Assembly: GCA_004431415.1 (NCBI GenBank)
Contig: QPMI01000100.1
Span: 248,001 to 312,000, forward strand
Direction: 5' to 3'
Length of the DNA: 64,000 nucleotides
Origin: Cyanophora paradoxa CCMP329
Taxonomy: Eukaryota > Plantae > Glaucophyta
Position numbers and translations under genes: made by a program. Below, piece after piece: positions 1 through 64,000 of the stretch (position 1 is its first letter; every line of letters begins with the position of its first letter). The notes beneath the pieces are model-generated. The model searched no databases. It saw only the letters and a list, made by a program, of their open reading frames with translations, and was not told where the DNA came from.

Positions 1-33
1 AATAAATTGATGCGATATAAACGCGGTTTATAA
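1..33 (+). CDS. 3' end of the A32-like packaging ATPase of element A (partial)
   Basis: Translates NKLMRYKRGL*, identical to the C-terminus of the element C ATPase (33164-33946), and is followed by the same downstream gene. Confidence 0.85.
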   Translation, partial: NKLMRYKRGL

Positions 34-61
34 AATTATCTCTCATTCTAATAAAGATACA

Positions 62-796
62 ATGCCTCCCAAACGAAAGATAGGGATCCCAGCTGGGGCT
101 GTTGGCTATTCAGGTGGTGGAAACAGTGGTTCTATTAACACAGACCCACTTAAATTCAATGGCATGAATGAGGTGAAGCCCTCACAACAACAAGAAGACC
201 CCCTCAATGCTGCCTATGAGGAATCATTCGATGACAAAGCCCCACAGGCTTCAACCAGTGACCAACTCAATATATCACCAGAAGCCTCAAAAATGAAAGC
301 TGTTGCTGAGGGTGCCAGGCGAATTATTGGTGCTGCTGATGATAAAGGTTTAGGCTTGCAAGATCTGTCATTGGCTCGCAAAGGTGAAGGTCTAAGTAAA
401 GAATCAGACAAGGTTATTCAGTCTATGGCTGGTGAAGTCACATACAAGACTGCTCCCACTCAGAATGTTCATCGAATTCCCAAGGCTCAATGGGATGAGA
501 TGACTGCTAAACTCAAAGATCTGGAAGCCAAATCCAGTGCTTTGGAGCAGTATGTTACTGAGAAGAAAGAGAGAGCCAAGCTAAAGGAGATGCTTCGAAA
601 GGAAGTTTATAAAATGGGTATCACTGGTGTCCCAGATAAACAGTTTATTGCTAAGAAAGAGAACCAAATCGATGAGCAGGCAGTAGATGAAATGAAAACA
701 AAGACCCAAAAGGGAACCATTGAACCTGGTGCCACCAAAGCTGAAGTAGAAAAGGGAGTAGCCTCAGCAGTATATAAAAGACGAGTTTGGCTTTAA
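62..796 (+). CDS. Conserved hypothetical protein downstream of the ATPase (possible core/structural protein)
   Basis: 244 aa; highly similar to 32404-33135 in C; weaker positional homolog 14881-15564 in B. Confidence 0.85.
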   Translation: MPPKRKIGIPAGAVGYSGGGNSGSINTDPLKFNGMNEVKPSQQQEDPLNAAYEESFDDKAPQASTSDQLNISPEASKMKAVAEGARRIIGAADDKGLGLQDLSLARKGEGLSKESDKVIQSMAGEVTYKTAPTQNVHRIPKAQWDEMTAKLKDLEAKSSALEQYVTEKKERAKLKEMLRKEVYKMGITGVPDKQFIAKKENQIDEQAVDEMKTKTQKGTIEPGATKAEVEKGVASAVYKRRVWL

Positions 797-818
797 TTAT
801 CTCTGTTTTATTAGAGAT

Positions 819-1091
819 ATGGACATAATACGAAAGTTCTTCGAGATGTTCAGTCTGCATGTGGTGAGCAATTGCCACAGTGGATGTTGTGAGACAACAG
901 TGGAGTTTGAGATGTCAGATAATGAGGATAATGCCTCAGAAGCAAGAGAGAGAAGGAGGTCTACAGTTTCTGTGGAGTCAATGCCAGCAGACCCCACAGA
1001 GTATACATATGAGCAACAGGAGTATCCAAGGAGAAGTTCTCTGCCAGCAGAAAACGTTTTCTCTGGGAATATAAATGGAGGATACTATTAG
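819..1091 (+). CDS. Small Cys-rich protein (HxxxxCHxxCC motif)
   Basis: N-terminus EMFSLHVVSNCHSGCC is conserved in B (15769-16206) and C (32159-32377). Confidence 0.8.
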   Translation: MDIIRKFFEMFSLHVVSNCHSGCCETTVEFEMSDNEDNASEARERRRSTVSVESMPADPTEYTYEQQEYPRRSSLPAENVFSGNINGGYY

Positions 1092-1320
1092 TTTAATCGA
1101 GTTTACCAGTGATGAACCTGTTACTGAAGGTTCTATAAGACACATTCTAGCAATGCAGAAACGATATAGAGAGGACCCAGCATATAGAGAGTATAAAAAG
1201 CAGCAAGCCCTGGCATCCTATTATCGCAGAAAAGCCCGAAAAGAAGAGCAGAGACCCAGAGGAAGACCGATTAAATATTATTTGCCAACTGAAAGTAGCA
1301 ATGGACCCCCAGGTCTATAA
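1075..1320 (+). CDS. Small basic protein with AT-hook-like GRP motif (type 1)
   Basis: QKRYREDPAYREYKK...RPRGRPIKY; homolog 31692-31955 in C. Confidence 0.75.
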   Translation: MEDTISLIEFTSDEPVTEGSIRHILAMQKRYREDPAYREYKKQQALASYYRRKARKEEQRPRGRPIKYYLPTESSNGPPGL

Positions 1321-1473
1321 GAAAATTGAGAAAAAGCGGTCTCAGTATGCTACTGAGGCAGCTATAAAAGTTTACAGACAGGAACTGGTGTTCGCAACAA
1401 AAAATGACTTAAGGAAAAAGTAGATAGGTTGTATTGAGGAAAAATTATTTTCGTATCTACTATTAAAAGGGAA

Positions 1474-1800
1474 ATGCCGAATATCCGCAAGATACTCACA
1501 GATGATGAAAAAGCAGAGAAGCTGAGACTGAAAAGGGAGCAAGATGCCCAAAGAAAACGCGAAGCCTATCATAAAAAGAAGGAGGAACGATTATCCCAAG
1601 GAGCCGCTACAGTTCACACACCAGAAGAACTCAAAAAGATTGCCCTCAGACACCAGAGGAAATACAGGGAAAATGAAGAATATCGCGAACAGAAAAAGGC
1701 GAAAGCGCTGGAATACTACCACAAGAAAAAAGACGAACTACCCAAGACAACCAAAGAGCATAAACCGGTTGGAAGACCTCGGAAATATATCGAAGAATAA
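1474..1800 (+). CDS. Basic coiled-coil protein with AT-hook-like GRPRK motif (type 2)
   Basis: EKAEKLRLKRE...TPEELKKIA...GRPRKY; homolog 16331-16744 in B. Confidence 0.8.
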   Translation: MPNIRKILTDDEKAEKLRLKREQDAQRKREAYHKKKEERLSQGAATVHTPEELKKIALRHQRKYRENEEYREQKKAKALEYYHKKKDELPKTTKEHKPVGRPRKYIEE

Positions 1801-1920
1801 ATTCTCGATCGAAACAAATTTTGTAGAAATCGATTTGATCGGAGGCAAACAAATGACAGCTTTCTTCCCTCTTTTTTAAAACTGTACCTATATATCGAGA
1901 CAGTATCCCGACCCAAAACT

Positions 1921-2018
1921 ACTTAAGGACTTGGCAAATAATAGGATATATATAAAAGACAATTCCTCCTTCCGAAATTATTTTCTTCGTTAAAGGTAGA
2001 AGTCCCTCAAAATCGAAA
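1921..2018 (+). promoter_or_regulatory. Putative bipartite viral promoter (ACTTAARG ... AAATTATTTTCT)
   Basis: The same two motifs precede ORFs at 1474 and 16914. The AAATTATTTTCT-like part also precedes 16331 and 22671 and the minus-strand genes starting at 5280, 31479, 31955 and 38005. Confidence 0.5.
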
Positions 2019-4613
2019 ATGAACAAAATCGAGAAATTCGCCACCCCTGTTGAAAATGCTACATTCCTTAGTACTCTCATTGGTGATCGCAACAAGGTCA
2101 CCCATGTATTTGATTCTGCCGAAGATGCCCTTGAAGCCATTGATAATAGCAAGGTTAAGACCTGGGCTGAATGCATTCAGCCTGAACAAGTCACCAGAGT
2201 TTACCTGGACCTGGATAAATTCGCTGATTTGAAGGAGAACATTGCTGAAAACTATGCTGAGGCGGAAACTGTTGTAAGAGAGATGAGAGATAAGCTATGG
2301 AAGCGATCTGGGACCACTTCGATTAACGATATTGCTGTTGCAGTTCGCCATAGAAGGGTTTATTTGATCAAGGAGGATGTCACCAAGTTCAAGATCTCAG
2401 CCCACTTTATCATTAAAACACTTGCTTGCAAACATGAAGATATCCCCAAGCTTTTCAAAGCTATGGGATTGGTGAAAAATGAGGATTATGACAGTGGAGT
2501 TTACAGCTCCACACAGAACCTTATCTGCCTCAATTGCTGCAAAGGTGAGACTCTGGATGCTCAAAATAAATCGAAAAAAGATGTTGATAAAAACGTTTGC
2601 TTTAAGAAATTCGTTGACTGTGACAAAGTGTTAATGCGAAATGAGGACTTCTTTGTATCTTTCTTCTCAGCTTCTACTAAACTTGTGGATGAATCGAATA
2701 TTTCTGCATTCGCAAATTATAGCCCTGAGCCAAAACCAGTTAAAAAGGAGCCAAAAAGTGATAAAGTGAAGACTGAGAAGGTAGAAGCTGAAAAAGACAC
2801 TGAACCCGAAAATCCTGTTACTTTCGAACTGCTACAAAGTGTTATAATGGGTCTGAATGGCGAGAGAGCTAATGAGTATAAAACTTGGATTGATGTAGGA
2901 CTGGTCATCATCAATGTTGGGGAAGACAACAAATTTACCCCTAAAATGCAGGCTGAACTCTTCCACCAATTCTCAGAACAGAGTGACAAGTATGATTATG
3001 ATGAATGCCAGGAGAAGTTTACACAACTTCGCAGAAGCAAGAAGAAGGCTGAGCCTGGCAAAGTTTTGACCTTCAAATCCTTGGTTTATTGGTTGAGCAA
3101 AGATAACAATGAGCTTTTCAAGGAACTCTTCCCCAAAAAGTATGCATTCCTACCAGAGGACACAGATGAAATCGATTACAAGACTGCAAGTATCCCTCCT
3201 TTGGCTGAACATTACAATGTGCATAAGAGGTATTTCAATGCTCGAATGCATCATGTTGAAAATGTTGGTTGTGTGATGCTCTGGGATGAACAACTACTTT
3301 GCTGGATGCCAAAAGATATTGGAAAGCTCTCTACAAAGCATTTCCCCCACTTGATGCATAAGGTGATTGTGAATGAGGGGACAGATAATGAGAAAGAGAA
3401 ATGGGAGCAATCATTTAGGAAATGGATTGTGGATCCAACAGCCACAAGATCAACTTACATGGATTTCCTCCCACCTCCTGCTACTCTCAGTGCCAAATGC
3501 AAGTCTGTATTTAATCTCTATCCAGGAATGAAGGTCGACCATCAGCAATTCGAAAATGCTCCAGAGGATGTAACTGCTGAGATGATTAAGCCTTTCCTAG
3601 ATCACTTGTTCTTAATGTCTGGTGAAGATCAAAATACCTATGAATATCTGTTGAAATGGTTTGCCCACATGCTGCAAAAGCCTGGGGAACTCAATGGAGT
3701 ATCCTTAATCTTCATTGGTGAACAAGGAACTGGTAAAAATGTGTTGGTTGATACTTTCCAAAAGAAGATACTTGGAGATGCCCTGAGTTATGCAACTGGA
3801 AAGCCAAAAGAGGATCTGTTTGGTCGATTTGCCCACAATAGAGAGGATAAGATCTTGATTGTTGTGAATGAAGCCTCAGGCAAGGACACATTCGAAAATA
3901 ATGATATGCTCAAAGATCTCATTACTTCTGATAAGATTGTAATTGAACACAAAGGGATAGATTCATACACAAAAAGCAACTTTGCCAGGATTATATTCAC
4001 CAGCAATAACAACATTCCAGTGAAAATTGAAGCTGGAGATAGGCGATTTGTGGTTGTTGAAGTTAGTAAGAAATTCGCAAAAGATAGGTCATACTTCCTT
4101 CCACTTGTCAAATGGCTAAATGATCACTGCAATATTCGAAACATTGCCCACTATTTGAGAACCAAAGTTGACTGTGAGGATGTGAACTGGATTGCTGATA
4201 GACCCCTTACAAATAAATACTATTTAGCCCAACAGGTGTGCGCCCCAATCATCCTTATGTTCACTAAGTGGCTTGTGGATAGAGGCTTAATTTCCGAGAA
4301 TAAATGCAAGTCTGGTAGCCTTGTGGAAACCTGGAAGTGGTTCCAGGAGTTCATTACCAGCAACAAATATAAAAACGATTATAATAGTCGCAGATATTAT
4401 ACTGAAATGAGAAGTGTTACATATATTCAAGTGAAAACTACAAATGGCAAACAATACTATCATTTCCTATTCCCACAAGTATTTGAGGAATTCAGAAAGA
4501 TGAAACTTGTAGATGATGAGACTATTGAGGAAGAAGCTAATCCAAGAATGAAACATGACCTACCTGCTGCTGATCCTGATGCATCAGATTATGATTCTGA
4601 TGTTGAAGTTTAG
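2019..4613 (+). CDS. AEP (PrimPol-like) primase + PriCT-2 + SF3 helicase
   Basis: AEP motifs RVYLDLD, KISAHF and YDSGVY; PriCT-2-like YKTWIDVG...FSEQSDKYD; Walker A GEQGTGKN, Walker B IVVNEA, motif C IFTSNN, DRRF. Confidence 0.9.
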   Translation: MNKIEKFATPVENATFLSTLIGDRNKVTHVFDSAEDALEAIDNSKVKTWAECIQPEQVTRVYLDLDKFADLKENIAENYAEAETVVREMRDKLWKRSGTTSINDIAVAVRHRRVYLIKEDVTKFKISAHFIIKTLACKHEDIPKLFKAMGLVKNEDYDSGVYSSTQNLICLNCCKGETLDAQNKSKKDVDKNVCFKKFVDCDKVLMRNEDFFVSFFSASTKLVDESNISAFANYSPEPKPVKKEPKSDKVKTEKVEAEKDTEPENPVTFELLQSVIMGLNGERANEYKTWIDVGLVIINVGEDNKFTPKMQAELFHQFSEQSDKYDYDECQEKFTQLRRSKKKAEPGKVLTFKSLVYWLSKDNNELFKELFPKKYAFLPEDTDEIDYKTASIPPLAEHYNVHKRYFNARMHHVENVGCVMLWDEQLLCWMPKDIGKLSTKHFPHLMHKVIVNEGTDNEKEKWEQSFRKWIVDPTATRSTYMDFLPPPATLSAKCKSVFNLYPGMKVDHQQFENAPEDVTAEMIKPFLDHLFLMSGEDQNTYEYLLKWFAHMLQKPGELNGVSLIFIGEQGTGKNVLVDTFQKKILGDALSYATGKPKEDLFGRFAHNREDKILIVVNEASGKDTFENNDMLKDLITSDKIVIEHKGIDSYTKSNFARIIFTSNNNIPVKIEAGDRRFVVVEVSKKFAKDRSYFLPLVKWLNDHCNIRNIAHYLRTKVDCEDVNWIADRPLTNKYYLAQQVCAPIILMFTKWLVDRGLISENKCKSGSLVETWKWFQEFITSNKYKNDYNSRRYYTEMRSVTYIQVKTTNGKQYYHFLFPQVFEEFRKMKLVDDETIEEEANPRMKHDLPAADPDASDYDSDVEV

Positions 4614-4622
4614 GTTTATTCA

Positions 4623-4804
4623 AAAGTGGACTCACAGTTGACTCAAATGTATCATAAAAGACCCAAACAGTCTTTTATTAATGGTTTATTTATCGATTAG
4701 GTTGACTAAGTGGGGGGAGTTGACTCATTTTTTCACAGATTCTGAAAGAGGACTCTGCCCTAAAAAGAAATAAAAAGTGCCTCAACTCCACCCACTAAGT
4801 CAAC
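4623..4804. repeat. Iteron-like GTTGACT/GTGGACT module with a 24-bp inverted repeat (candidate origin of A)
   Basis: gttgactaagtggggggagttgac (4701-4724) is inverted, imperfectly, at 4781-4804; the module recurs at 11255-11441. Confidence 0.75.
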
Positions 4805-5280
4805 TTAACACTTAGATCACTTCTACATACTGGACATTTGAATTGATCTTTTGATGGCAGCTTTGCTGTGCAGTCACCACATACTTGACTATTACACTTG
4901 AAACAACTCCATGTCCCTGGGGGTTCATCAGTTTCCAAACAAATAACACATGTTTTATCCTCTTCCCTCTCAAACGATATGATGACATCATGTAAGAATG
5001 ATTTCAGAATACTCTGAGAAATCGATTGAGGAACTAAGTAACCACTGTCTTTGAAGAGAATAAAGCAAAGCTGCTTTCTCTCAGGAGAATATCCATTTAC
5101 CAAATTCAAGTTATGAAACATTTTGACATGCTTTTCAGTATAAGAAATCACATAAATTTTGTTTTCATTCAATGAGCGATCCAAAAGATCTCTAGTTGCA
5201 TCAGTAAACATACTTGTGGCATCCTCAACAGGTATTGAGGTCGAAGCTTCCAGGGTCTCTATGATATCTTGGGTATTCAT
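4795..5280 (-). CDS. RING-finger protein (putative E3 ubiquitin ligase)
   Basis: C-terminal CVIC...CFKC...CGDC...CPVCR. Confidence 0.8.
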   Translation of the reverse strand: MNTQDIIETLEASTSIPVEDATSMFTDATRDLLDRSLNENKIYVISYTEKHVKMFHNLNLVNGYSPERKQLCFILFKDSGYLVPQSISQSILKSFLHDVIISFEREEDKTCVICLETDEPPGTWSCFKCNSQVCGDCTAKLPSKDQFKCPVCRSDLSVKLT

Positions 5281-5407
5281 CGATCCTTTCTACTAGTAGA
5301 AAAGAAAATAATTTTTCCTCTATATCCTTTTTTCAAATTCGCTTTAAGCCATTTCCAAAAAATGATTTAAGAGATAGAAAAATATATTTATATGTTAGAA
5401 GTAAGAC

Positions 5408-5758
5408 ATGGCTGGAACAGATCATGATTCTGGATCGATCTATATGATTGAGAGTCAGGAAATGAACAAAATCTACATAGGGAGAACCTCACAAAAAGTA
5501 CAAATCCGATGGAAACAACACAAATCAGGTCAAATGCCATCAACAGCAGACCTATGTAAGGCTGCTGATGTGAAGTTCTCAGTCTTATATTCAAGTAAGA
5601 AGGGTGGGCATGAAGACCTAATGAACAGAGAAGCATATTACATGTATCTGTTTGAACCTTGGATAGTCAATTTACAAAAACCGAAATCAAGATTTAGGAT
5701 TAACAGGTTTTTGCGATTCCATTCAGAGGAAGCCAATGGATCCATTAAAACATTTTAA
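5408..5758 (+). CDS. GIY-YIG endonuclease
   Basis: GSIY...IYIGRT...RWKQH...EAYY...VN motifs. Confidence 0.85.
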   Translation: MAGTDHDSGSIYMIESQEMNKIYIGRTSQKVQIRWKQHKSGQMPSTADLCKAADVKFSVLYSSKKGGHEDLMNREAYYMYLFEPWIVNLQKPKSRFRINRFLRFHSEEANGSIKTF

Positions 5759-5819
5759 AAATGCGTTTAGAACATCCTAAAATAAAATATCCCCTTAGAA
5801 TAGGAACAAGTTAGGAATA

Positions 5820-8800
5820 ATGCCCCGAATTACCAACAAACTCATAAGGGAGAAGAAATGGGAACTCATGGGATTGCTGGGAACACTTTATGCAGCCCAT
5901 GAAATAACAGAGGCTGAATATGACCGGGAAATAGATTTAATTGCAAAGGGTAGACCCACTTTAGCCAGATTAACCAGAAAAGCAAATAACCTATATGATA
6001 AAATTGAAACCTTGGATGAACTGGATCGCCTAAGGCAAATAGAACCTGAGGCAGAAGATGGAACAGCCATAAATGAATTATATCGCTGGCTCACTTACAG
6101 AGCCAGAAGGGAAGTTGTTGTAGATGTGATTGAATTCCTGGACAGAATTGCTACATCCCTTCCTAATCGATTAAAACAGGGTTTAGATCAATTCAGGGCA
6201 ATCAAGGTTCGCTTGTCTTTTATTTGCAAGTTCGTTAAAGTCAGCAATCCGCAGGTTTGGATATCGAAATACATTTACAGTGATTATTTTGTATTAACCA
6301 GATCGAGAAATATTCGAACTGAGCTGAATAAAGCAGCCCAAATGTGTCAGGAGCAGATGAATGTGGTTGATAGCTATCGCTTAGAAAGAATTGAAATACT
6401 CAGAGTGGCTATTATGAGTTATGCTCCAACAGGTGGATGCTTTCTACAAACCCCAGAGTGGATTGCTAGGAAGAGAGCCACAGTAAATATTCGAAATATT
6501 GATGATTCCTGCTTCGAAAATGCAATTTTGGCATATATTCACAGAAAAGCGATAAACTCCCATAAGAGGAATGAGCTTTCACAATATCGCAAATGGAAAT
6601 ACTCAGCAATCGCTTATAATCCGCTGGCTCTCAATTTCGACAATATCCCATTCCCTGTTGCCTGTGATGCTGAAATAATTGATAAATTCGAGGCTCAAAA
6701 TGCAGGCATTAGCATTAATATATTTGGAATCGATGGAGAGGTTATTTATCCCCTGCATCAATCAAGTAACCCAGGCAGAAAGCATAAGGTTAATCTCATG
6801 CTGATATTTGATGATGAAGGGAATGGACATTATATTACAATCATGTCCCTTTCAAGGCTATTGAAAGTAAACCATGAAACATACAATGATCAAAAGTTAC
6901 ACTACTGTGACACATGCTTATCTCGATTTAGGTCTGAAGCTAAACTCACTGCTCATGTGGACTCAAACAGATGCATTGATTGGAGACTCTCAAAGGGAAT
7001 CACACCTAAACCTGAGACCACCATAGAGTTTGGACTGAAAAACCTAAGGAAAACTGTTTGGCTTCCTGTTGTGGTTTACTGCAAGATTGAACATAGAAGC
7101 ATCCCCATAGATGCATCGAAATCCAAGAGAGAAGTCTCAGCAGTCAACCTCAGAGTAGTCAATGGGGAAGATGTTCAAGATTTTCGATTTGAGGGGCAGG
7201 ATCCAATGGGAGGTCTGTTTGAATGCTTGGAGTCCAAAGCAAGAGAACTAATCGATTTCCTGTTCACCAATATTCCCATGAATGAACTCACTGATGAGCA
7301 AAAGGCTATTTACAGAGCTTCTAAACACTGTTACCTTTGCAGTGAGAGGTTCACTAAAGAGAACTTCAAATGCAGAGATCATGATCACCACACAGGTCAT
7401 TATATTGCTCCTGCATGCAGAAACTGCAATCTCCATAGGAGAATCTCAAAGCAAACCAAAGTTGCAGTTGTTGTTGACCAAATGGATGACTGTGGGACAT
7501 TCATTTTCAGAAAAATAGCAGGCATGGGTGATAAAAAGCGAATCGAAATCCTTTCGAAAAACTTTGATCAATACCTTTCATTGCAATGGGGTCTTTACAA
7601 GTTCATTGATGCAAGTAATTTTATGGACTTTGGGGCTGCTGATGTAGATGAGTTAATGAGCAAATTCCAGGCTTTCAGAAGGCTTTCACACTCAGTATAT
7701 GGATTGGACCCAGTTCATTATGTATCTGCACCTGGGTTATCTTGGGATGCTATGCTTAGGACCACCAAGGCAAAAATAGAGCTTATAAGTGATGTAGAGC
7801 AATACGAATTTGTTGAGAGGGGAATCAGGGGTGGCTTTGCAACAATGCCTTGTAGGTATGCTGAGGCTGATGGTGAGAACTCCCATATAATGCTGTTTGA
7901 TGCTAACAACTTGTATGGCTACTGTTTGAGTCAGCCAATCCCAGTTGGTGATTTTAGATGGGAGACCGAATTCAACCCACAAGATAACAGATCCAGTTTC
8001 CTGGAAGTTGATCTGGATTACCCAATTAGGCTATATCTAGACCACAGTGATTTCCCCCTAATTATTAACAAGAAAATAGTAGAATATGCAGAATTATCAC
8101 AATATCAAAAGAGCCTATTAGATCTCTCAGGAGAAGAGCTTGATAAGACCCCTAAGCTAACTGCAACCTTTGGTTCTGTGACCAACTATGTGATTTCTGA
8201 GCCTCTTCTGCAATACATGTTAGCTAAAGGTGTGAAACTAAAGAAGGTTCACAGGGTCCTATCATTTACTGTGGCTCCTGTAATGAAACTCTACATTGAG
8301 CTGAACACTGATATGAGAAGGAAAGCAGTGAATAAATTCGAGGCTGATTTCTACAAGCTCATGAATAACTCAATATATGGGAAATGCATTGAATCATGTA
8401 GAGGTCGATCTGTGGTAAAGATTGCCAACACTGAGAAGCTATTTATGAAATATGCAGCCTCTCCATTGGTGAAATCTACAAGCCCCATTAACGAAAAAGC
8501 AGTTGCCTTTGAGTTTTACACAAAACATGTGAAGCTAGATAAGCCTGTTGCTATTGGGGCTTATGTTTTGGATGCTGCCAAACTGCATAATTACAAGTTC
8601 TTCTATGATACTGTAAGGTCCCAATGGTCCAAAGCCAAGTTACTATTCCATGATACTGATTCCTTTTGTCTATATATCGAATCTAAGACCCTCCAAAAGG
8701 ACCTAGAGAATATATCCTTTAATCTGGACTTAGGAGGACCTAACAGAATGACCCCAGGTAAATACAAAAATGAGATGCCAGGTTCTGCAATCCTGGAGTA

Positions 8801-9065
8801 TGTAGGTCTGAGAGCCAAAGTTTACAGTTTCAGAACAGCTGAGATTGAGAGAAGTAAGCTATCTGGAACTTCCACTGAGGAACTCCAATTCAATGATTTT
8901 AAGGAGTGTTTATTTGCAGGTATCAGCAAGACTGTGACTGCAAAGCAGAAGAGAAGGGCAGATCACACAATAATAGATACTGTGAGTAGAAGGGTTGCCC
9001 TAAACTGCTTTGATGCAAAGAGATACATCTTACCAGATGGTATTAATTCTGTTCCTTTTAATTAA
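5820..9065 (+). CDS. polB: Polinton-type family B DNA polymerase (pPolB) with degenerate exonuclease
   Basis: DANNLYG, KLMNNSIYGK, HDTDSF and YVGLRAKVY; endonuclease VII-like Zn insert (CYLC...DHDHHTG...ACRNCN); N-terminal CF...HY protease-like dyad. Confidence 0.92.
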   Translation: MPRITNKLIREKKWELMGLLGTLYAAHEITEAEYDREIDLIAKGRPTLARLTRKANNLYDKIETLDELDRLRQIEPEAEDGTAINELYRWLTYRARREVVVDVIEFLDRIATSLPNRLKQGLDQFRAIKVRLSFICKFVKVSNPQVWISKYIYSDYFVLTRSRNIRTELNKAAQMCQEQMNVVDSYRLERIEILRVAIMSYAPTGGCFLQTPEWIARKRATVNIRNIDDSCFENAILAYIHRKAINSHKRNELSQYRKWKYSAIAYNPLALNFDNIPFPVACDAEIIDKFEAQNAGISINIFGIDGEVIYPLHQSSNPGRKHKVNLMLIFDDEGNGHYITIMSLSRLLKVNHETYNDQKLHYCDTCLSRFRSEAKLTAHVDSNRCIDWRLSKGITPKPETTIEFGLKNLRKTVWLPVVVYCKIEHRSIPIDASKSKREVSAVNLRVVNGEDVQDFRFEGQDPMGGLFECLESKARELIDFLFTNIPMNELTDEQKAIYRASKHCYLCSERFTKENFKCRDHDHHTGHYIAPACRNCNLHRRISKQTKVAVVVDQMDDCGTFIFRKIAGMGDKKRIEILSKNFDQYLSLQWGLYKFIDASNFMDFGAADVDELMSKFQAFRRLSHSVYGLDPVHYVSAPGLSWDAMLRTTKAKIELISDVEQYEFVERGIRGGFATMPCRYAEADGENSHIMLFDANNLYGYCLSQPIPVGDFRWETEFNPQDNRSSFLEVDLDYPIRLYLDHSDFPLIINKKIVEYAELSQYQKSLLDLSGEELDKTPKLTATFGSVTNYVISEPLLQYMLAKGVKLKKVHRVLSFTVAPVMKLYIELNTDMRRKAVNKFEADFYKLMNNSIYGKCIESCRGRSVVKIANTEKLFMKYAASPLVKSTSPINEKAVAFEFYTKHVKLDKPVAIGAYVLDAAKLHNYKFFYDTVRSQWSKAKLLFHDTDSFCLYIESKTLQKDLENISFNLDLGGPNRMTPGKYKNEMPGSAILEYVGLRAKVYSFRTAEIERSKLSGTSTEELQFNDFKECLFAGISKTVTAKQKRRADHTIIDTVSRRVALNCFDAKRYILPDGINSVPFN

Positions 9066-9068
9066 GAG

Positions 9069-10454
9069 ATGCCAGCAACTGGAAGAATAGTTAGGAGAAC
9101 CACTGAGCAACTGCAAGGAAACCTACTGCCTATCACAGTTCCAAAGGAGGAAAAGGGGGAATCTCGAATTGTCAAAAAGTCTGAAATGAAAGAGCTTGTC
9201 CCAGTAGAGATCCCAGTTGCTATTGCAGTGAAAGAAACCAGCAAGATTGCCAAGAGATTCTATGATGTGAGAACAGGTTACAAAGGGCTTCAAGCTATGA
9301 GGGCTGAGTTACCAGATGAATCCTATAAGCAGTTGCAAGAGTTCTATAAGAAACAGGAAGTTGTTCAGATCAATGCACCTGCTATATCTAGAAAGAGAGA
9401 TCCCATGGTCCCAATAAGGCAACCCCTTGATACCTATGTGATTGATTTGCTCTTTTTCCCAGCTTATAAGAAACAAAACAATGGCTATGATACCTTTATG
9501 ACTGCTATGGAATCAACACTGAGAACTGGGTATATTATACCTATCAGAGATAAATCAGCTCTCACTACATTAGCTGCATTTAAACAGCTTGAGATGAGAG
9601 TAGCAAGACCCATAGTAAAAGTTCAATCAGATGCTGGAAGTGAGTTCCAAAATCGAATATTCCAGGAGTATCTATCTAGTAAATACATAGAACACCAAGT
9701 GAGTGGAACTGCAGACCACAGAAGCCAAGGTCGAATTGAAGCCTTTAACAAGCAGATTAAGAGACTGATCACAAACTACTGCATAGCCAATAACACAGCT
9801 AGATTCTTTGATGTGTTAGGTGATATTGAGTATAATTACAATAATACAGTTCACTCAGCTACTAAGATGAAGCCAGGTGAAACTACAGAGGAGCATTATA
9901 GGTATATAGTGGGATTAGAAGATGAAAGATTCAAGAAATCAATAGCTTATCTTGATACCATGCAGCCTGGCATGTTTGTTAGAGTGAAAGTAGAGAAGAA
10001 CCCCTTTGCTAAACAGGGTAACAATTGGTCTAGGATGGTTTACACTGTTGATAGTAGAGAAGGCTTTAAGTTTAAGCTAAGGAGTCCCACTGGAGAGATC
10101 ATAGATAACAGATTTGCATTCCATGAGCTGTTGCCTGTGAATGCAGTTGAGTATCTGGAAACACCCACAGTGGATGCCTTAGAGCAAGCTAAAGAGGAAG
10201 CTAGGGTTGATGCTTCTATAAGGAGAGAGGGCATAGAAGCTGCTAATGAAGTCCCAGATAAGCCTTTGATAGAGGCTAGAAAGGAGAAGGCTGGGAAAGT
10301 TAACAGGGAACTCAAAAAGCTCACTATAGCAGGCACACAGAAACTTTCAGAAGTGAATAGCCAGAGATGGTATAATGACTTTCAGACTACTAAGGAGTCA
10401 TATACAGCCCCTAAACCTCAAAGAACACTAAGAGAAAGAACCAAAACTAGCTAG
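9069..10454 (+). CDS. int: Retroviral-like (rve) DDE integrase
   Basis: IDL / SDAGSEF / GRIEAFNK triad; YNNTVHSATKMKP as in Maverick integrases. Confidence 0.92.
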   Translation: MPATGRIVRRTTEQLQGNLLPITVPKEEKGESRIVKKSEMKELVPVEIPVAIAVKETSKIAKRFYDVRTGYKGLQAMRAELPDESYKQLQEFYKKQEVVQINAPAISRKRDPMVPIRQPLDTYVIDLLFFPAYKKQNNGYDTFMTAMESTLRTGYIIPIRDKSALTTLAAFKQLEMRVARPIVKVQSDAGSEFQNRIFQEYLSSKYIEHQVSGTADHRSQGRIEAFNKQIKRLITNYCIANNTARFFDVLGDIEYNYNNTVHSATKMKPGETTEEHYRYIVGLEDERFKKSIAYLDTMQPGMFVRVKVEKNPFAKQGNNWSRMVYTVDSREGFKFKLRSPTGEIIDNRFAFHELLPVNAVEYLETPTVDALEQAKEEARVDASIRREGIEAANEVPDKPLIEARKEKAGKVNRELKKLTIAGTQKLSEVNSQRWYNDFQTTKESYTAPKPQRTLRERTKTS

Positions 10455-10769
10455 TTTGCTAGCCGAAAACTCGTTTTTTCCAAATATATGTATGACAGAT
10501 ATACATATATGCATATGATATACACATAGTCTTGTAGAGCATATCAAGCGCTTCACAGCGCTATGCAGAACGTTGCGTTTTGATGATCTGGTGATGAGAT
10601 ACAAGCGTTTAAAGATGCCGATAAAAATGTATATGTATATATATATATTACTATTTTTTCCAAACATTTTTTCTCGGTCAACCGGCAATACGGAGGTTTG
10701 TGTACATATAGTGTATATATGTCGGAGGTTTGTGTATATATGATGCATATATGACGTGACGTCCCGCAT

Positions 10770-11035
10770 GCATAACGCATGAGTCACGCATGCGTAACGC
10801 GTGCGTGACGCGTGCATAACGCGTGCGTAACGCGTGCATAACGCGTGCGTAACGCGTGCGTAACTTGTTACGGATAGATAATGGGTAACGCATGCGTAAC
10901 GCGTGCGTAACGCCTGCGTAACGCGTGCATAACGCGTGCGTAACGCGTGGATAACGCGTGCGTAACGCGTGCGTAACGCGTTACGGATAGATAATGGGTA
11001 ACGCATGCGTAACGCGTTACGGATAGATAATGGGT
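10770..11035. repeat. 11-bp tandem array (RTAACGCGTGC)n with interspersed GTTACGGATAGATAATGG units
   Basis: Directly visible; rich in ACGCGT. Confidence 0.95.
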
Positions 11036-11254
11036 AAAATTTGGGTTCCGGAACCCAAAAATCCTAGAAAATCATACAAACTGCTGTTTCTATTCACCAA
11101 CTCATCAGCTATTAAAACCGCGACCATCGCCGGAATCCTCTTTGCATGCTCTATACATCAATGCTACTTTCGCGAACCGGATCTTAGATTTACCTGGACA
11201 CTGCATTTACTAGGCATCTCCCCTTGATTCCCCCTATTATATAATATTTATATT

Positions 11255-11700
11255 AAAGTGGACTCAAGGTTGACTCATATTAATCGTAAAAGTAGTAAAA
11301 GTATATGGAATTTGTTACGAATTCAATGCAAGGGTTGACTAAGTGGGTTGAGTTGACTGAAATTTCACAGGAAATATTTGGGACCAAAAGTTTTCTAAAA
11401 AGGATTTCAAAAAATGTGTCAACTCCCCCCACTTAGTCAACCCTGACCATAAACAGTAAGGATTATAGCAAACATGTATCACAAAGTGAACATTTTGAGT
11501 CCACTTAGAAGATCCACTTTTGAAATCAAAGTTGATTTTGCTTGAAATTTCAAAGTTGATCTAAAAGTGAGTCCACCCTGATTGATTATGGTAACAAAGT
11601 TGACTAAGTTGACTAAGTTGAGTCATCTTAAGAAATTCAAGGAGACTAAGAGTTCAAAATGTTTATGAAAAGTGAGTCAACTTAGACCACTTATGGTAAC
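11255..11700. repeat. Terminal-region copies of the element A iteron module
   Basis: Homologous to 4623-4804; 11418-11441 is the exact reverse complement of 4701-4724; more gttgact/gagtc units continue to about 11700. Confidence 0.8.
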
Positions 11701-11969
11701 AAAGTTAAATATTTAATTGATTTAATCGGAAAAGAACATGATTTAATCGAATTTATTGATATAATTCCGATTAAATTCATTTAGGATTCAATTAAGATCA
11801 ATCGAAGTTATTGATATAATTCCGATTAACTCTAATTAAGATACAATATCGATTAATCGAGTTTATCGATATAACATCGATTAAATTAATTGAAAATGCA
11901 TATAAAAATATGAAAATTCATGTGAAAATTCAAATACATTAATCGATTTTATTGATATAACATCGAATC

Positions 11970-12042
11970 ACACATATGAATATTCATATTTTAATCCTGA
12001 GGCGGAACGCCGAGGGATTAAAATATGAATATTCATATGTGT
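11970..12042 (+). repeat. Terminal hairpin of element A (28-bp perfect arms, 17-nt structured cap)
   Basis: acacatatgaatattcatattttaatcc - tgaggcggaacgccgag - ggattaaaatatgaatattcatatgtgt. Confidence 0.95.
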
Positions 12043-12128
12043 ATCAGAAGATGCAAATTCAGTGCATTGCCCTCGCTCATAATATCATGATAATCGGAGC
12101 TGATGGTATTCGCAGAGTATCTTCATGA
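12043..12128 (+). pseudogene. 3' remnant of the element B major capsid gene, cut by insertion of A
   Basis: QKMQIQCIALAHNIMIIGADGIRRVSS* aligns ungapped to the C MCP end RTITVNVRALMHSFIIVDKDGIRRINL*, and is followed by the ATPase as in C. Confidence 0.8.
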
Positions 12129-12186
12129 GGAATTCGTGCGATTACCACAGTCAGTCTTATTTTTCTATTGTTTTTATAGTGAAAGA

Positions 12187-12731
12187 ATGCAAAAAGGGAC
12201 GACGCCCATGGATCTCGAAGAATGGAACCCGAAACAGAGGGTGAAACTTCCCGCACGATTTCTCCTATTGGCGAAAACCAATTGTGGTAAATCGGTATTC
12301 TTAAAGTGGCTGATCAAAGAACTCGAAGATCAGATCTCATACGTTCTGGTCTTTTGTCCAACGAGTTTCAACGGTTTCTGGGACAAATTACAGACGAAGT
12401 GCATGACACCTGGAAGCCGGAATATGTGGAGTCGATCATAGAAGCCCGCAAGAAGGCTATCATTGCGGGTAAGAAACCAAAGAATATTCTCATTGTGCTC
12501 GACGATTGTTTGGAGTCCGGAACTATCGATCTTTCGCGCGATCATTTGCTAAATAAATTGATGGCGCAAGGTCGTCATACGTTTTGTTCCGTGGCTTTAA
12601 TATCGCAGAAACTAACAAAGCTTTCAACGATCATTCGCAGCAATGCGGAGTATATCATATTCCTAAGCTGGTCAAACATGCGAGAGTTTGAAGCATATCA
12701 CGAAGAGTTCGGGAACATGGATAAAGAGAGT
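12187..12731 (+). pseudogene. Frameshifted, truncated duplicate of the element B ATPase
   Basis: Part of duplication copy 1; 1-nt deletion near 12380; truncated at 12731. Confidence 0.85.
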
Positions 12732-13794
12732 GTAACGCCTGCGTAACGCGTGCATAACGCGTGCGTAACGCGTGGATAACGCGTGCGTAACGCGTGCGTA
12801 ACGCGTTACGGATAGATAATGGGTAACGCATGCGTAACGCGTTACGGATAGATAATGGGTAAAATTTGGGTTCCGGAACCCAAAAATCCTAGAAAATCAT
12901 ACAAACTGCTGTTTCTATTCACCAACTCATCAGCTATTAAAACCGCGACCATCGCCGGAATCCTCTTTGCATGCTCTATACATCAATGCTACTTTCGCGA
13001 ACCGGATCTTAGATTTACCTGGACACTGCATTTACTAGGCATCTCCCCTTGATTCCCCCTATTATATAATATTTATATTAAAGTGGACTCAAGGTTGACT
13101 CATATTAATCGTAAAAGTAGTAAAAGTATATGGAATTTGTTACGAATTCAATGCAAGGGTTGACTAAGTGGGTTGAGTTGACTGAAATTTCACAGGAAAT
13201 ATTTGGGACCAAAAGTTTTCTAAAAAGGATTTCAAAAAATGTGTCAACTCCCCCCACTTAGTCAACCCTGACCATAAACAGTAAGGATTATAGCAAACAT
13301 GTATCACAAAGTGAACATTTTGAGTCCACTTAGAAGATCCACTTTTGAAATCAAAGTTGATTTTGCTTGAAATTTCAAAGTTGATCTAAAAGTGAGTCCA
13401 CCCTGATTGATTATGGTAACAAAGTTGACTAAGTTGACTAAGTTGAGTCATCTTAAGAAATTCAAGGAGACTAAGAGTTCAAAATGTTTATGAAAAGTGA
13501 GTCAACTTAGACCACTTATGGTAACAAAGTTAAATATTTAATTGATTTAATCGGAAAAGAACATGATTTAATCGAATTTATTGATATAATTCCGATTAAA
13601 TTCATTTAGGATTCAATTAAGATCAATCGAAGTTATTGATATAATTCCGATTAACTCTAATTAAGATACAATATCGATTAATCGAGTTTATCGATATAAC
13701 ATCGATTAAATTAATTGAAAATGCATATAAAAATATGAAAATTCATGTGAAAATTCAAATACATTAATCGATTTTATTGATATAACATCGAATC

Positions 13795-13867
13795 ACACAT
13801 ATGAATATTCATATTTTAATCCTGAGGCGGAACGCCGAGGGATTAAAATATGAATATTCATATGTGT
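13795..13867 (+). repeat. Second copy of the element A terminal hairpin (within the duplication)
   Basis: Identical to 11970-12042. Confidence 0.95.
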
Positions 13868-14011
13868 ATCAGAAGATGCAAATTCAGTGCATTGCCCTCG
13901 CTCATAATATCATGATAATCGGAGCTGATGGTATTCGCAGAGTATCTTCATGAGGAATTCGTGCGATTACCACAGTCAGTCTTATTTTTCTATTGTTTTT
14001 ATAGTGAAAGA

Positions 14012-14878
14012 ATGCAAAAAGGGACGACGCCCATGGATCTCGAAGAATGGAACCCGAAACAGAGGGTGAAACTTCCCGCACGATTTCTCCTATTGGCGAA
14101 AACCAATTGTGGTAAATCGGTATTCTTAAAGTGGCTGATCAAAGAACTCGAAGATCAGATCTCATACGTTCTGGTCTTTTGTCCAACGAGTTTCAACGGT
14201 TTCTGGGGACAAATTACAGACGAAGTGCATGACACCTGGAAGCCGGAATATGTGGAGTCGATCATAGAAGCCCGCAAGAAGGCTATCATTGCGGGTAAGA
14301 AACCAAAGAATATTCTCATTGTGCTCGACGATTGTTTGGAGTCCGGAACTATCGATCTTTCGCGCGATCATTTGCTAAATAAATTGATGGCGCAAGGTCG
14401 TCATACGTTTTGTTCCGTGGCTTTAATATCGCAGAAACTAACAAAGCTTTCAACGATCATTCGCAGCAATGCGGAGTATATCATATTCCTAAGCTGGTCA
14501 AACATGCGAGAGTTTGAAGCATATCACGAAGAGTTCGGGAACATGGATAAAGAGAGTTTTAAGCGCATGTTCCAAGAATTCTGTCATAGCTACCAAGCGA
14601 TCATTCACGATAATACCGGGTATTCTGTGCGATGGTGGGTCGAAAAAGCCGATATGATCGATGACCATCCGTTTACTAAGTTCCACAAGCGGGCGGCTTT
14701 TGAAGAAAAGAAGCGAAAACAGCAAGAGGAGCAAGCGACAAAACCGCCGCCTGTCAAAGATTCGACAACTGTATGCAAAACTTTATCCAAATTTGAGCGT
14801 GAGCTTGAAGGTATCCCCAAACTTTCGCAAATTTCGCCTAAGAAAAAGAAAATGTTAATCAAATGTAAGAGAAGATAA
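14012..14878 (+). CDS. A32/FtsK-like genome packaging ATPase
   Basis: Walker A AKTNCGKS, Walker B IVLDD, QGRH...ISQ; the start at 14012 is preferred because the upstream ATG overlaps the MCP remnant. Confidence 0.9.
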   Translation: MQKGTTPMDLEEWNPKQRVKLPARFLLLAKTNCGKSVFLKWLIKELEDQISYVLVFCPTSFNGFWGQITDEVHDTWKPEYVESIIEARKKAIIAGKKPKNILIVLDDCLESGTIDLSRDHLLNKLMAQGRHTFCSVALISQKLTKLSTIIRSNAEYIIFLSWSNMREFEAYHEEFGNMDKESFKRMFQEFCHSYQAIIHDNTGYSVRWWVEKADMIDDHPFTKFHKRAAFEEKKRKQQEEQATKPPPVKDSTTVCKTLSKFERELEGIPKLSQISPKKKKMLIKCKRR

Positions 14879-14880
14879 TC

Positions 14881-15564
14881 ATGGTCTACCGAAAGAAGCC
14901 TCAAACCATTCAAACGGTCGCTTCTGGTAATCCTAATCGCGGACTTGAAGAGTCTGGATTAACGTCGGGCGGCGGTCTCGAAATGCCCGAATATCTTATA
15001 GACACTTCGCCAGAGGAGGTCGCCAAGCAAGAGGCGATTATTGCGAGTGCCACCGCGGACAAGGGCAACCAAGATAGCGGTAAACGCCAAATGGACGATT
15101 TAGCTACTGTAAAACCACAGATTGGAGGCGGCTCTGTTGATGAAGCAACCGACAAAGTAATTAAAGCGCAAGTTGTCGCAAGCCAGCACAAAACGCAAGA
15201 CGTCCCGAAAGCCGCCGAAACCGAGCTTAAAAAGCGCGGATCCTATCAAAAACACACGGTTCCTGTCGACGTTGTCATGAGCTTTGAAGAGAAAGTGCGA
15301 GACCTTGAAATGAAAGTATCAAACTACGAGAAATGGATGCAAGATTATAACGAACGCAAGAAATTAAAGGGGCTCGTGAAGAAAGAGATCTCCAAACTCG
15401 GATTAAAGCAAAAAGTCGACGTAGAGGAGATTAAAAAGGAGGAAAAAACAGATGCACAAGCCGTAACTCGTCAGCAATCGGTTGCCCCGCAATATGCACA
15501 TATAGTGCCGACAGCACCAGCGAATTTCGCGGCAATGCTCGGTGGTAAACGCCATATCCGCTAA
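14881..15564 (+). CDS. Hypothetical protein, positional homolog of 62-796
   Basis: Same position; ERKKLKGLVKKEISKLGL vs ERAKLKEMLRKEVYKMGI. Confidence 0.75.
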   Translation: MVYRKKPQTIQTVASGNPNRGLEESGLTSGGGLEMPEYLIDTSPEEVAKQEAIIASATADKGNQDSGKRQMDDLATVKPQIGGGSVDEATDKVIKAQVVASQHKTQDVPKAAETELKKRGSYQKHTVPVDVVMSFEEKVRDLEMKVSNYEKWMQDYNERKKLKGLVKKEISKLGLKQKVDVEEIKKEEKTDAQAVTRQQSVAPQYAHIVPTAPANFAAMLGGKRHIR

Positions 15565-15768
15565 TGACTGTGAATATCCGCAAGGCAAAGCTGAACCCGC
15601 CCGTATTTAGAGCGTGTCTTTATGTGGACTCCCTTGCAAAAGGGACAGGTCGGCTCCATAAACAGCATTATAAGGTCGACTAATTCGTATGGGAACACAC
15701 GAGCAAGCAATAGCCTCATTCCCTTTTATTTTCTCCGATATTTAATACGTTGCCCATTTGTAGGGTCG

Positions 15769-16206
15769 ATGAATTTCATCACACAATGCATTGAGATGTT
15801 TCAGCTTCATGTCGTGTCTAATTGCCACAGTCCATGCTGTGACACAACCGTAGAAATCGAAATATCAGATGGCGACGACAATGGAGGTAGGCGCCTTTCT
15901 GTATATTCTAACCACAGCGACAATCACAACCACCCACGATCTCGATCGCCTTCGCCTGTGCCCGCGGCTATGAGTTCTAATATCGAAACCGCTCAGATAG
16001 AGGACGTGCATGTAGAGCATATTAGAAGGCGCTCATGTCCTGAATTTGTGGAAGGGCATTTTCGCGCTGATTCACCTTATCCGATGTATAGATTGGATCA
16101 AATGGCATTAGGCGACGATGAAAATGTAACGAACCCTTATGTTTATCCTCAGCAACCTTATGTATATCCTCAGCAACAAGAACGAACCGTCTGGAATGGT
16201 TATTGA
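15769..16206 (+). CDS. Small Cys-rich protein (CHxxCC)
   Basis: MNFITQCIEMFQLHVVSNCHSPCC; start inferred from homologs. Confidence 0.75.
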   Translation: MNFITQCIEMFQLHVVSNCHSPCCDTTVEIEISDGDDNGGRRLSVYSNHSDNHNHPRSRSPSPVPAAMSSNIETAQIEDVHVEHIRRRSCPEFVEGHFRADSPYPMYRLDQMALGDDENVTNPYVYPQQPYVYPQQQERTVWNGY

Positions 16207-16330
16207 GCGGTGAATTTCGGTGGCGCTTTTATCGATCCGAGGGCAAAAAATGAAGGTTTCGGTAAAAGGTATATAAGGGCAAGGGAAATAATACAGAGTG
16301 ACAAAAAACTATTTTCTCCGGTTAAAGTAA

Positions 16331-16744
16331 ATGGCGAAACCCAAGATTTCAAACCAAGAGGCGATGGCGGCACAGCAGGAAAAGCGCAGACCCGGGCGAC
16401 CGAAAAAGGTGATTTCAGAAGAGGAGAAGGCGGAGAGATTAAGACTAAAACGCGAAAAAGACGCCGAGCGGCAGCGAAACAAGCATCAGAGACAAAAGCA
16501 GGAGCGATTAGCCGCCGGAGAGGCTACGATATTCACCCCGGAGCAGCTACAAAAGATTGCAATTCGTAAACAGCAGCGATACCAAGACGATGAAGAGTAT
16601 CGGGAGAAAATCCGAGAGAAGGCAAGGGAATACCAACGCAGAAAGAGAGCGGAACGCAAGCTGAACCCACCCGCTAAACCTCAGCCGCAAAAGCCCGCTG
16701 GAAGACCCCGAAAGCATGTGGTCGAGAACGCGAAAACTTCGTAG
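16331..16744 (+). CDS. Basic protein with two AT-hook-like motifs (type 2)
   Basis: RRPGRPKK and AGRPRKH; homolog of 1474-1800. Confidence 0.8.
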   Translation: MAKPKISNQEAMAAQQEKRRPGRPKKVISEEEKAERLRLKREKDAERQRNKHQRQKQERLAAGEATIFTPEQLQKIAIRKQQRYQDDEEYREKIREKAREYQRRKRAERKLNPPAKPQPQKPAGRPRKHVVENAKTS

Positions 16745-16913
16745 CGGAAAGTATCCGCACGATGCAAAAAATGATTAATTTTTTACCTCCCTTTTTATTC
16801 CCCGTATCGGTCAAAAAAGCACTTAAAGAATTGGCGACAAGGGTATGAAAAGGAGAATTTGGTAGATTGCGCCGAAATTATTTTCTCCGGTTATTTTAAA
16901 AGAACTAATAGAG

Positions 16914-19900
16914 ATGCCGCGCGCAACCAACAGAATCGCTAACAATGTTCGGGATGAAATTATCGGATACATTATGCAGGGATTGAGTCAGGATTTGCTA
17001 ACCGAAGAACAGGCGCATTGGGCGATGCACAACACAATGAATCGGAAGCCCAAGCTCCAAACGCTGATAGATATTCGGGATACTCTGAATGGAATCATTA
17101 ATCCCCGCGTTTTCCGCAGGGCAGAGCGGAAAGAGAAGCGCGCCGCTCGCACCCAAGTAAATATAGAAAAGCAAAAGCAAAAAGAACAAGAGGCTAAGCG
17201 TTTACAGCGTTTCGATCGCAAGCAAGAAAAGAAGCGGGCGAAAGAAGCGAAGCTTGAAGCGAAGCAACAGAAAGGCAAACTAAAAGCGGTAGAGGATGCG
17301 ATTAAACGCACTATTCTCGATCCAATCGCCCAATATGATCCGGAAACTCTCGCGACAGTTACGTTCAAGATGTGGGCACCTGGATCCGGTGCTCGGTCTT
17401 CGGAGGTAATTGTTATTCCCGGAATTCCCGAATTAAATATACCAGACAGTTCCTTTGTCACCTACCGCAATATAAGAGAGACAGTTTCGGTGAGTGTGTT
17501 GCGAAGCTTTGCTCTGGCGAAAATGGATAGAATGTCTCAAATTCTAATTAGACCGGGTCAAGTTCGTCATGATTGGCATGAGAGCGAATCAATCTTCTAT
17601 TTACTCAAAAACTACGATGAATTGGCAGTAGGACTTAAAACTTTCGGCGAAGCATACGAGGTGTTCTTCTTGAAGACACCACCAACCGAGGAACAGAAAA
17701 GACTACGCCTAATGTTTGATGATTTTGGCGGCAGTATCGATGATGCCTTTATAACTGTTCATGAGGTCGCGATCGATGGGGACGAAGGTGTCGAGGACGA
17801 TGGAGCCGGTGCTATCCCTGGCAATCGCTATGAGTTCCTGGATGAGGAGCTAATGGACAGTATGCGATGCACCGCGATTATGAGCAAATTCACAGACTAC
17901 ACATTAAATCCAAACGCGTCTGAGTTCGAAGATGTTATTGAGCTCCCCAAATCATCGACATCTAACGCTTGCGGCTACGATATGATCATCTCCACATGGG
18001 GAGCGTCCATTAAGAAGTGTCAGGAGGCGCCAAAACCGCGATATACTGACTTAACTATGTCGTACGACGGTCTCTATAAATTCTTTCACGGTCGTGAACG
18101 CACACCTGGCGACTCTCTGGCTCTCACGCTCCGCCACATCGAGAAATTCTGTAAGAGAATCCAGACAGGCTTCCGCGTCTTTGATGTCGACGGAAAGTTA
18201 ATATACAAATTCGCGGCAGAATCGATTAACAAAAACATCAATCCCCGTAATATTCACTTTATGATTCACAACAAGCATATCTATATATTCAACGATAACA
18301 TCAAGTCGCTCGAAATGCGCATGGCAAAGATGGAGGTCGAAGAGCTCGATAATCATGTTCCTAAGTCGAACTCTTCGTTAGCACTCTATAAAATTCCGAC
18401 GTGTCTTACTCACGATATCTTCGCGCACACATCCAAGGATCTGTTAAAGATCACGCAACTTAAACTATCGCCCGACGAGCGCAGTTTCATCCGCATTCTT
18501 TATACTGGGCGCGAAGGTCTGGAAGGTCTTCTATTTACGTTCCTGAAAATGCGATATGAACCCGCTGTGAAGCTAACACCATCGAAACAGATCGACAGCA
18601 TCACATTCAAAGCTAATGGCTCGATGTTCTCTATCAAAGATCCACGCACAACAGACCACTTTATTGAGCAAGATTTCGAAACAGAGGAGTATTATAATAA
18701 GGTCTGTGAAATCGGGAAGGGATTCCGCGAGTCGCTTCTAAATGCGACGAATATCTCACATTACAGCCCGAACATGCGCGAAATTCTCACGCACTACAAG
18801 CGATCCGCACTCAGCGGCTATTTCTATAAGCCAAACCCGAAAGCTACCTACACAGCTGTCGATATGGCGAAGTGCTACCCTTCGATACTGAAAGGCATGC
18901 AATATCTTCCGAAGTACAATGTATTCGATGACTTCGTTCCCTTTAAAGCGGGAAGCGACATTCTCGAATACGCGATCTACTACGTGCGTGTCGTTGCGTT
19001 TGAGAGAGAGCAAGCGACTTTCGCCGACGATGAGGATGTAGATTATGATGCCGCCATGTCTCGCAAGATTGATGGAATCGAAATTATTCTGGATCGCGCA
19101 TTTTCCGTGAGTGGTCGCTGTTATAATTTCATGACAGGCTACACTCTCTCCATGCATTGGGCGGACGTAAAGGACAAGATAGAGATTATCGCGGTCGCGG
19201 AGCCTTCGCATTTGGTGCCCAATACGTCGATCGCTGAGATGCAAAAAGTGCTGTCAAGCGACATTCAAACCACAGATAAGAAGCATATTTTAGTGAAAGA
19301 GATCGGAATGCTCGGCAAATTCCAAGACTCGCAAACATCCACGAAAATGTTCTACAACCGTGCCGAGGCTGAGAGGTTCGCCCAAGAATGCGGAGGAACA
19401 GTAGAGGTGTTTACTTTCAATCCTAAGAATTCGAAACGTGTCAAAACTCTTAGCGAATTCGAAGGTCACATCTATTTCGTTAAGATCAGCTCCCACCGCG
19501 AGCTCGTTAACGGATTCCTTCCTATCCACTTTCATATTTACGATCGCAACCGTGCTAATATGTTTGCGCAATACAAGCGCCTGACAGCGCGCGGGCACAA
19601 GGTTGCCGGGATCAGAACGGATTGCCTATATATCGAAGGTTCATGGACAAGTAAGAAAGAGTTCGACCGAAATGCGTTTGAGAACATGGGCAAATTCAGC
19701 TATATTCCCGGGAAAAGATGCCCTGAGAATGCACTCCGCCCACCACGGGGTGTAACTCTCGAATTTCAGGATCCCGACACACTCATTAACCGGTTCTCGC
19801 TGAGAGACGAATTTAATCCTGAGTGCTTTAATTGGGTTGCGGAGCTCCATAATCGTATGCTTGTCCTTGCTGACATGCCCGGAAGTGGAAAGTCGACACT

Positions 19901-21230
19901 CGGTATTAACTGTTTCGCATCTCAGAAGTCGAATTGCTTAGTTATTTGCCCCTATAACAAACAGTGCGCAGAGCTAAGGGACTCTCTCAAAGTCCGCGGA
20001 ATCGAGAATATTACCGTTCGCACTTTGTATAATGTTCTCGGGATCCGTGTCTCCAATGATCAGACCTACGAAGAGGCTATGAGCGAAAAAGACCAGAGGG
20101 CGTTCGTCTCCGAGTTCAGCCACATTATGTTCGACGAGATATTCGCGTATTCTGTAAAAGATCTCGCTAAGATCAAGTCGTTTATCGATCGCTATCCGGA
20201 TATCAAATATTTGGCTAATGGCGACACCTATCAAAATGAACCGATTAATGATGAGCTATCGGTTTCTGATCGCAAGGGCTACTATAAGCGCGCTGTGCAG
20301 AGCATGTTCCCTAACGTTCTGAGTCTACGCATTAACAAGCGGCACAAGAAGGAGACAGACCGTGAATTAATTCGGGCGATCAAAGAGGATCTCTTCGAAA
20401 ACGGACTCGAAGCCTCACAGATCATTTCGAAATACGGCTTACCGACAATTAATGATCTTAACGCTATTCCCGACGGCTACTTTGGCATCGCTTACAGAAA
20501 CGAAATGACCTTAGCCTATAACAAACTGATGCACGATAGACGAAAAGTAAATATTGCAACCGTAGAGGTCAACGGAATCAAATTCTACAAGGGTCTGGAA
20601 GTCGTTTGTCGCAGGTATCTACGCATTTCGCGGTCTGAGGGTGAGTCTATTAATGCATACACAAATTACACCTATCGGATCACCAAAATCACCAAGCAAA
20701 TGGTCACATTAACTGACGTTTTCGATGGCGTCACGTTCGAGGTTCCGTGTGCGATGTTAGAACATTTTTCTCTCCCTTATGCAGGAACAGGTCATTCAAC
20801 GCAAGGTCTCACACTTGATTCGGGCATTGTCATTTGTGAGGCTACGTTCCGCTATACCACTCGCGAATGGTTCTATACCGCTCTCACTCGTAACCGCGAT
20901 CTGTCCACTGTGCTGATTTATACACCGATTCACAGATTCCAAGGAAAGAGCGACTACATCGAATATCTGAAAACGAAGATCCGCGGATATAAATGTCAGG
21001 ATCAGCGTGCCGGGCGCGATTTCGACGAGGCGGATTATATTACGCCGGAGTGGATATTAGAGCGCAAGAAGCAACAGAAGGGCGCCTGTGCGATCTGTTC
21101 CCTTCCGATTCCGATTGAGCCGCAAGATCCGAATTACAGGCTCGTCGTGGATCGCATCAATAATAAGCGCCCACACCTTAAAGACAATTGTCAACTCACG
21201 CATCACGGGTGCAATTGCAGCAAAAAATAA
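16914..21230 (+). CDS. Divergent PolB fused to an SF1 (Pif1/RecD-like) helicase and a C-terminal HNH nuclease
   Basis: PolB-like DMAKCYP, KHILVKEIGMLGK and IRTDCL; SF1 motifs PGSGKST, FDEI, GDTYQ, HSTQGLT and YTALTR; HNH-like CAIC...DRINNKRPHLKDNC...CN. Confidence 0.8.
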   Translation: MPRATNRIANNVRDEIIGYIMQGLSQDLLTEEQAHWAMHNTMNRKPKLQTLIDIRDTLNGIINPRVFRRAERKEKRAARTQVNIEKQKQKEQEAKRLQRFDRKQEKKRAKEAKLEAKQQKGKLKAVEDAIKRTILDPIAQYDPETLATVTFKMWAPGSGARSSEVIVIPGIPELNIPDSSFVTYRNIRETVSVSVLRSFALAKMDRMSQILIRPGQVRHDWHESESIFYLLKNYDELAVGLKTFGEAYEVFFLKTPPTEEQKRLRLMFDDFGGSIDDAFITVHEVAIDGDEGVEDDGAGAIPGNRYEFLDEELMDSMRCTAIMSKFTDYTLNPNASEFEDVIELPKSSTSNACGYDMIISTWGASIKKCQEAPKPRYTDLTMSYDGLYKFFHGRERTPGDSLALTLRHIEKFCKRIQTGFRVFDVDGKLIYKFAAESINKNINPRNIHFMIHNKHIYIFNDNIKSLEMRMAKMEVEELDNHVPKSNSSLALYKIPTCLTHDIFAHTSKDLLKITQLKLSPDERSFIRILYTGREGLEGLLFTFLKMRYEPAVKLTPSKQIDSITFKANGSMFSIKDPRTTDHFIEQDFETEEYYNKVCEIGKGFRESLLNATNISHYSPNMREILTHYKRSALSGYFYKPNPKATYTAVDMAKCYPSILKGMQYLPKYNVFDDFVPFKAGSDILEYAIYYVRVVAFEREQATFADDEDVDYDAAMSRKIDGIEIILDRAFSVSGRCYNFMTGYTLSMHWADVKDKIEIIAVAEPSHLVPNTSIAEMQKVLSSDIQTTDKKHILVKEIGMLGKFQDSQTSTKMFYNRAEAERFAQECGGTVEVFTFNPKNSKRVKTLSEFEGHIYFVKISSHRELVNGFLPIHFHIYDRNRANMFAQYKRLTARGHKVAGIRTDCLYIEGSWTSKKEFDRNAFENMGKFSYIPGKRCPENALRPPRGVTLEFQDPDTLINRFSLRDEFNPECFNWVAELHNRMLVLADMPGSGKSTLGINCFASQKSNCLVICPYNKQCAELRDSLKVRGIENITVRTLYNVLGIRVSNDQTYEEAMSEKDQRAFVSEFSHIMFDEIFAYSVKDLAKIKSFIDRYPDIKYLANGDTYQNEPINDELSVSDRKGYYKRAVQSMFPNVLSLRINKRHKKETDRELIRAIKEDLFENGLEASQIISKYGLPTINDLNAIPDGYFGIAYRNEMTLAYNKLMHDRRKVNIATVEVNGIKFYKGLEVVCRRYLRISRSEGESINAYTNYTYRITKITKQMVTLTDVFDGVTFEVPCAMLEHFSLPYAGTGHSTQGLTLDSGIVICEATFRYTTREWFYTALTRNRDLSTVLIYTPIHRFQGKSDYIEYLKTKIRGYKCQDQRAGRDFDEADYITPEWILERKKQQKGACAICSLPIPIEPQDPNYRLVVDRINNKRPHLKDNCQLTHHGCNCSKK

Positions 21231-21248
21231 ACAGGGTTAATTAGAAGA

Positions 21249-22631
21249 ATGTCACGGATCGTCAGAAGGGTAGCGGGAGAGGAGACAGAGACCACCATAC
21301 TACCTATCGCGGTTCCTGAGACTGAACAAGTCCCCCAAAAAATCACAAAACGCCAAGCAAAATCAAATTTATTAGGAGATGTTCCTTTTAGCATTGCGAA
21401 CCCGTCCTCTAAGATCGTGCGCCGCATGTATGACCCGAAGACAGGTTTTAAGAACCCATCCGCAATATACGAAGAACTGAGAAAAGAGGACAAGACCCTC
21501 ACACTGAAAGAAGTGCAAGATGTCGCAGCGAAACAGGAATTTATGCAGATCAACAAGAAGCCCCCCGCACCGACCCAAACCGCTTTTATTCCCATCACAG
21601 CCCCGCCGTGGTGCTACCAAGCCGATCTCATCTTTTATCTCTCATATGGCAGCTATAATTCCGGCTACATTGCAGTCCTTACTCTCATCGAGATGACAAG
21701 TCGAAAAGCATATGCCAAGAAGTTAAAGAATAAGGAGGGCGCAAGTGTTGCCGCCGCTTTTGCGGAGATGCTCACAGAGCTTCCGGCTCCAATGATTCGA
21801 TTGGAGACAGATAACGGCTCAGAATTCATCGCGAAGGAGTTTCAGGAGGTCGTAAAAAATAATGGAATAGAGCACCGCTTTAAACAGGTCGGAGATCACA
21901 CTTCGCTGGGAATAATGAATCGCTTTCATTTGACCCTTAAAACGATGATAAATAATTATTGTGTCGCTTATAACACAGTGCGATTTATGGACAAGCTGGA
22001 CGACTTCGTTTTCAATTACAATAACACCATTCACAGAACCATAGGAATGAAACCCGCAGATGTTAAGCTTTCTGATATGGAGCGGATCCGAGCGGCTATT
22101 ATTTCAAGGAAGAACACAATCGTAAAGGATATATTCAGCGACTTTAAACCGGGTCTCCACGTCCGTGTATTATTGCCGAGATCAAAGTTTGATAAAGGAG
22201 CGACCCAAAGGTATAGCCGAGAGGTCTACAAAATTGCGGGAAGGAGAGGAAACGCGATAGAGGTGCAAGATGCAGCGGGGAACGTTATGCCGAAGCTTTT
22301 CAAGCCGCACGAATTGCAGATCATTACAGAGGTCGAGGCTGTGGTGGAACCATCAGGCAACGCTATTTTAGCGGCTGATGTAGAGGCAGCTTCGATCCGG
22401 CAGGTTCAAAAAGAAGGTATAGATGTCGCCGCAAGTGTTCCGAGAGGGGCTTTATTGGAAGATCGCGCAGAAAAGACAAAGAGGGCGCTGAGGGAGCTCG
22501 CTAAATTAACGATTGCAGGAACTGAGAAGCTCTCAGAGGTAAACAGTCAGCGGTGGTATAAATCATTCAAGACTCAGAGCGCAAGCTATACAGCCCCTAC
22601 TACGCGCATTCTTCGGTCATCTCGTTCATAA
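21249..22631 (+). CDS. int: rve integrase (third catalytic position appears to be Asn)
   Basis: QADL / TDNGSEF / LGIMNRF; YNNTIHRTIGMKP; N- and C-termini conserved with the A integrase. Confidence 0.9.
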   Translation: MSRIVRRVAGEETETTILPIAVPETEQVPQKITKRQAKSNLLGDVPFSIANPSSKIVRRMYDPKTGFKNPSAIYEELRKEDKTLTLKEVQDVAAKQEFMQINKKPPAPTQTAFIPITAPPWCYQADLIFYLSYGSYNSGYIAVLTLIEMTSRKAYAKKLKNKEGASVAAAFAEMLTELPAPMIRLETDNGSEFIAKEFQEVVKNNGIEHRFKQVGDHTSLGIMNRFHLTLKTMINNYCVAYNTVRFMDKLDDFVFNYNNTIHRTIGMKPADVKLSDMERIRAAIISRKNTIVKDIFSDFKPGLHVRVLLPRSKFDKGATQRYSREVYKIAGRRGNAIEVQDAAGNVMPKLFKPHELQIITEVEAVVEPSGNAILAADVEAASIRQVQKEGIDVAASVPRGALLEDRAEKTKRALRELAKLTIAGTEKLSEVNSQRWYKSFKTQSASYTAPTTRILRSSRS

Positions 22632-22670
22632 CAAACCCCGAAATTATTTTCTCCGGTAAATATAAAAGAG

Positions 22671-22985
22671 ATGGAGGGTGAAAAGTATTTCGTGGACATT
22701 CCCTATGATAAAAAAGACGTTGCGAAATCCCTCGGTGGAAACTGGGATCGTGAGAATTCATGCTGGTATGTCACGAAGAAAGATCACTCTCTATGCTCTC
22801 AGTTCAAGACTTTAAGCTATGAGCAAGTGTATCAAAGAAACTTGAAGGTTTACCTCGATATTCCTTATGAATTTAAGGATCAAGCAAAGGCTGAGAAAGC
22901 CCGCTGGGATCCCGTTATGAAATCCTGGTATGTCATGGGTCTCGATCACCCGCTAATGGGCAAGTTTCCGATCAAGGAGCATTAA
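22671..22985 (+). CDS. Tandem DUF5710-like domain protein
   Basis: Two copies of xDIPY..KD.AK...WD....WY. Confidence 0.75.
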   Translation: MEGEKYFVDIPYDKKDVAKSLGGNWDRENSCWYVTKKDHSLCSQFKTLSYEQVYQRNLKVYLDIPYEFKDQAKAEKARWDPVMKSWYVMGLDHPLMGKFPIKEH

Positions 22986-23009
22986 TGTATATGTCGTTTT
23001 TTTCATTTT

Positions 23010-23402
23010 TTATGAAATTGGGAACCTTTGCTCGACCTGTAAGTCCCACTTTCGCACTTTCAGCCTTTCCTGTATGAGATCGTTAATGTCCCGTGCTATA
23101 CCCATTGTCTTCGCTTCGGCATTTGAGCCGCATGTAAAGATATCGATCGCTAATAGCCCCTGGTCGCTATAAGAGTGAGCTGTGGCATGCGACTCATCTA
23201 ATAGAAAGCCAATCGCGAAACCGGGAGGGGAAATAGAGCCATCGAAAATGCATGTGTGCTGGTGCACGATGCGCATATTGCGATCTGTTATATATTGCGA
23301 TAGGTTCGCTGTGATCCACTCGGCGCATGCCTCCGGGGACTCAGTGAACGGGTCGGTTATATAGTCAAGCATGACGTGGTAGCCGCGGTATCGGGAATCC
23401 AT
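23010..23402 (-). CDS. speD: Bacterial-type pyruvoyl S-adenosylmethionine decarboxylase proenzyme
   Basis: GYHVMLD, PPG, LLDESH (E-S self-cleavage site), HSY and AIDIFTCG; 130 aa. Confidence 0.88.
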   Translation of the reverse strand: MDSRYRGYHVMLDYITDPFTESPEACAEWITANLSQYITDRNMRIVHQHTCIFDGSISPPGFAIGFLLDESHATAHSYSDQGLLAIDIFTCGSNAEAKTMGIARDINDLIQERLKVRKWDLQVEQRFPIS

Positions 23403-23937
23403 TATTATTTAAGTCGATATTTTTGTGAGCTATGTGGTTTCGTAGCCGCCAAATCGCGCCCTTTGCGAATCAGACCGCGCCACTTCGTAGTAGTGTAGAA
23501 CTACTCTATACGCGCGCGGACGCAAAGTATGACTAGTGGAGCCCTCCGGGAACGCGCGCCGGCGCTCAGAATGTAGCGGACACCTCCGTTTTCGGGCACT
23601 TGTGCAGAAATCGAAGTCGGTCTTTGCTCCACGGTAGGCTAAGCTAGTCAAATGATACCCGTCATGCCCGGAATCAAGTTGTGAGCACATAGCAATTGAG
23701 AGCGCGCCGAGATCGGCTTCCTGTCCAAAGTTATGCGGGAAAAACGGAAGGGGGGGTCTCCGCGAAGTCGCGATCGCCGGTGTTATCAAGTCGGGACTCG
23801 GGACTCGGGACTCGGGACTTGAAAATTGCAACCGGCAACAGTGGCAAGTCGGTCACTGAGTCAGTCACTGGTCAGTTATATACATATATATATATGCCAC
23901 GTCATCAATTGCTGAGCACACTACCCGGCTATCGGGT

Positions 23938-24124
23938 ATACTATCCGGCGATACTATCGCCCCGAGGTCATACTATCCGGCGATACTATCGCCCCAAGGT
24001 CATACTATCCGGCGATACTATCGCCCCGAGGGCATACTATCCGGCGATACTATCGCCCCGAGGTCATACTATCCGGCGATACTATCGCCCCGAGGTCATA
24101 CTATCCGGCGATACTATCGCCCCG
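23938..24124. repeat. About 6 copies of a 32-bp tandem repeat, each containing the palindrome GGCGATA-C-TATCGCC
   Basis: Unit atactatccggcgatactatcgccccgaggtc at 23938, 23970, 24002, 24034, 24066 and 24098. Confidence 0.95.
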
Positions 24125-24525
24125 GGTAATTCTATCCGGCCATCCTATCCTGATTGGTCGACGAATTTGTGTGGGGCGCCGGCATTCCATCCATATATGT
24201 TTCCGGAGTCGCCGTGATGTCATGACCCCCAGTGTGTCGGTGACGTCGGTGTATATATGTATATGTCGGAATATGCGAAAAAAAGAAAAACCAACCACAA
24301 GCACGGAGGTTCAGACATATATACGAAATATATACATGACTGAATTGTTTATTTTTCATAGAACTCGCATGTTGTTTGCACGTATCTTGCATAGTGGGCG
24401 GGGCGCGAGTGGTTCCAGTGCATTAAATGGAACATTTCGATTGAAGTCGCGAGTTTGTGCAGGTGGGCATTTTCGGCAGCACATACTCGCTTTAAAAAAT
24501 ACAAATCTCATTTTAAAATCATAAA

Positions 24526-24930
24526 TTAGCTCGCCCGAGTCTCACTATAACACTGTCGGCATTTATAGTAGAGACCATCCTTCGTACTTTGCTTTTTATT
24601 ATACTCGCTTGCAGGCTTCTCAATCTTGCAATCCGGGCATATCTTCGATTGTACTTCGATTTTCGGGCGCGTTTTTAAGACTTTGTGATAGCGATCATTT
24701 TGATAGTCACGGTGGCACTGTATGCATCTCCAATATAATGTTATATTTCCCGACTTGCACTTGTGCAAAGGGAACCACGATGCAGGCTTGACCTCTTTGC
24801 ACACATTGCACAGTTTACTTTTAGGTAAGGGGAGCTGATTACCCGGCATCTTTATACTTGTATAGTGGGAAATCTTTAAGTGGGGATATACGCACTTCAT
24901 AAGTTGTTTTAACCTATCGGTGGGGCTCAC
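24526..24930 (-). CDS. Protein with two tandem CxxC...CxxC zinc-binding repeats (start uncertain)
   Basis: CNVCKEVKP...CIQC and CPDCKIEKP...CRQC. Confidence 0.65.
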   Translation of the reverse strand: MSPTDRLKQLMKCVYPHLKISHYTSIKMPGNQLPLPKSKLCNVCKEVKPASWFPLHKCKSGNITLYWRCIQCHRDYQNDRYHKVLKTRPKIEVQSKICPDCKIEKPASEYNKKQSTKDGLYYKCRQCYSETRAS

Positions 24931-25251
24931 CTTGATTTTTCAATTTGGCTAACTGAAAACAGTATGGAAACGATCGGGAACATTTCGTAAAAATGAGGGT
25001 CTTACTGTCCTTACTGAGAGATCGGAGGAGGGTTAAAGGGCTTACTGGGAATGGTAAGGAATTAGAGAGAAGATTATGTGTAGGTTTTTGTGATTGGTTT
25101 CAGTAAGGAGAGGTTAGATGTTTGAAAAATACAGTGCTAATTTATAATTTGTTACTGAGCCTTACTGAGAAATTTGAAAATGGATAATGGGCTTACTGAG
25201 AATGGTAGTGGGGAAGGAAAGAAGAGGGCGCGCAATTGGTGGGGCTCACCT
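24919..25251. repeat. CTTACTG(A) repeat cluster bracketed by the 14-bp direct repeat GGTGGGGCTCACCT
   Basis: Units at about 25001, 25010, 25041, 25101 (inverted), 25151, 25161 and 25192; brackets at 24919 and 25238. Confidence 0.7.
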
Positions 25252-25282
25252 GGAAGCGAGCGAGAGGTATTGAGCAAGTAGA

Positions 25283-28200
25283 TTAAAGACCGAATGGAAT
25301 GCTGTGAATGCCGTCGGCTGATATCTTCCGTTTGCTATCGAGTTGGTTTAGAGCGACCCTTCTGCTCTCCAAGTCATATAAGTTGTGGTCTTGCCTTCGC
25401 TTGTTTGTTACTGATACTGTTTTTATGATGCCTTCCAATAGGCATCTCTTAAAATCGTCGAAGTGTACTTCTTTCGAGGAAGTCCCCGACATCTTCACTT
25501 TTTCTTTGGTCTCAGTTCTGAAAGCATAGAGTTTCGATCTCAGACCCACATACTCCACGATCTTTGCGTTTGGGAACTCATTTTTATATTTACCGGGAAC
25601 CATGCGGTTCCTGATACTCACAAGAGGATGGGATTTATCGTAATTGCTCCTATCGAGATGCTCACCTATCTCTTTCATCTCTTCGTTGAGATTATTCGTT
25701 TTCAGGAAAAGACAGAACGAATCGGTATCGTGGAACAGTAGTTTAGCTGTTTCCCACTTCTTTCTTACCACATCGTAGAAGAACTGATAATTATGTAGTT
25801 TCGCGAAATCCAATACGAAAGCGCCAATTGCTACTGGTTTATCTAAGTTTACATGCTTCGAATACATCTCAAAGGCAACTGCGTTTTCATTCAATACATT
25901 GGTTGCTTTGATAAGCGGACTTGCTGCGTATTTCTTACACAGTTTCTCGCTGTTAGCAATCTTGACAGTTGAGCGACCCCTGCAAGACTCCAAGCATTTA
26001 CCATAAATTGCATTGTTCATGAGTTTAAAGAAGTCGCTTTCGAAATGGTTAGTAGATTCATGGCGGAGTAGAGTGTTTAGACCAATGTAAGACTTCATGA
26101 ATGGGGAAGTAGCGAATGAGAGAACTCTATGTATTGTTTTTACAATCACACCCTTCTTAACGATGTAATTAAGAAGAGGTCGGGCAATCACGTATTTATT
26201 CTTGGGCGTAAATGTCGCTGTAAGTTTTGGGTCTTTGCTGATCTTTTCGCCCGTCAGATCTAATAGTTTTCGTTGATAATCACCAAGCATCTCATTGGTG
26301 ATCACTTCTTTATTCACAATCAGTGGGAAATCGTAATGATCTTCAAGGGATGTTGGGTATTCAAGGTCAACTTCAATAAATGCGCTTCGTCCCTCTACCT
26401 CTTTAAGTGCCTCTGTGATGTCTTCCCATCGATAATCTCCGATGGGTAGTGGTTGACTGAGTGCATACCCATAAAGATTATTTGCGTCCAACAATACTAT
26501 ATGATCTTCGGGGGTCTCTACCTTTGCATATCGTGTGGGCATGGTAGCAAATCCACCGCGAATGGCTCTCTCCTCAACAAATTCGTATTTCTCTACATCA
26601 TCAATTAGTCCAATCTTTACCTTCGTGTGTTTTAGCATTGCATCCCAAGATAGACCCGGTGCGCTCACATAATGAGCGGGATCCAATCCGTATTGAGAAA
26701 ACGCCAATTTGCGGAATGCTTCGTATTTCCTCATTAAATCCTCCACATCCACAGATTGGAAATCCATAAAATGGGAAGCATCGATGAACTTCCACATACC
26801 CCATTGAAGCGATAGGTACTGATCGAAATTCTTGCTTAGAATCTCAACACGTAGTTTATCGTCTTGTTGGGCAATCTTGCGGAAAATTCCATGCCCGCAT
26901 TCATCCATTTGATCTACCACAATAGCTATCTTGGTTTGTTTGGAAATTCGCCTATGGAGGTTACAGTTTCGGCATGCCTTTCCGATAAAATCGCCGGATT
27001 GGTGACAATGATCCCGAACCGGGAAGTTTTCGTGGGTGAATCTCTGAGAGCAAATATAGCAGTATTTTGTTATCTTGTACTCCGCCTTCTGATCATCTGT
27101 GAGTGGATGCATCGGAATATTTCGAAACAGCGTCTCAACGATTTCAGGTCTGATGTCTTGTAGAGCAGCAAAGAGAGAACCAAGCGGATCAGCTCCCTCA
27201 AATTGGTATGATCTCACTTCTTCTCCCATTACCACTCTCAATGAAACCGCTTTAATCTCCCTTTTACTCCTCTGAGCATCGATAGCAACCGAATGATCTT
27301 CGACTTTAACATAACAGATCACAGGAAGCCAAACGGTTTTACGTAGATGTTGCAGACCAAATTCAATTATGCTTCCGGGCTTCGGGCATTTTCCTTTGCT
27401 CTCCCTCCAATCAATGCAGCGGTTTGCTTCAACATGTAGGTCTAATTTCTCCTGAGTTCTGAAACGCGACAGGCAGGTTTCACAGTAGTAAATGCGACCA
27501 TCACATGCTTTATCAAATGTAGTTTTCAGAAGACGACTAAAAGACATGATAGTAATATAGTGTCCCCGATCATCTTCGGTGTTTTCGATAAGTAAAAGGT
27601 TAATCTTGGTCTTCCTCCTTGGGTTACTTGATTGATGCAGTGGAAAGAAACACTCTTTGGTGTTATCCGCTCCATATATGTTAATAGATAGGTCAGGGTT
27701 CAGTTCTTCAAATCGATCGATTACCTCAGCATCACATGCAACGGGAAACTGAATACCATCGAAATTGAGTTCATTTAACCATCGGCGGTATTGGCTTGGT
27801 TCATTGCTCTTGTGTTTGTTAATGTCCTTTCGATGCAGGTAAGCCAAAATCGCATACTTGAAGCAATCTTGACCGTCGATATTCTTAACGTTCACCGTTG
27901 CCTTCTTGGATGCGATCCATTCGGGAGTTGCGAAAAAACAACCACCCACAGGTGCGTATGACATAATAACACCTCTTAGAATTTGGATACGTTCCAAGCG
28001 GTAACTATCTACTTGTGTCATCTCCTCTTGCATTTTCTGTAACGCTTTGCGAACTTCTGTGTTAATGTTGCGGGATCTGGTAATTACGAAATAATCGCTG
28101 TAAATGTATTTGGTGATGTAGATTCGTGGATTTCCTACTTTGGTAAACTTACATACGAATGTCAGACGTACTTTAACCGCATTCAGTTGATCCAAGCGGG

Positions 28201-28567
28201 TTTTAATGCGTTGTGGTAGACTTGGTGCGATTCTTTCAAGGAATTCAATAGCATCAACCACTACTTTGTTTCAGGCGCGATAGGTTAGCCATGAATACGC
28301 TTGATTCATTGCTTCACCATCTTTGATGTCCGGTTGAATTGCTCCTAATCTCTGTCCTTCATCCATAAACTCCTCCATTCTTTGCATGCGATTGTAAAGG
28401 TCATTTGTAATATCTCTGAGTTGTGCTAATCGTGGTCGTCTATCTAAGATGGCGGCTTCTCTATCAAATTCCGCTTCGGTGATCTCACCCGTAACAAAGA
28501 GAGTTCCTAACAGTCCAAGTATTTCATTTTTCTTTTCTTTAATGAGTCTGTTGGTTTGGCGGGGCAT
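25283..28567 (-). pseudogene. polB: pPolB of element C with one in-frame TGA (28271-28273)
   Basis: The two ORFs are in the same frame; WLTYRA*NKVVVD vs WLTYRARREVVVD in A; DANNLYG, KLMNNAIYGK and HDTDSF present. Confidence 0.88.
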
Positions 28568-28610
28568 CTTTATTATAAAGGAACATTTTTATTTTGGATT
28601 TTGAACGCGT

Positions 28611-28832
28611 TCGATAGGGTGGGCGGGTGGGGTCAGGTGGGGCATGTTTTTAGAATTCCTTAGAATTTTGAGCGTCCCCAACTTTTCTTAAAATTTGACC
28701 CCACCACACCCCACCCTCCCACCTTCTCTATTATTTACTATATTCACATACAATTCAATCTACAAAAAAGTTTATAAAAATAAGGAATTACAAGGAGGTT
28801 ATGGTAACGGTGGGGTGTAGGGTGGGGTGTGA
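28611..28832. repeat. ACCCCACC iteron-like module downstream of the C primase-helicase (candidate origin)
   Basis: Its reverse complement matches 38241-38472 and 38641-38870. Confidence 0.8.
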
Positions 28833-28836
28833 TTTG

Positions 28837-31479
28837 TTACGATTCAACGTCAGAATCTTCAAACTTCGTCCCAGCTTTCTTGGCGGGAATCTTGGGGTTA
28901 GGTTCTTCCTTAATCGAATCATCATCAATTAGCTTCAACTTACGGAATTCCGCCAGCATTTCGTTCCAGATGAAGTGGTAGTAGGGTTTACCATTTGCGG
29001 TTTTCACAAGAATGTATGAAGTGCCTCGCATCTCCGTATAGAACCGCTTACTGTTGTAATCGTTCTTATATTTATTTTCCGTAATGAAGGTCTTGAATAA
29101 CTCCCATGTAGAAGCAAGACCGCTTAACTTACACTTGATTTCGGTAATCTCCCCAGTATCCATTAACCACTTTGCAAACATCAGAATGATTGGTGCGGAG
29201 ATTTGCTGAACCAGATAATACTTATTGGTCTTGGGTCTTTCTTCCTGCCAGTTGATATTATCACAATCCACCTTTGTGCGCAAGAAGTGGGTGATGTTGC
29301 GGATATTCCGAATATCATTCAACCATTTCAGAAGAGGTGTGAAGTACTCCACATTCTTACAGTATCGCTTACTCACTTCTACTACAACAAATCGACGGTC
29401 ACCCGCTTCGATCTTCACAGGGACGCTATTGTTACTTGTGAACACAATGCGCGCGAAATTCTTTTTGTCGTATGAATCTATTCCCTTGTGTTCAATAGTA
29501 ATTTTTTTAGTAGTGACAAGGTCTTTGAGAATATCGCTATTTTCGAATGTGTCTTTACCCGATGCCTCATTAACAACTATTAAGATCTTGTCTTCGCGAT
29601 TGTGAGCAAAGCGACCAAACAGGTCATCTTTCGGTTTGCCGGTCGAATATGAAAGAGCATCACCCAGAATGCTTTTCTCAAACAGATCAAACAACACGTT
29701 TTTACCAGTGCCTTGTTCACCAATTAGGATAATTGACACTCCGTTAAGTTCACCAGGTTTTTGCATCATGTGAGCAAACCATTTAAGAAGGTATTGGTAT
29801 GTGTTATCGTCTTCTCCCGACATCAGGTGAAGATGTGTGAGAAACTGCTTAATCATATCTTCGGTCACATCTTCCGGTAGTGATTCCTTGATTTCATCTA
29901 CCTCATGATCAATCTTAAAGCCAGGATACAGATTAAACACAGATTTGCATTTGGCGCTCAGTTTCGCCGGAGGCGGGAGGAAATCCACGTACATGGAACG
30001 TGTCGCCTGTGGGTCTTTGATCCATTCCGGAAATGAGGGAATCCATTTCTCAACTTCCTTCTCGGTTCCCTTGTTCAGAACGATTTTATGCATCAGGTGT
30101 GGATAGTGTTTGGAGCCGAGTTTTTGGCTATCTTTCGGGATCCACGCAAGCTGTTGTTCATCCCAATGCATCACAATACCCAGCATTTCAATGTGGTGCA
30201 TTCTCGCATTGAAATACAGACGATGCGTAGCGTAATCCTCAACGATTGGTGGGATCTTTGCGGTCTTATAATCGATGTCGTCGGAATCTTCGGGCAAGAA
30301 TGCATACTTGGTAGGGAACAACTCATTATAAAGTTCGATATCGTCCTTCTTCAACCAATAGACCAGCGAACCGTACGTTAGCCGTTTACCTTCCACCATC
30401 TTCTTGCCTTTGCAAAGACTCATGAACTTGTCATTGCATTCGTCATAATCAAACTTTTCACTTTTTTGTGAGAAGTCATGGAATATCTCAAATTGTTGCT
30501 TGCGTGGTATCTTGTTGTCTTCGCAAGCATTGATGATTGCAATACCTGTATCAATCCATGATTTGTAGGTATCCGCGCGTTCAGCATTCAAACCCATCAC
30601 AACTCCGTACAGAAGATCAAACGAAACTTCGCCACCTTTCTCTTCCTCTTCCACCTCTTCTTTCTTGGCTTCTTTTTTAGTGGTTTTCTTGGTTTCCTTC
30701 TTCGGTTCCGCTTCCTTCTTCGGTTCCGCTTCCATCTTAGTCTTTGCCTTCTTCTCTGTTTTGTTCACTGAGAAGACGTGAAAGTTTGTCTCGTCCACCA
30801 GCATTGTGGGGCAATCGGTAAATTGTACGAAAAACTCACTATCGTGCATATCCTTGCAATCGACAAACTTAGTGAATAGAACGTTCTTATCAATGTCATG
30901 CGCCCTCTTGTTTTGGGAATCAATCTTCTCACCCTTGCAACAACCCAAGCAGATTATGTTTTGAGTTGTACCATAAACACCGCTGTCGAATTCTACATTT
31001 TTGACAAGACCCATTTCATTGAAGAGTTTCGGGATATCTTCATGGCGACAGCAGAGATCAGTGAAAACGAAATGAGCGGATATCTTGAATTGATCGACAT
31101 CTTCTTTGATAAGATGAATGCGGCGATGACGAACAGATACAGCAATAGTGGCGCCGGTCAGATCATGTAATTTCTCACGCATTGCTCTAATGGTTTCTTC
31201 CGCTTCCTTGTAGTTGTCTTCAAGGTTGGGCTTCAAATCTACAAACCGATCAAGATCAAGATAAACCCGAGTTACTTGATCAGGTTGGATGCATTCAGCC
31301 CATGTTGGATACAGTCCCTTCTTCAAACTCTTATTGATGCGATCAAGAATAACATCATCATCCAGTTCCATCAGATTATCAGCATTTCGGGTTCCAGTGA
31401 GTGTTTTGAGAAACATACCAGATGTTACCTTTCCAGGGGTAAACTTGCGCAGATTGCCGAGCTTGTCCGATGGGGTCAT
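28837..31479 (-). CDS. AEP primase + PriCT-2 + SF3 helicase (element C)
   Basis: Close homolog of 2019-4613 (WAECIQP, RVYLDLD, GEQGTGKN); start placed at MTPSDK after the promoter-like motif. Confidence 0.9.
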   Translation of the reverse strand: MTPSDKLGNLRKFTPGKVTSGMFLKTLTGTRNADNLMELDDDVILDRINKSLKKGLYPTWAECIQPDQVTRVYLDLDRFVDLKPNLEDNYKEAEETIRAMREKLHDLTGATIAVSVRHRRIHLIKEDVDQFKISAHFVFTDLCCRHEDIPKLFNEMGLVKNVEFDSGVYGTTQNIICLGCCKGEKIDSQNKRAHDIDKNVLFTKFVDCKDMHDSEFFVQFTDCPTMLVDETNFHVFSVNKTEKKAKTKMEAEPKKEAEPKKETKKTTKKEAKKEEVEEEEKGGEVSFDLLYGVVMGLNAERADTYKSWIDTGIAIINACEDNKIPRKQQFEIFHDFSQKSEKFDYDECNDKFMSLCKGKKMVEGKRLTYGSLVYWLKKDDIELYNELFPTKYAFLPEDSDDIDYKTAKIPPIVEDYATHRLYFNARMHHIEMLGIVMHWDEQQLAWIPKDSQKLGSKHYPHLMHKIVLNKGTEKEVEKWIPSFPEWIKDPQATRSMYVDFLPPPAKLSAKCKSVFNLYPGFKIDHEVDEIKESLPEDVTEDMIKQFLTHLHLMSGEDDNTYQYLLKWFAHMMQKPGELNGVSIILIGEQGTGKNVLFDLFEKSILGDALSYSTGKPKDDLFGRFAHNREDKILIVVNEASGKDTFENSDILKDLVTTKKITIEHKGIDSYDKKNFARIVFTSNNSVPVKIEAGDRRFVVVEVSKRYCKNVEYFTPLLKWLNDIRNIRNITHFLRTKVDCDNINWQEERPKTNKYYLVQQISAPIILMFAKWLMDTGEITEIKCKLSGLASTWELFKTFITENKYKNDYNSKRFYTEMRGTSYILVKTANGKPYYHFIWNEMLAEFRKLKLIDDDSIKEEPNPKIPAKKAGTKFEDSDVES

Positions 31480-31691
31480 TTTCAACTTCCTCTTTCTACA
31501 ATAGGTTGAGAAAATATTTTTCTTCCTTGTCATTTTTTGGCGCATTGTCTTTAAATACTTTTTCCTCCGTATCGGGAATTAAATCGATTAAATCGGGGCA
31601 ATCGAGAAATGGTAACGGAATTACCGAATATAATCGGTAAGCCGCTCGAAAAATAAGAAATGATGTCCAGCGGCAATTGGGGGTTTTCTAT

Positions 31692-31955
31692 TCAATACTT
31701 GCGCGGTCTTCCACGCTTTCCCATATTGGTTCCCTCCTCCGCTTTACGACGGTAATACGCTTCTAATACCTTCTTCTTTTTCAGTTCGCGATATTCGGCA
31801 TCCTCATTATATCTATTGCGTTGAGCAATGATCTTACGGATTCTATAACTGATACCGTCAGCGCTTGTTTTAGTTTTCTCAGTTGGAGAGTCCATGGATT
31901 CGTCACTATCAAATTCAAGTTCAACAACGCTAACATCATCGGCAAACGCAGCCAT
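31692..31955 (-). CDS. Small basic AT-hook-like protein (type 1)
   Basis: QRNRYNEDAEYRELKK...KRGRPRKY; homolog of 1075-1320. Confidence 0.75.
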   Translation of the reverse strand: MAAFADDVSVVELEFDSDESMDSPTEKTKTSADGISYRIRKIIAQRNRYNEDAEYRELKKKKVLEAYYRRKAEEGTNMGKRGRPRKY

Positions 31956-32158
31956 CCTTATTTTAAGCAGAGAAAATATTTTATCAGTGTGTAATATCGC
32001 AGTACCTTTAAATCCTTTTTGGGTTGTCAATTTTTGGCGACCAAAGCCAGTTGGTGTCTACGTTCTTCAATTGCAGATTTAACGGCGTAAATCTTTCGTT
32101 TCGATAGTATGATGGTGTAGATCTCTTCACGTGACATTTGAAACCATAACCAAAGATT

Positions 32159-32377
32159 TTATTTATGATCGTTTTGCGAAAACGATCGGCGGCGGACAGT
32201 CTCTGTTTCCGTAACGGTGATTGTCTCAGTTGTTATCGAATCTTGCGAATGCCTTCGCCCTCCATTGCTTCCACCATCTGAGAAATCCATTTCGAATTTT
32301 GTATCGCAGCAGTCATTGTGACAATCAGTTACGCAATGCATCTCAAACATCTCAATGATCTTTTTCAGAAAGTCCAT
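32159..32377 (-). CDS. Small Cys-rich protein (CHxxCC)
   Basis: MDFLKKIIEMFEMHCVTDCHNDCC. Confidence 0.75.
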   Translation of the reverse strand: MDFLKKIIEMFEMHCVTDCHNDCCDTKFEMDFSDGGSNGGRRHSQDSITTETITVTETETVRRRSFSQNDHK

Positions 32378-32403
32378 CGATTCCCTCTTTAAAAGATATA
32401 TAT

Positions 32404-33135
32404 TTATAACCAAACTCTCCGCTTGTATGCTGTGGGAGCTACACCTTTATCAACTTCCGCTTTCGTAGCACCGGGTTCAACGGTACCCTTTTGGGTCTTG
32501 GTCTTCAACTCATCTACCGCTTGTTCATCTATTTGCGTCTCTTTCTTACCAATAAATTGCTTATCGGGAAGACCGGTGATACCCATACGGAATACTTCTT
32601 TGCGCAGCATTTCCTCAATTTTCGATCTCTCCTTTTTCTCAGTTACATACTGTTCCAGAGCGCTTGATTTCGCTTCGAGATCCTTTAATTTAGCGGTCAT
32701 TTCATCCCATTGAGCTTTCGGGATTCGGTGGATGTTTTGAGTTGGCGCAACCTTGTAAGTGACTTCACCAGCCATCGACTGTATAACCTTGTCAGATTCT
32801 TTCGAAACACCTTCACCCTTGCGAGCAAGGGAAAGATCTTTTTGACCAAGTTCACGATCATCGGCAGCATCGATAATTCGGCGAGCGCCTTCACCGACCG
32901 CCTTCATCTTTGAGACTTCCGGCGAAATGTTCAATTGCTCACTTTGGGAGGTTTGCGGCGCTTTGTCACCGGGCGCTTCTTCATAAGCAGCGTTTAAGGG
33001 GTCTTCTTCCTGTTGTGACGGTTTCACTTCGCTCATTCCGTTGAATTTCATGGGTGTGGTGTTGAGAGATCCATGACTTTCACCGCCGGAATACGATATA
33101 GCACCAGCGGGAACACCTCTACGTTTCGGCGGCAT
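32404..33135 (-). CDS. Conserved hypothetical protein, ortholog of 62-796
   Basis: Highly similar protein over its full length. Confidence 0.85.
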   Translation of the reverse strand: MPPKRRGVPAGAISYSGGESHGSLNTTPMKFNGMSEVKPSQQEEDPLNAAYEEAPGDKAPQTSQSEQLNISPEVSKMKAVGEGARRIIDAADDRELGQKDLSLARKGEGVSKESDKVIQSMAGEVTYKVAPTQNIHRIPKAQWDEMTAKLKDLEAKSSALEQYVTEKKERSKIEEMLRKEVFRMGITGLPDKQFIGKKETQIDEQAVDELKTKTQKGTVEPGATKAEVDKGVAPTAYKRRVWL

Positions 33136-33163
33136 TGTATATTTATAACATACAGAGATAATT

Positions 33164-33946
33164 TTACAATCCCCTCTTATATCGCATCAACTTATTAGTG
33201 TGAACAGCGCTTTTAATCTCTTTCGGCGCTTCCTCCTTCTCAGGCGGTTTTAGTTCATCTTCTTTCTTTTTGGGCTTTCTGTGAAACCGAGAAAACCCAA
33301 ACTCTTTAACGAGTTCCGCTTTATCAACATAGTATTCCACCGAATAATTAGCAGAACTCCAAATGAGAAACTGATAGGAATGTACATACTCTTCAAACAT
33401 CTTATAAAAAGCGTCTTTATCCCGCATGATATTGTATTCTTCTTCGATGGCTTCAAGTTCTTTCCTGTTAGCGGCACTAAGAAACATTGCGTAATCAGAA
33501 TTGACGCGAATGGTTGAAGAAACCTTACGGAGTTTCTGTGTGATGCAAATTATCGAGATCGCGCTGTGACGCCCCCTCGAATACAGAGATCCAATAATTT
33601 TATCACGGGTTAGGTCGACAATCTCATTATCTATAAGATCATCGAGAACTACACACAATTGGTTAACAGGTTCTCCTTTCTCAATTTTCTCTTGTCTTTC
33701 ATCGAGAAGTTTAGCGATGTAGGGCGCATCCCATTTACCGAGTTGCAAGGTTGCTACTTTATCCCAGAAATGATTGAATGAGGTTCCACTTACAACGAGA
33801 ACCACATCGATCTTTTTTGCATCATGGAGTTGCTTCAACCAATACTTTACCGCTTCGCTTTTACCTGTCGCAGATTTTCCGATTGCTAAGACACAAAATG
33901 GTGGGTTTATCATCTCACCGGCATTAAATTCGGGAACGTCAGACAT
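33164..33946 (-). CDS. A32-like packaging ATPase
   Basis: GKSATGKS, VVLDD, RGRH...ITQ; start at MSDVPEF because the longer ORF overlaps the MCP. Confidence 0.9.
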   Translation of the reverse strand: MSDVPEFNAGEMINPPFCVLAIGKSATGKSEAVKYWLKQLHDAKKIDVVLVVSGTSFNHFWDKVATLQLGKWDAPYIAKLLDERQEKIEKGEPVNQLCVVLDDLIDNEIVDLTRDKIIGSLYSRGRHSAISIICITQKLRKVSSTIRVNSDYAMFLSAANRKELEAIEEEYNIMRDKDAFYKMFEEYVHSYQFLIWSSANYSVEYYVDKAELVKEFGFSRFHRKPKKKEDELKPPEKEEAPKEIKSAVHTNKLMRYKRGL

Positions 33947-34007
33947 GGCGTAGTAGATCTTTCTTAATAAAGATAGATAAAAATAACGAAATCTTACTGA
34001 TAATGGT

Positions 34008-35408
34008 TTAGAGATTAATGCGGCGAATTCCGTCCTTATCGACAATAATGAACGAATGCATGAGAGCGCGAACGTTAACAGTAATTGTACGATCAGCAGG
34101 AAGATACAGAGTGAGGAACGATGACGACGAGTTCGTAAGGTCAACATATCCAGATTGGGCAATGTTGCGAATCGCCTTCTCACCATCAACACAGAATGGA
34201 AGACCGGTGAGAACGTAGCGGTTTGCTTCCTTGTCCATATTCGAGCATTTGAAGGCATCGGCGATGAGTTCGGCACCTTTGAGTAGGGGGATTGGCTCCG
34301 TTGAATAAAGACGCTGTCCGTTGATCTCACAAGTCATTGTGATATCCTTTGCATTCGCAAGCGTTTTAAGGACGCTGTGAGAACCATTGGAAGTATCGAC
34401 ACCATCAGCATCGCGAACAGAGACAAGAAGAGCATAAACCAGACCGGAGATTTGGCTAAGATTGATTCGGTTGGGTTGAGTGTTACCTTTCGCAGCAACA
34501 CCAATTGCATCGACAAAACCGATGTCGAGAGCGGGAATAGCCATCCCCGTGGTCTTAACCTTCTCAATAACAGTAGCAAACAGTTCATCGGAAACATTGA
34601 TAGCATGCATGTAGAGACGAGGAGACTTAATGGAGATGTAATGGGTCATTGGTGGAACTGTTCCAGCAACTTCAAACCCAGTAATACCGCCAGTGGTGAT
34701 GTTTTGACCGACATGGGAAAGTATAATGGCTGTTGCAGTTCCAAGTCCGTCATCTGTTGTCTTATCGGAACCAGCCTCAGAAGCAACAGGGAGAGCGCGA
34801 CCTCCATAAGACGTTTCAAGGTAACCCTTGTTAGTTTCCTTAAACCATACAGTGATAACGGCTTCGCCCGAGAGAGCGCCAAGTGGTAGGTAGTGGTTCA
34901 ACCACGGCACCGGAATTTCAACGAAGAAAGCGCCACCTTTGCGGTTGGTTCCGTGAGCGGGAATACCATGGAGCATTCCCATTGAACGCTTCTTTTTCGC
35001 CAGCTGATCCTCAGAATAGTAGACCAGCGGGAAAATCGCCAGGAAATCAGACGGCACGTGGTAGGTTTACGAGCCATACGAGAATTCAAGACGCTCTACA
35101 AGCGCACCGACGGGACGGGTGTAACCGTTTCGCACCAGGTCAGTATCACCTTCAAAAGCGGTTAGTTCGGGAAGATCGAAAGCGAGTTCAATTTTACCGA
35201 CAAAGTTGTAGCGGGGAAGTTTGAAAGAAACACGTTGACCAACATTGTTATCGTAGGTTGTTGATGGACTAACAGTTACCAGAACGGGTTTAGTCTTCGA
35301 TTCAAGACCAAGCATAAGCGAGTTATCGAGGAAGAACGCTTTGGCTTCCTCCGGCGTTGTTAGCGCCTCTTTGAGCGATAGACGTTGGAGGGTCGATGTA
35401 ACATCCAT
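34008..35408 (-). pseudogene. Major capsid protein (double jelly-roll, about 466 codons) with one in-frame TAA (35067-35069)
   Basis: ORFs 35067-35408 and 34008-35057 are in frame (EFSYGS*TYHVPSDF); N-terminal GQRVSFKLPR...FDLPEL resembles DJR MCPs; size and position between pentons and ATPase fit. Confidence 0.75.
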
Positions 35409-35462
35409 TCTGTTTTGCTTTTACTATACAAAAATATAAAAATTCTGTCAATGATCCTTAAT

Positions 35463-36494
35463 TTACGCGAATCCAGCAATATTTGGATAGAAGGGGTGGG
35501 TTTCCCTCATTCTCATTTTGAAATACTCATAAATTGGATCACCGGCGGGTTCTTCTCCATAACGAATTTCGAACGTTAAATAAATGGGTTGACCTTCGAA
35601 ATCAATTAATTCATTTTGAGCATTCACTATATCTACCGACAATTGTGATAGTGACTTTTTCTGATTGAAGTATTTGTACAATGGGTTTGCTTCTGTTGAA
35701 TTGTAAATAACGTGTTCGGCAAAGTCTTTATCTTGAACCATGAGTTTATGGAAATATCCAGTAAGCAGACCATCGGCACATTGGACGAGGTCACCCAGTT
35801 CTTTTACTCTCACATAAAACACATTATCTTTGCAGACCTCAGTTGGGAATGTAGAGATAATACCATGGACATTAGCACCTGTGAAAACCTCATCGTTAGC
35901 GGTTGAATAGACTTTTGATTTAATATATCTATTTCCATATCTTCCAGCATCAATACCAAGCATTCGACCATGGCGGTTATTCTTTTCAGCTGTTGAACTT
36001 GTTGGGTCTTTTGCAGTTGAGAATGCTATATAGAATTCAGTGGGAGCATAGAAGATAATCCGTTTATTGGCTGTATCATATTTGCATCGTATGTTAGGAT
36101 CAGGATTCAAATTATCAAAACGGTTACTTATTCGAGCGGCAAGATCCGCATGGGTATTAATAACAAGTCCATCCAGGTTTTGACCAGGACGGATAGACCG
36201 CCAAACATCGTAACCAGGAGCAGGAGCATTGGCTGAGTTAACAGCATCATTTTTAAGACTGAAATTGATAGTAAAACTGTCTTCTATTGTAACATCGCCC
36301 GGAACAGTCTCACCGCTAATAAGTGGGACGGAGTTATAGAATTCCGCAGAAACAAGACGAACCGCTCTTACATTCTCAAAAGTTTTTGGGAGGTCGGCAA
36401 TAAACCGTGATGTCGGAGCATCAAGATTAGGTAGGGTTTTGAATGAAGATACTTCGACGTATTCCACCGGCATTCTTCTTTTATCTATAACCAT
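35463..36494 (-). CDS. Putative minor capsid (penton-like, single jelly-roll) protein 1
   Basis: LPKTFENVRAVRLVSAEFYNS at the N-terminus; LSQLSVDI...LIDFEG...LTFEI at the C-terminus. Confidence 0.65.
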   Translation of the reverse strand: MVIDKRRMPVEYVEVSSFKTLPNLDAPTSRFIADLPKTFENVRAVRLVSAEFYNSVPLISGETVPGDVTIEDSFTINFSLKNDAVNSANAPAPGYDVWRSIRPGQNLDGLVINTHADLAARISNRFDNLNPDPNIRCKYDTANKRIIFYAPTEFYIAFSTAKDPTSSTAEKNNRHGRMLGIDAGRYGNRYIKSKVYSTANDEVFTGANVHGIISTFPTEVCKDNVFYVRVKELGDLVQCADGLLTGYFHKLMVQDKDFAEHVIYNSTEANPLYKYFNQKKSLSQLSVDIVNAQNELIDFEGQPIYLTFEIRYGEEPAGDPIYEYFKMRMRETHPFYPNIAGFA

Positions 36495-36502
36495 ATAATA
36501 AA

Positions 36503-37414
36503 ATGATTCGGCTTGTCAATGTCGACAGTAGAGACCGATCAGAAGGACAAAAAGAAAACTCTTACAAGGTCTCACTAACTACACCAATAACGAAACCGCG
36601 AGAATGTCGAGTTTTATATGCCGAGATTCCCAACAGCATTTATAATTCGATTGGAACCGATTATATTCTGATAAGATATAATGACAATGGAGTTTTTATT
36701 AATCAGCAAGTTTCCCCATTACCCAGTGGTTACATAAATCAAGGTCACTTTGGGGTCACTCAACCTTACAATTATGGTCTGAATTATGCCGTTACTGATA
36801 ATATCATGTTTAAGATATATTACAACCCTACAACGTACAAGTTAGAATTTTATAGTAATTTTCCTTTTGAACTTATTGCAGCAAACAACAGAATCGCTAA
36901 ATTATTGGGTCTGAGTTCCACTGTATTATTAGGTAGCATTGAACAGAACTTAGAAGATAACAGGTCTTTATATGCTCCTGAAAATATCATATTTTATGCC
37001 GGAACTCCAATAACCCCAGATCATCCACAATGGGGGATAACATTTGAAGGACCTGAATTAGTATCAGCACCGTTGAAGTATAAAGCGGTTAGTCCAAAGA
37101 TGGCGGATATGAACGCTGAACAGTATTTATACATGCACATCAAAGAACTCGCGCCGTTTGCATCCAACCATAACATAGTACCGGAATCACAACCGCAAAA
37201 CCAAGGCGCAATAATGCGATTACAATTAAGCCAGGACATCGGGAAATACATCTATCACACCGGAGAAGTGAGCGAGTATGTAAAAATAAACGATCTTAAT
37301 TTGGTGATTAAAGAGTTAACAGTAGAGTTTCGTGACTATTATGGTGATCTTGTAGATATGAACGGTATAGATAATTCGTTTCAGTTGGAGGTTTTAGCGT
37401 TGGGGAGCGATTGA
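36503..37414 (+). CDS. Putative minor capsid (penton-like) protein 2
   Basis: VDSRDR...AEIPNSIYN; ELTVEFRDYYGDLVDMNG...SFQLEV. Confidence 0.7.
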   Translation: MIRLVNVDSRDRSEGQKENSYKVSLTTPITKPRECRVLYAEIPNSIYNSIGTDYILIRYNDNGVFINQQVSPLPSGYINQGHFGVTQPYNYGLNYAVTDNIMFKIYYNPTTYKLEFYSNFPFELIAANNRIAKLLGLSSTVLLGSIEQNLEDNRSLYAPENIIFYAGTPITPDHPQWGITFEGPELVSAPLKYKAVSPKMADMNAEQYLYMHIKELAPFASNHNIVPESQPQNQGAIMRLQLSQDIGKYIYHTGEVSEYVKINDLNLVIKELTVEFRDYYGDLVDMNGIDNSFQLEVLALGSD

Positions 37415-38005
37415 AAAGATATCAGCGATGAGTTGGTTGTTTTCCTCAATATACCACCTTCTACAATTGCGGCTCCACTTAGCCCCGTTGGCTTTCAAGA
37501 ATTTCCGCAGTGTAACACGGCGTGTAATCTTCAATCCATGCTCTTCAAACTTCTTATAATAAACAGACATATTGCGATCAACCTTGAAATAGAGAAGTCG
37601 GAAAGATTGAACACGCTTAATTGTTCTGATAACATCGATAAGAGAAAACGGAGTGCATCTATACAGACGCCAGAAATCCACAACAGGTTGGTATCCTCCT
37701 TCATCTTCCGTGTCGATGTCAACAATGCTATACTTAATTGAAAAATCATGGATTTTTACGTACGAGAAACCAGCGGTAGAACGAATGACAATCTTATGCG
37801 GCTCTTCAATAAAGAAACCGATCGATTGGATATCTTTCGGAGCAAAGAATGTATTAATAAAGGAAAGTAGCATACGGTCATTATCAAGTGAGAAGATGAT
37901 ATCGAACAGCTCCGCAAGAAACGGCAGCGACTCGAATCCATCATTGAAAATCGGTATGTCATCAAAGATGTATGCCATGCGATCCGTATTAATAGTAACC
38001 GCCAT
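37394..38005 (-). CDS. Hypothetical protein with a C-terminal DUF5710-like segment
   Basis: LKANGAKWSRNCRRWYI; promoter-like motif upstream of ATG 38005. Confidence 0.55.
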   Translation of the reverse strand: MAVTINTDRMAYIFDDIPIFNDGFESLPFLAELFDIIFSLDNDRMLLSFINTFFAPKDIQSIGFFIEEPHKIVIRSTAGFSYVKIHDFSIKYSIVDIDTEDEGGYQPVVDFWRLYRCTPFSLIDVIRTIKRVQSFRLLYFKVDRNMSVYYKKFEEHGLKITRRVTLRKFLKANGAKWSRNCRRWYIEENNQLIADIFSIAPQR

Positions 38006-38240
38006 TTGATCCTTACTTATCTGAAACAGAGAAAATTTTTTCCTTCTTACCCCCAATGTATCGCGTTCTCCTTAAATCATTTTCGGTTGCTCACGGGACT
38101 TTCAAATTTTCCCACGATCATCAGTAATAACGCAAATGATAGATGAGAGGATAACGTGTATGTTTAGCGGGTTGGAGAAAGCGGAGAAGCATATAGTAGC
38201 GCGATTTCCATGTTAATCTTACGTGAATCAGTAAGGAATG

Positions 38241-38870
38241 ACACCCCACCCTACACCCCACCGTTACCATAAATTATAGCATTCCCACTTTTCAAATTGC
38301 TATATATTAGGTTGAAATTACCATATAAATAAGTGGGGGATGTATGAATTAATCGACAGGGTGGGAGGGTGGGGTGTCGTGGGGTCAAATTTCCAGAAAA
38401 TTTTGAGCGGATCCCAAAATATAATGAATCTTCAAAACATGCCCCACCAGACCCCACCGCCCCACCGTATCGATAAATATATGATATGTTAGTATTAACA
38501 CTCTAATACCAGAGAGATTACACCCAACCTGTACAGATCTAACGGTATTTACACCCAACCTGTACAGATCTAACGGTATTTACATGTTAATTTCCGCTTC
38601 TATATCGTAGAGATTCCCACACTGAATTATGTAAGAGATTACACCCCACCTTACACCCAACCATTACCATAACACATAACAATTCCACTATTCAAATTGA
38701 TATATATTAGATTGAAATTACCATATAATTAAGTATGGAAGTATAAATTAATCGATAGGGTGGGGAGGTGGGGTGTGGTGGGGTCACTTTTCAGAAAAAT
38801 TTAGAACGCCAAGAAAATTATAGCAATTCGAAAAACAGACCCAACCAGACCCCACCGCCCCACCTTATCA
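38241..38870. repeat. Two terminal-region copies of the C iteron module plus a 31-bp direct repeat (about 38520-38582)
   Basis: acaccccacc...ggtgggg...accccaccgccccacc occurs twice. Confidence 0.85.
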
Positions 38871-39071
38871 TTAAATGAATCACGCAGTAAATTGTAGTTG
38901 TTTACGATAAATGCAATCGGGATTATATCGGATTTACATTAAATATATCGCGATTATATCGAATTTGCATAAAAATTAATCGTGGTTATATCGAATTTAT
39001 CATTTTCACATCGATAATTACATATAAATATGTATAATATCATGTTAAATTTATATAAAATATGTATTAAC

Positions 39072-39142
39072 ACACATAAAGATAAACGTATTTTTAACCT
39101 GAGCGGAACGCGAGGGTTAAAAATACGTTTATCTTTATGTGT
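39072..39142 (+). repeat. Terminal hairpin of element C (28-bp perfect arms, 15-nt structured cap)
   Basis: acacataaagataaacgtatttttaacc - tgagcggaacgcgag - ggttaaaaatacgtttatctttatgtgt; host DNA starts at 39143. Confidence 0.95.
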
Positions 39143-40580
39143 CCCGCCTCCCTTCCGTCGAGGACGCGGCGCATGGCGGCGTCGGCCTCAGCGGTGAGCG
39201 TCGCGACGAGCTGGCAGGCCGCCAGCTGCGCCCGCCGGTCGCGCCCTCGAGCGCCGCGCAGGCCCGCGGAGCAGCGCGGGGCCGCCGACGGGCCGGCCTC
39301 GCCGAGGGCGGCGCGGGCCTCCGGGCAGCGGTGGAGCAGGTTCCCGACGGGCCGGTCAGCGGCTGAGGGGCGGGGCGCATGGCAGAACAGGCGCACCGGC
39401 GGAATGCGTCGGGCCACGTCGCGGCGGCGAAGGCGCGGGCGGCGGCGGGTCGGCCTCGCAGAGGGCCGCGAGGCGCCCCAGCGCCGCCGCGCAGTCGGCG
39501 TGCGCCGCGGCGCCGGCGGCCGCGCCAAGCGCCGCGCGGACGGCCGAGGACGGGTGCAGGCGCGCCATGGCCAGGGTCCCGTCCCGCTCCTCGGGCGTCA
39601 GGGCTCCCACGACGGCCTCGCCGGCCGCCGCCGCCGCCGATCTGAGGGCGCCGGAAAGGCCCCCGACCCGCTCCAGATGCCATGCCGCCGCGAGGGCGCG
39701 CGCGAGGCGCGGGCTCGCGGGGGGTACAGCGCCCTCCGCGGGGCCCTGCAGCCCGCAGGGCCGCACGGCGAACGCGAATCGGAAGGCCGCCGCGAGGGGC
39801 GCCGGGAGCGGCAGGCCGGCCCAGGGCCCCGGGGCGTCGGACCCCTCCAGGACCTCCCGGGCGAAGAGGGCGGGCGTACGGCATCCGCGGGCCTGCGCCT
39901 CCTCGTTGTCCGAGAAGAGGGCCCAGGCCAGGGCGGCCGAGGCCTCGCGCCGTACCCCCGTGTGCGGGTGGAACGCGTCTGCGGAACAAAGCCGGTCAAA
40001 CAAGGCGGGAAGGGTGGGGGTACGGGGGTGGAACGCACAGGGTACGAGGGCGCGGAGCGACTCGGGCTCGTCTCTGAGGGTTCGGCGTACCCCCGGAAGG
40101 AGCCGGCACAGCGAGGAAAGGACGGAGGCTGCGGGGCCCTCGGCGCCGGCTCGATCGCCGCCCCGAGCGGCCGCGACCGCCTCGCGCTGCAGCCAGAGTA
40201 TAAGCAGGGGTAGGGGGAAACAGGGAGGGGGCACGGGCGTACGAGGTCAGCGAGGGCCGAGCGGAAGAGAACTAGTCCGCAAACGCGGCGCTAAAGCGCG
40301 GGTCTGCGGGCGGAGGGCGTGAGCGAGCGAGGGGGGTACATAGACGCCGGCGGGGCGCAAGCGGAGGGCGAGGGCGAGCTGCTCGGCGGCCGCGCGGCGC
40401 AGCTCGGGATCGAGGGCCGCCCCCTGGTAGATCCGCTGGAGCTTGGCCAACTCGGAAGCCTGGAACGAGCCCGCCGGCCCGCGCGCCGCCGGTCCCTCGT
40501 CGAAATCATCGCCAGGGGCGTCCGCGTCGAGAAGAGAGCCGAAGGGGTCCCTCAGGCGCCGCCCCAGCCGCACGCGGTCC
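39143..40580 (-). pseudogene. Duplicated rotatin-like gene segment interrupted by the viral insertion
   Basis: Near-identical to 48071-49500; starts in the middle of the duplicated gene segment at cccgcctcccttccg. Confidence 0.7.
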
Positions 40581-41790
40581 GCAGAGGAACCGGCGGGCGA
40601 CGGGCGATGGCAGTGGGCGGATGATGCGATATCGATCGTAGGAGGGTTCGGATCCCCGCCCGCGCTCGACGGGGCGACAACGATCAACGCCGAAGCGCTG
40701 TCGGCCGGGGCCGCCGGGCGGCCTGCAACCGCTCAGACGCCATTGCCGGCGCCGCCGCAGACCTGCAGAAGCGCCGGCGTAGGCACGCGGGCGTGGGCTC
40801 GACAAGCCACATTAAAGGAGCCGCTTCGTTTGCAGCTTCAGTTGCGGTATACCCCTCGTGCAGAGGCTCTCAGGCTCACGCTCCGGTCACGGCGATTCGA
40901 ATCCGCCGGCATCAGCGCGGCGATTCGATTTCGCGGCGCGGCGAAGCTTGAGCTGGGGCGCGGCTAGATGATGCGAGCCGTTTAGCGACCGCAACGTGCA
41001 TCTAGATCTTCAAGGTGGGCATGTCCGAACAGGTGCGATGGGGCGCCCCTGCAGTGTGCTGCCCCCACGTTAATTTAACACGGATCATGGATCGTTGACT
41101 CCCCGAGGCATAGGCGCAGGCTGAGAATCCGGAGGTAATGGCGCAGTTGAAGGTGCGCGGCTGCACGATCGATCTTGGCTGCTCATCGATGAATGTAACC
41201 TAATGCCGGCAGAGCCTTCTCGCCGCGGCGGAGAAGCGGGCGGATGAGGCGGAGAAGCGGGCGCATGAGGCGGAGAACCGGGCGGATGAGGCGGAGAAGC
41301 GGGCGGATGAGGCGAAGAAGGGGGCGGATGAGGCGAAGCAGTTGTCACAACAAGCGTTGGACGAGAAAGAGCGAGCTCAGGTGCGCACCAGCGCTTGCGT
41401 GCATATGCTGACCGGAACCGCTCACTAAAACTCCGCAGGCGAGTGTTTTGTACAAGATTGCATTGTGGTTTGCTCGCTCTAAGTTCCCGTTTTGAATGTA
41501 GGAATGGAAAGGGTCCCTATTGGCTGGTGCAGCGGGCTGCAGTGTCGCTTTGGTCAGCTGTGTTGCACTGGGTTTCCGCTCCGCTGTAGAGGTGACCTCG
41601 TTTGGGCTGGTGTCGAGCGCTCTGCAGTGCTTTGGGTACTTCTTGCAGGCGATCTTCGCTCTTTTGACGACGAAGGTAGTCATGCGGCATCTAGATCTGA
41701 AGCGCGGGACCCTTATGCAGCTGCAGCCGGCTATAGCTGGCGCTGCTATCGGGCAGCCGGCGTCGACTATCATTGTTTAGCTAGCTATTA
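40580..41790. repeat. Segmental duplicate of parts of about 50070-51523, including a 21-bp tandem repeat (AEKRADE on +)
   Basis: Near-identical ORFs 41345-41773 and 51080-51508; the repeat copy number differs by one unit. Confidence 0.85.
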
Positions 41791-42982
41791 TAGCTATAGT
41801 CTACCGTAGTACACTATATATACGCTATGAAGTAAAAGCCCGCCGCTCCTGCTCATGCCATGCACCTGCATTCCGAGGTGACCCACTAGCGAAATATCCG
41901 GGGCCGGAGCCCGGCCCAGGCCCCTGTGGCCGCGGGGGCTCAGTGGCTATATACAGCTAGGGGTTTGTGGGGCCCGGCGGCCCGGGGGCTAGGCTGGCCC
42001 TGGCAGAACCAGCTTCAAAGGCTCCGGCCCGGCGGCAAGAGAAGAGGCTTCAGAATCTGAAGGGCAAGGCCTAGGGGCAGGAGGCTCGGGAGGCCCAGGG
42101 CGCTAGAGAGGGCCGAGAAAGCATTGGGAAGGCTCGCGATCGGGGAAGGGGCGGGGCAGCCGCTGGCCCTCCCGGGGCGCCTGCCGCAGTGCGGGCCCTC
42201 TCCCCGGGGCGCTGGGGCCGGAGCCGCGGCCCGGTAGGCCTGGAGGAGGGGAGGAGATGAGGAAGAGACGAGGGAGGAGGGCTCAGGCTGCGGCGGCCGA
42301 GCGGGCGTCGATCGCGAGCAGGTCGATGAGCACTGAGACGCTCTCCAGCGCCGCCGCCGCCGCTAGCGCTGCCTCCTCCTCCGCCCCCTCGCCGCCCCCG
42401 CGCCGCCGCTGCCGGGCCGCCCGCAGGCCCTGCCAGAGGAGCACGGAACCGTCGGGCGTGTCACTCATGATCATGATCATATGCATCATGGCATGGGCCC
42501 CGCAAGGACATGCAAGAAGTGGACACTGTGACAAGAAGGACAAATTAAAAAGTGGCCGAGTACGGAAGTTGACAAGCCTTTAATTTCTAGCCGGCGCGCG
42601 TTGAAGCATGATCTTAAAATTAGTTTCAGGCCTCAGGGCCCGCGGCCTAGAGCCTCCGAGGCTCGGAGCTCAGCGGCTGCAGATATTGATCAGCGGTTCG
42701 AATTCATGATCAACGGTTGCCGCACCGCGGCAGTCCGGTCTTGAGTCATGATCGGTTTCAAAAGTTTCAAGTTTTGCTTTTTGCGAACACTCAGTGACTA
42801 TGATAACCTCCTTATCATTAATTTCTTCAGCTGATCATGATCATGAGTCAGGGCCCCGGGGGCCAGCACAGCGCGCAGGTCCCCCTCTAGCTATTCAATC
42901 ATAGTATTAGTAGCTATAGCTATGGGGCTTCCGCGGATAGTGATGGAAGGTACTCGCCATGCATATGGGAGGACTCGGCGGA

Positions 42983-43919
42983 GGCGGAGGAGGACGAGGG
43001 GGCAGGAGCGGGGCCGGCGGGCCCGGGTACGGGAGCGGAGGCGGGCCCGGGTACGGGAGCCGGGGCGGGGAAGAAGGCGCCTATCTCGCGCTGCCTCACG
43101 TCCACCTCCTCGAAGCCCACGCACTGCCGCCCGTACCCTCAGAGAGGGAAGGGAAGGAGCTGGGGAGGGGTACGGGATCGGACCTGGATGGAGAGGAGCG
43201 TGACGGGGTACCGGGCGGTGCGGCGCCAGAGGATCAGAGCCGCCTTCACAATCGCGTCGCAGTCGTGCTGCACGTCCGCCTTGTGCTGCAGAAGGGCTGT
43301 ACCCCCCGCCTCCTCGCCCCCCGGGGCCTCCACCTCGCCGTCCGCCTCGGCGTCGTGCTCTGGGGCGGGCCGGGCGGGCGCGGGGCCTCCTAGGAGCTCG
43401 CGGGCGTGACAGCTGAGGCCCGATGGTACGAGGCCGGCGAGGGACTCGGTACGCAGGCCCCTCATACCCCGCCAGATCAAATTCAGCGTCCGGGGCCGCC
43501 GCCGCCACGTCACGAAGTCTGCCGCCCATCGTGAGGCGCGCCACGCATCTTATAGCTGCGCGCACCGCACCGTGCCGCATCCGCTGTACGAGCTCTCGCG
43601 CTGTGGAGCGTCAGCGAGATGGGCGGGGCGTGCGGATTCGCGGGGCGGCGGGGCGGACCGAGGATGTGGAGCCACTTGGTCACTCCCGCGAGGGAGTACT
43701 CCTGCGGGGAATGTTGTCAGGCCTCAGGTCCCGCCAGCCCGGTCTCGCGGGCGGGCCACGGGGTACTACCTCGTTGAAGCTCTTCGCGGCCAGCATCGAC
43801 TGCGGCGAGCGGAGCTCTCAGCGGAAGAACGAAAGGGCCAGGGGGGCGCAGGCGCGCCTTGGGGCGGGTACGGGGGATGACGTCGGAATCCTCTACCCCC
43901 CGGACGATGCGGTAGAGCC
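42983..43919 (-). pseudogene. Duplicated internal/3' fragment of DNA polymerase eta
   Basis: Diverged copy of about 53547-54483. Confidence 0.75.
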
Positions 43920-44280
43920 CGCACAGCGGCGCACTCGCGCGCGTCCCCGGCGCGGGCCGCGGCGGCGCGGAGCCAGCCCGGGGCGGGCCCCTCTTCCCCG
44001 TCGGGCCGGTGCGCGACGGCGAGCACCGACCAGGCGTCGGGCCAGCGGGCGAGCTGGGCGGCGACGCCCCAGCCAGGGCCCGCACGCGGGCCTCGCGGTC
44101 CGAAAGGAACGCCAGCGCGGCGCCCAGGGCCGCCCCGCCGCACTCCGCGACGAGCGCGCCGGGGCTCCGGGAGGCCGCGTCCCCGTGGGCCGGCGCGTCC
44201 CGCGCCAGCAGCGTCAGCGCCCCGCGTAGCACCGCCGGCGCCGCCGTCCACCACCGGTCGGCGCGCCAGGTCCCCCGCCG

Positions 44281-44565
44281 ACAGAGCCGCCAGCAGCTCG
44301 GCCGCGCGCACGCGCGCCGCGGCGGCGGTCAGGGAGGCGGCGGCAGGGGAGGACGGCGGCGGCGGCGGGGCCGCAGACAGAGCCGCCAGCAGCTCGGCCG
44401 CGCGCACGCGCGCCGCGGCGGCGGTCAGGGAGGCGGCGGCAGGGGAGGACGGCGGCGGCGGCGGGGCCGCCGACAGAGCCGCCAGCAGCTCGGCCGCGCG
44501 CACGCGCGCCGCGGCGGCGGTCAGGGAGGCGGCGGCAGGGGAGGACGGCGGCGGCGGCGGGGCCA
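44281..44565. repeat. 3 x 96-bp tandem repeat
   Basis: Units at 44281, 44377 and 44473; in frame on - (PPPPPSSPAAASLTAAAARVRAAELLAALS). Confidence 0.9.
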
Positions 44566-44574
44566 GGAAGCCGT

Positions 44575-45360
44575 CCGCGGGCGCGGCGGCGGCGAGGGGC
44601 GAGCCGGCTCCGCGAGCCGCAGCGCTTCCTCCCGCCGGGGCCTGCCACAAGGAATGGGTACGCAAGGAAAGGAAAGAAGACAGGGGCGGGCGGGGCGCGC
44701 GCACCACTCGGCGCCGGAGAAGAGCGCGCGGGTGAGATGGCGAAGCCGATCCGGGGCGGAGAGGCGCTGCTCCAGGGCGCGCCCGAGGCGCCCGAACGGT
44801 CCCGGTCCCGGCAGCGCTGCGCGGTTCTCGAAACCGTCGTCCTCCGCGACCTCGCCCGCGGCACGGGCCAGCATCCAGGCGTCCAGCGGGCCCAGCGCCG
44901 CGGCCAGGCGGCCCGCCCCGTCCAGCCGCTCGGCGGCCGCGAGGACGAGTGCGGAGGCTGCGGAGGCGGCGGCCGGCTCCAGATCGTCAAAGGCCGCGGG
45001 AGAGGAGGTGGAAGAGCAGATCGCCCCCCTGGGCCACCCCCAAGGAACCGGCCGTCGTAGCGCAATAGGAACCGGCGTAGCGCAATAGGAACCGGCGGGC
45101 GACGGGCGATGGCAGTGGGCGGATGATGCGATATCGATCGTAGGAGGGTTCGGATCCCCGCCCGCGCTCGACGGGGCGACAACGATCAAAGCTGAAGCGC
45201 CGTCGGCCGGGGCGGCCTGCAGCTGCTCAGACGCCATCGCCGGCGCCGCCGCAGACCTGCAGAAGCGCCGGCGTAGGTACGCGGGCGTGGGCTCGACAAG
45301 CCACATTAAAGGAGCCGTTTCGTTTGCAGCTTCAGTTGCGGTATACCCCTCGTGCAGAGG
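44575..45360. repeat. Further diverged copy of the rotatin-like 5' segment (about 49590-50280)
   Basis: Shared DDLEPAAASAASAL...RLRHLTRALFS and GGDPNPPTIDIASS segments. Confidence 0.8.
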
Positions 45361-46323
45361 CGTTTAAGGTGCACTTTCGGGTGTTTAAGCTAAGCTTGTC
45401 AAGGTGGCAAGGTGCTCAAGGCAAGGCGCAAGCTGCTGCCACACAAAATTTGTATGGAGCGGCATGGCCATGGTAGCCCCCCCAACAAGCAAGACGGGTA
45501 CAGTACACAGTTGCTTTTGCCGGGTAGGCAGTTACACCGGCCAAAGACTGTCCGGTCCGTGCGACCAGCTTAAAAGCACAGTATGCAGGCACCTGTCCTG
45601 CACCGAAGCGGAACCAGCACAACCAGCATCGAAGCAAGCGTGCACAAGCTGCCGTCGAAGCATAGCCTCTCCCAGGTCAACCAAAACGCGAAATCCCGTC
45701 CCTTCTGCGGTCTTACGACACAGAGTTGCAGATAAGAAACCGTTCGCAGCGGAGCAGCCGCTCGTTCACTTCCCGCAACCCAGCCGCGAGCAACCCGCGC
45801 GCTTCCACCTCTTACAGTCCCCTCGTGCACGTGGTCACTCCCGCGGTGCGTGGCCATAGCTCCCGCGGATTCCGCGGCCGTCGAGTCGGCGCGGATCGAT
45901 TTCTGCAGCTGGGCTGACATCGAATTCGCATGGAAGAGCAACGGCGACAGCGCAGAGCCTTGGGCTGCTGATCCTCGAGGCGTCGGCCACCGCGGCATGT
46001 CGAAGTTGGCGAAATCAGGCAAAGAACTTGCCGGGGCTGTGCGTCACGCGGGCAACCGTATCGGCGACGGGCTCAACCGTATCGGCGACGGAGTCGGCGG
46101 TGGACTCGTGGCCATTGCTCTGGCCATCTTTTACCGGCCCCCCTAGTAAGCGCCCCGATCCGCGCCTTCTCTGGCCTGGCCGTCGCCGAATACTGTTTAG
46201 ATAGCTTCCTTGCTTGTCTGCCTTCTTTGAACCGCACCGAATTCACGAGACTTTGTGTTAAGGCGGTGCTTTCAAGCTACCGCAGGGCGGACCGAGCACG
46301 AGCACTTTAATTTGAGGAGGGAA

Positions 46324-49300
46324 TTAAAGGGGTGTGGATCGGACAGACGGGCAGGGGTTGTGCCCGACCGTGGAGGGGATCGAGGGGCCCAGACGGGCGA
46401 GGAGGGGAGGGGAGAAGCATCCTGCATGGTGCCCCGCCGCGATATCCCCGCCTCCTCCTCCTCCGCCCCCGCACCGCCCCCGCGCCGCCGCCTGCGGGCC
46501 TCCCGCAGCAGCGCCCGGCCCGCCCCGCCCGCCCCCTCCGCGCCCTCCTCCTCCTCGCGCAGGGCGGCGGAGGCCGGCCGCTGCGACAGCTCCGCCTTGC
46601 GGGCGAGCAGGGCCCCCCCCCCCCGCGCCGGCCCCCTTCAGCGCCACCTTCACCTGGGCGGACGAGACGGGTAAGGCGCCGCTCGGGGACTCAGATCTGA
46701 GGCGGGGCGGGGGCGTGGGGCCGGGGAGGGCCTTCTGGTTGTTGTAGACGAGGGCCCAGAGGGCGCCCGCCGCGAGGGGCGCAGAGGCGCGCGCTGCCGC
46801 CCCGCACCATCGCCAGCAGCTGCCGCAGCGCCATCTCTGAGGGGGGAACAAGAAGAAGTCAGAAGCGTTGGTGCGGGGGGAGAAAAGAGGGCGGGGTACT
46901 GGCCGGGGGCGAGGATGTGGGGCTTGGCCTCCTGCAGGAAGGCAAGGTTGCGCAGCAGCAGGGCGGCCCCGGCCCGCAGCGCGAGCCGCAGCGCCGCCGG
47001 CGCCCCGCGCCGCTCCTCCAGCAGCTCCACCGCGTGCGCCACCAGCCCTGGGGGGTACGCCTTCAGCGAGGCGCGCGGTGCGAACGAAGCGGGGCGGGGG
47101 CGGGGGCGGGGGCGGGGTACCCGGGGTGCGGACGATGGCAAGCTGGCCCTCATTTGTGAGAAGGCGAGGTTGCCGAGGAAGTGGAGGACGGCCGCCTGCC
47201 GCGCGGCGGCCGCCGGCACGCCCTCCCCGCCCCCCGCCGCCACCGACGAGGCCAGGAGCTCCTCCAAAGGGGCCCCGGGGCCGGCGGCGGCGGCGACGCG
47301 GGGGGCGCGCTCTCGGGCGACGCGGTCGAGGGCGGCGGCGCAGTCGGCGAGGAAGGCGGTGCGGGCGAGGGCGGCGCGGAACTCGGGGACGAGGGCCATC
47401 GAGGCCAGCGCGGCAAAGGCCGCCCCGTGCGCCGCCACGCCGAGCCGCGCCCGCCCCGCGAGCTGCAGCAGCAGCGCCGAGACCGAGGGCGCCCCCGAGG
47501 TTCGCCACCAGGCCCAGCAGCTCCACCTGAGGGGGCAGGAGTCAGATCAGATCGGATCAAATCAGATCAGATCTGAGCCGACGAGAGGGGCCGACCTGGA
47601 GGGCCTCGCCCTCGCGGGCGGCGAGGGGCCAGAGCCGCTCGAGCAGCGCCGCGACGCGGAGGGCGAGGAGGGCGGCCTTGGCCTCGCCCGAGCCGGCCGC
47701 GAGGTTCTTGAGCAGGGCGAGCGAGAGCACGAGCTCCGCGCGCCGCCCCCGCCGGGGCCCAGCGACGAGGCCACTACGTGCGCCTCCTCGGCCGCCGCGA
47801 TGAGCGCGGCCGGCAGGCCCGACTCGAGCGCCGCCCGCGTGCCCGTGCGCGAGGCCGCGAGCACGTTCACCAGCGCCCCGGCGATGGCGGCGCGGGAGCG
47901 GAGCTGCCGGCGATCCGGAGCCGCCCTCTCCAGCGCGCCCCGCGACGCCCCGTAGAGCCGCACGAGCCGCCCGAGAGCCGCGCGCCCAGCTCCCCGCCCC
48001 GCCGCCGCCGCCACCGCCGCCAGCCGCGTTCTCGGACGACGGCGGAGGCCGGGGCTGAGGCTCCGCCTCCCCCGCCTCCCTTCCGTCGAGGACGCGGCGC
48101 ATGGCGGCGTCGGCCTCAGCGGTGAGCGTCGCGACGAGCTGGCAGGCCGCCAGCTGCGCCCGCCGGTCGCGCCCCTCGAGCGCCGCGCAGGCCCCGCGGA
48201 GCAGCGCGGGGGCCGCCGCCGGGCCGGCCTCGCCGAGCGCGGCGCGGGCCTCCGGGCAGCTGTGGAGCAGGTTCCCGACGGGCCGGTCAGCGGCTGAGGG
48301 GCGGGGCGCATGGCAGAACAGGCGCACCGGCGGAATGCGTCGGGCCACGTCGCGGCGGCGAAGGCGCGGGCGGCGGCGGGGTCGGCCTCGCAGAGGGCCC
48401 CGAGGCGTCCCAGCGCCGCCGCGCAGTCGGCGTGCGCCGCGGCGCCGGCGACCGCGTCCAGCGCCGCGCAGACGGCCGAGGACGGGTGCAGGCGCGCCAT
48501 GGCCAGGGTCCCGTCCCGCTCCTCGGGCGTCAGGGCTCCCACGACGGCCTCGCCGGCCGCCGCCGCCGCCGATCTGAGGGCGCCGGAAAGGCCCCCGACC
48601 CGCTCCAGATGCCATGCCGCCGCGAGGGCGCGCGCGAGGCGCGGGCTCGCGGGGGGTACAGCGCCCTCCGCGGGGCCCTGCAGCGCGCAGGGCCGCACGG
48701 CGAACGCGAATCGGAAGGCCGCCGCGAGGGGCGCCGGGAGCGGCAGGCCGGCCCAGGGCCCCGGGGCGTCGGACCCCTCCAGGACCTCCCGGGCGAAGAG
48801 GGCGGGCGTACGGCATCCGCGGGCCTGCGCCTCCTCGTTGTCCGAGAAGAGGGCCCAGGCCAGGGCGGCCGAGGCCTCGCGAACGCGTCTGCGGAACAAA
48901 GCCGGTCACACAAGGCGGGGGGTCTGGGAAGGGTGGGGGTACGGGGGTGGAACGCACAGGGTACGAGGGCGCGGAGCGACTCGGGCTCGTCTCTGAGGGT
49001 TCGGCGTACCCCCGGAAGGAGCCGGCAAAGCGAGGAAAGGACGAAGGCTGCGGGGCCCTCGGCGCCGGCTCGATCGCCGCCCCGAGCGGCCGCGACCGCC
49101 TCGCGCTGCAGCCAGAGTATAAGCAGGGGTAGGGGGAAACAGGGAGGGGGCACGGGCGTACGAGGTTAGCGAGGGCCGAGCGGAAGAGAGACTAGCCCGC
49201 AAACGCGGCGCTGAAGCGCGGGTCTGCGGGCGGAGGGCGTGAGCGAGCGAGGGGGGTACATAGACGCCGGCGGGGCGCACCGCGGAGGGCGAGGGCGAGC

Positions 49301-50231
49301 TGCTCGGCGGCCGCGCGGCGCAGCTCGGGATCGAGGGCCGCCCCCTGGTAGATCCGCTGGAGCTTGGCCAACTCGGAAGCCTGGAATGAGCCCGCCGGCC
49401 CGCGCGCCGCCGGTCCCTCGTCGAAATCATCGCCAGGGGCGTCCGCGTCGAGAAGAGAGCCGAAGGGGTCCCTCAGGCGCCGCCCCAGCCGCACGCGGTC
49501 CTGCAGTGGGTATGGGGTCGGCACAGCGAGGCGGAAGGGGGGCACAGGAACACACGTGGCCGTCCAGAGCGTCGAGGAAGTCAGGGGCCGCCGGCTCGGC
49601 GAGCCGCAGCGCTTCGGCCGCCTCCCGCCGGGCCCTGCCCCAAGGAATGGGTACGCGGCACAGGAAAGGAAAGAAGACAGCGGCGGGCAAAGCGTGCGCA
49701 CCACTCGGCGCCGGAGAAGAGCGCGCGGGTGAGATGGCGAAGCCGATCCGGGGCGGAGAGGCGCTGCTCCAGGGCGCGCCCGAGGCGCCCGAACGGTCCC
49801 GGTCCCGGCAGCGCTGCGCGGTTCTCGGAACCGTCGTCCTCCGCGACCTCGCCCGCGGCACGGGCCAGGACCCAGGCGTCCAGCGGGCCCAGCGCCACGG
49901 CCAGGCGGCCCGCCCGGTCCAGCCGCTCGGCGGCCGCGAGGACGAGTGCGGAGGCGGCGGAGGCGGCGGCCGGCTCCAGATCGTCCAGGCCGCGGGAGAG
50001 GAGGTGGAAGAGCAGATCGCCCCCCTGGGCCACCTCCAAGAGGCGGCACCGCTGCGGCCGTCGTAGCGCAATAGGAACCGGCGGGCGACGGGCGATGGCA
50101 GTGGGCGGATGATGCGATATCGATCGTAGGAGGGTTCGGATCCCCGCCCGCGCTCGACGGGGCGACAACGATCAACGCCGAACTTCGGAAGCGCCGCCGG
50201 CCGGGGCGGCCTGCAGCTGCTCAGACGCCAT
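46324..50231 (-). CDS. Multi-exon rotatin-like ARM-repeat gene (short; possibly partial or rearranged)
   Basis: ELRRAAAEQLA, LLRNLAF and ALWALVYNNQK|VKVALK resemble rotatin motifs; GT-AG introns; exon boundaries not fully resolved. Confidence 0.55.
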
Positions 50232-52872
50232 CGCCGGCGCCGCCGCAGACCTGCAGAGGCGCCGGCGTAGGTACGCGGGGGCCCGGGGCTGTACGCTTGG
50301 GGGCGTTGAACTCTACGGCTACAGGAAGTAGCGCACTCACCGTGCTAGCGTCCTCGAGTCGTGTCGCCGCGCGCGTGCTCGCTGACCTGCAATCAACGGA
50401 CGCTTAGCGGCTGTCTCCGATTAGGCGGGCTTGTGGCTAGATGCCTCCGCAATAGCGATGCAATTTCATGCAAACACATCGGCGGGAACCATACTCCGTC
50501 GCCTTGTTCGCCTTGTTCGCAGCTCAGTTCGTGCCTCTGATGGCTCAGCAAGCCAAAGGACTCTTGAAAGGAGCCGCTTCGTTCGCAGCTTCAGTTGCGG
50601 TATTATACCCCTCGTTCAGAGGCTCTGAGGCTCACGCTCCGGTCACGGCGATTCGAATCCGCCGGCATCAGCGCGGCGATTCGATTTCGCGGCGCGGCGA
50701 AGCTTGAGCTGGGGCGCGGCTAGACGATGCGAGCCCTTTAGCGACCGCAACGTGCATCTAGATCTTCAAGGTGGGCATGTCCGAACAGGTGCGATGGGGC
50801 GCCCCTGCAGTGTGCTGTCCCCACGTTAATTTAACACGGATCATGGATCGTTGACTCCCCGAGGCATAGGCGCAGGCTGAGAATCCGGAGGTAATGGCGC
50901 AGTTGAAGGTGCGCGGCTGCACGATCGATCTTGGCTACTCATCGATGAATGTAACCTAATGCCGGCAGAGCCTTCTCGCCGCGGCGGAGAAGCGGGCGGA
51001 TGAGGCGGAGAAGCGGGCGCATGAGGCGGAGAAGCGGGCGGATGAGGCGAAGAAGGGGGCGGATGAGGCGAAGCAGTTGTCACAACAAGCGTTGGACGAG
51101 AAAGAGCGGGCTCAGGTGCGCACCAGCGCTTGCGTGCATATGCTGACCGGAACCGCTCACTAAAACTCCGCAGGCGAGTGTTTTGTACAAGATTGCATTG
51201 TGGTTTGCTCGCTCTAAGTTCCCGTTTTGAATGTAGGAATGGAAAGGGTCCCTATTGGCTGGTGCAGCGGGCTGCAGTGTCGCTTTAGTCAGCTGTGTTG
51301 CACTGGGTTTCCGCTCCGCTGTAGAGGTGACCTCGTTTGGGCTGGTGTCGAGCGCTCTGCAGTGCTTTGGGTACTTCTTGCAGGCGATCTTCGCTCTTTT
51401 GACGACGAAGGTAGTCATGCGGCATCTAGATCTGAAGCGCGGGACCCTTATGCAGCTGCAGCCGGCTATAGCTGGCGCTGCTATCGGGCAGCCGGAGTCG
51501 ACTATCATTGTTTAGCTAGCTATAAAGGGCCACTGACTTGCCGCGCGCGTCGACGTCAGTTGGGTCCGGGGAAGGGCATGTATACGTAACCGCGGCGTAT
51601 CCGAAGATCTAGATGCAGAGAGCAGGGACTTAAGCTTAAGCTTAAGAAGGCGCGCGGTGCACGTGGGCGGGCGAGCCGCCGTGCCGGCTCAGCGGCTCCG
51701 AGGCTGGCCATGCCAGGCGAGCTGTCCTCGCGATCGAGGCGAGCTGTCCTCTAGAGGTAGGTAGGCCTCGGGGCCTAGCTATATCGCGGGCCCCGGGGGC
51801 GGGGGATGGCTCGAAATTGAACCTTGTGTACATGTGGACGTGCTCGAGCTCCTGCGCATGCGCATTCCCCGCGCGCGTGAGGCGTGGCGGGTGCACGAGT
51901 GCGCATGTGCTGCGGGTGCGTCACAGCATGCGCATGGCGCGAAGGCGCGCGGCGCCTAGGCCTAGGCCTAGGGGCTAGCGCTGGCCTAGGCCTCCGCGCG
52001 CGCGATCTGGGCGCGGGCGCGGGGACGCTGCTCAAGCTCACGCTCCGCTCAGAAAGCGGCCGGAGGGTCCGTAAGGGCGCTTGCGCAGCGGGCCAGCTCA
52101 TGATCAGCGGCTGCAGCAAGCATGCGCATCGATATATATCGATATCGCGCGCGCGGGGGCTCTGCGTCGCGCGACGCGCGCGCCGCGCGGGCGTCGGCTT
52201 GTTGCAAGTGGCATAGCCGGCCAAGTGCGGCCGGCTTGCGGCCGGCTTGTGCAATTGCGCCGGGGCGTGCGCGGTTGGCGCGGGTGAAGCGTGCGCGGCT
52301 GGCGCGGCTAGCCGCTGAGCCACAGCAAGCTGCCGCGCGAGCGAGAGGCGTAACCATTGTTGAGCCGAGCCGAGCTGCGGCGCCGGCGCCGGGGGAGAAA
52401 GCGGCTGGGGGGGGGCCGTAAAAAGACTTTTGCAGGGTAACTTCGCACTCTCCAATGTGATTGGCTAGCGCGCGCGGCGTCCTCCCACGCGACCGCGCTC
52501 GTGCCCGGCCTCGTTTCTGCAGAACGGAATGTCAAGCATGATGCAAGCATTGACCTCGAACTGGTCGGGCCCGTATATCTGCTCCCTGTGCATCGCTAGA
52601 CCCATTTTTGTCCCGGGTGTTGGTGCCTGTTCCTGGATCACCCTTTGGTCGGACGGGACCGGAAGACACGGTTTCGGGGTCCCCTGGGGATGGGCTTTCA
52701 GGGTGTACCGCGCGGCCCGGGTTTTGAGGAGGTCGGGGAAACGCGATTTGGGGTAGGGTTGGACCCAAAGGAGAGGGACAGGGGAAGTGTTTAACCCTTC
52801 CCCAATTATAGCTATAGTCTTATTACAGCTATAGCTATTATAGAGAGAAAAGAAGGGTACAAGAATGGTATG

Positions 52873-55864
52873 TCACTTGCGGGAAAAGAAGGTGGCGATG
52901 CCGGCCGGGGCCTCCGCTCGCTTCGCCCGCTTCGGGGCCGGCGCAGGGAGCGCGGCCGCCGCCGCCTGCTGCTCGGCCCGCGCCAGCCGCTCCGCCAGGT
53001 GGAAGTCCTGTGGGGTACAGGGTACAGGATTAAGAACGAGGGGGGAGCGGAAGAGGAGGGGGTACGCGAACCGCGTGCTCCTGGAGGGCCCGCGGGTCCG
53101 GGGGCAGGCGGGCGCCGCACTGGGGGCAGGGCGCCGGCGGCGCTGCGGTCCTCTCCTCCTCCTGAGACGAGTCGACCTCGATGACGCAATCCTCGGCCCG
53201 CGAGGCGGGGGGAGGTGAGCTCGAGGCGGCCGGGGCCGGGCGGAAGTAGTTCTGGAGAGCCCCGGGAGGCGGGGGTGGGGGCGCAGCTGCAGGGGCGGGA
53301 GGAGGGGCGGGGGCGGGGGAGGCTGGGCGGTGGGGTCGGACGGGGGTGCGGGTCGGAAGAATTTGTGGAGGCCGGAGGGTGCAGGGGGCGCGGGGGGCGG
53401 GGCCGGCGCGGGGGGCGGCTGCGCGGCGGCAGCGGAGGGCCCCAGGTCGGACGGGGGTGGGATGGGGGAGGGGGAGGTGGAGGGGCGGAAGAACTGGGCG
53501 ATGCCGGCGGGGGCGGGGCGGAGGGGCAGGGCGGGGGTAGTAGGAGCGGCGGAGGACGACGAGAGGGCGGGGGCGGGGGCGGCGGGCCCGGGTACGGGAG
53601 CGGACGAAGGGGCGGGGGCGGGGAAGAAAGCGCCTATCTCGCGCTGCCTCACATCGACCTCCTCAAAGCCCACGCACTGCGACCCGTACCCTCAGGAGGT
53701 GGGGGGGAAGGAGTCGGGCAGGGGTACGGGATCGGACCTGGATGGAGAGGAGGGTGACGGGGTACCGGGCGGCGCGGCGCCAGAGGATCAGAGCCGCCTT
53801 CACGATCGCGTCGCAGTCGTGCCGAACGTCCGCCTCGTGCTGCAGAAGGGCTGTACCCCCCGCCTCCTCGCCCCCCGGGGCCTCCGCCTCGCCCTCCGCC
53901 TCGGCGTCGTGCTCCGGGGCGGGCCGGGCGGGCGCGGGGCCTCCTAGGAGCTCGCGGGCGTGACAGCGGAGGCCCGATGGTACGAGGCCGGCGAGGGACT
54001 CGGTACGCAGGCCCCTCATACCCCGCCAGATCAAATTCAGCGTCCGCGGCCGCCGCCGCCACGTCACGAAGTCTGCCGCCATCGTGAGTGAGGCGCGCCG
54101 AAAGCATTCCAAAGATCCGCGCGCCGCACCAAGCCGCATCCGCTGCACGAGCTCTCGCGCTGCGGAGCGTCAGCGGGACGGGCGGGGCGCCCGGAAACGC
54201 GTGGCGGACCGAGGATGTGGAGCCACTTGGTGACTCCCGCGAGGGAGTACTCCTGCGGGGGATGTTGTTAGGCCTCTAGTCCCGCCCGGCCGGTCCCGAG
54301 GGCGGGCCGCGGGGTACCTCGTTAAAGCTCTTCGCGGCAAGCATAGACTGCGGCGAGCGGAGCTCTCAGAAGGGTGCCAAACGCTGGGCACAGCAAAAAG
54401 CCGAAGGAAGAGAGGGCGCGCCTTGGGGCGGGTGCGGGGTATGACGTCGGAATCGTCTACCCCCCTGACGATCCGGTAGAGCCAGGCCGCCTGCTTCTCC
54501 CCCACCGCCGCCGCCAGCTCATCCTCCCCCACAGCCACGAGGTCCCCCGCCATCTCAACCTGCGTACCCCTCAGGGGCCGGGGGGGGGGAGTTGGGGGTA
54601 CGAAGGGCGCGCGCGCCTGCGGGAACCGCTCCTTGACGAGCTGGCCGAGCTTGCCCCCGAGGAACCTGTACCCCCGGTCATCGGCGAGGGCGGGCGGGTG
54701 GGGTAAAGGGAGCCGGAGAGGGGGTACCGGATCTTGGTGAGGGGCGTGCGGCCCATGAGCTCGGGGACGGCCGGGGCGGGTACGACGGTCTGCTTGTTGG
54801 GCTTGTTCATGCCGGAGCCGAGCTTGGCGATCGCCTTGCCGTGGGCGACGCCGGCGGAACACGTGAATCGCGTAGCCGCGAAGACGGCCCGCCGCAGCCG
54901 CAGCGCGATCGCCGCGCCGACGAGCAGCCGCCGGCCCCCGTTGTCCTCCTGATCCAGCACCCCCGCCGCCCCGTACACGACGACGTTCGCCCCGGCCCAC
55001 GCGCCGTCGGCGCCGGCGGGCGGTCCCGCGGCGGCGGCGGCGCCGTGCGGGGCGGGGAGCAGGGCCTCGATCTCCTCAGGGGTACGGTGCGCCCAGCCGT
55101 GCGCCCCGAGGTTCAGGAGCGCCTCGTCGACCTCGGCGCTCACGTCCATGTACGCTGCGAAGGGTTCAGGGGGCGTGCGGGGGAGGGGGTACGCGAAAAC
55201 AGCGTTGGGGGTAGGGTACCCTCGTCGATGCTGGCCTTCTCGATGGGCGTGTGGGAGGAGAGGTTGCGCGCGAAGACGTCGAAGATCTCCTGCGGGCGGG
55301 ATGGGCGGGTCAGCGCGGCCGCCTCGGCTCGGCTCTGCATCCCGGCCGACCTGCGAGGCCCGCCGATAGCGCTCCAGGCAGGCCTTCTGGCTGAGGCGAG
55401 AGGTCTCGCCGCCCTCGCCGCCGCCCGGGTTGTTCCCGATCGTCTCCACGTGGACGAGCACGATGTCGGGGCACAGCTCCTTCGCCTGCTCTATGCTGCA
55501 GAAGCGCGCCACGCCCTTCGCCCGCGCCGCGTAGTTCACGGCGATGAGCCCGTCCCATTGCCTGGCGTGCGAGAGAGGGAGCTCATTGGCGTGGAGCTTG
55601 ACACGGCGGCACACGGAGCGCGCACCGAACTGCGAGAGGGATAGAGGGGTCCAAATTCAATCGCTTTGCCTCCACCTGCGCATAGACTGCGGCAGGGCAC
55701 GCGTCAGCGGTAGGCGAACGCGTGCGGGTTCAAATTCTGGGCAGCCGCTCACTGCCGCGCGGGCTCGGTTAGCGTCTGCAATCAGCCACGTCGTGCATAC
55801 AGAGCGCGCACCATGCGTCCAGATCCACATGGATCACAACGCGTCGGGTGTTGATGGAAACCAT
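52873..55864 (-). CDS. POLH: Y-family DNA polymerase eta (multi-exon)
   Basis: Spliced HVDLDAFYAQVE, AVRQWDGLIAVNYAAR, LERYRRAS, EKASIDEAYMD, TCSAGVA...AKLGSGMNKPNKQT and GGKLG; C-terminal DFHLA and PIP-like motifs. Confidence 0.88.
55687..55812 (-). other. Candidate [D1,2] stwintron (nested spliceosomal intron pair)
   Basis: Internal intron 55811-55752 (GTGCGC..GCTAAC..CAG) splits the donor G|TGAGC of an external intron ending GCTGAC..CAG at 55687; two-step splicing restores DAFYAQ. Confidence 0.8.
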
Positions 55865-56130
55865 GCAACGGCGCTCGCGCTGCCCTCAGATACCTCCAGA
55901 ATCCATGCAGAGCCTAGCTACAACACTGCACGCTCGCGTATCGGCCCGCAGGTGCGTCTGACTCTCGCTAGGGTGCGTGTTCTGCGTCGGTTCGGGTGAA
56001 ACTGCCTCTGCTGAAACTACGGCGCTCGCAAAGCACAAGCAGGCCGCTAAGCAGCCGGTGAGCGGCCAAAAAGGCGCGACGGTTTCTGGGTACCGCTGCA
56101 TTCGGAGCGCTGCAAGCCGCGTCCGCTGCG

Positions 56131-57800
56131 ATGCCAAGCGGGAACGCATCGAAGCTCCCGTGGCGTGCGCCGCGCCGCGTGCTGCTGACGGTGTGGGCGC
56201 TTCTGGCGCTCGTCCTGGTATCCTCGGCGTACCTTGCGGGGCTCTTGAGCGCGAAGCGCGCGGTGCCGCAGCACGCCGCCGCGCTGCGATCTGCAGTGGT
56301 GCTCATGGCTCTTCCTCGAGGCCCGGCGCATGCGGGAGCAAGCGCTTCCAAAGTGCGTTTAGCCAGCCGGCTGCATGCGGATTCGCCAGCTGCTGAGCGC
56401 TTCGCAGGCGAACAGGCTGTTCCCAGCATCCGTAATGAATAAGGCGAAGTGCGCGTGTGACGCCCGCCCGCCCGCCTGATCGTAATCCGCATCGTATTGA
56501 ACTTTCGCCCGGCCAGCTACGCTCGAAGTCATGGATACAGCTTCCGTACGTTTTTTTGCACCCTCGCGTTCGCGCGCGAGAGTTCTCTTCGACGGCGCCC
56601 AGGCGTGGACATGGAGGACGTTCCGAACGGCTGGACGAACCACGTGCGTTTTGCATGCATTCTCGCCTGCCAGGCTGCACTTCCCTGACTAGCCGCTCCC
56701 AGTGGTCGAAGGTGGGCGTTTGATGCACTTCGTGCTTTTTTAAACGCTCACATTCTCCACCACGGCACAGCTCTACGCCTTGCGTAGAGCGGCGAAAGAA
56801 TTCCAGTGATGCCCATGCAGAAGCTAGATCAGCTGTGTCTCTGCTCAGCCTTAGCGCAGATGGACTCTCTGGAAGGATGTGGACGTGTTTATAACCAATC
56901 AGACGACAACTATCGACGAGATGCTGCAGATACCCAGATCAAAGGGCCTCGATCCTGACAGTGTGCTTCTGGTTGCTCCCTGCCTCTTTCCCGACTCCCG
57001 ACCCAGTGATCACGGGCATTGCAGTGCTGGTTTGCTGCTGCGATAATGTGGAAGGCTCGGGCCAACTCAAGTTCTTCGTGAGTGGAGGTGAGAGGGCGTT
57101 GTAAGGAGAAACACAACAGATGCCAATTTTGATGCCGATTGTGATCAGAGCCTAACCAGCATGTGAACACTGGCAGCTTGCTTTTGCGCTCATCGCCTTG
57201 GTAAACAGATCTCTATCTGTACTATACATTATGCACGTGGATAACATTGCCTCCTCCTCATCTCAGGACGTCCGCCTTTCTGAATGAGGTCCTGGCCGTC
57301 GGCCCTATTCCTGGGCATGTATGGAATGACCAGGTGGGCATCAACATACCAGCATCCGCACTCAATTACAATTGAATGCGCATTAGCTGAATTCATCTTG
57401 ATACAGATCAGCATCATCCATGTGCTCGACCGCATGCAGCGGGAGCAGCATAACGTCACAGCACATGTCTTCTGTGGCAAGGAGCTTGCACAGCTCTGGC
57501 GATACGCGGACGGCAGCAGCCCTCCGGGAACATTCAGCGAGCACTATGCAGGCAACTTCTGCAAGGACTTGGCGTGCATCGATCAGCTCCTACAAAGAGC
57601 AGTAGAGGGCCTGAACACCTCCAGATCAGCCCAGTGAGCTTCGTATGCACAGTCAGCCTTCGCATTGCAGCAAACTCATCTGCATTTTTAAAACATGATG
57701 GAAACTACTGCATGCTCGATGTTCGGGGGCTCAAAAGTGTGGAAGATCCTGAAGACTCTGAATCCTTGGCCTAATCGTGAAGTTAGAACTTTGCACAAGA
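56131..57800 (+). CDS. Probable multi-exon gene for a type II membrane protein (function unknown)
   Basis: Signal-anchor RRVLLTVWALLALVLVSSAYLAGLL and intron-like gtgcgc...cag segments; structure unresolved. Confidence 0.3.
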
Positions 57801-57883
57801 ATGAAACGCATCAGCCTTCAGACCTGTGTCGATTAAGAAACGAAATTGTGTACATGTCTCCACAGAGCTGTCATGCGAGCGTG

Positions 57884-58801
57884 CTACTGCAGGGAAGCCA
57901 CAATGGATTGCACAGCCATGTAGGTCCTGGGGCAAAGCTGCGGGCCGGAGTCGGGATCCAGTCTGTCGGCCAGGGCAAGGAGATCGTTTTTATCTGTAGT
58001 GGCTTCAGAGAGCATGCAAAAATGAGAACATTGAAGGGTGTGCATCACCATCCACGTCCTCATACGTGGCCCGAGCAAGGCTGCAGGGCACGCCAGCTCG
58101 CTGCAAGGCTTCGATCTGCTTTTGCCCGGTCTGTTCGCAACTCCACGGGATGTCGCGGAAGACTTCCGATGAACGGGGCTTATCGCTGCAGGCCGGGGAA
58201 AGCGAGAGAAGAACGTAGCTGCAAGGAATCACTGCATCAGCTGCAGAAACACGACAGATTTGTAGAGAGCGGACACGAACCCGCCATCACACGCTTTTGC
58301 GAGGAAAGCTTTGGGCTCTGCGGTCTGAACCACCTCATCAGCTTCCTCAAGCAGGGACCTGGGAATGTCTGGCAGGTCCTGCGAAGAGGATGGCCAGTCA
58401 TGCGCCTCGACGCGTACGTAAGAAAGCGAGAGATAACGCACGCTTCCAATGAAGATCGAAGCCCGTCGGGAGGCTACAGGGTGCTCCAGCGCGGCCTGCA
58501 GACGGTCGCCGAGAGATCCGCCCGCTAACTGAGGAACCAGATCCCAGCGCGTAGACAGCTCCGGGCGCAACTCGAGCAGAAGTTCCCGCATCCTCGACTC
58601 GTCGCCGGAGTAGTAGAGGTACAACGCAATCCGCTCGCTGAGCGTCGCCGCCAGGCGCTCAAGGAGGTCAAGCAGCGCGGCCCGAGCGAAAGTCGCTGCG
58701 TGCTCCGGTCCAATCCCGCTGGCCAGGCGAGTTTTGCATGCTCCAGGAAGCGGGTACTTCGCGACAAGGAACAGCGCGGTCCGCGCGGCCGGCCCGGGCA
58801 T
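57884..58801 (-). CDS. DUF2064 / TIGR04282-like glycosyltransferase (multi-exon; end approximate)
   Basis: VAKYPLPGACKTRL, LGDRL, IGS|DLPD, DGGF, IPWS and DVD motifs. Confidence 0.75.
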
Positions 58802-59295
58802 GCGACTGCTGGCGCTGCAGGCCCGCACGCACGTCAGCGGCGCTTTGGCCAAAGGCGCATACGAGAGCATGTACTTATACGCACGTGTAGAAGCAGCGCA
58901 GGGCTCCTCACTGAGAGCTGCGTCAGTCTGACCGCCGTACTCTGGCTGCTTGTCGCGCACCGCACGGCGTCGGGTCAGGCTGCGATGCGGCACTGCAGCT
59001 GGCTCGTTCGGCCTCTCCCCTACTTACACCCCCTCGGGCCTGGTCCTTTGTACCCCTGGTCCTGGTCCTTGTACCCCGGCCCTTGTTTCCTATTGTACCC
59101 CCTTTACCCCTCTCTTTGCCGCTCCCTGCGATGCAGCAGCTCCGTAGGCGTTGAAGGTGTGGTGCAGATTCTGTACTCAAAAAGCGTCCTGCTTGCTAGA
59201 GCGAGCGAATCTAGGGGGAAGAGGGGGCGCCGCTGCGGGGCCCCGTATGTACACTGGAGAGTCCCGCCGGGTCGCGGCCGGGGGCGCCGATGCGC

Positions 59296-62200
59296 CTACT
59301 TGGCGGCGCGGGCCTTGGCCTCCTCGTGGGCCTTCTCCGCCGCGGCCTTGGCCTCCGCGGCCGCCGCGCGCATCGCCTGCGCCGCGTCGCGCGTCTTCTC
59401 CGCCGCCGCCTTCGCCTCGGCGGCCACGCCCTTGCGCTTCTCGGCCTCGGCCTTGGCGGCCTCGGCGGCCTCCTTGTCGGAGCCCGGCTTGGCGAGCTCC
59501 AGCGTCGCCTTCTTGACCTCCATCTCCGCCTTGGCCTGCTCCATGGCCGCCTTCTTGGCCGCCGTCTCCGCCGAGGCCGCCTCTAGCTCGGCCTTCTTCA
59601 GGTCCTGCTCGGCCCGCGCCAGCGCGATGGCCGCCTGCTCGACCTCTGCGCCGGACTTGGCCTTGTCGAGCTCGGCCCGCTGCATGGAGGCCTCCCGCTT
59701 GAGCTTGGCCATGTCCTCGGCAGCGGGGACCTTGCCAGCGTCGAAGCTCTTCATCGCCTGCACCTCGTCCATCATCGTCTTGCGCGCCGCGTCCGCCATC
59801 TCCTTCTCCTTCTTCAGCACGTCCATCTGCTTCCTGTAGAAGTCCTCCATCTGCTCCTTCTCCTTCTTCACCGAGTCGACCTCCGAGCGGGGCGCGCGCG
59901 GGGCCCCCAGCTTGGCGCCCGGGCCGCCCATCGGGGTCGGCTCCACCTCGTCGCCGTGCCCGTACACCTGCGCCTCTTATATTAGCCGGCGCCGGCCCCC
60001 GGCCCCCGGCCCCCGCCCCCCGCTCGCCTGGAGGGTGATGTGGTCGTTCTTGAGGTAGTTGATGAAGTCGGGCGTGACGGTCGGGATCGCGAAGGTCTTG
60101 GAGTAGTGGAAGTCGAGCTGCTGGCCCGTCGACTTGCCGGGGATCGCCTTGGTCCGGAACGCCTCGCGCTCGAGGTAGAACCGGAACTCGACGAAGGGGT
60201 CGTTGATGCCCACGAACTCCTTGGCCGACTCGATGTTGACCATGAGGTGCATGCTCTTCCCGATGAGCTGGATCGGGTCGTCGATCTCGGCCGCGTCCTC
60301 CTGCTCGGCGAGCTTGCGGCCCTCGGCGTCCACGACGAAGAGCTGGACCTTGAGCATGCCCTTCTTGGCGCCGCTGTAGTCCACGACGTGGTACCAGTCG
60401 TCCACGTCGAGGATGTAGGCGAGGGGCTGGAGGAAGACCTGGCAGCGCCCGATGACGGTGTCCTCGGGGGGGTCCCAGAACGGGTCCTCGGCCTTGGGGA
60501 GGAGCACGGGCCCCTGCTCCAGGAAGTTCTGGTAGACGTCGCGGATAAGGTGGATGCGGTTCTCGAACTTCTCGATGTCCCAGAGCCAGACGGTCTTCGT
60601 GGCGACCTGCTCGACGCGCACGCGCATCTCCATCTTCGTCGACGAGATGCTCGAGATGCCGACGCTGGCCTCGCCGATCGTGTCCACCAGCTTGACCTCG
60701 AAGGTGACGCCCTTCTTCAGCTCCTGGGCGATCATGTTGCACTCGTTCACCTGCGCGGAGCGGAGCGGAGTTAGATTGGATGGATCGGATGGGATAGATT
60801 GGAAGGCTGGCTCGCCTCTGGGATGATTCGGTTGAGGGAGTCCTCCATGAGGGCCATGTCGCGCTTGCGCTTGCCGGCCTGCTCCTCGATCATCTGGAGC
60901 GCCTTGGCCTTCTCCTCCAGCTCCTTCTCCTTCGCCTCGAGGAGCTTCTTGAGGTCGTCGTGGCCCGAGACGCCCAGCGACTCGAGCTCCTTCTTGCGCT
61001 TGGCGGCCTCCTCCTCCAGCTGCCGCATCTTCTCCTCGAACTCCTTCCGCCGCTGCGCCTCCTCCTCGTCCATCTTGCCCGACGCTGCCCCCAGGCTCAT
61101 CCTGCGAGGCAGGCGGGGCGCTCAGCGGCGAGGAAAGGCAGAGCTGAGCGGAGCGGAGCCGGGCGCGCGGGCGCACCCGAGGCCCTGGGCCTCGACGAAC
61201 TCCTTCTGGGCGAACTCCCACGTGAAGTCGAACGAGGGGTCGCCCGTCGGCATCTGGAAGCGGTAGAAGTGGTTCATCCCGAAGATGATGCGGTCGTTGT
61301 GGCTCAGCTGCGTCGGCGAGGTCGCCTGCTTGCCGTTCACGAAGGTCTTGGCGCCCGCCTTGGGGACCAGCGTCACGACGCCGTCGGCGTTGGTGAACTC
61401 GCAGTGCTCGGCCTGGATGTTGAGGCCGGCGAGGCCGATCTGTGGCGGCGGGCTCGTGTTCTTCTTGCCGGCGCGCGTCGTCTCGCCGGGCTTGATCAGG
61501 TAGACGATCTTCTCGGAGAGGAGCAGGTCCTCGTTCAGGTTCGTCAGGAGCGGCGTGACCTTCTTGTCGTCCTCCGAGATGCCGGCCTGGGCCGTGACGA
61601 AGGCCGCCGCCTCCGACATGCGCTGCTCCCAGGACTTCTGCTTCTCGGCGAGGAGCGCCTCGTTCTGGCGCATCTGGTCCTCGAACTCCTTCTTGAGGCG
61701 CTCGACCTCGGCCGGGTCCGCGCCGCCGCCCGCCCCGATGGCGATCCCGCCCGTCTCCAGTGCCTTCTTCAGGCGGTCGTTCTCCTCCTTCAGCTCGCGG
61801 ATGAGCTGCGCGCAGCTCAGAGCGCGCCCCGGGTCGGGTCGAGCGAGCGCGGCCGGCGCGGCGCGCCTTCTCGGTCGGGTTCTCGTTCTTGATGGCGGCG
61901 TTCTTGATCTTCTTGGCGCGGTCGGCGTACCGGAGCGTCGAGAGGGTCTCCTCGTAGTTGATGTCGGCGGGCGACAGGGCGCAAATCATGCTGCGGGAGC
62001 GCACGCACGTTAGAAGCGGGCGGGCGTCAGGGCGGGCAGGCGGAGCAGAGCGGGGCGCACATGGTCTTGGAGTTGCCACCCAGGGCGTCTTGCAGGAGAC
62101 GCGTGAGCACCGAGTTACGGTACGGGACGAAGACGCCCTTCTTGCCGGTCGACTGCGCCGCCCCGCGTCACTCGGGGCCGGCTCGGCGGAGAGGCGGCTG

Positions 62201-63985
62201 GGCGGGCGGCTGGCGCCGGGGGGGGGGGGGGGGGGGGGGGGGGGCGCACCGCGTCGGCGAGGGCCGAAATCACGTTACCCAGGGCGGAGAGCGACTGGTT
62301 GATGGCGCACCCCTCCTGCTCGCCGGCGGCGCGGTCAGAAGCGTCCGAGCGGGCGGGCGGGCGGGCCGGCGGGGCTCGCCTTGAGGCGGTCGCCCGTGGC
62401 GCCGGTGGACTCGGCACGCTCCGAGCCAGCCAGATCGATCTGTCCGTCCGTCAGGCGCGGCTCGGCTTCCGGGGAAGGGCGGCAGGCTCCAACGGACCAG
62501 GTTGATCTTGGACGATGTCTCGGACTTCCCGAGCGGAGTGTTCTGCGCCGCGCACCCTCAGGAACCGAAGCCGATCGAGGGAGGGGCGGGGGAGAGAAAG
62601 GGGGGACGCACGGTGACGATGGTGAAAGTGATGGTGAACACAGTGTGCGCGCGCGAGCTCGTAGCATTCACTGGCGAGGCGGGGGGGGGGGGATCAGCGG
62701 GGGTACAGGCGGCGGGACGGGGCGGGGGCCTCGGGCGGACTCTGCGTGGAGCCAATGGTACGGTTGGTCGTGCCTTCGTCCATCTGGCGCTCGACCTCCT
62801 TGTAGCTCGTGCAGGGGATGCTGCGCGGCGGAGTGAGGCCCGGGCGAGCGGACGGGCGGGCGGCGGCGCCGGTGCCCCGCGTCTGAGGGAGCAAGCGCAC
62901 GCGGCGAGGTCCTCGACGTAGACACCGCGCTTGTCTTGCTTGACCTTCAGGCCGCCCGGCGGGTTGTTCTTCGGGTTGAGGAGGTCGCGGACCTCTGCTC
63001 GGGCCCCGCGTCAGCGGGGGCGCGTCCGCGGGGCGCGTCCGCTGCGGCCGAGAAGCGGGGCGCGGGACCGGCGCGCGCACTCTCGTTGTAGATCTCAAGC
63101 ATACTGACAGTCATCTGGAAGGACTTGGCCGGGTCCGGGTTCGCCGTGATTCGCTCGAACATGGTTTCGCAGCTGCCGGGGGCGCGTCAGGAAGCGAAGG
63201 GACACGGAGCAGCGGGGAGCGGAAGGATTATGACACGGAATCGGGCAACGAAGAGGGAAGGAGGGAGGGCGCAGCGCTTCGCGGAGCGCGTGTGCGGCGG
63301 GGGGCGCGAGCTCACGTAATGGGAATGATACCCTTGTTGGTACCGTAGCCGACCATAGAGTACGACTTGCCGGCACCGGTCTGTCACATGCAATTAGCGC
63401 GCGCGAGAGCGATGCCGGGAACGCAGGTGGGGCGCGCTGACTTGGCCGTACGCGAACAGACTGACGGGGGAGCGCAAGTCAGGCGGACGCCGAGCGGCGC
63501 GCGAAGATGCTGCGCGCACCTGCAGTTGTATCCGTTCCACGCATTGTCGAGCACGGAGGTACCCAGGTCGTCGAACACCTTCCGCTGAGACGCGTACTTG
63601 GGCGATACTGAAGGGATAGGTCAGCGCGGACCGACCGACGCGTCACGAAGGCCAAAGCACCTGCGACGGAGTAGCCCGTCTCATCGTTGACGAAGCCGTC
63701 TGCAAGGCGGTATCAGGACGCCGTCAAGCGGATTCCTCGCAAGCTTGCGCAAGAGCGCTAGCGGACCGTGCGACCAGTACGAGAAATCGAAAGCGAAGTG
63801 CTTCGGCTCGTCTGTGTTAAAAGCCTCACGTCAGCTCGCGGGCGCTGGGTCGAAAACGAAGCGATGCGGACTCGTTTCGGGATTGACGATGGAAGTCTGC
63901 GTACGGGCGAGCGGTCAGCGACAGACGCCAGGAACTATGAAAGTTAATGCAATAGCGCACCTGGACCCCCTCCATCTCGATAATC
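59296..63985 (-). CDS. Kinesin-3 family motor (KIF28-like) with FHA and C2-like domains; 5' end outside the window
   Basis: [57 protein letters not shown] and [15 protein letters not shown]; FHA-like NLNED...HNDRIIFG; many short GT-AG introns. Confidence 0.9.
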
Positions 63986-64000
63986 TGCAGTGCAAAGTAC

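Follow-up and report, generated by a model that had tools for sequence, protein, structure and literature searches.

The genes of element A, the first of three related Polinton-like elements (A, B, and C) lying side by side at positions 1-39142 of the analysed stretch of Cyanophora paradoxa DNA (64,000 nucleotides, hereafter the window), are open and strongly depleted of CG dinucleotides, with the context TCGA largely spared. CG is plentiful in elements B and C of the same genome. If B and C are fair baselines, codon usage points to selection against CG more than to passive decay. That the genes of A were recoded by selection to evade an enzyme that recognises CG, with the silencing CG methylation of the host as the leading candidate, is a real possibility that falls somewhat short of probable.

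CG depletion in element A

The integrase gene of A (9069-10454, plus strand) is an open frame for a rve-type protein of 461 aa (PF00665, E value 1.4e-4, below the gathering cut-off) and has only three CG in 1386 bp. They lie at 9165, 9654, and 9732, each within TCGAAT and each as codon positions 1 and 2 of Arg CGA, with an observed/expected ratio (o/e) of 0.053. Base composition predicts 56 CG (Poisson p 1e-20), and a null preserving the protein and the third-position composition predicts 64. The manual count in the first-pass annotation, three CG all in TCGAAT where dozens would be expected, agrees exactly with these figures. Arg is coded by three CGN and 32 AGR codons. The protein is 37% identical (aa) to the integrase of B, which passes the Pfam gathering cut-off.

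Between 62 and 10454 there are 124 CG in total, 50 of them in TCGA. The o/e of A genes is 0.05-0.33, except for the 108-aa ORF at 1474-1800 (plus strand) with 0.92, whereas eight genes of B have 0.83-1.39, nine genes of C 0.97-1.35, and host DNA at 39100-64000 has 1.08; B and C taken as whole elements reach 1.29 and 1.09. Sister families in one genome are up to twentyfold apart in CG content. The same annotation had called CG rare over most of 62-10454, the ORFs of A intact, and B, C, and the host CG-rich. All of this holds, the seven listed ORFs of A being open, and A stays depleted relative to B and C after codon correction.

The survival of CG depends on the flanking bases. In the seven A genes pooled and compared with the codon null, TCGA is mostly kept (41 observed/47 expected) and TCGC/GCGA about half kept (28/55), followed by TCGG/CCGA (9/49), TCGT/ACGA (11/69), CCGC/GCGG (5/35), GCGC (2/16), CCGG (2/20), ACGC/GCGT (1/40), ACGT (1/27), and ACGG/CCGT (0/39). 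CG with neither a 5' T nor a 3' A was seen 11 times and expected 177 times. The order of survival is TCGA > TCGC/GCGA >> TCGG, TCGT > rest, and the enrichment of survivors in TCG and CGA contexts had been described correctly. A or T stands two bases upstream of 80% of the surviving CG. ApT methylation beside CG was considered and found unneeded, since TTCG (72) and ATCG (64) are equally common in A. Shielding of CGA by the risk of a stop codon was also rejected as the reason for TCGA, because CG survives across codon boundaries too (19/33 in the primase gene and 13/34 in the gene of protein-primed DNA polymerase B, pPolB).

The loss is graded along the element. In the deepest purged zone (6720-10454), counts are 13/21 for TCGA, 4/70 for CG with one T/A flank, and 0/80 for CG with neither; TCGA makes up 13 of the 17 CG there against a share of 11% in B and C together (p 7e-10). 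TCGC/GCGA falls from 24 upstream of 6720 to one downstream (p 0.011 relative to TCGA), and the pPolB gene has an o/e of 0.27 overall and 0.13 (codon null) after 6720. The right terminal region (10455-12042) escapes purging. The loss of CG along the element did not follow summed read depth (rho -0.18, p 0.39). With the depth of the purge varying by module, the C-terminus of the polymerase and the integrase being deepest, recombination among families with differing histories is likely.

Organization of the three elements

Element A runs off the left edge of the window within its packaging ATPase gene. The last 10 codons of this gene (1-33, plus strand) encode NKLMRYKRGL and a stop, which is the C-terminus of the Pox_A32 ATPase of C; the rest of the ATPase gene, the capsid genes, and the left end of A precede the window. 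A 244-aa ORF (62-796, plus strand, CG o/e 0.22) is 83% identical (aa) to its orthologue in C (32404-33135). The 108-aa ORF is followed by a primase-helicase (2019-4613, plus strand; PriCT_2 and DUF5906; 65% aa identity to C; o/e 0.33) that kept TCGA and TCGC, a RING-finger protein (4795-5280, minus strand; o/e 0.25), a GIY-YIG nuclease (5408-5758, plus strand; o/e 0.33), and the pPolB (5820-9065, plus strand; PF03175, E value 1e-12) with 14 CGN and 58 AGR codons for Arg. Contigs of three sequencing runs skip 551 bases in 4803-5355, and thus the RING gene is missing from many copies of A.

The right terminal region of A consists of CG-rich 11-mers in tandem, repeats of 55 bp that are rich in ATCGA, and a hairpin (11970-12042) ending in TGTGT, and its unpurged CG suggests a protein-binding role. 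Terminal-region repeats lie at 10772-11028, 11742-11989, and 23902-24156 (the 11-bp array, the 55-bp repeats, and an array of 32 bp). The stretch 10907-12720, which spans the end of A and the beginning of the ATPase gene of B, has a second copy at 12732-14546 (1815 columns, no mismatch, one gap); this 1.8-kb tandem duplication is either real or an assembly artefact. A appears to have integrated immediately upstream of the ATPase gene of B. One hairpin end each of A and C lies in the window, and these long hairpins (11970-12042 with a copy at 13795-13867, and 39072-39142) share an almost identical core around GCGGAACGC and finish in TGTGT.

Element B (13868 to approximately 24500, plus strand) encodes an A32 ATPase, a 1438-aa helicase-bearing protein, a rve integrase, a DUF5710 protein, and an AdoMet decarboxylase. 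The 1438-aa protein (16914-21230) has a C-terminal SF1-helicase-like part, weak Pfam matches, and the place that pPolB has in A; it may represent a swapped replication module adjoining a homologous integrase. The AdoMet decarboxylase gene (23010-23402, minus strand; PF02675, E value 1.5e-11) has an ESH segment that was aligned to solved proenzymes, and its product might deplete the methyl donor and thereby dampen methylation, or else act in polyamine synthesis.

Element C (approximately 24500 to 39142, minus strand) encodes pPolB, a primase-helicase, an A32 ATPase, and a capsid-like protein, and is 63-83% identical (aa) to A in three proteins. It has an in-frame stop in pPolB at 28273 (minus strand), a TGA where A has an aligned Arg, which is the change expected of CpG deamination, and a TAA in the capsid-like gene at 35069 (minus strand). 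Probably this copy is inactive, or the stops are assembly errors. A host stretch occurs twice (39143-40587 vs 48071-49509), and C appears to have integrated into one of the copies. The host DNA (39143-64000) has 68% GC and includes a kinesin exon at 60028-60750, whose product matches the EukProt protein tig00000402_g248.t1 at 100% identity. A host patch at about 56750-57900, with 51% GC, CG o/e of about 0.6, and raised TG and CA, is possibly an old repeat and is too small for a context test.

All three are integrated Polinton-like viruses (PLVs), related to Maverick-Polintons. The PLV replication module is present in A as pPolB (PF03175) and the PriCT_2/DUF5906 primase-helicase, and the packaging ATPase is represented by Pox_A32 matches in B and C. 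The capsid candidate of C had no Pfam match; its Atlas neighbours are viral at 0.97-0.98, some with Capsid_NCLDV in 13-18% of members, and the recognition value is low. An adenain-like cysteine protease was not found among the 25 ORFs scanned, A and B being only partly inside the window. Endogenous PLVs and Maverick-Polinton elements of protists (PMC10120064; 10.64898/2026.06.19.733378) have the same pPolB, primase-SF3 helicase, rve integrase, A32 ATPase, and capsid-like gene, and likewise a GC content below that of the host and many related copies.

Copies and variants

At least half of A's sampled words are contained in 15 of the 24 listed sequencing runs. Contigs matching A number 904-1860 in three runs and are mostly 90-100% alike. 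The summed depth in run X2, which is not a copy number, is 10,000-16,000 over the integrase of A and 61-67 for contigs identical to the window copy of C. Contigs and depth together indicate no more than that each of A, B, and C exists in multiple copies.

Among the 40 best-supported of 790 differences between the window copy and other copies of A, one adds a CG and three remove one; the CG hole looks family-wide and not private to the window copy. Among the 40 best-supported of 1106 differences in B and C, 15 of 26 transitions touch CpG (23% expected, p 1.2e-4), and this excess suggests that the CG-rich B and C are methylated and deaminating. Three of these 15 CpG transitions are in TCGA, with about 10% expected, so that TCGA is not spared there in this small sample. 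In host duplicates, 22 of 54 transitions are at CpG (35% expected).

Selection and deamination

Passive decay would mean a long stay in methylated chromatin, C-to-T deamination of methylated CG that is slower at TCG, and purifying selection that kept the ORFs. TCG deaminates least in human mutation spectra. The decay reading agrees with TG and CA at 1.2-1.4 times the codon null in A, with TG as the commonest fate of C's CG in the A orthologues (35/142 in pPolB), and with the CpG transitions enriched among B and C variants. It agrees also with the environmental locus L039, which has the same sparing of TCGA and raised odds of T before G and of A after C (2.18 and 1.92, values that are without a matched control). 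Nevertheless we regard passive decay as unlikely, and this rests on the comparison with B and C. They are assumed to be fair baselines, C being a relative of A and not its ancestor.

The share of A among non-G NCN codons is 0.359 (206/574) in A, 0.364 in B, and 0.341 in C, so there is no NCA excess in A relative to B or C. A deamination model with exchange rates from the window-variant comparison and 20-fold G-to-A predicts a share of about 0.47 when starting from C and about 0.54 from B; tested against 0.483, the observed share has a binomial p of 1e-9. For T before G at four-fold sites, the ratio of odds ratios between A and C is 0.99 (CI 0.68-1.44), where about 1.54 is expected under deamination. 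Between A and B it is 1.60 (CI 1.05-2.44), where 2.8 is expected, and relative to A's own non-G baseline the odds ratio is 1.86; on these two comparisons T before G is raised, as decay would have it. The bias from CG to TG or CA at synonymous sites, proposed earlier as a check, is therefore absent for CA against both B and C and for TG against C, and present in part for TG against B. Polarising the fate of CG by context between A and C failed, the four-fold sites being saturated (62-71% differ).

Arg codons also speak against decay. Where the Arg is conserved and the partner has CGN, A has AGR at 21 of 29 sites in pPolB, 13 of 18 in the primase, 11 of 11 in the integrase, and two of seven in a fourth gene. 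This recoding requires a C-to-A change. Where a CGN Arg is not conserved in these four genes, it is replaced by Lys in 14 of 29 cases and by His, Gln, Cys, or Trp in four. Signs of RIP-like hypermutation were not found in A, with TA at 0.73-1.03 of the null, hence no TA excess, and with open ORFs.

Vertebrate genomes have a CpG o/e of roughly 0.2. The loss of unflanked CG in the coding DNA of A (0/80 in the deepest zone) goes deeper, and the host DNA in the window is undepleted. The suggestion that A had cycled through methylation and deamination is accordingly disfavoured. Its alternative, that A evolved CpG avoidance to escape silencing, fared better in that avoidance is preferred to decay by the NCA share, TG against C, and the AGR codons, while the cause of the avoidance has a rival in a restriction-type nuclease.

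Palindromes absent from the elements

Palindromes were counted in the coding DNA of window 1-38005 and compared with synonymous-codon shuffles (observed/expected). Element A has GGCC 0/12, GTAC 2/21, and GCAC/GTGC 11/34. Element B has GGCC 0/18, CTAG 0/12, GGNCC 0/15, and GTAC 2/21, and element C has GGCC 0/11, CTAG 0/16, AGCT 12/45, and RGCY 46/112. The host part of the window contains 345 GGCC. The holes vary by module, with eight CTAG in the integrase of A and one in its primase. CpG deamination cannot create such non-CG holes. They look like restriction-site avoidance, and word-level selection demonstrably shapes A, B, and C. The earlier interpretation had missed these holes, which make a viral nuclease a serious rival cause of the CG hole in the same elements. 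RGCY and GTAC are, we presume, sites of chlorovirus enzymes. Neither word was found in the passages searched of PMC7248222.

Under this rival, the partner of A in replication would be a giant virus, or else a PLV in competition with it, and the nuclease of this partner (possibly a methyl-CG cutter) would destroy DNA with CG outside TCGA; an adenine methylase might shield TCGA, and each family would be tuned to another helper. We consider it rather unlikely as the cause of the CG hole. The palindrome holes in A, B, and C differ by element and by module like the CG hole, and similar holes are present in 16 of the 103 environmental relatives, with GATC as the missing word in nine of them. PLV methylases have been proposed as a guard against the restriction systems and nucleases of giant viruses (PMC12220804; 10.64898/2026.06.19.733378), and giant-virus-like insertions have been reported from C. 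paradoxa (PMC12344493). Against it, the CG hole affects an entire dinucleotide, is graded by the flanking bases, and includes non-palindromic 4-mers, whereas the palindrome holes are all-or-none. A TCGA methylase leaves the half-kept TCGC/GCGA unexplained, and no helper virus, nuclease, or methylase gene that would fit was found in the 64-kb window. A study of Acanthamoeba mimivirus-virophage systems (10.1101/2019.12.21.884833) found no role of methylation there.

Distant relatives and a former host

The environmental pPolB set comprises 103 loci (107 fetched, four duplicates dropped), its metagenome part being the 80 retained of 546 matches from 11 of 64 parts. Close relatives of A were not confirmed in the viral-contig and metagenome scans, where the loci recovered were no more than 27-39% identical; searches with proteins yielded three matches for the integrase, one for the primase, and two for the capsid candidate. 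Fourteen of the 103 loci have a CG o/e below 0.45. L039, L056, L092, and L065, about 30-35% identical in pPolB, keep TCGA at 0.9-1.3 and unflanked CG at 0.08-0.19. L039 is nearest to the signature of A (TCGA 25/19, unflanked CG 8/104), and the other three rest on small counts. L010, L068, and L028 are CG-poor with TCGA lost too. In L039 (1-5295), which has nearly the CG signature of A, CCG is almost absent. In L011, L024, L026, and L030, GATC is at 0 with 32-45 expected in each.

Sparing of TCGA thus recurs in four of 103 distant loci and is not a fingerprint of Cyanophora. A further reading is that the signature became established under stronger CG pressure, in an earlier host or environment, before A brought it into this genome; it would then be uninformative on the enzymes of the present host. 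B and C being CG-rich in the same genome, A being a mosaic of modules with different holes, the pattern in the four loci, and a metagenome protein (P0001) that is 76% identical to the integrase of A all agree with such an origin. The closest relatives found for A, however, are C and B in the same genome, and the variants of A (best 40 of 790 differences) show no return of CG, as relaxed selection would permit. An origin of the signature in a former host is decidedly unlikely in our view.

Escape from CG silencing

The preferred explanation, recoding to escape silencing by host CG methylation, would work as follows. Integrated copies would be methylated at CG, and copies poor in CG would be silenced less and would reactivate or spread more. 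Synonymous recoding (CGN to AGR and the like) would strip CG while the proteins stay intact. The surviving W-T-C-G contexts would be those that the methylase or its reader handles worst, with the weakest selection there. C. paradoxa has 32% CG methylation, DNMT1, and DNMT3, and its repeats and viral genes are methylated and silent (PMC12344493). PLVs are without 5mC in a host lacking DNMTs (10.64898/2026.07.28.741278), and across protists the CpG content of the genome does not follow the level of 5mC (PMC12695648). B and C are CG-rich and multi-copy in the same host, so that methylation by the host is not in itself enough to force the purge.

The idea that the spared TCGA reveals the specificity of the host methyltransferase is partly weakened. 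On the supporting side, CTCGAG, with a TCGA core, is the lowest-ranked CpG context for methylation maintenance in vertebrates (PMC13082072). On the opposing side, mouse DNMT1 in vitro, with the classes read by eye, has ATCGAA, ATCGAT, TTCGAA, and TTCGAT in its preferred class and CACGCC, CACGAG, CACGGG, and CACGAC in the worst class (PMC7381644). In A, 33 of 50 TCGA are within hexamers preferred by mouse DNMT1, and both CACG and CTCGAG are at 0. To these are added the three of 15 CpG transitions in TCGA in B and C, and the sparing shared by distant elements. Survival as the inverse of DNMT1 preference was suggested by six example hexamers and fails on the full mouse DNMT1 table, although algal enzymes may differ. 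Escape from silencing has against it TCGA not being spared in B and C, the mismatch with mouse DNMT1, the TG excess relative to B, and palindrome holes from another selective agent.

Relation to known systems

Integrated DNA viruses carry CG methylation also in Amoebidium (PMC11244446), as they do in C. paradoxa (PMC12344493), and in Amoebidium adintoviruses it depends on context and is high at CGC/GCG (PMC11244446). In those systems the mark is set by the host, whereas here it is the target that seems to have been eliminated, by the virus and with TCGA spared. The endogenous protist PLVs differ in another way, having methylase and Tet genes as counter-measures and not a genome-wide avoidance of CG or palindromes, in the passages searched of PMC10120064 and 10.64898/2026.06.19.733378. 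Tet-like genes of PLVs are considered likely anti-silencing factors (10.64898/2026.06.19.733378), and one in an endogenous giant virus is discussed in 10.64898/2026.10.09.758095. Neither a methylase nor a Tet gene was found in the 64-kb window.

With the avoidance of restriction sites in phages, the elements share the complete absence of palindromes of 4-5 bp (GGCC, CTAG, GTAC, GGNCC) from coding DNA. They differ in being eukaryotic viruses in an algal nucleus, with putative cognate enzymes likely from giant viruses, and the loss of CG itself is graded and not all-or-none. RNA viruses and small DNA viruses of vertebrates suppress CpG, including a bias from CGN to AGR. A is similar to them in its synonymous loss of CG with intact proteins and different in its strong hierarchy of flanking bases and in the divergence of sister lineages in one host; we know of no CpG sensor of this kind in algae. 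Methylated transposons and targets of fungal RIP are likewise repeat families that lose CG. A differs from them in having no NCA scar, no TA excess beyond the null, open ORFs, and a change common to the family and not private to single copies.

Literature searches on CpG depletion or site avoidance in PLVs, from which subscription journals were mostly excluded, found no report. CpG suppression and avoidance of restriction sites are known kinds of change; what is new is that endogenous algal PLVs show both together, in a pattern specific to each family. A wider reading, tentative and on balance somewhat doubtful, is that the forbidden words of each PLV family (GGCC, GTAC, CTAG, GGNCC, RGCY) name the nucleases of helper giant viruses that await isolation, that A has gained in its CG recoding a third means of countering silencing in addition to methylase and Tet genes, and that the CG-rich B may blunt methylation by its SAM decarboxylase instead.

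At issue is whether integrated PLVs are passive cargo or fighters of host silencing, and the evidence offered in the PLV papers cited here consists of enzyme genes (methylases, Tet). The pattern of A points to selection, and the question is testable with existing methylome data of C. paradoxa. The element-specific absence of palindromes is arguably as interesting as the CG hole, as these holes offer a route from sequence alone to predict unknown restriction enzymes of helper viruses and to match PLVs to their helpers.

What the first reader, a model, noticed from the sequence alone, without database searches (positions are those of the whole stretch)
11970..39142. Polinton-like viruses ending in a conserved, covarying snap-back hairpin (candidate hairpin-primed family)
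Seen: A (11970-12042) and C (39072-39142) both end in a palindrome with exactly 28-bp perfect arms. The arms differ between the elements at 8 of 28 positions, and every change is mirrored in the partner arm. The cap is conserved: T-G wobble, tandem GA/GA, a (G)GCG stem and a GAA loop. The last base (TGTGT-3') is exactly the junction with target DNA in both cases. Established: Mavericks usually end 5'-AG...CT-3' and are thought to be protein-primed, while tandem sheared G-A pairs and GNA loops stabilise DNA hairpins. Inference: the cap is stable only on the strand whose 3' end is terminal. Fold-back of that strand gives a paired 3'-OH pointing into the element, as in parvovirus-like self-priming, or a structured integrase substrate. 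A's genes run toward its hairpin and C's run away from theirs, which implies hairpins at both ends (TIRs).
Basis: partly seen in the sequence, partly recalled or inferred. Interest (0 to 1): 0.92.

Follow-up and report, generated by a model that had tools for sequence, protein, structure and literature searches.

The report
Fold-back hairpin ends on integrated viruses
Two related virus-like elements inserted in a eukaryote's genome end in the same 71-73-base self-pairing DNA tip with a conserved purine-rich cap, which likely folds back to start copying of the viral genome, a kind of end already proposed in 2026 for other small protist viruses but here found beside an altered polymerase of the protein-primed type.

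Summary
In detail: A (11970-12042) and C (39072-39142) end in palindromes with perfect 28-bp arms, 8 of 28 positions differ and all 8 are mirrored, and the GA/GA-GAA cap is conserved. The hairpin is the only clearly conserved part of their ends. C's junction is exact against an empty host paralog. Short-read contigs confirm C's tip and show a third mirrored variant. A copy at 13795 is only a 99.9% duplicate. The elements are polinton-like viruses with capsid, ATPase, rve integrase, AEP-SF3 primase-helicase and a pPolB. That pPolB has lost proofreading and the usual GSGW priming loop, but keeps a conserved terminal-protein fold and vOTU protease. Snap-back priming is my best reading (0.45); protein priming on a folded 3' end is a close rival (0.3), and AC/GT ends are a known Maverick type. 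Neither element is held whole, so TIRs and TSDs are untested. Terminal palindromes with a hairpin-priming model were published for Halocafeteria viruses in a 2026 preprint, and this scan noted similar ends in other genomes. New here: the structured one-strand cap and the altered pPolB. New variant of a known kind; interest 0.5.

The parts
11970..12042 (+). Terminal palindrome of element A: 28-bp perfect arms and 17-nt cap (11998-12014: T.G, tandem GA/GA, 4-bp stem, GAA loop)
13795..13867 (+). Second, identical copy of A's palindrome inside the tandem duplication; same flank, not an independent end
39072..39142 (+). Terminal palindrome of element C: 28-bp perfect arms and 15-nt cap (39100-39114); last base is the host junction
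39143..40587 (+). GC-rich host target DNA; 96% match to an uninterrupted paralog starting at 48071
10765..11969 (.). Subterminal non-coding region of A: 11-mer tandem array, repeated GTTGACTAAGT-type motifs, AT-rich ATCGAT repeats next to the hairpin
38217..39071 (.). Subterminal non-coding region of C: two 79%-alike blocks of ACCCCACC-type motifs and an AT-rich stretch
10891..14557 (+). Tandem duplication, two units of about 1.83 kb, 99.9% identical (assembly error or very recent duplication)
2019..4613 (+). A: AEP-PriCT2-SF3 primase-helicase (D5-like), catalytic-looking motifs present
4615..4804 (.). A: internal copy of the subterminal motif block, after the primase gene
5820..9065 (+). A: pPolB-type polymerase; TP-like domain, vOTU (C231, H337), zinc finger, exonuclease remnant with EndoVII insertion, intact polymerase motifs
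9069..10454 (+). A: rve integrase, D126-D188-E224
13868..22631 (+). Element B, target of A: capsid-gene tail (13870-13953), A32 ATPase, Tlr1-like vOTU-palm-SF1 helicase (16914-21230), rve integrase (21249-22631); no hairpin end found
25283..28567 (-). C: pPolB with the same alterations as A; one in-frame stop at codon 99
28611..28858 (.). C: internal inverted copy of the subterminal motif block, between primase and PolB
28837..31545 (-). C: AEP-PriCT2-SF3 primase-helicase, 65% identical to A's
33164..34258 (-). C: A32-type packaging ATPase (true start probably further in)
34008..35408 (-). C: major capsid protein gene, 467 codons with one in-frame stop; likely double jelly-roll
35463..37414 (.). 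C: two genes of 343 and 303 aa, possibly minor capsid proteins (by position and my reading of the sequence; no Pfam hit, one weak PHROG hit to a family of unknown function)

Best explanation
The palindrome is the true last 71-73 bases of these integrated polinton-like viruses, and its 3'-terminal strand likely folds back into a capped hairpin that likely primes copying of the free genome and would later be cut at the terminal TGTGT for integration. Inferred: (1) after release from the chromosome or during strand displacement by the SF3 helicase, the 3' strand snaps back and leaves a paired 3'-OH facing the element; (2) the exonuclease-dead PolB or the AEP primase-polymerase extends it, closing that end; (3) a site-specific cut after TGTGT, probably by the rve integrase reading the GA cap and the fixed 28-bp stem, restores the end and supplies the 3'-OH for strand transfer; (4) host gap repair copies through the stem and fixes the full arm-cap-arm palindrome at the junction. 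Cutting at that place keeps one cap orientation and needs no Rep/HUH protein.
For: Hairpin is the only strong A-C match in about 1.6 kb of end DNA; 8 of 8 variable pairs mirrored plus a paired cap insertion; a third variant in 3 of 4 runs laid has 17-nt loose ends that are reverse complements, differ from C at 6 of 17 places (counted by eye) and stop at TGTGT. Tandem G.A pairs stack well in DNA and GNA triplets can close hairpins (PMC11014236 passages). Both PolBs replace the G-S-G-W-type loop, where the priming residue is predicted to lie with a Gly or Pro nearby (10.1101/2024.03.18.585575), by V-D-S-Y, while 49 of 55 relatives covering the region have Ser-x-hydrophobic and 51 of 55 a Gly next to Ser. 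Both lost the ExoI Asp (kept in 69 of 72 relatives), ExoII and about 100 residues (175-176 vs 268-347 residues between EndoVII and motif A in 56 relatives). Both carry AEP-SF3, and in Halocafeteria terminal palindromes go preferentially with non-pPolB replicases and particular rve integrases.
Against: The TP-like domain is as conserved between A and C (68% identity, 60% of identical codons changed silently) as the polymerase domain (62%), and so is vOTU (67%), with Cys and His intact; a Ser still lies in the loop (residue 185, model) and may be the same Ser after a one-residue deletion. ACACA ends fit jumping-back protein priming. Mavirus also has an exonuclease remnant plus SF3 helicase, and the paper on its endogenous relatives has no occurrence of hairpin or palindrome. 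EndoVII is general in this PolB group, so it is no special sign of hairpin resolution. No free viral DNA, no whole element and no TSD were seen. Nearest-neighbour folding separates the two strands by only 1.1 kcal/mol.
Confidence: 0.45

Rival explanations
1. Protein priming is kept. The primase-helicase or strand displacement exposes the 3' end, which folds into a nuclease-resistant hairpin recognised by a protein, and the TP domain primes at the terminal ACACA, as in Streptomyces end patching or an adenovirus-type origin. The hairpin protects, is recognised and repairs the tip but is not the primer.
For: TP fold and vOTU conserved under purifying selection; Ser185 and Tyr186 at the predicted place; dinucleotide-repeat ends like the Maverick (AC)3A type; one cap orientation only; Streptomyces 3' overhangs carry palindromes with sheared G:A GNA loops, are patched from a terminal protein and are repaired by fold-back extension (PMC5449611 passages); an exonuclease-dead polymerase would suffice for a short patch.
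Against: Loss of the Gly-Ser loop seen in most relatives; perfect 28/28 arms in each variant suggest one arm is copied from the other rather than merely selected; palindromic ends occur in elements that lack pPolB altogether.
Confidence: 0.3
2. The free genome has covalently closed, poxvirus-like telomeres resolved from palindromic dimer junctions by a junction nuclease such as the EndoVII domain; the integrase opens them off-centre, and the palindrome is the opened telomere.
For: Explains perfect arms at no cost (they are the two strands of one duplex) and the fixed 28-bp length; D5-like primase-helicase and EndoVII domain are present. In 2 of 4 runs a contig stops exactly at the end of the inner arm, 39099, as a reversed cap or fold-back molecule would cause.
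Against: Symmetric resolution should give both cap orientations; A, C and the read variant all show one, and in 2 of 4 runs contigs pass into or through the cap unbroken. The cap's G.A features are on one strand only. Three ends is a small sample.
Confidence: 0.12
3. The palindrome is a by-product of fold-back copying at a broken or single-stranded end, inherited by the family without a role of its own.
For: Mirrored changes arise from any arm-to-arm copying; the Halocafeteria authors name accidental annealing as an alternative.
Against: Same length, same terminal bases and same cap in elements whose other end DNA no longer aligns; the cap insertion is paired.
Confidence: 0.08

Closest known systems
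Palindrome-ended endogenous virophages (subtypes 1, 2, 5, 6) and PLV subtype 4 of Halocafeteria seosinensis (bioRxiv 10.64898/2026.07.28.741278; section 7 and passages read)
   Same: Palindrome at the very end of an integrated small dsDNA virus with rve integrase; hairpin-priming model proposed; nesting of elements; some elements with two replicases.
   Different: There preferentially with non-pPolB replicases, 52 nt in subtype 5; the text has no occurrence of loop, compensatory or sheared. Here 71-73 nt, a structured one-strand cap, mirrored variation and a conserved but altered pPolB. Their sequences (figures, supplements) could not be seen, so relatedness of the tips is untested.
Polintons/Mavericks, including the 5'-(AC)3A//T(GT)3-3' end type (PMC8097293, passages read)
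   Same: pPolB with TP and vOTU domains, rve integrase, A32 ATPase, capsid gene, dinucleotide-repeat termini.
   Different: No Ulp1 protease found, extra AEP-SF3 primase-helicase, exonuclease-dead PolB, capsid protein nearest to NCLDV-type clusters, terminal hairpin.
Mavirus and low-GC EMALE virophages (10.1101/2024.03.18.585575 parts 1-3; PMC8547959 passages)
   Same: pPolB with only an exonuclease remnant, together with a helicase or primase-helicase and rve integrase.
   Different: Virophages have a maturation protease, none found here; no terminal palindromes mentioned for EMALEs.
Parvovirus terminal hairpins and rolling-hairpin replication (PMC8242256, passages read)
   Same: Terminal fold-back with mismatches and an SF3 helicase; some parvovirus termini occur in one orientation only.
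   Different: Those are ssDNA viruses with an HUH nickase (recalled); none was found here, and these elements are dsDNA-type and integrate by a DDE integrase.
Streptomyces telomeres (PMC5449611, passages read)
   Same: 3'-strand palindromes with sheared G:A GNA loops at ends of a linear replicon that also has a terminal protein.
   Different: Bacterial Tpg/Tap system with several short palindromes and no family B polymerase; an analogy, not homology.

Membership tests
Polinton-like virus (broad sense) | [quoted passage not shown] | tested here: met
   ESM Atlas score 0.97-0.98 to viral clusters, some with Capsid_NCLDV (13-18% of members) or Capsid_N (10-14%), recognition value below the tool's strong level; intact relative P0005. 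Pfam, PDB sequence search and a single-sequence fold gave nothing.
Polinton-like virus (broad sense) | A32-type packaging ATPase | tested here: met
   Pox_A32 in B (E 1.8e-10) and C (E 3.7e-9)
Polinton/Maverick (strict) | pPolB and rve integrase | tested here: met
   A has both; C's integrase side is missing from the window
Polinton/Maverick (strict) | Ulp1-type maturation protease | tested here: not met
   No protease family among 31 ORFs scanned, none evident among 60-100 aa ORFs read by eye; the elements are incomplete, so absence is provisional
Polinton/Maverick (strict) | TIRs at both ends and 5-6 bp TSD | not testable with these tools
   No whole element and no genome held; inferred from opposite orientation of A and C
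Polinton/Maverick (strict) | TP domain with linking Ser or Tyr near Gly or Pro | tested here: inconclusive
   Fold pattern kept and Ser185 in the loop, but Gly lost and register shifted
Virophage (Maveriviricetes) | Virophage-type MCP and maturation protease | tested here: not met
   No protease found; the intact relative P0005 has no PDB match below E 0.3; Atlas points to NCLDV-type capsid clusters
Halocafeteria-type palindrome-ended elements | Palindrome at the terminus next to target DNA | tested here: met
Halocafeteria-type palindrome-ended elements | Non-pPolB replicase | tested here: inconclusive
   AEP-SF3 present, but together with a conserved pPolB
Halocafeteria-type palindrome-ended elements | Same rve integrase clade | not tested
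Parvovirus-type rolling hairpin | HUH/Rep nickase | tested here: not met
   No such family among 31 ORFs; elements incomplete
Parvovirus-type or poxvirus-type hairpin ends | Flip and flop cap orientations | tested here: inconclusive
   One orientation in A, C and the read variant; unexplained contig break at 39099 in 2 of 4 runs
Any hairpin-primed replicon | Primer-free extension from the folded 3' end | not testable with these tools
   needs biochemistry

The most novel reading that the evidence does not exclude
These viruses are caught switching from protein priming to hairpin priming: a polinton-type polymerase has lost its priming loop and proofreading, keeps the terminal-protein fold only as a DNA clamp, and starts from a GA-capped snap-back end that the retroviral-type integrase reopens at a fixed 28 bp from the cap, so one 71-base tip serves as origin, telomere and integration site.
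Probability: 0.22. Interest if true: 0.82.

Novelty: new variant of a known kind. Interest (0 to 1): 0.5.

Why it matters
How most polinton-like viruses copy and protect their ends is unknown. This tip is short, has natural variants, a defined cap and an exact cut site, and sits beside the polymerase, primase-helicase and integrase that should act on it, so hairpin priming versus protein priming can be tested with oligonucleotides and purified proteins. If the pPolB starts from the hairpin, it would link protein-primed polintons with the palindrome-ended elements that lack pPolB, and show a retroviral-type integrase working on a folded end.

Tried and rejected
No whole genome is held, so other genomic copies and second ends could not be collected. 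Cap pattern in IMG/VR: 3 loci, 0 of 3 with a hairpin; the 2 whose genes were listed look like phage DNA. End-plus-cap pattern: 1 IMG/VR locus without arms and 0 in metagenome contigs. Protein scans found no close relatives: PolB 1 hit at 27%, integrase 3 hits, primase 0 loci, integrase 0 and then 2 loci. Among 100 loci of PolB relatives (about 29-39% identity) none had the GA cap; a two-sequence covariance model found 0 matches at E 0.1 in 100 of the 106 loci held (L001-3, L024, L105, L106 left out) and no further copy in the window. Most of these contigs do not reach genome ends, so this is weak. Rfam: 0 matches in 10400-39400. A long-read fold-back artefact was considered and rejected for C, since assembled contigs of other runs hold the tip. 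Contig depth at C's subterminal region was 1.2-2.0 times interior depth; the tool warns that this is no copy number, so it is not counted as evidence for TIRs. The region between B and C shows no match to A's or C's ends better than E 0.058. The single-sequence capsid model was unusable (pLDDT 32). The domain identities used a wrong frame and were redone. Papers 10.1101/2022.05.25.493380 (protein beta-hairpins in the passages shown), PMC12721341, PMC11296320 and 10.1101/2022.07.28.501842 (passages) gave nothing on terminal palindromes of PLVs. A closer listing of read contigs at C's tip could not be obtained, so the number of distinct flanks and the cap orientation across copies remain open.
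Full report
Observation. The window has a low-GC region (1-39142, about 31-51% GC per kb) followed by GC-rich host DNA. A scan for perfect arms of 13 bp or more finds three 28-bp-arm palindromes, at 11970-12042, 13795-13867 and 39072-39142, and two 14-bp ones in a tandem array. A and C arms differ at 8 of 28 places, all mirrored, and A's two extra cap bases are a paired insertion. Chance arms reached at most 12 bp in 40 simulations of the region and 13 bp in 300 simulations of the AT-rich ends. The hairpin is the only strong similarity between the end regions of A and C. The copy at 13795 lies in a 99.9% identical 1.83-kb duplication with the same flank, so the window holds two independent ends, not three.

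Junctions. DNA after 39142 matches an uninterrupted host paralog from 48071, so C ends exactly at TGTGT. DNA after 12042 encodes a tail like that of the capsid protein P0005 and leads into an ATPase gene, so A is inserted in the capsid gene of another element, B. Of 23 runs listed I laid 4 (assembled contigs only; X18 and X19 are one sample; the tables shown were cut by the tool). One contig spans 38831-39143 with 3 other letters, which rules out a long-read artefact. In 3 of 4 runs a variant appears whose loose end behind 39125 is 17 nt long and stops at TGTGT; in 2 of 4 the matching loose end before 39089 is its reverse complement; it differs from C at 6 of 17 places (counted by eye). Contigs cannot prove an end, but a stop there is what several different flanks would cause. 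In 2 of 4 runs a contig stops at 39099, the end of the inner arm; a reversed cap, a fold-back molecule or one copy with a flank starting GT would each explain it, and I could not tell them apart.

Anatomy. A (genes on +): primase-helicase, RING, GIY-YIG, PolB, rve integrase, then 1.5 kb of non-coding end. C (mostly -): end region, two possible minor capsid genes, capsid gene, ATPase, primase-helicase, PolB. They are syntenic and about 64-74% alike in DNA in opposite orientation, so the hairpin lies downstream of the integrase in A and upstream of the capsid module in C. That implies inverted hairpins at both ends of the family map, but no single element was seen whole. C carries one in-frame stop in PolB and one in the capsid gene. 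B has a 1438-aa protein with vOTU, palm and SF1 motifs, the Tlr1-like layout of 10.1101/2024.03.18.585575 (parts 1-3 of 5 read), and no hairpin copy. The capsid assignment rests on the Atlas and gene order; Pfam and PDB searches were blank. No maturation protease was found. The host was not identified; high GC and a capsid relative in a eukaryotic proteome set (P0005) suggest a unicellular eukaryote (inference).

The polymerase. The model of A's PolB (20-sequence alignment, mean pLDDT 81.5) matches phi29-type and bidnavirus/adintovirus polymerases. From 100 loci of relatives (the metagenome scan kept the best 80 of 571 and covered 14 of 64 parts) 141 ORFs were aligned with A and C. vOTU Cys (61 of 61 rows with a residue) and His (71 of 71) are kept in A and C. 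The ExoI Asp (69 of 72) is Lys in both; ExoII and the KGxxPY motif (both present in 54 of 56 ORFs spanning the region) are gone with about 100 residues. In the loop where the priming residue is predicted, 49 of 55 relatives have Ser-x-hydrophobic and 51 of 55 a Gly beside Ser; A and C read V-D-S-Y. That the GSGW serine is the linking residue is my mapping from the paper's description, not shown there for this group, and alignments placed the loop in different registers, so Ser185 may still be the same residue. Against loss of function, the TP-like domain is 68% identical between A and C with 60% of identical codons changed silently, like the rest of the protein.

Folding. Both strands fold with z about -13; the 3'-terminal strand is favoured by 1.1 kcal/mol. 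The model probably under-counts tandem G.A stacking (PMC11014236 passages). From memory, the extra-stable GNA mini-hairpins are closed by C-G, whereas this loop is closed by G-C. The one-strand bias is real in pattern but unmeasured.

Mechanism. The conserved, one-strand cap says that the 3'-terminal strand folds and is probably read by a protein. Two models use such a fold. In snap-back priming the paired 3'-OH is extended and a cut after TGTGT, most simply by the integrase, restores the end; this keeps one orientation and fits the altered priming loop, the AEP-SF3 gene and the published link with non-pPolB elements (0.45). In protein priming on a folded overhang, as in Streptomyces (PMC5449611 passages), the TP domain primes at ACACA; this fits the conserved TP and vOTU domains and the Maverick AC/GT end type (PMC8097293 passages) (0.3). 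Closed flip/flop telomeres (0.12) and a by-product (0.08) fit less well. Some parvovirus termini occur in one form only (PMC8242256 passages), so a single orientation does not by itself exclude hairpin priming.

Prior art and novelty. bioRxiv 10.64898/2026.07.28.741278 (section 7 and passages; figures and supplements not seen) reports palindromes at TIR tips next to TSDs in four virophage subtypes and one PLV subtype and proposes hairpin priming. Five searches aimed at such ends gave no other description that I found; I read passages of only some of the listed papers, and the library lacks most subscription papers. That preprint's main text has no mention of a loop, compensatory change or sheared pairs. 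10.64898/2026.10.13.758929 (section 13 and passages) describes tandem elements and double replicases like those here. Earlier notes of this scan report palindromic tips in other genomes; I did not test them and did not use them for the score. Verdict: real, well-defined and testable; a new variant of a recently described kind of end. Interest 0.5.

Noticed in passing
window 10891-14557: Tandem duplication of 1.83 kb, 99.9% identical, carrying A's end, the junction and the start of B's ATPase gene; starts inside an 11-mer array. Assembly error or very recent slippage.
   Followed up: partly
window 4615-4804 and 28611-28858: Each element has an internal copy of its own subterminal motif block right after the primase-helicase gene; the motifs differ between A and C. 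Possible origins or module borders.
   Followed up: partly
window 21249-22631: B's rve integrase has Asn where A and three relatives have the third catalytic Glu, and shares a near-identical C-terminal tail with A's integrase despite 37% identity overall.
   Followed up: no
window 22671-25283: Between B's integrase and C's PolB: DUF5710 gene, S-adenosylmethionine decarboxylase-like gene, 32-bp tandem array, a zinc-finger gene like EndoVII/HNH N-termini and repeated motifs; neither B's end nor C's integrase is present, suggesting a deletion between the two elements.
   Followed up: partly
window 16914-21230: Tlr1-like replicase with vOTU, palm, SF1 helicase and a C-terminal EndoVII-like domain.
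   Followed up: partly
window 11969 and 39071: The base just inside the palindrome is C in A, C and the read variant, extending the CA repeat on the inner side only; could be part of the cut site.
   Followed up: no
window 11975-11990: A's arm holds a 16-nt self-complementary stretch, absent from C's arm.
   Followed up: no
L079 15-75; L075 134-192; L062 4175-4231: Long hairpins (18-26 bp arms) in metagenome contigs with PolB relatives; those in L079 and L075 lie near the contig start and lack the GA cap.
   Followed up: no
window 39143-54000: Host DNA next to C is a mosaic of 94-99% identical segmental repeats; a KIF1B/kinesin-like frame lies at 59977-61989.
   Followed up: no
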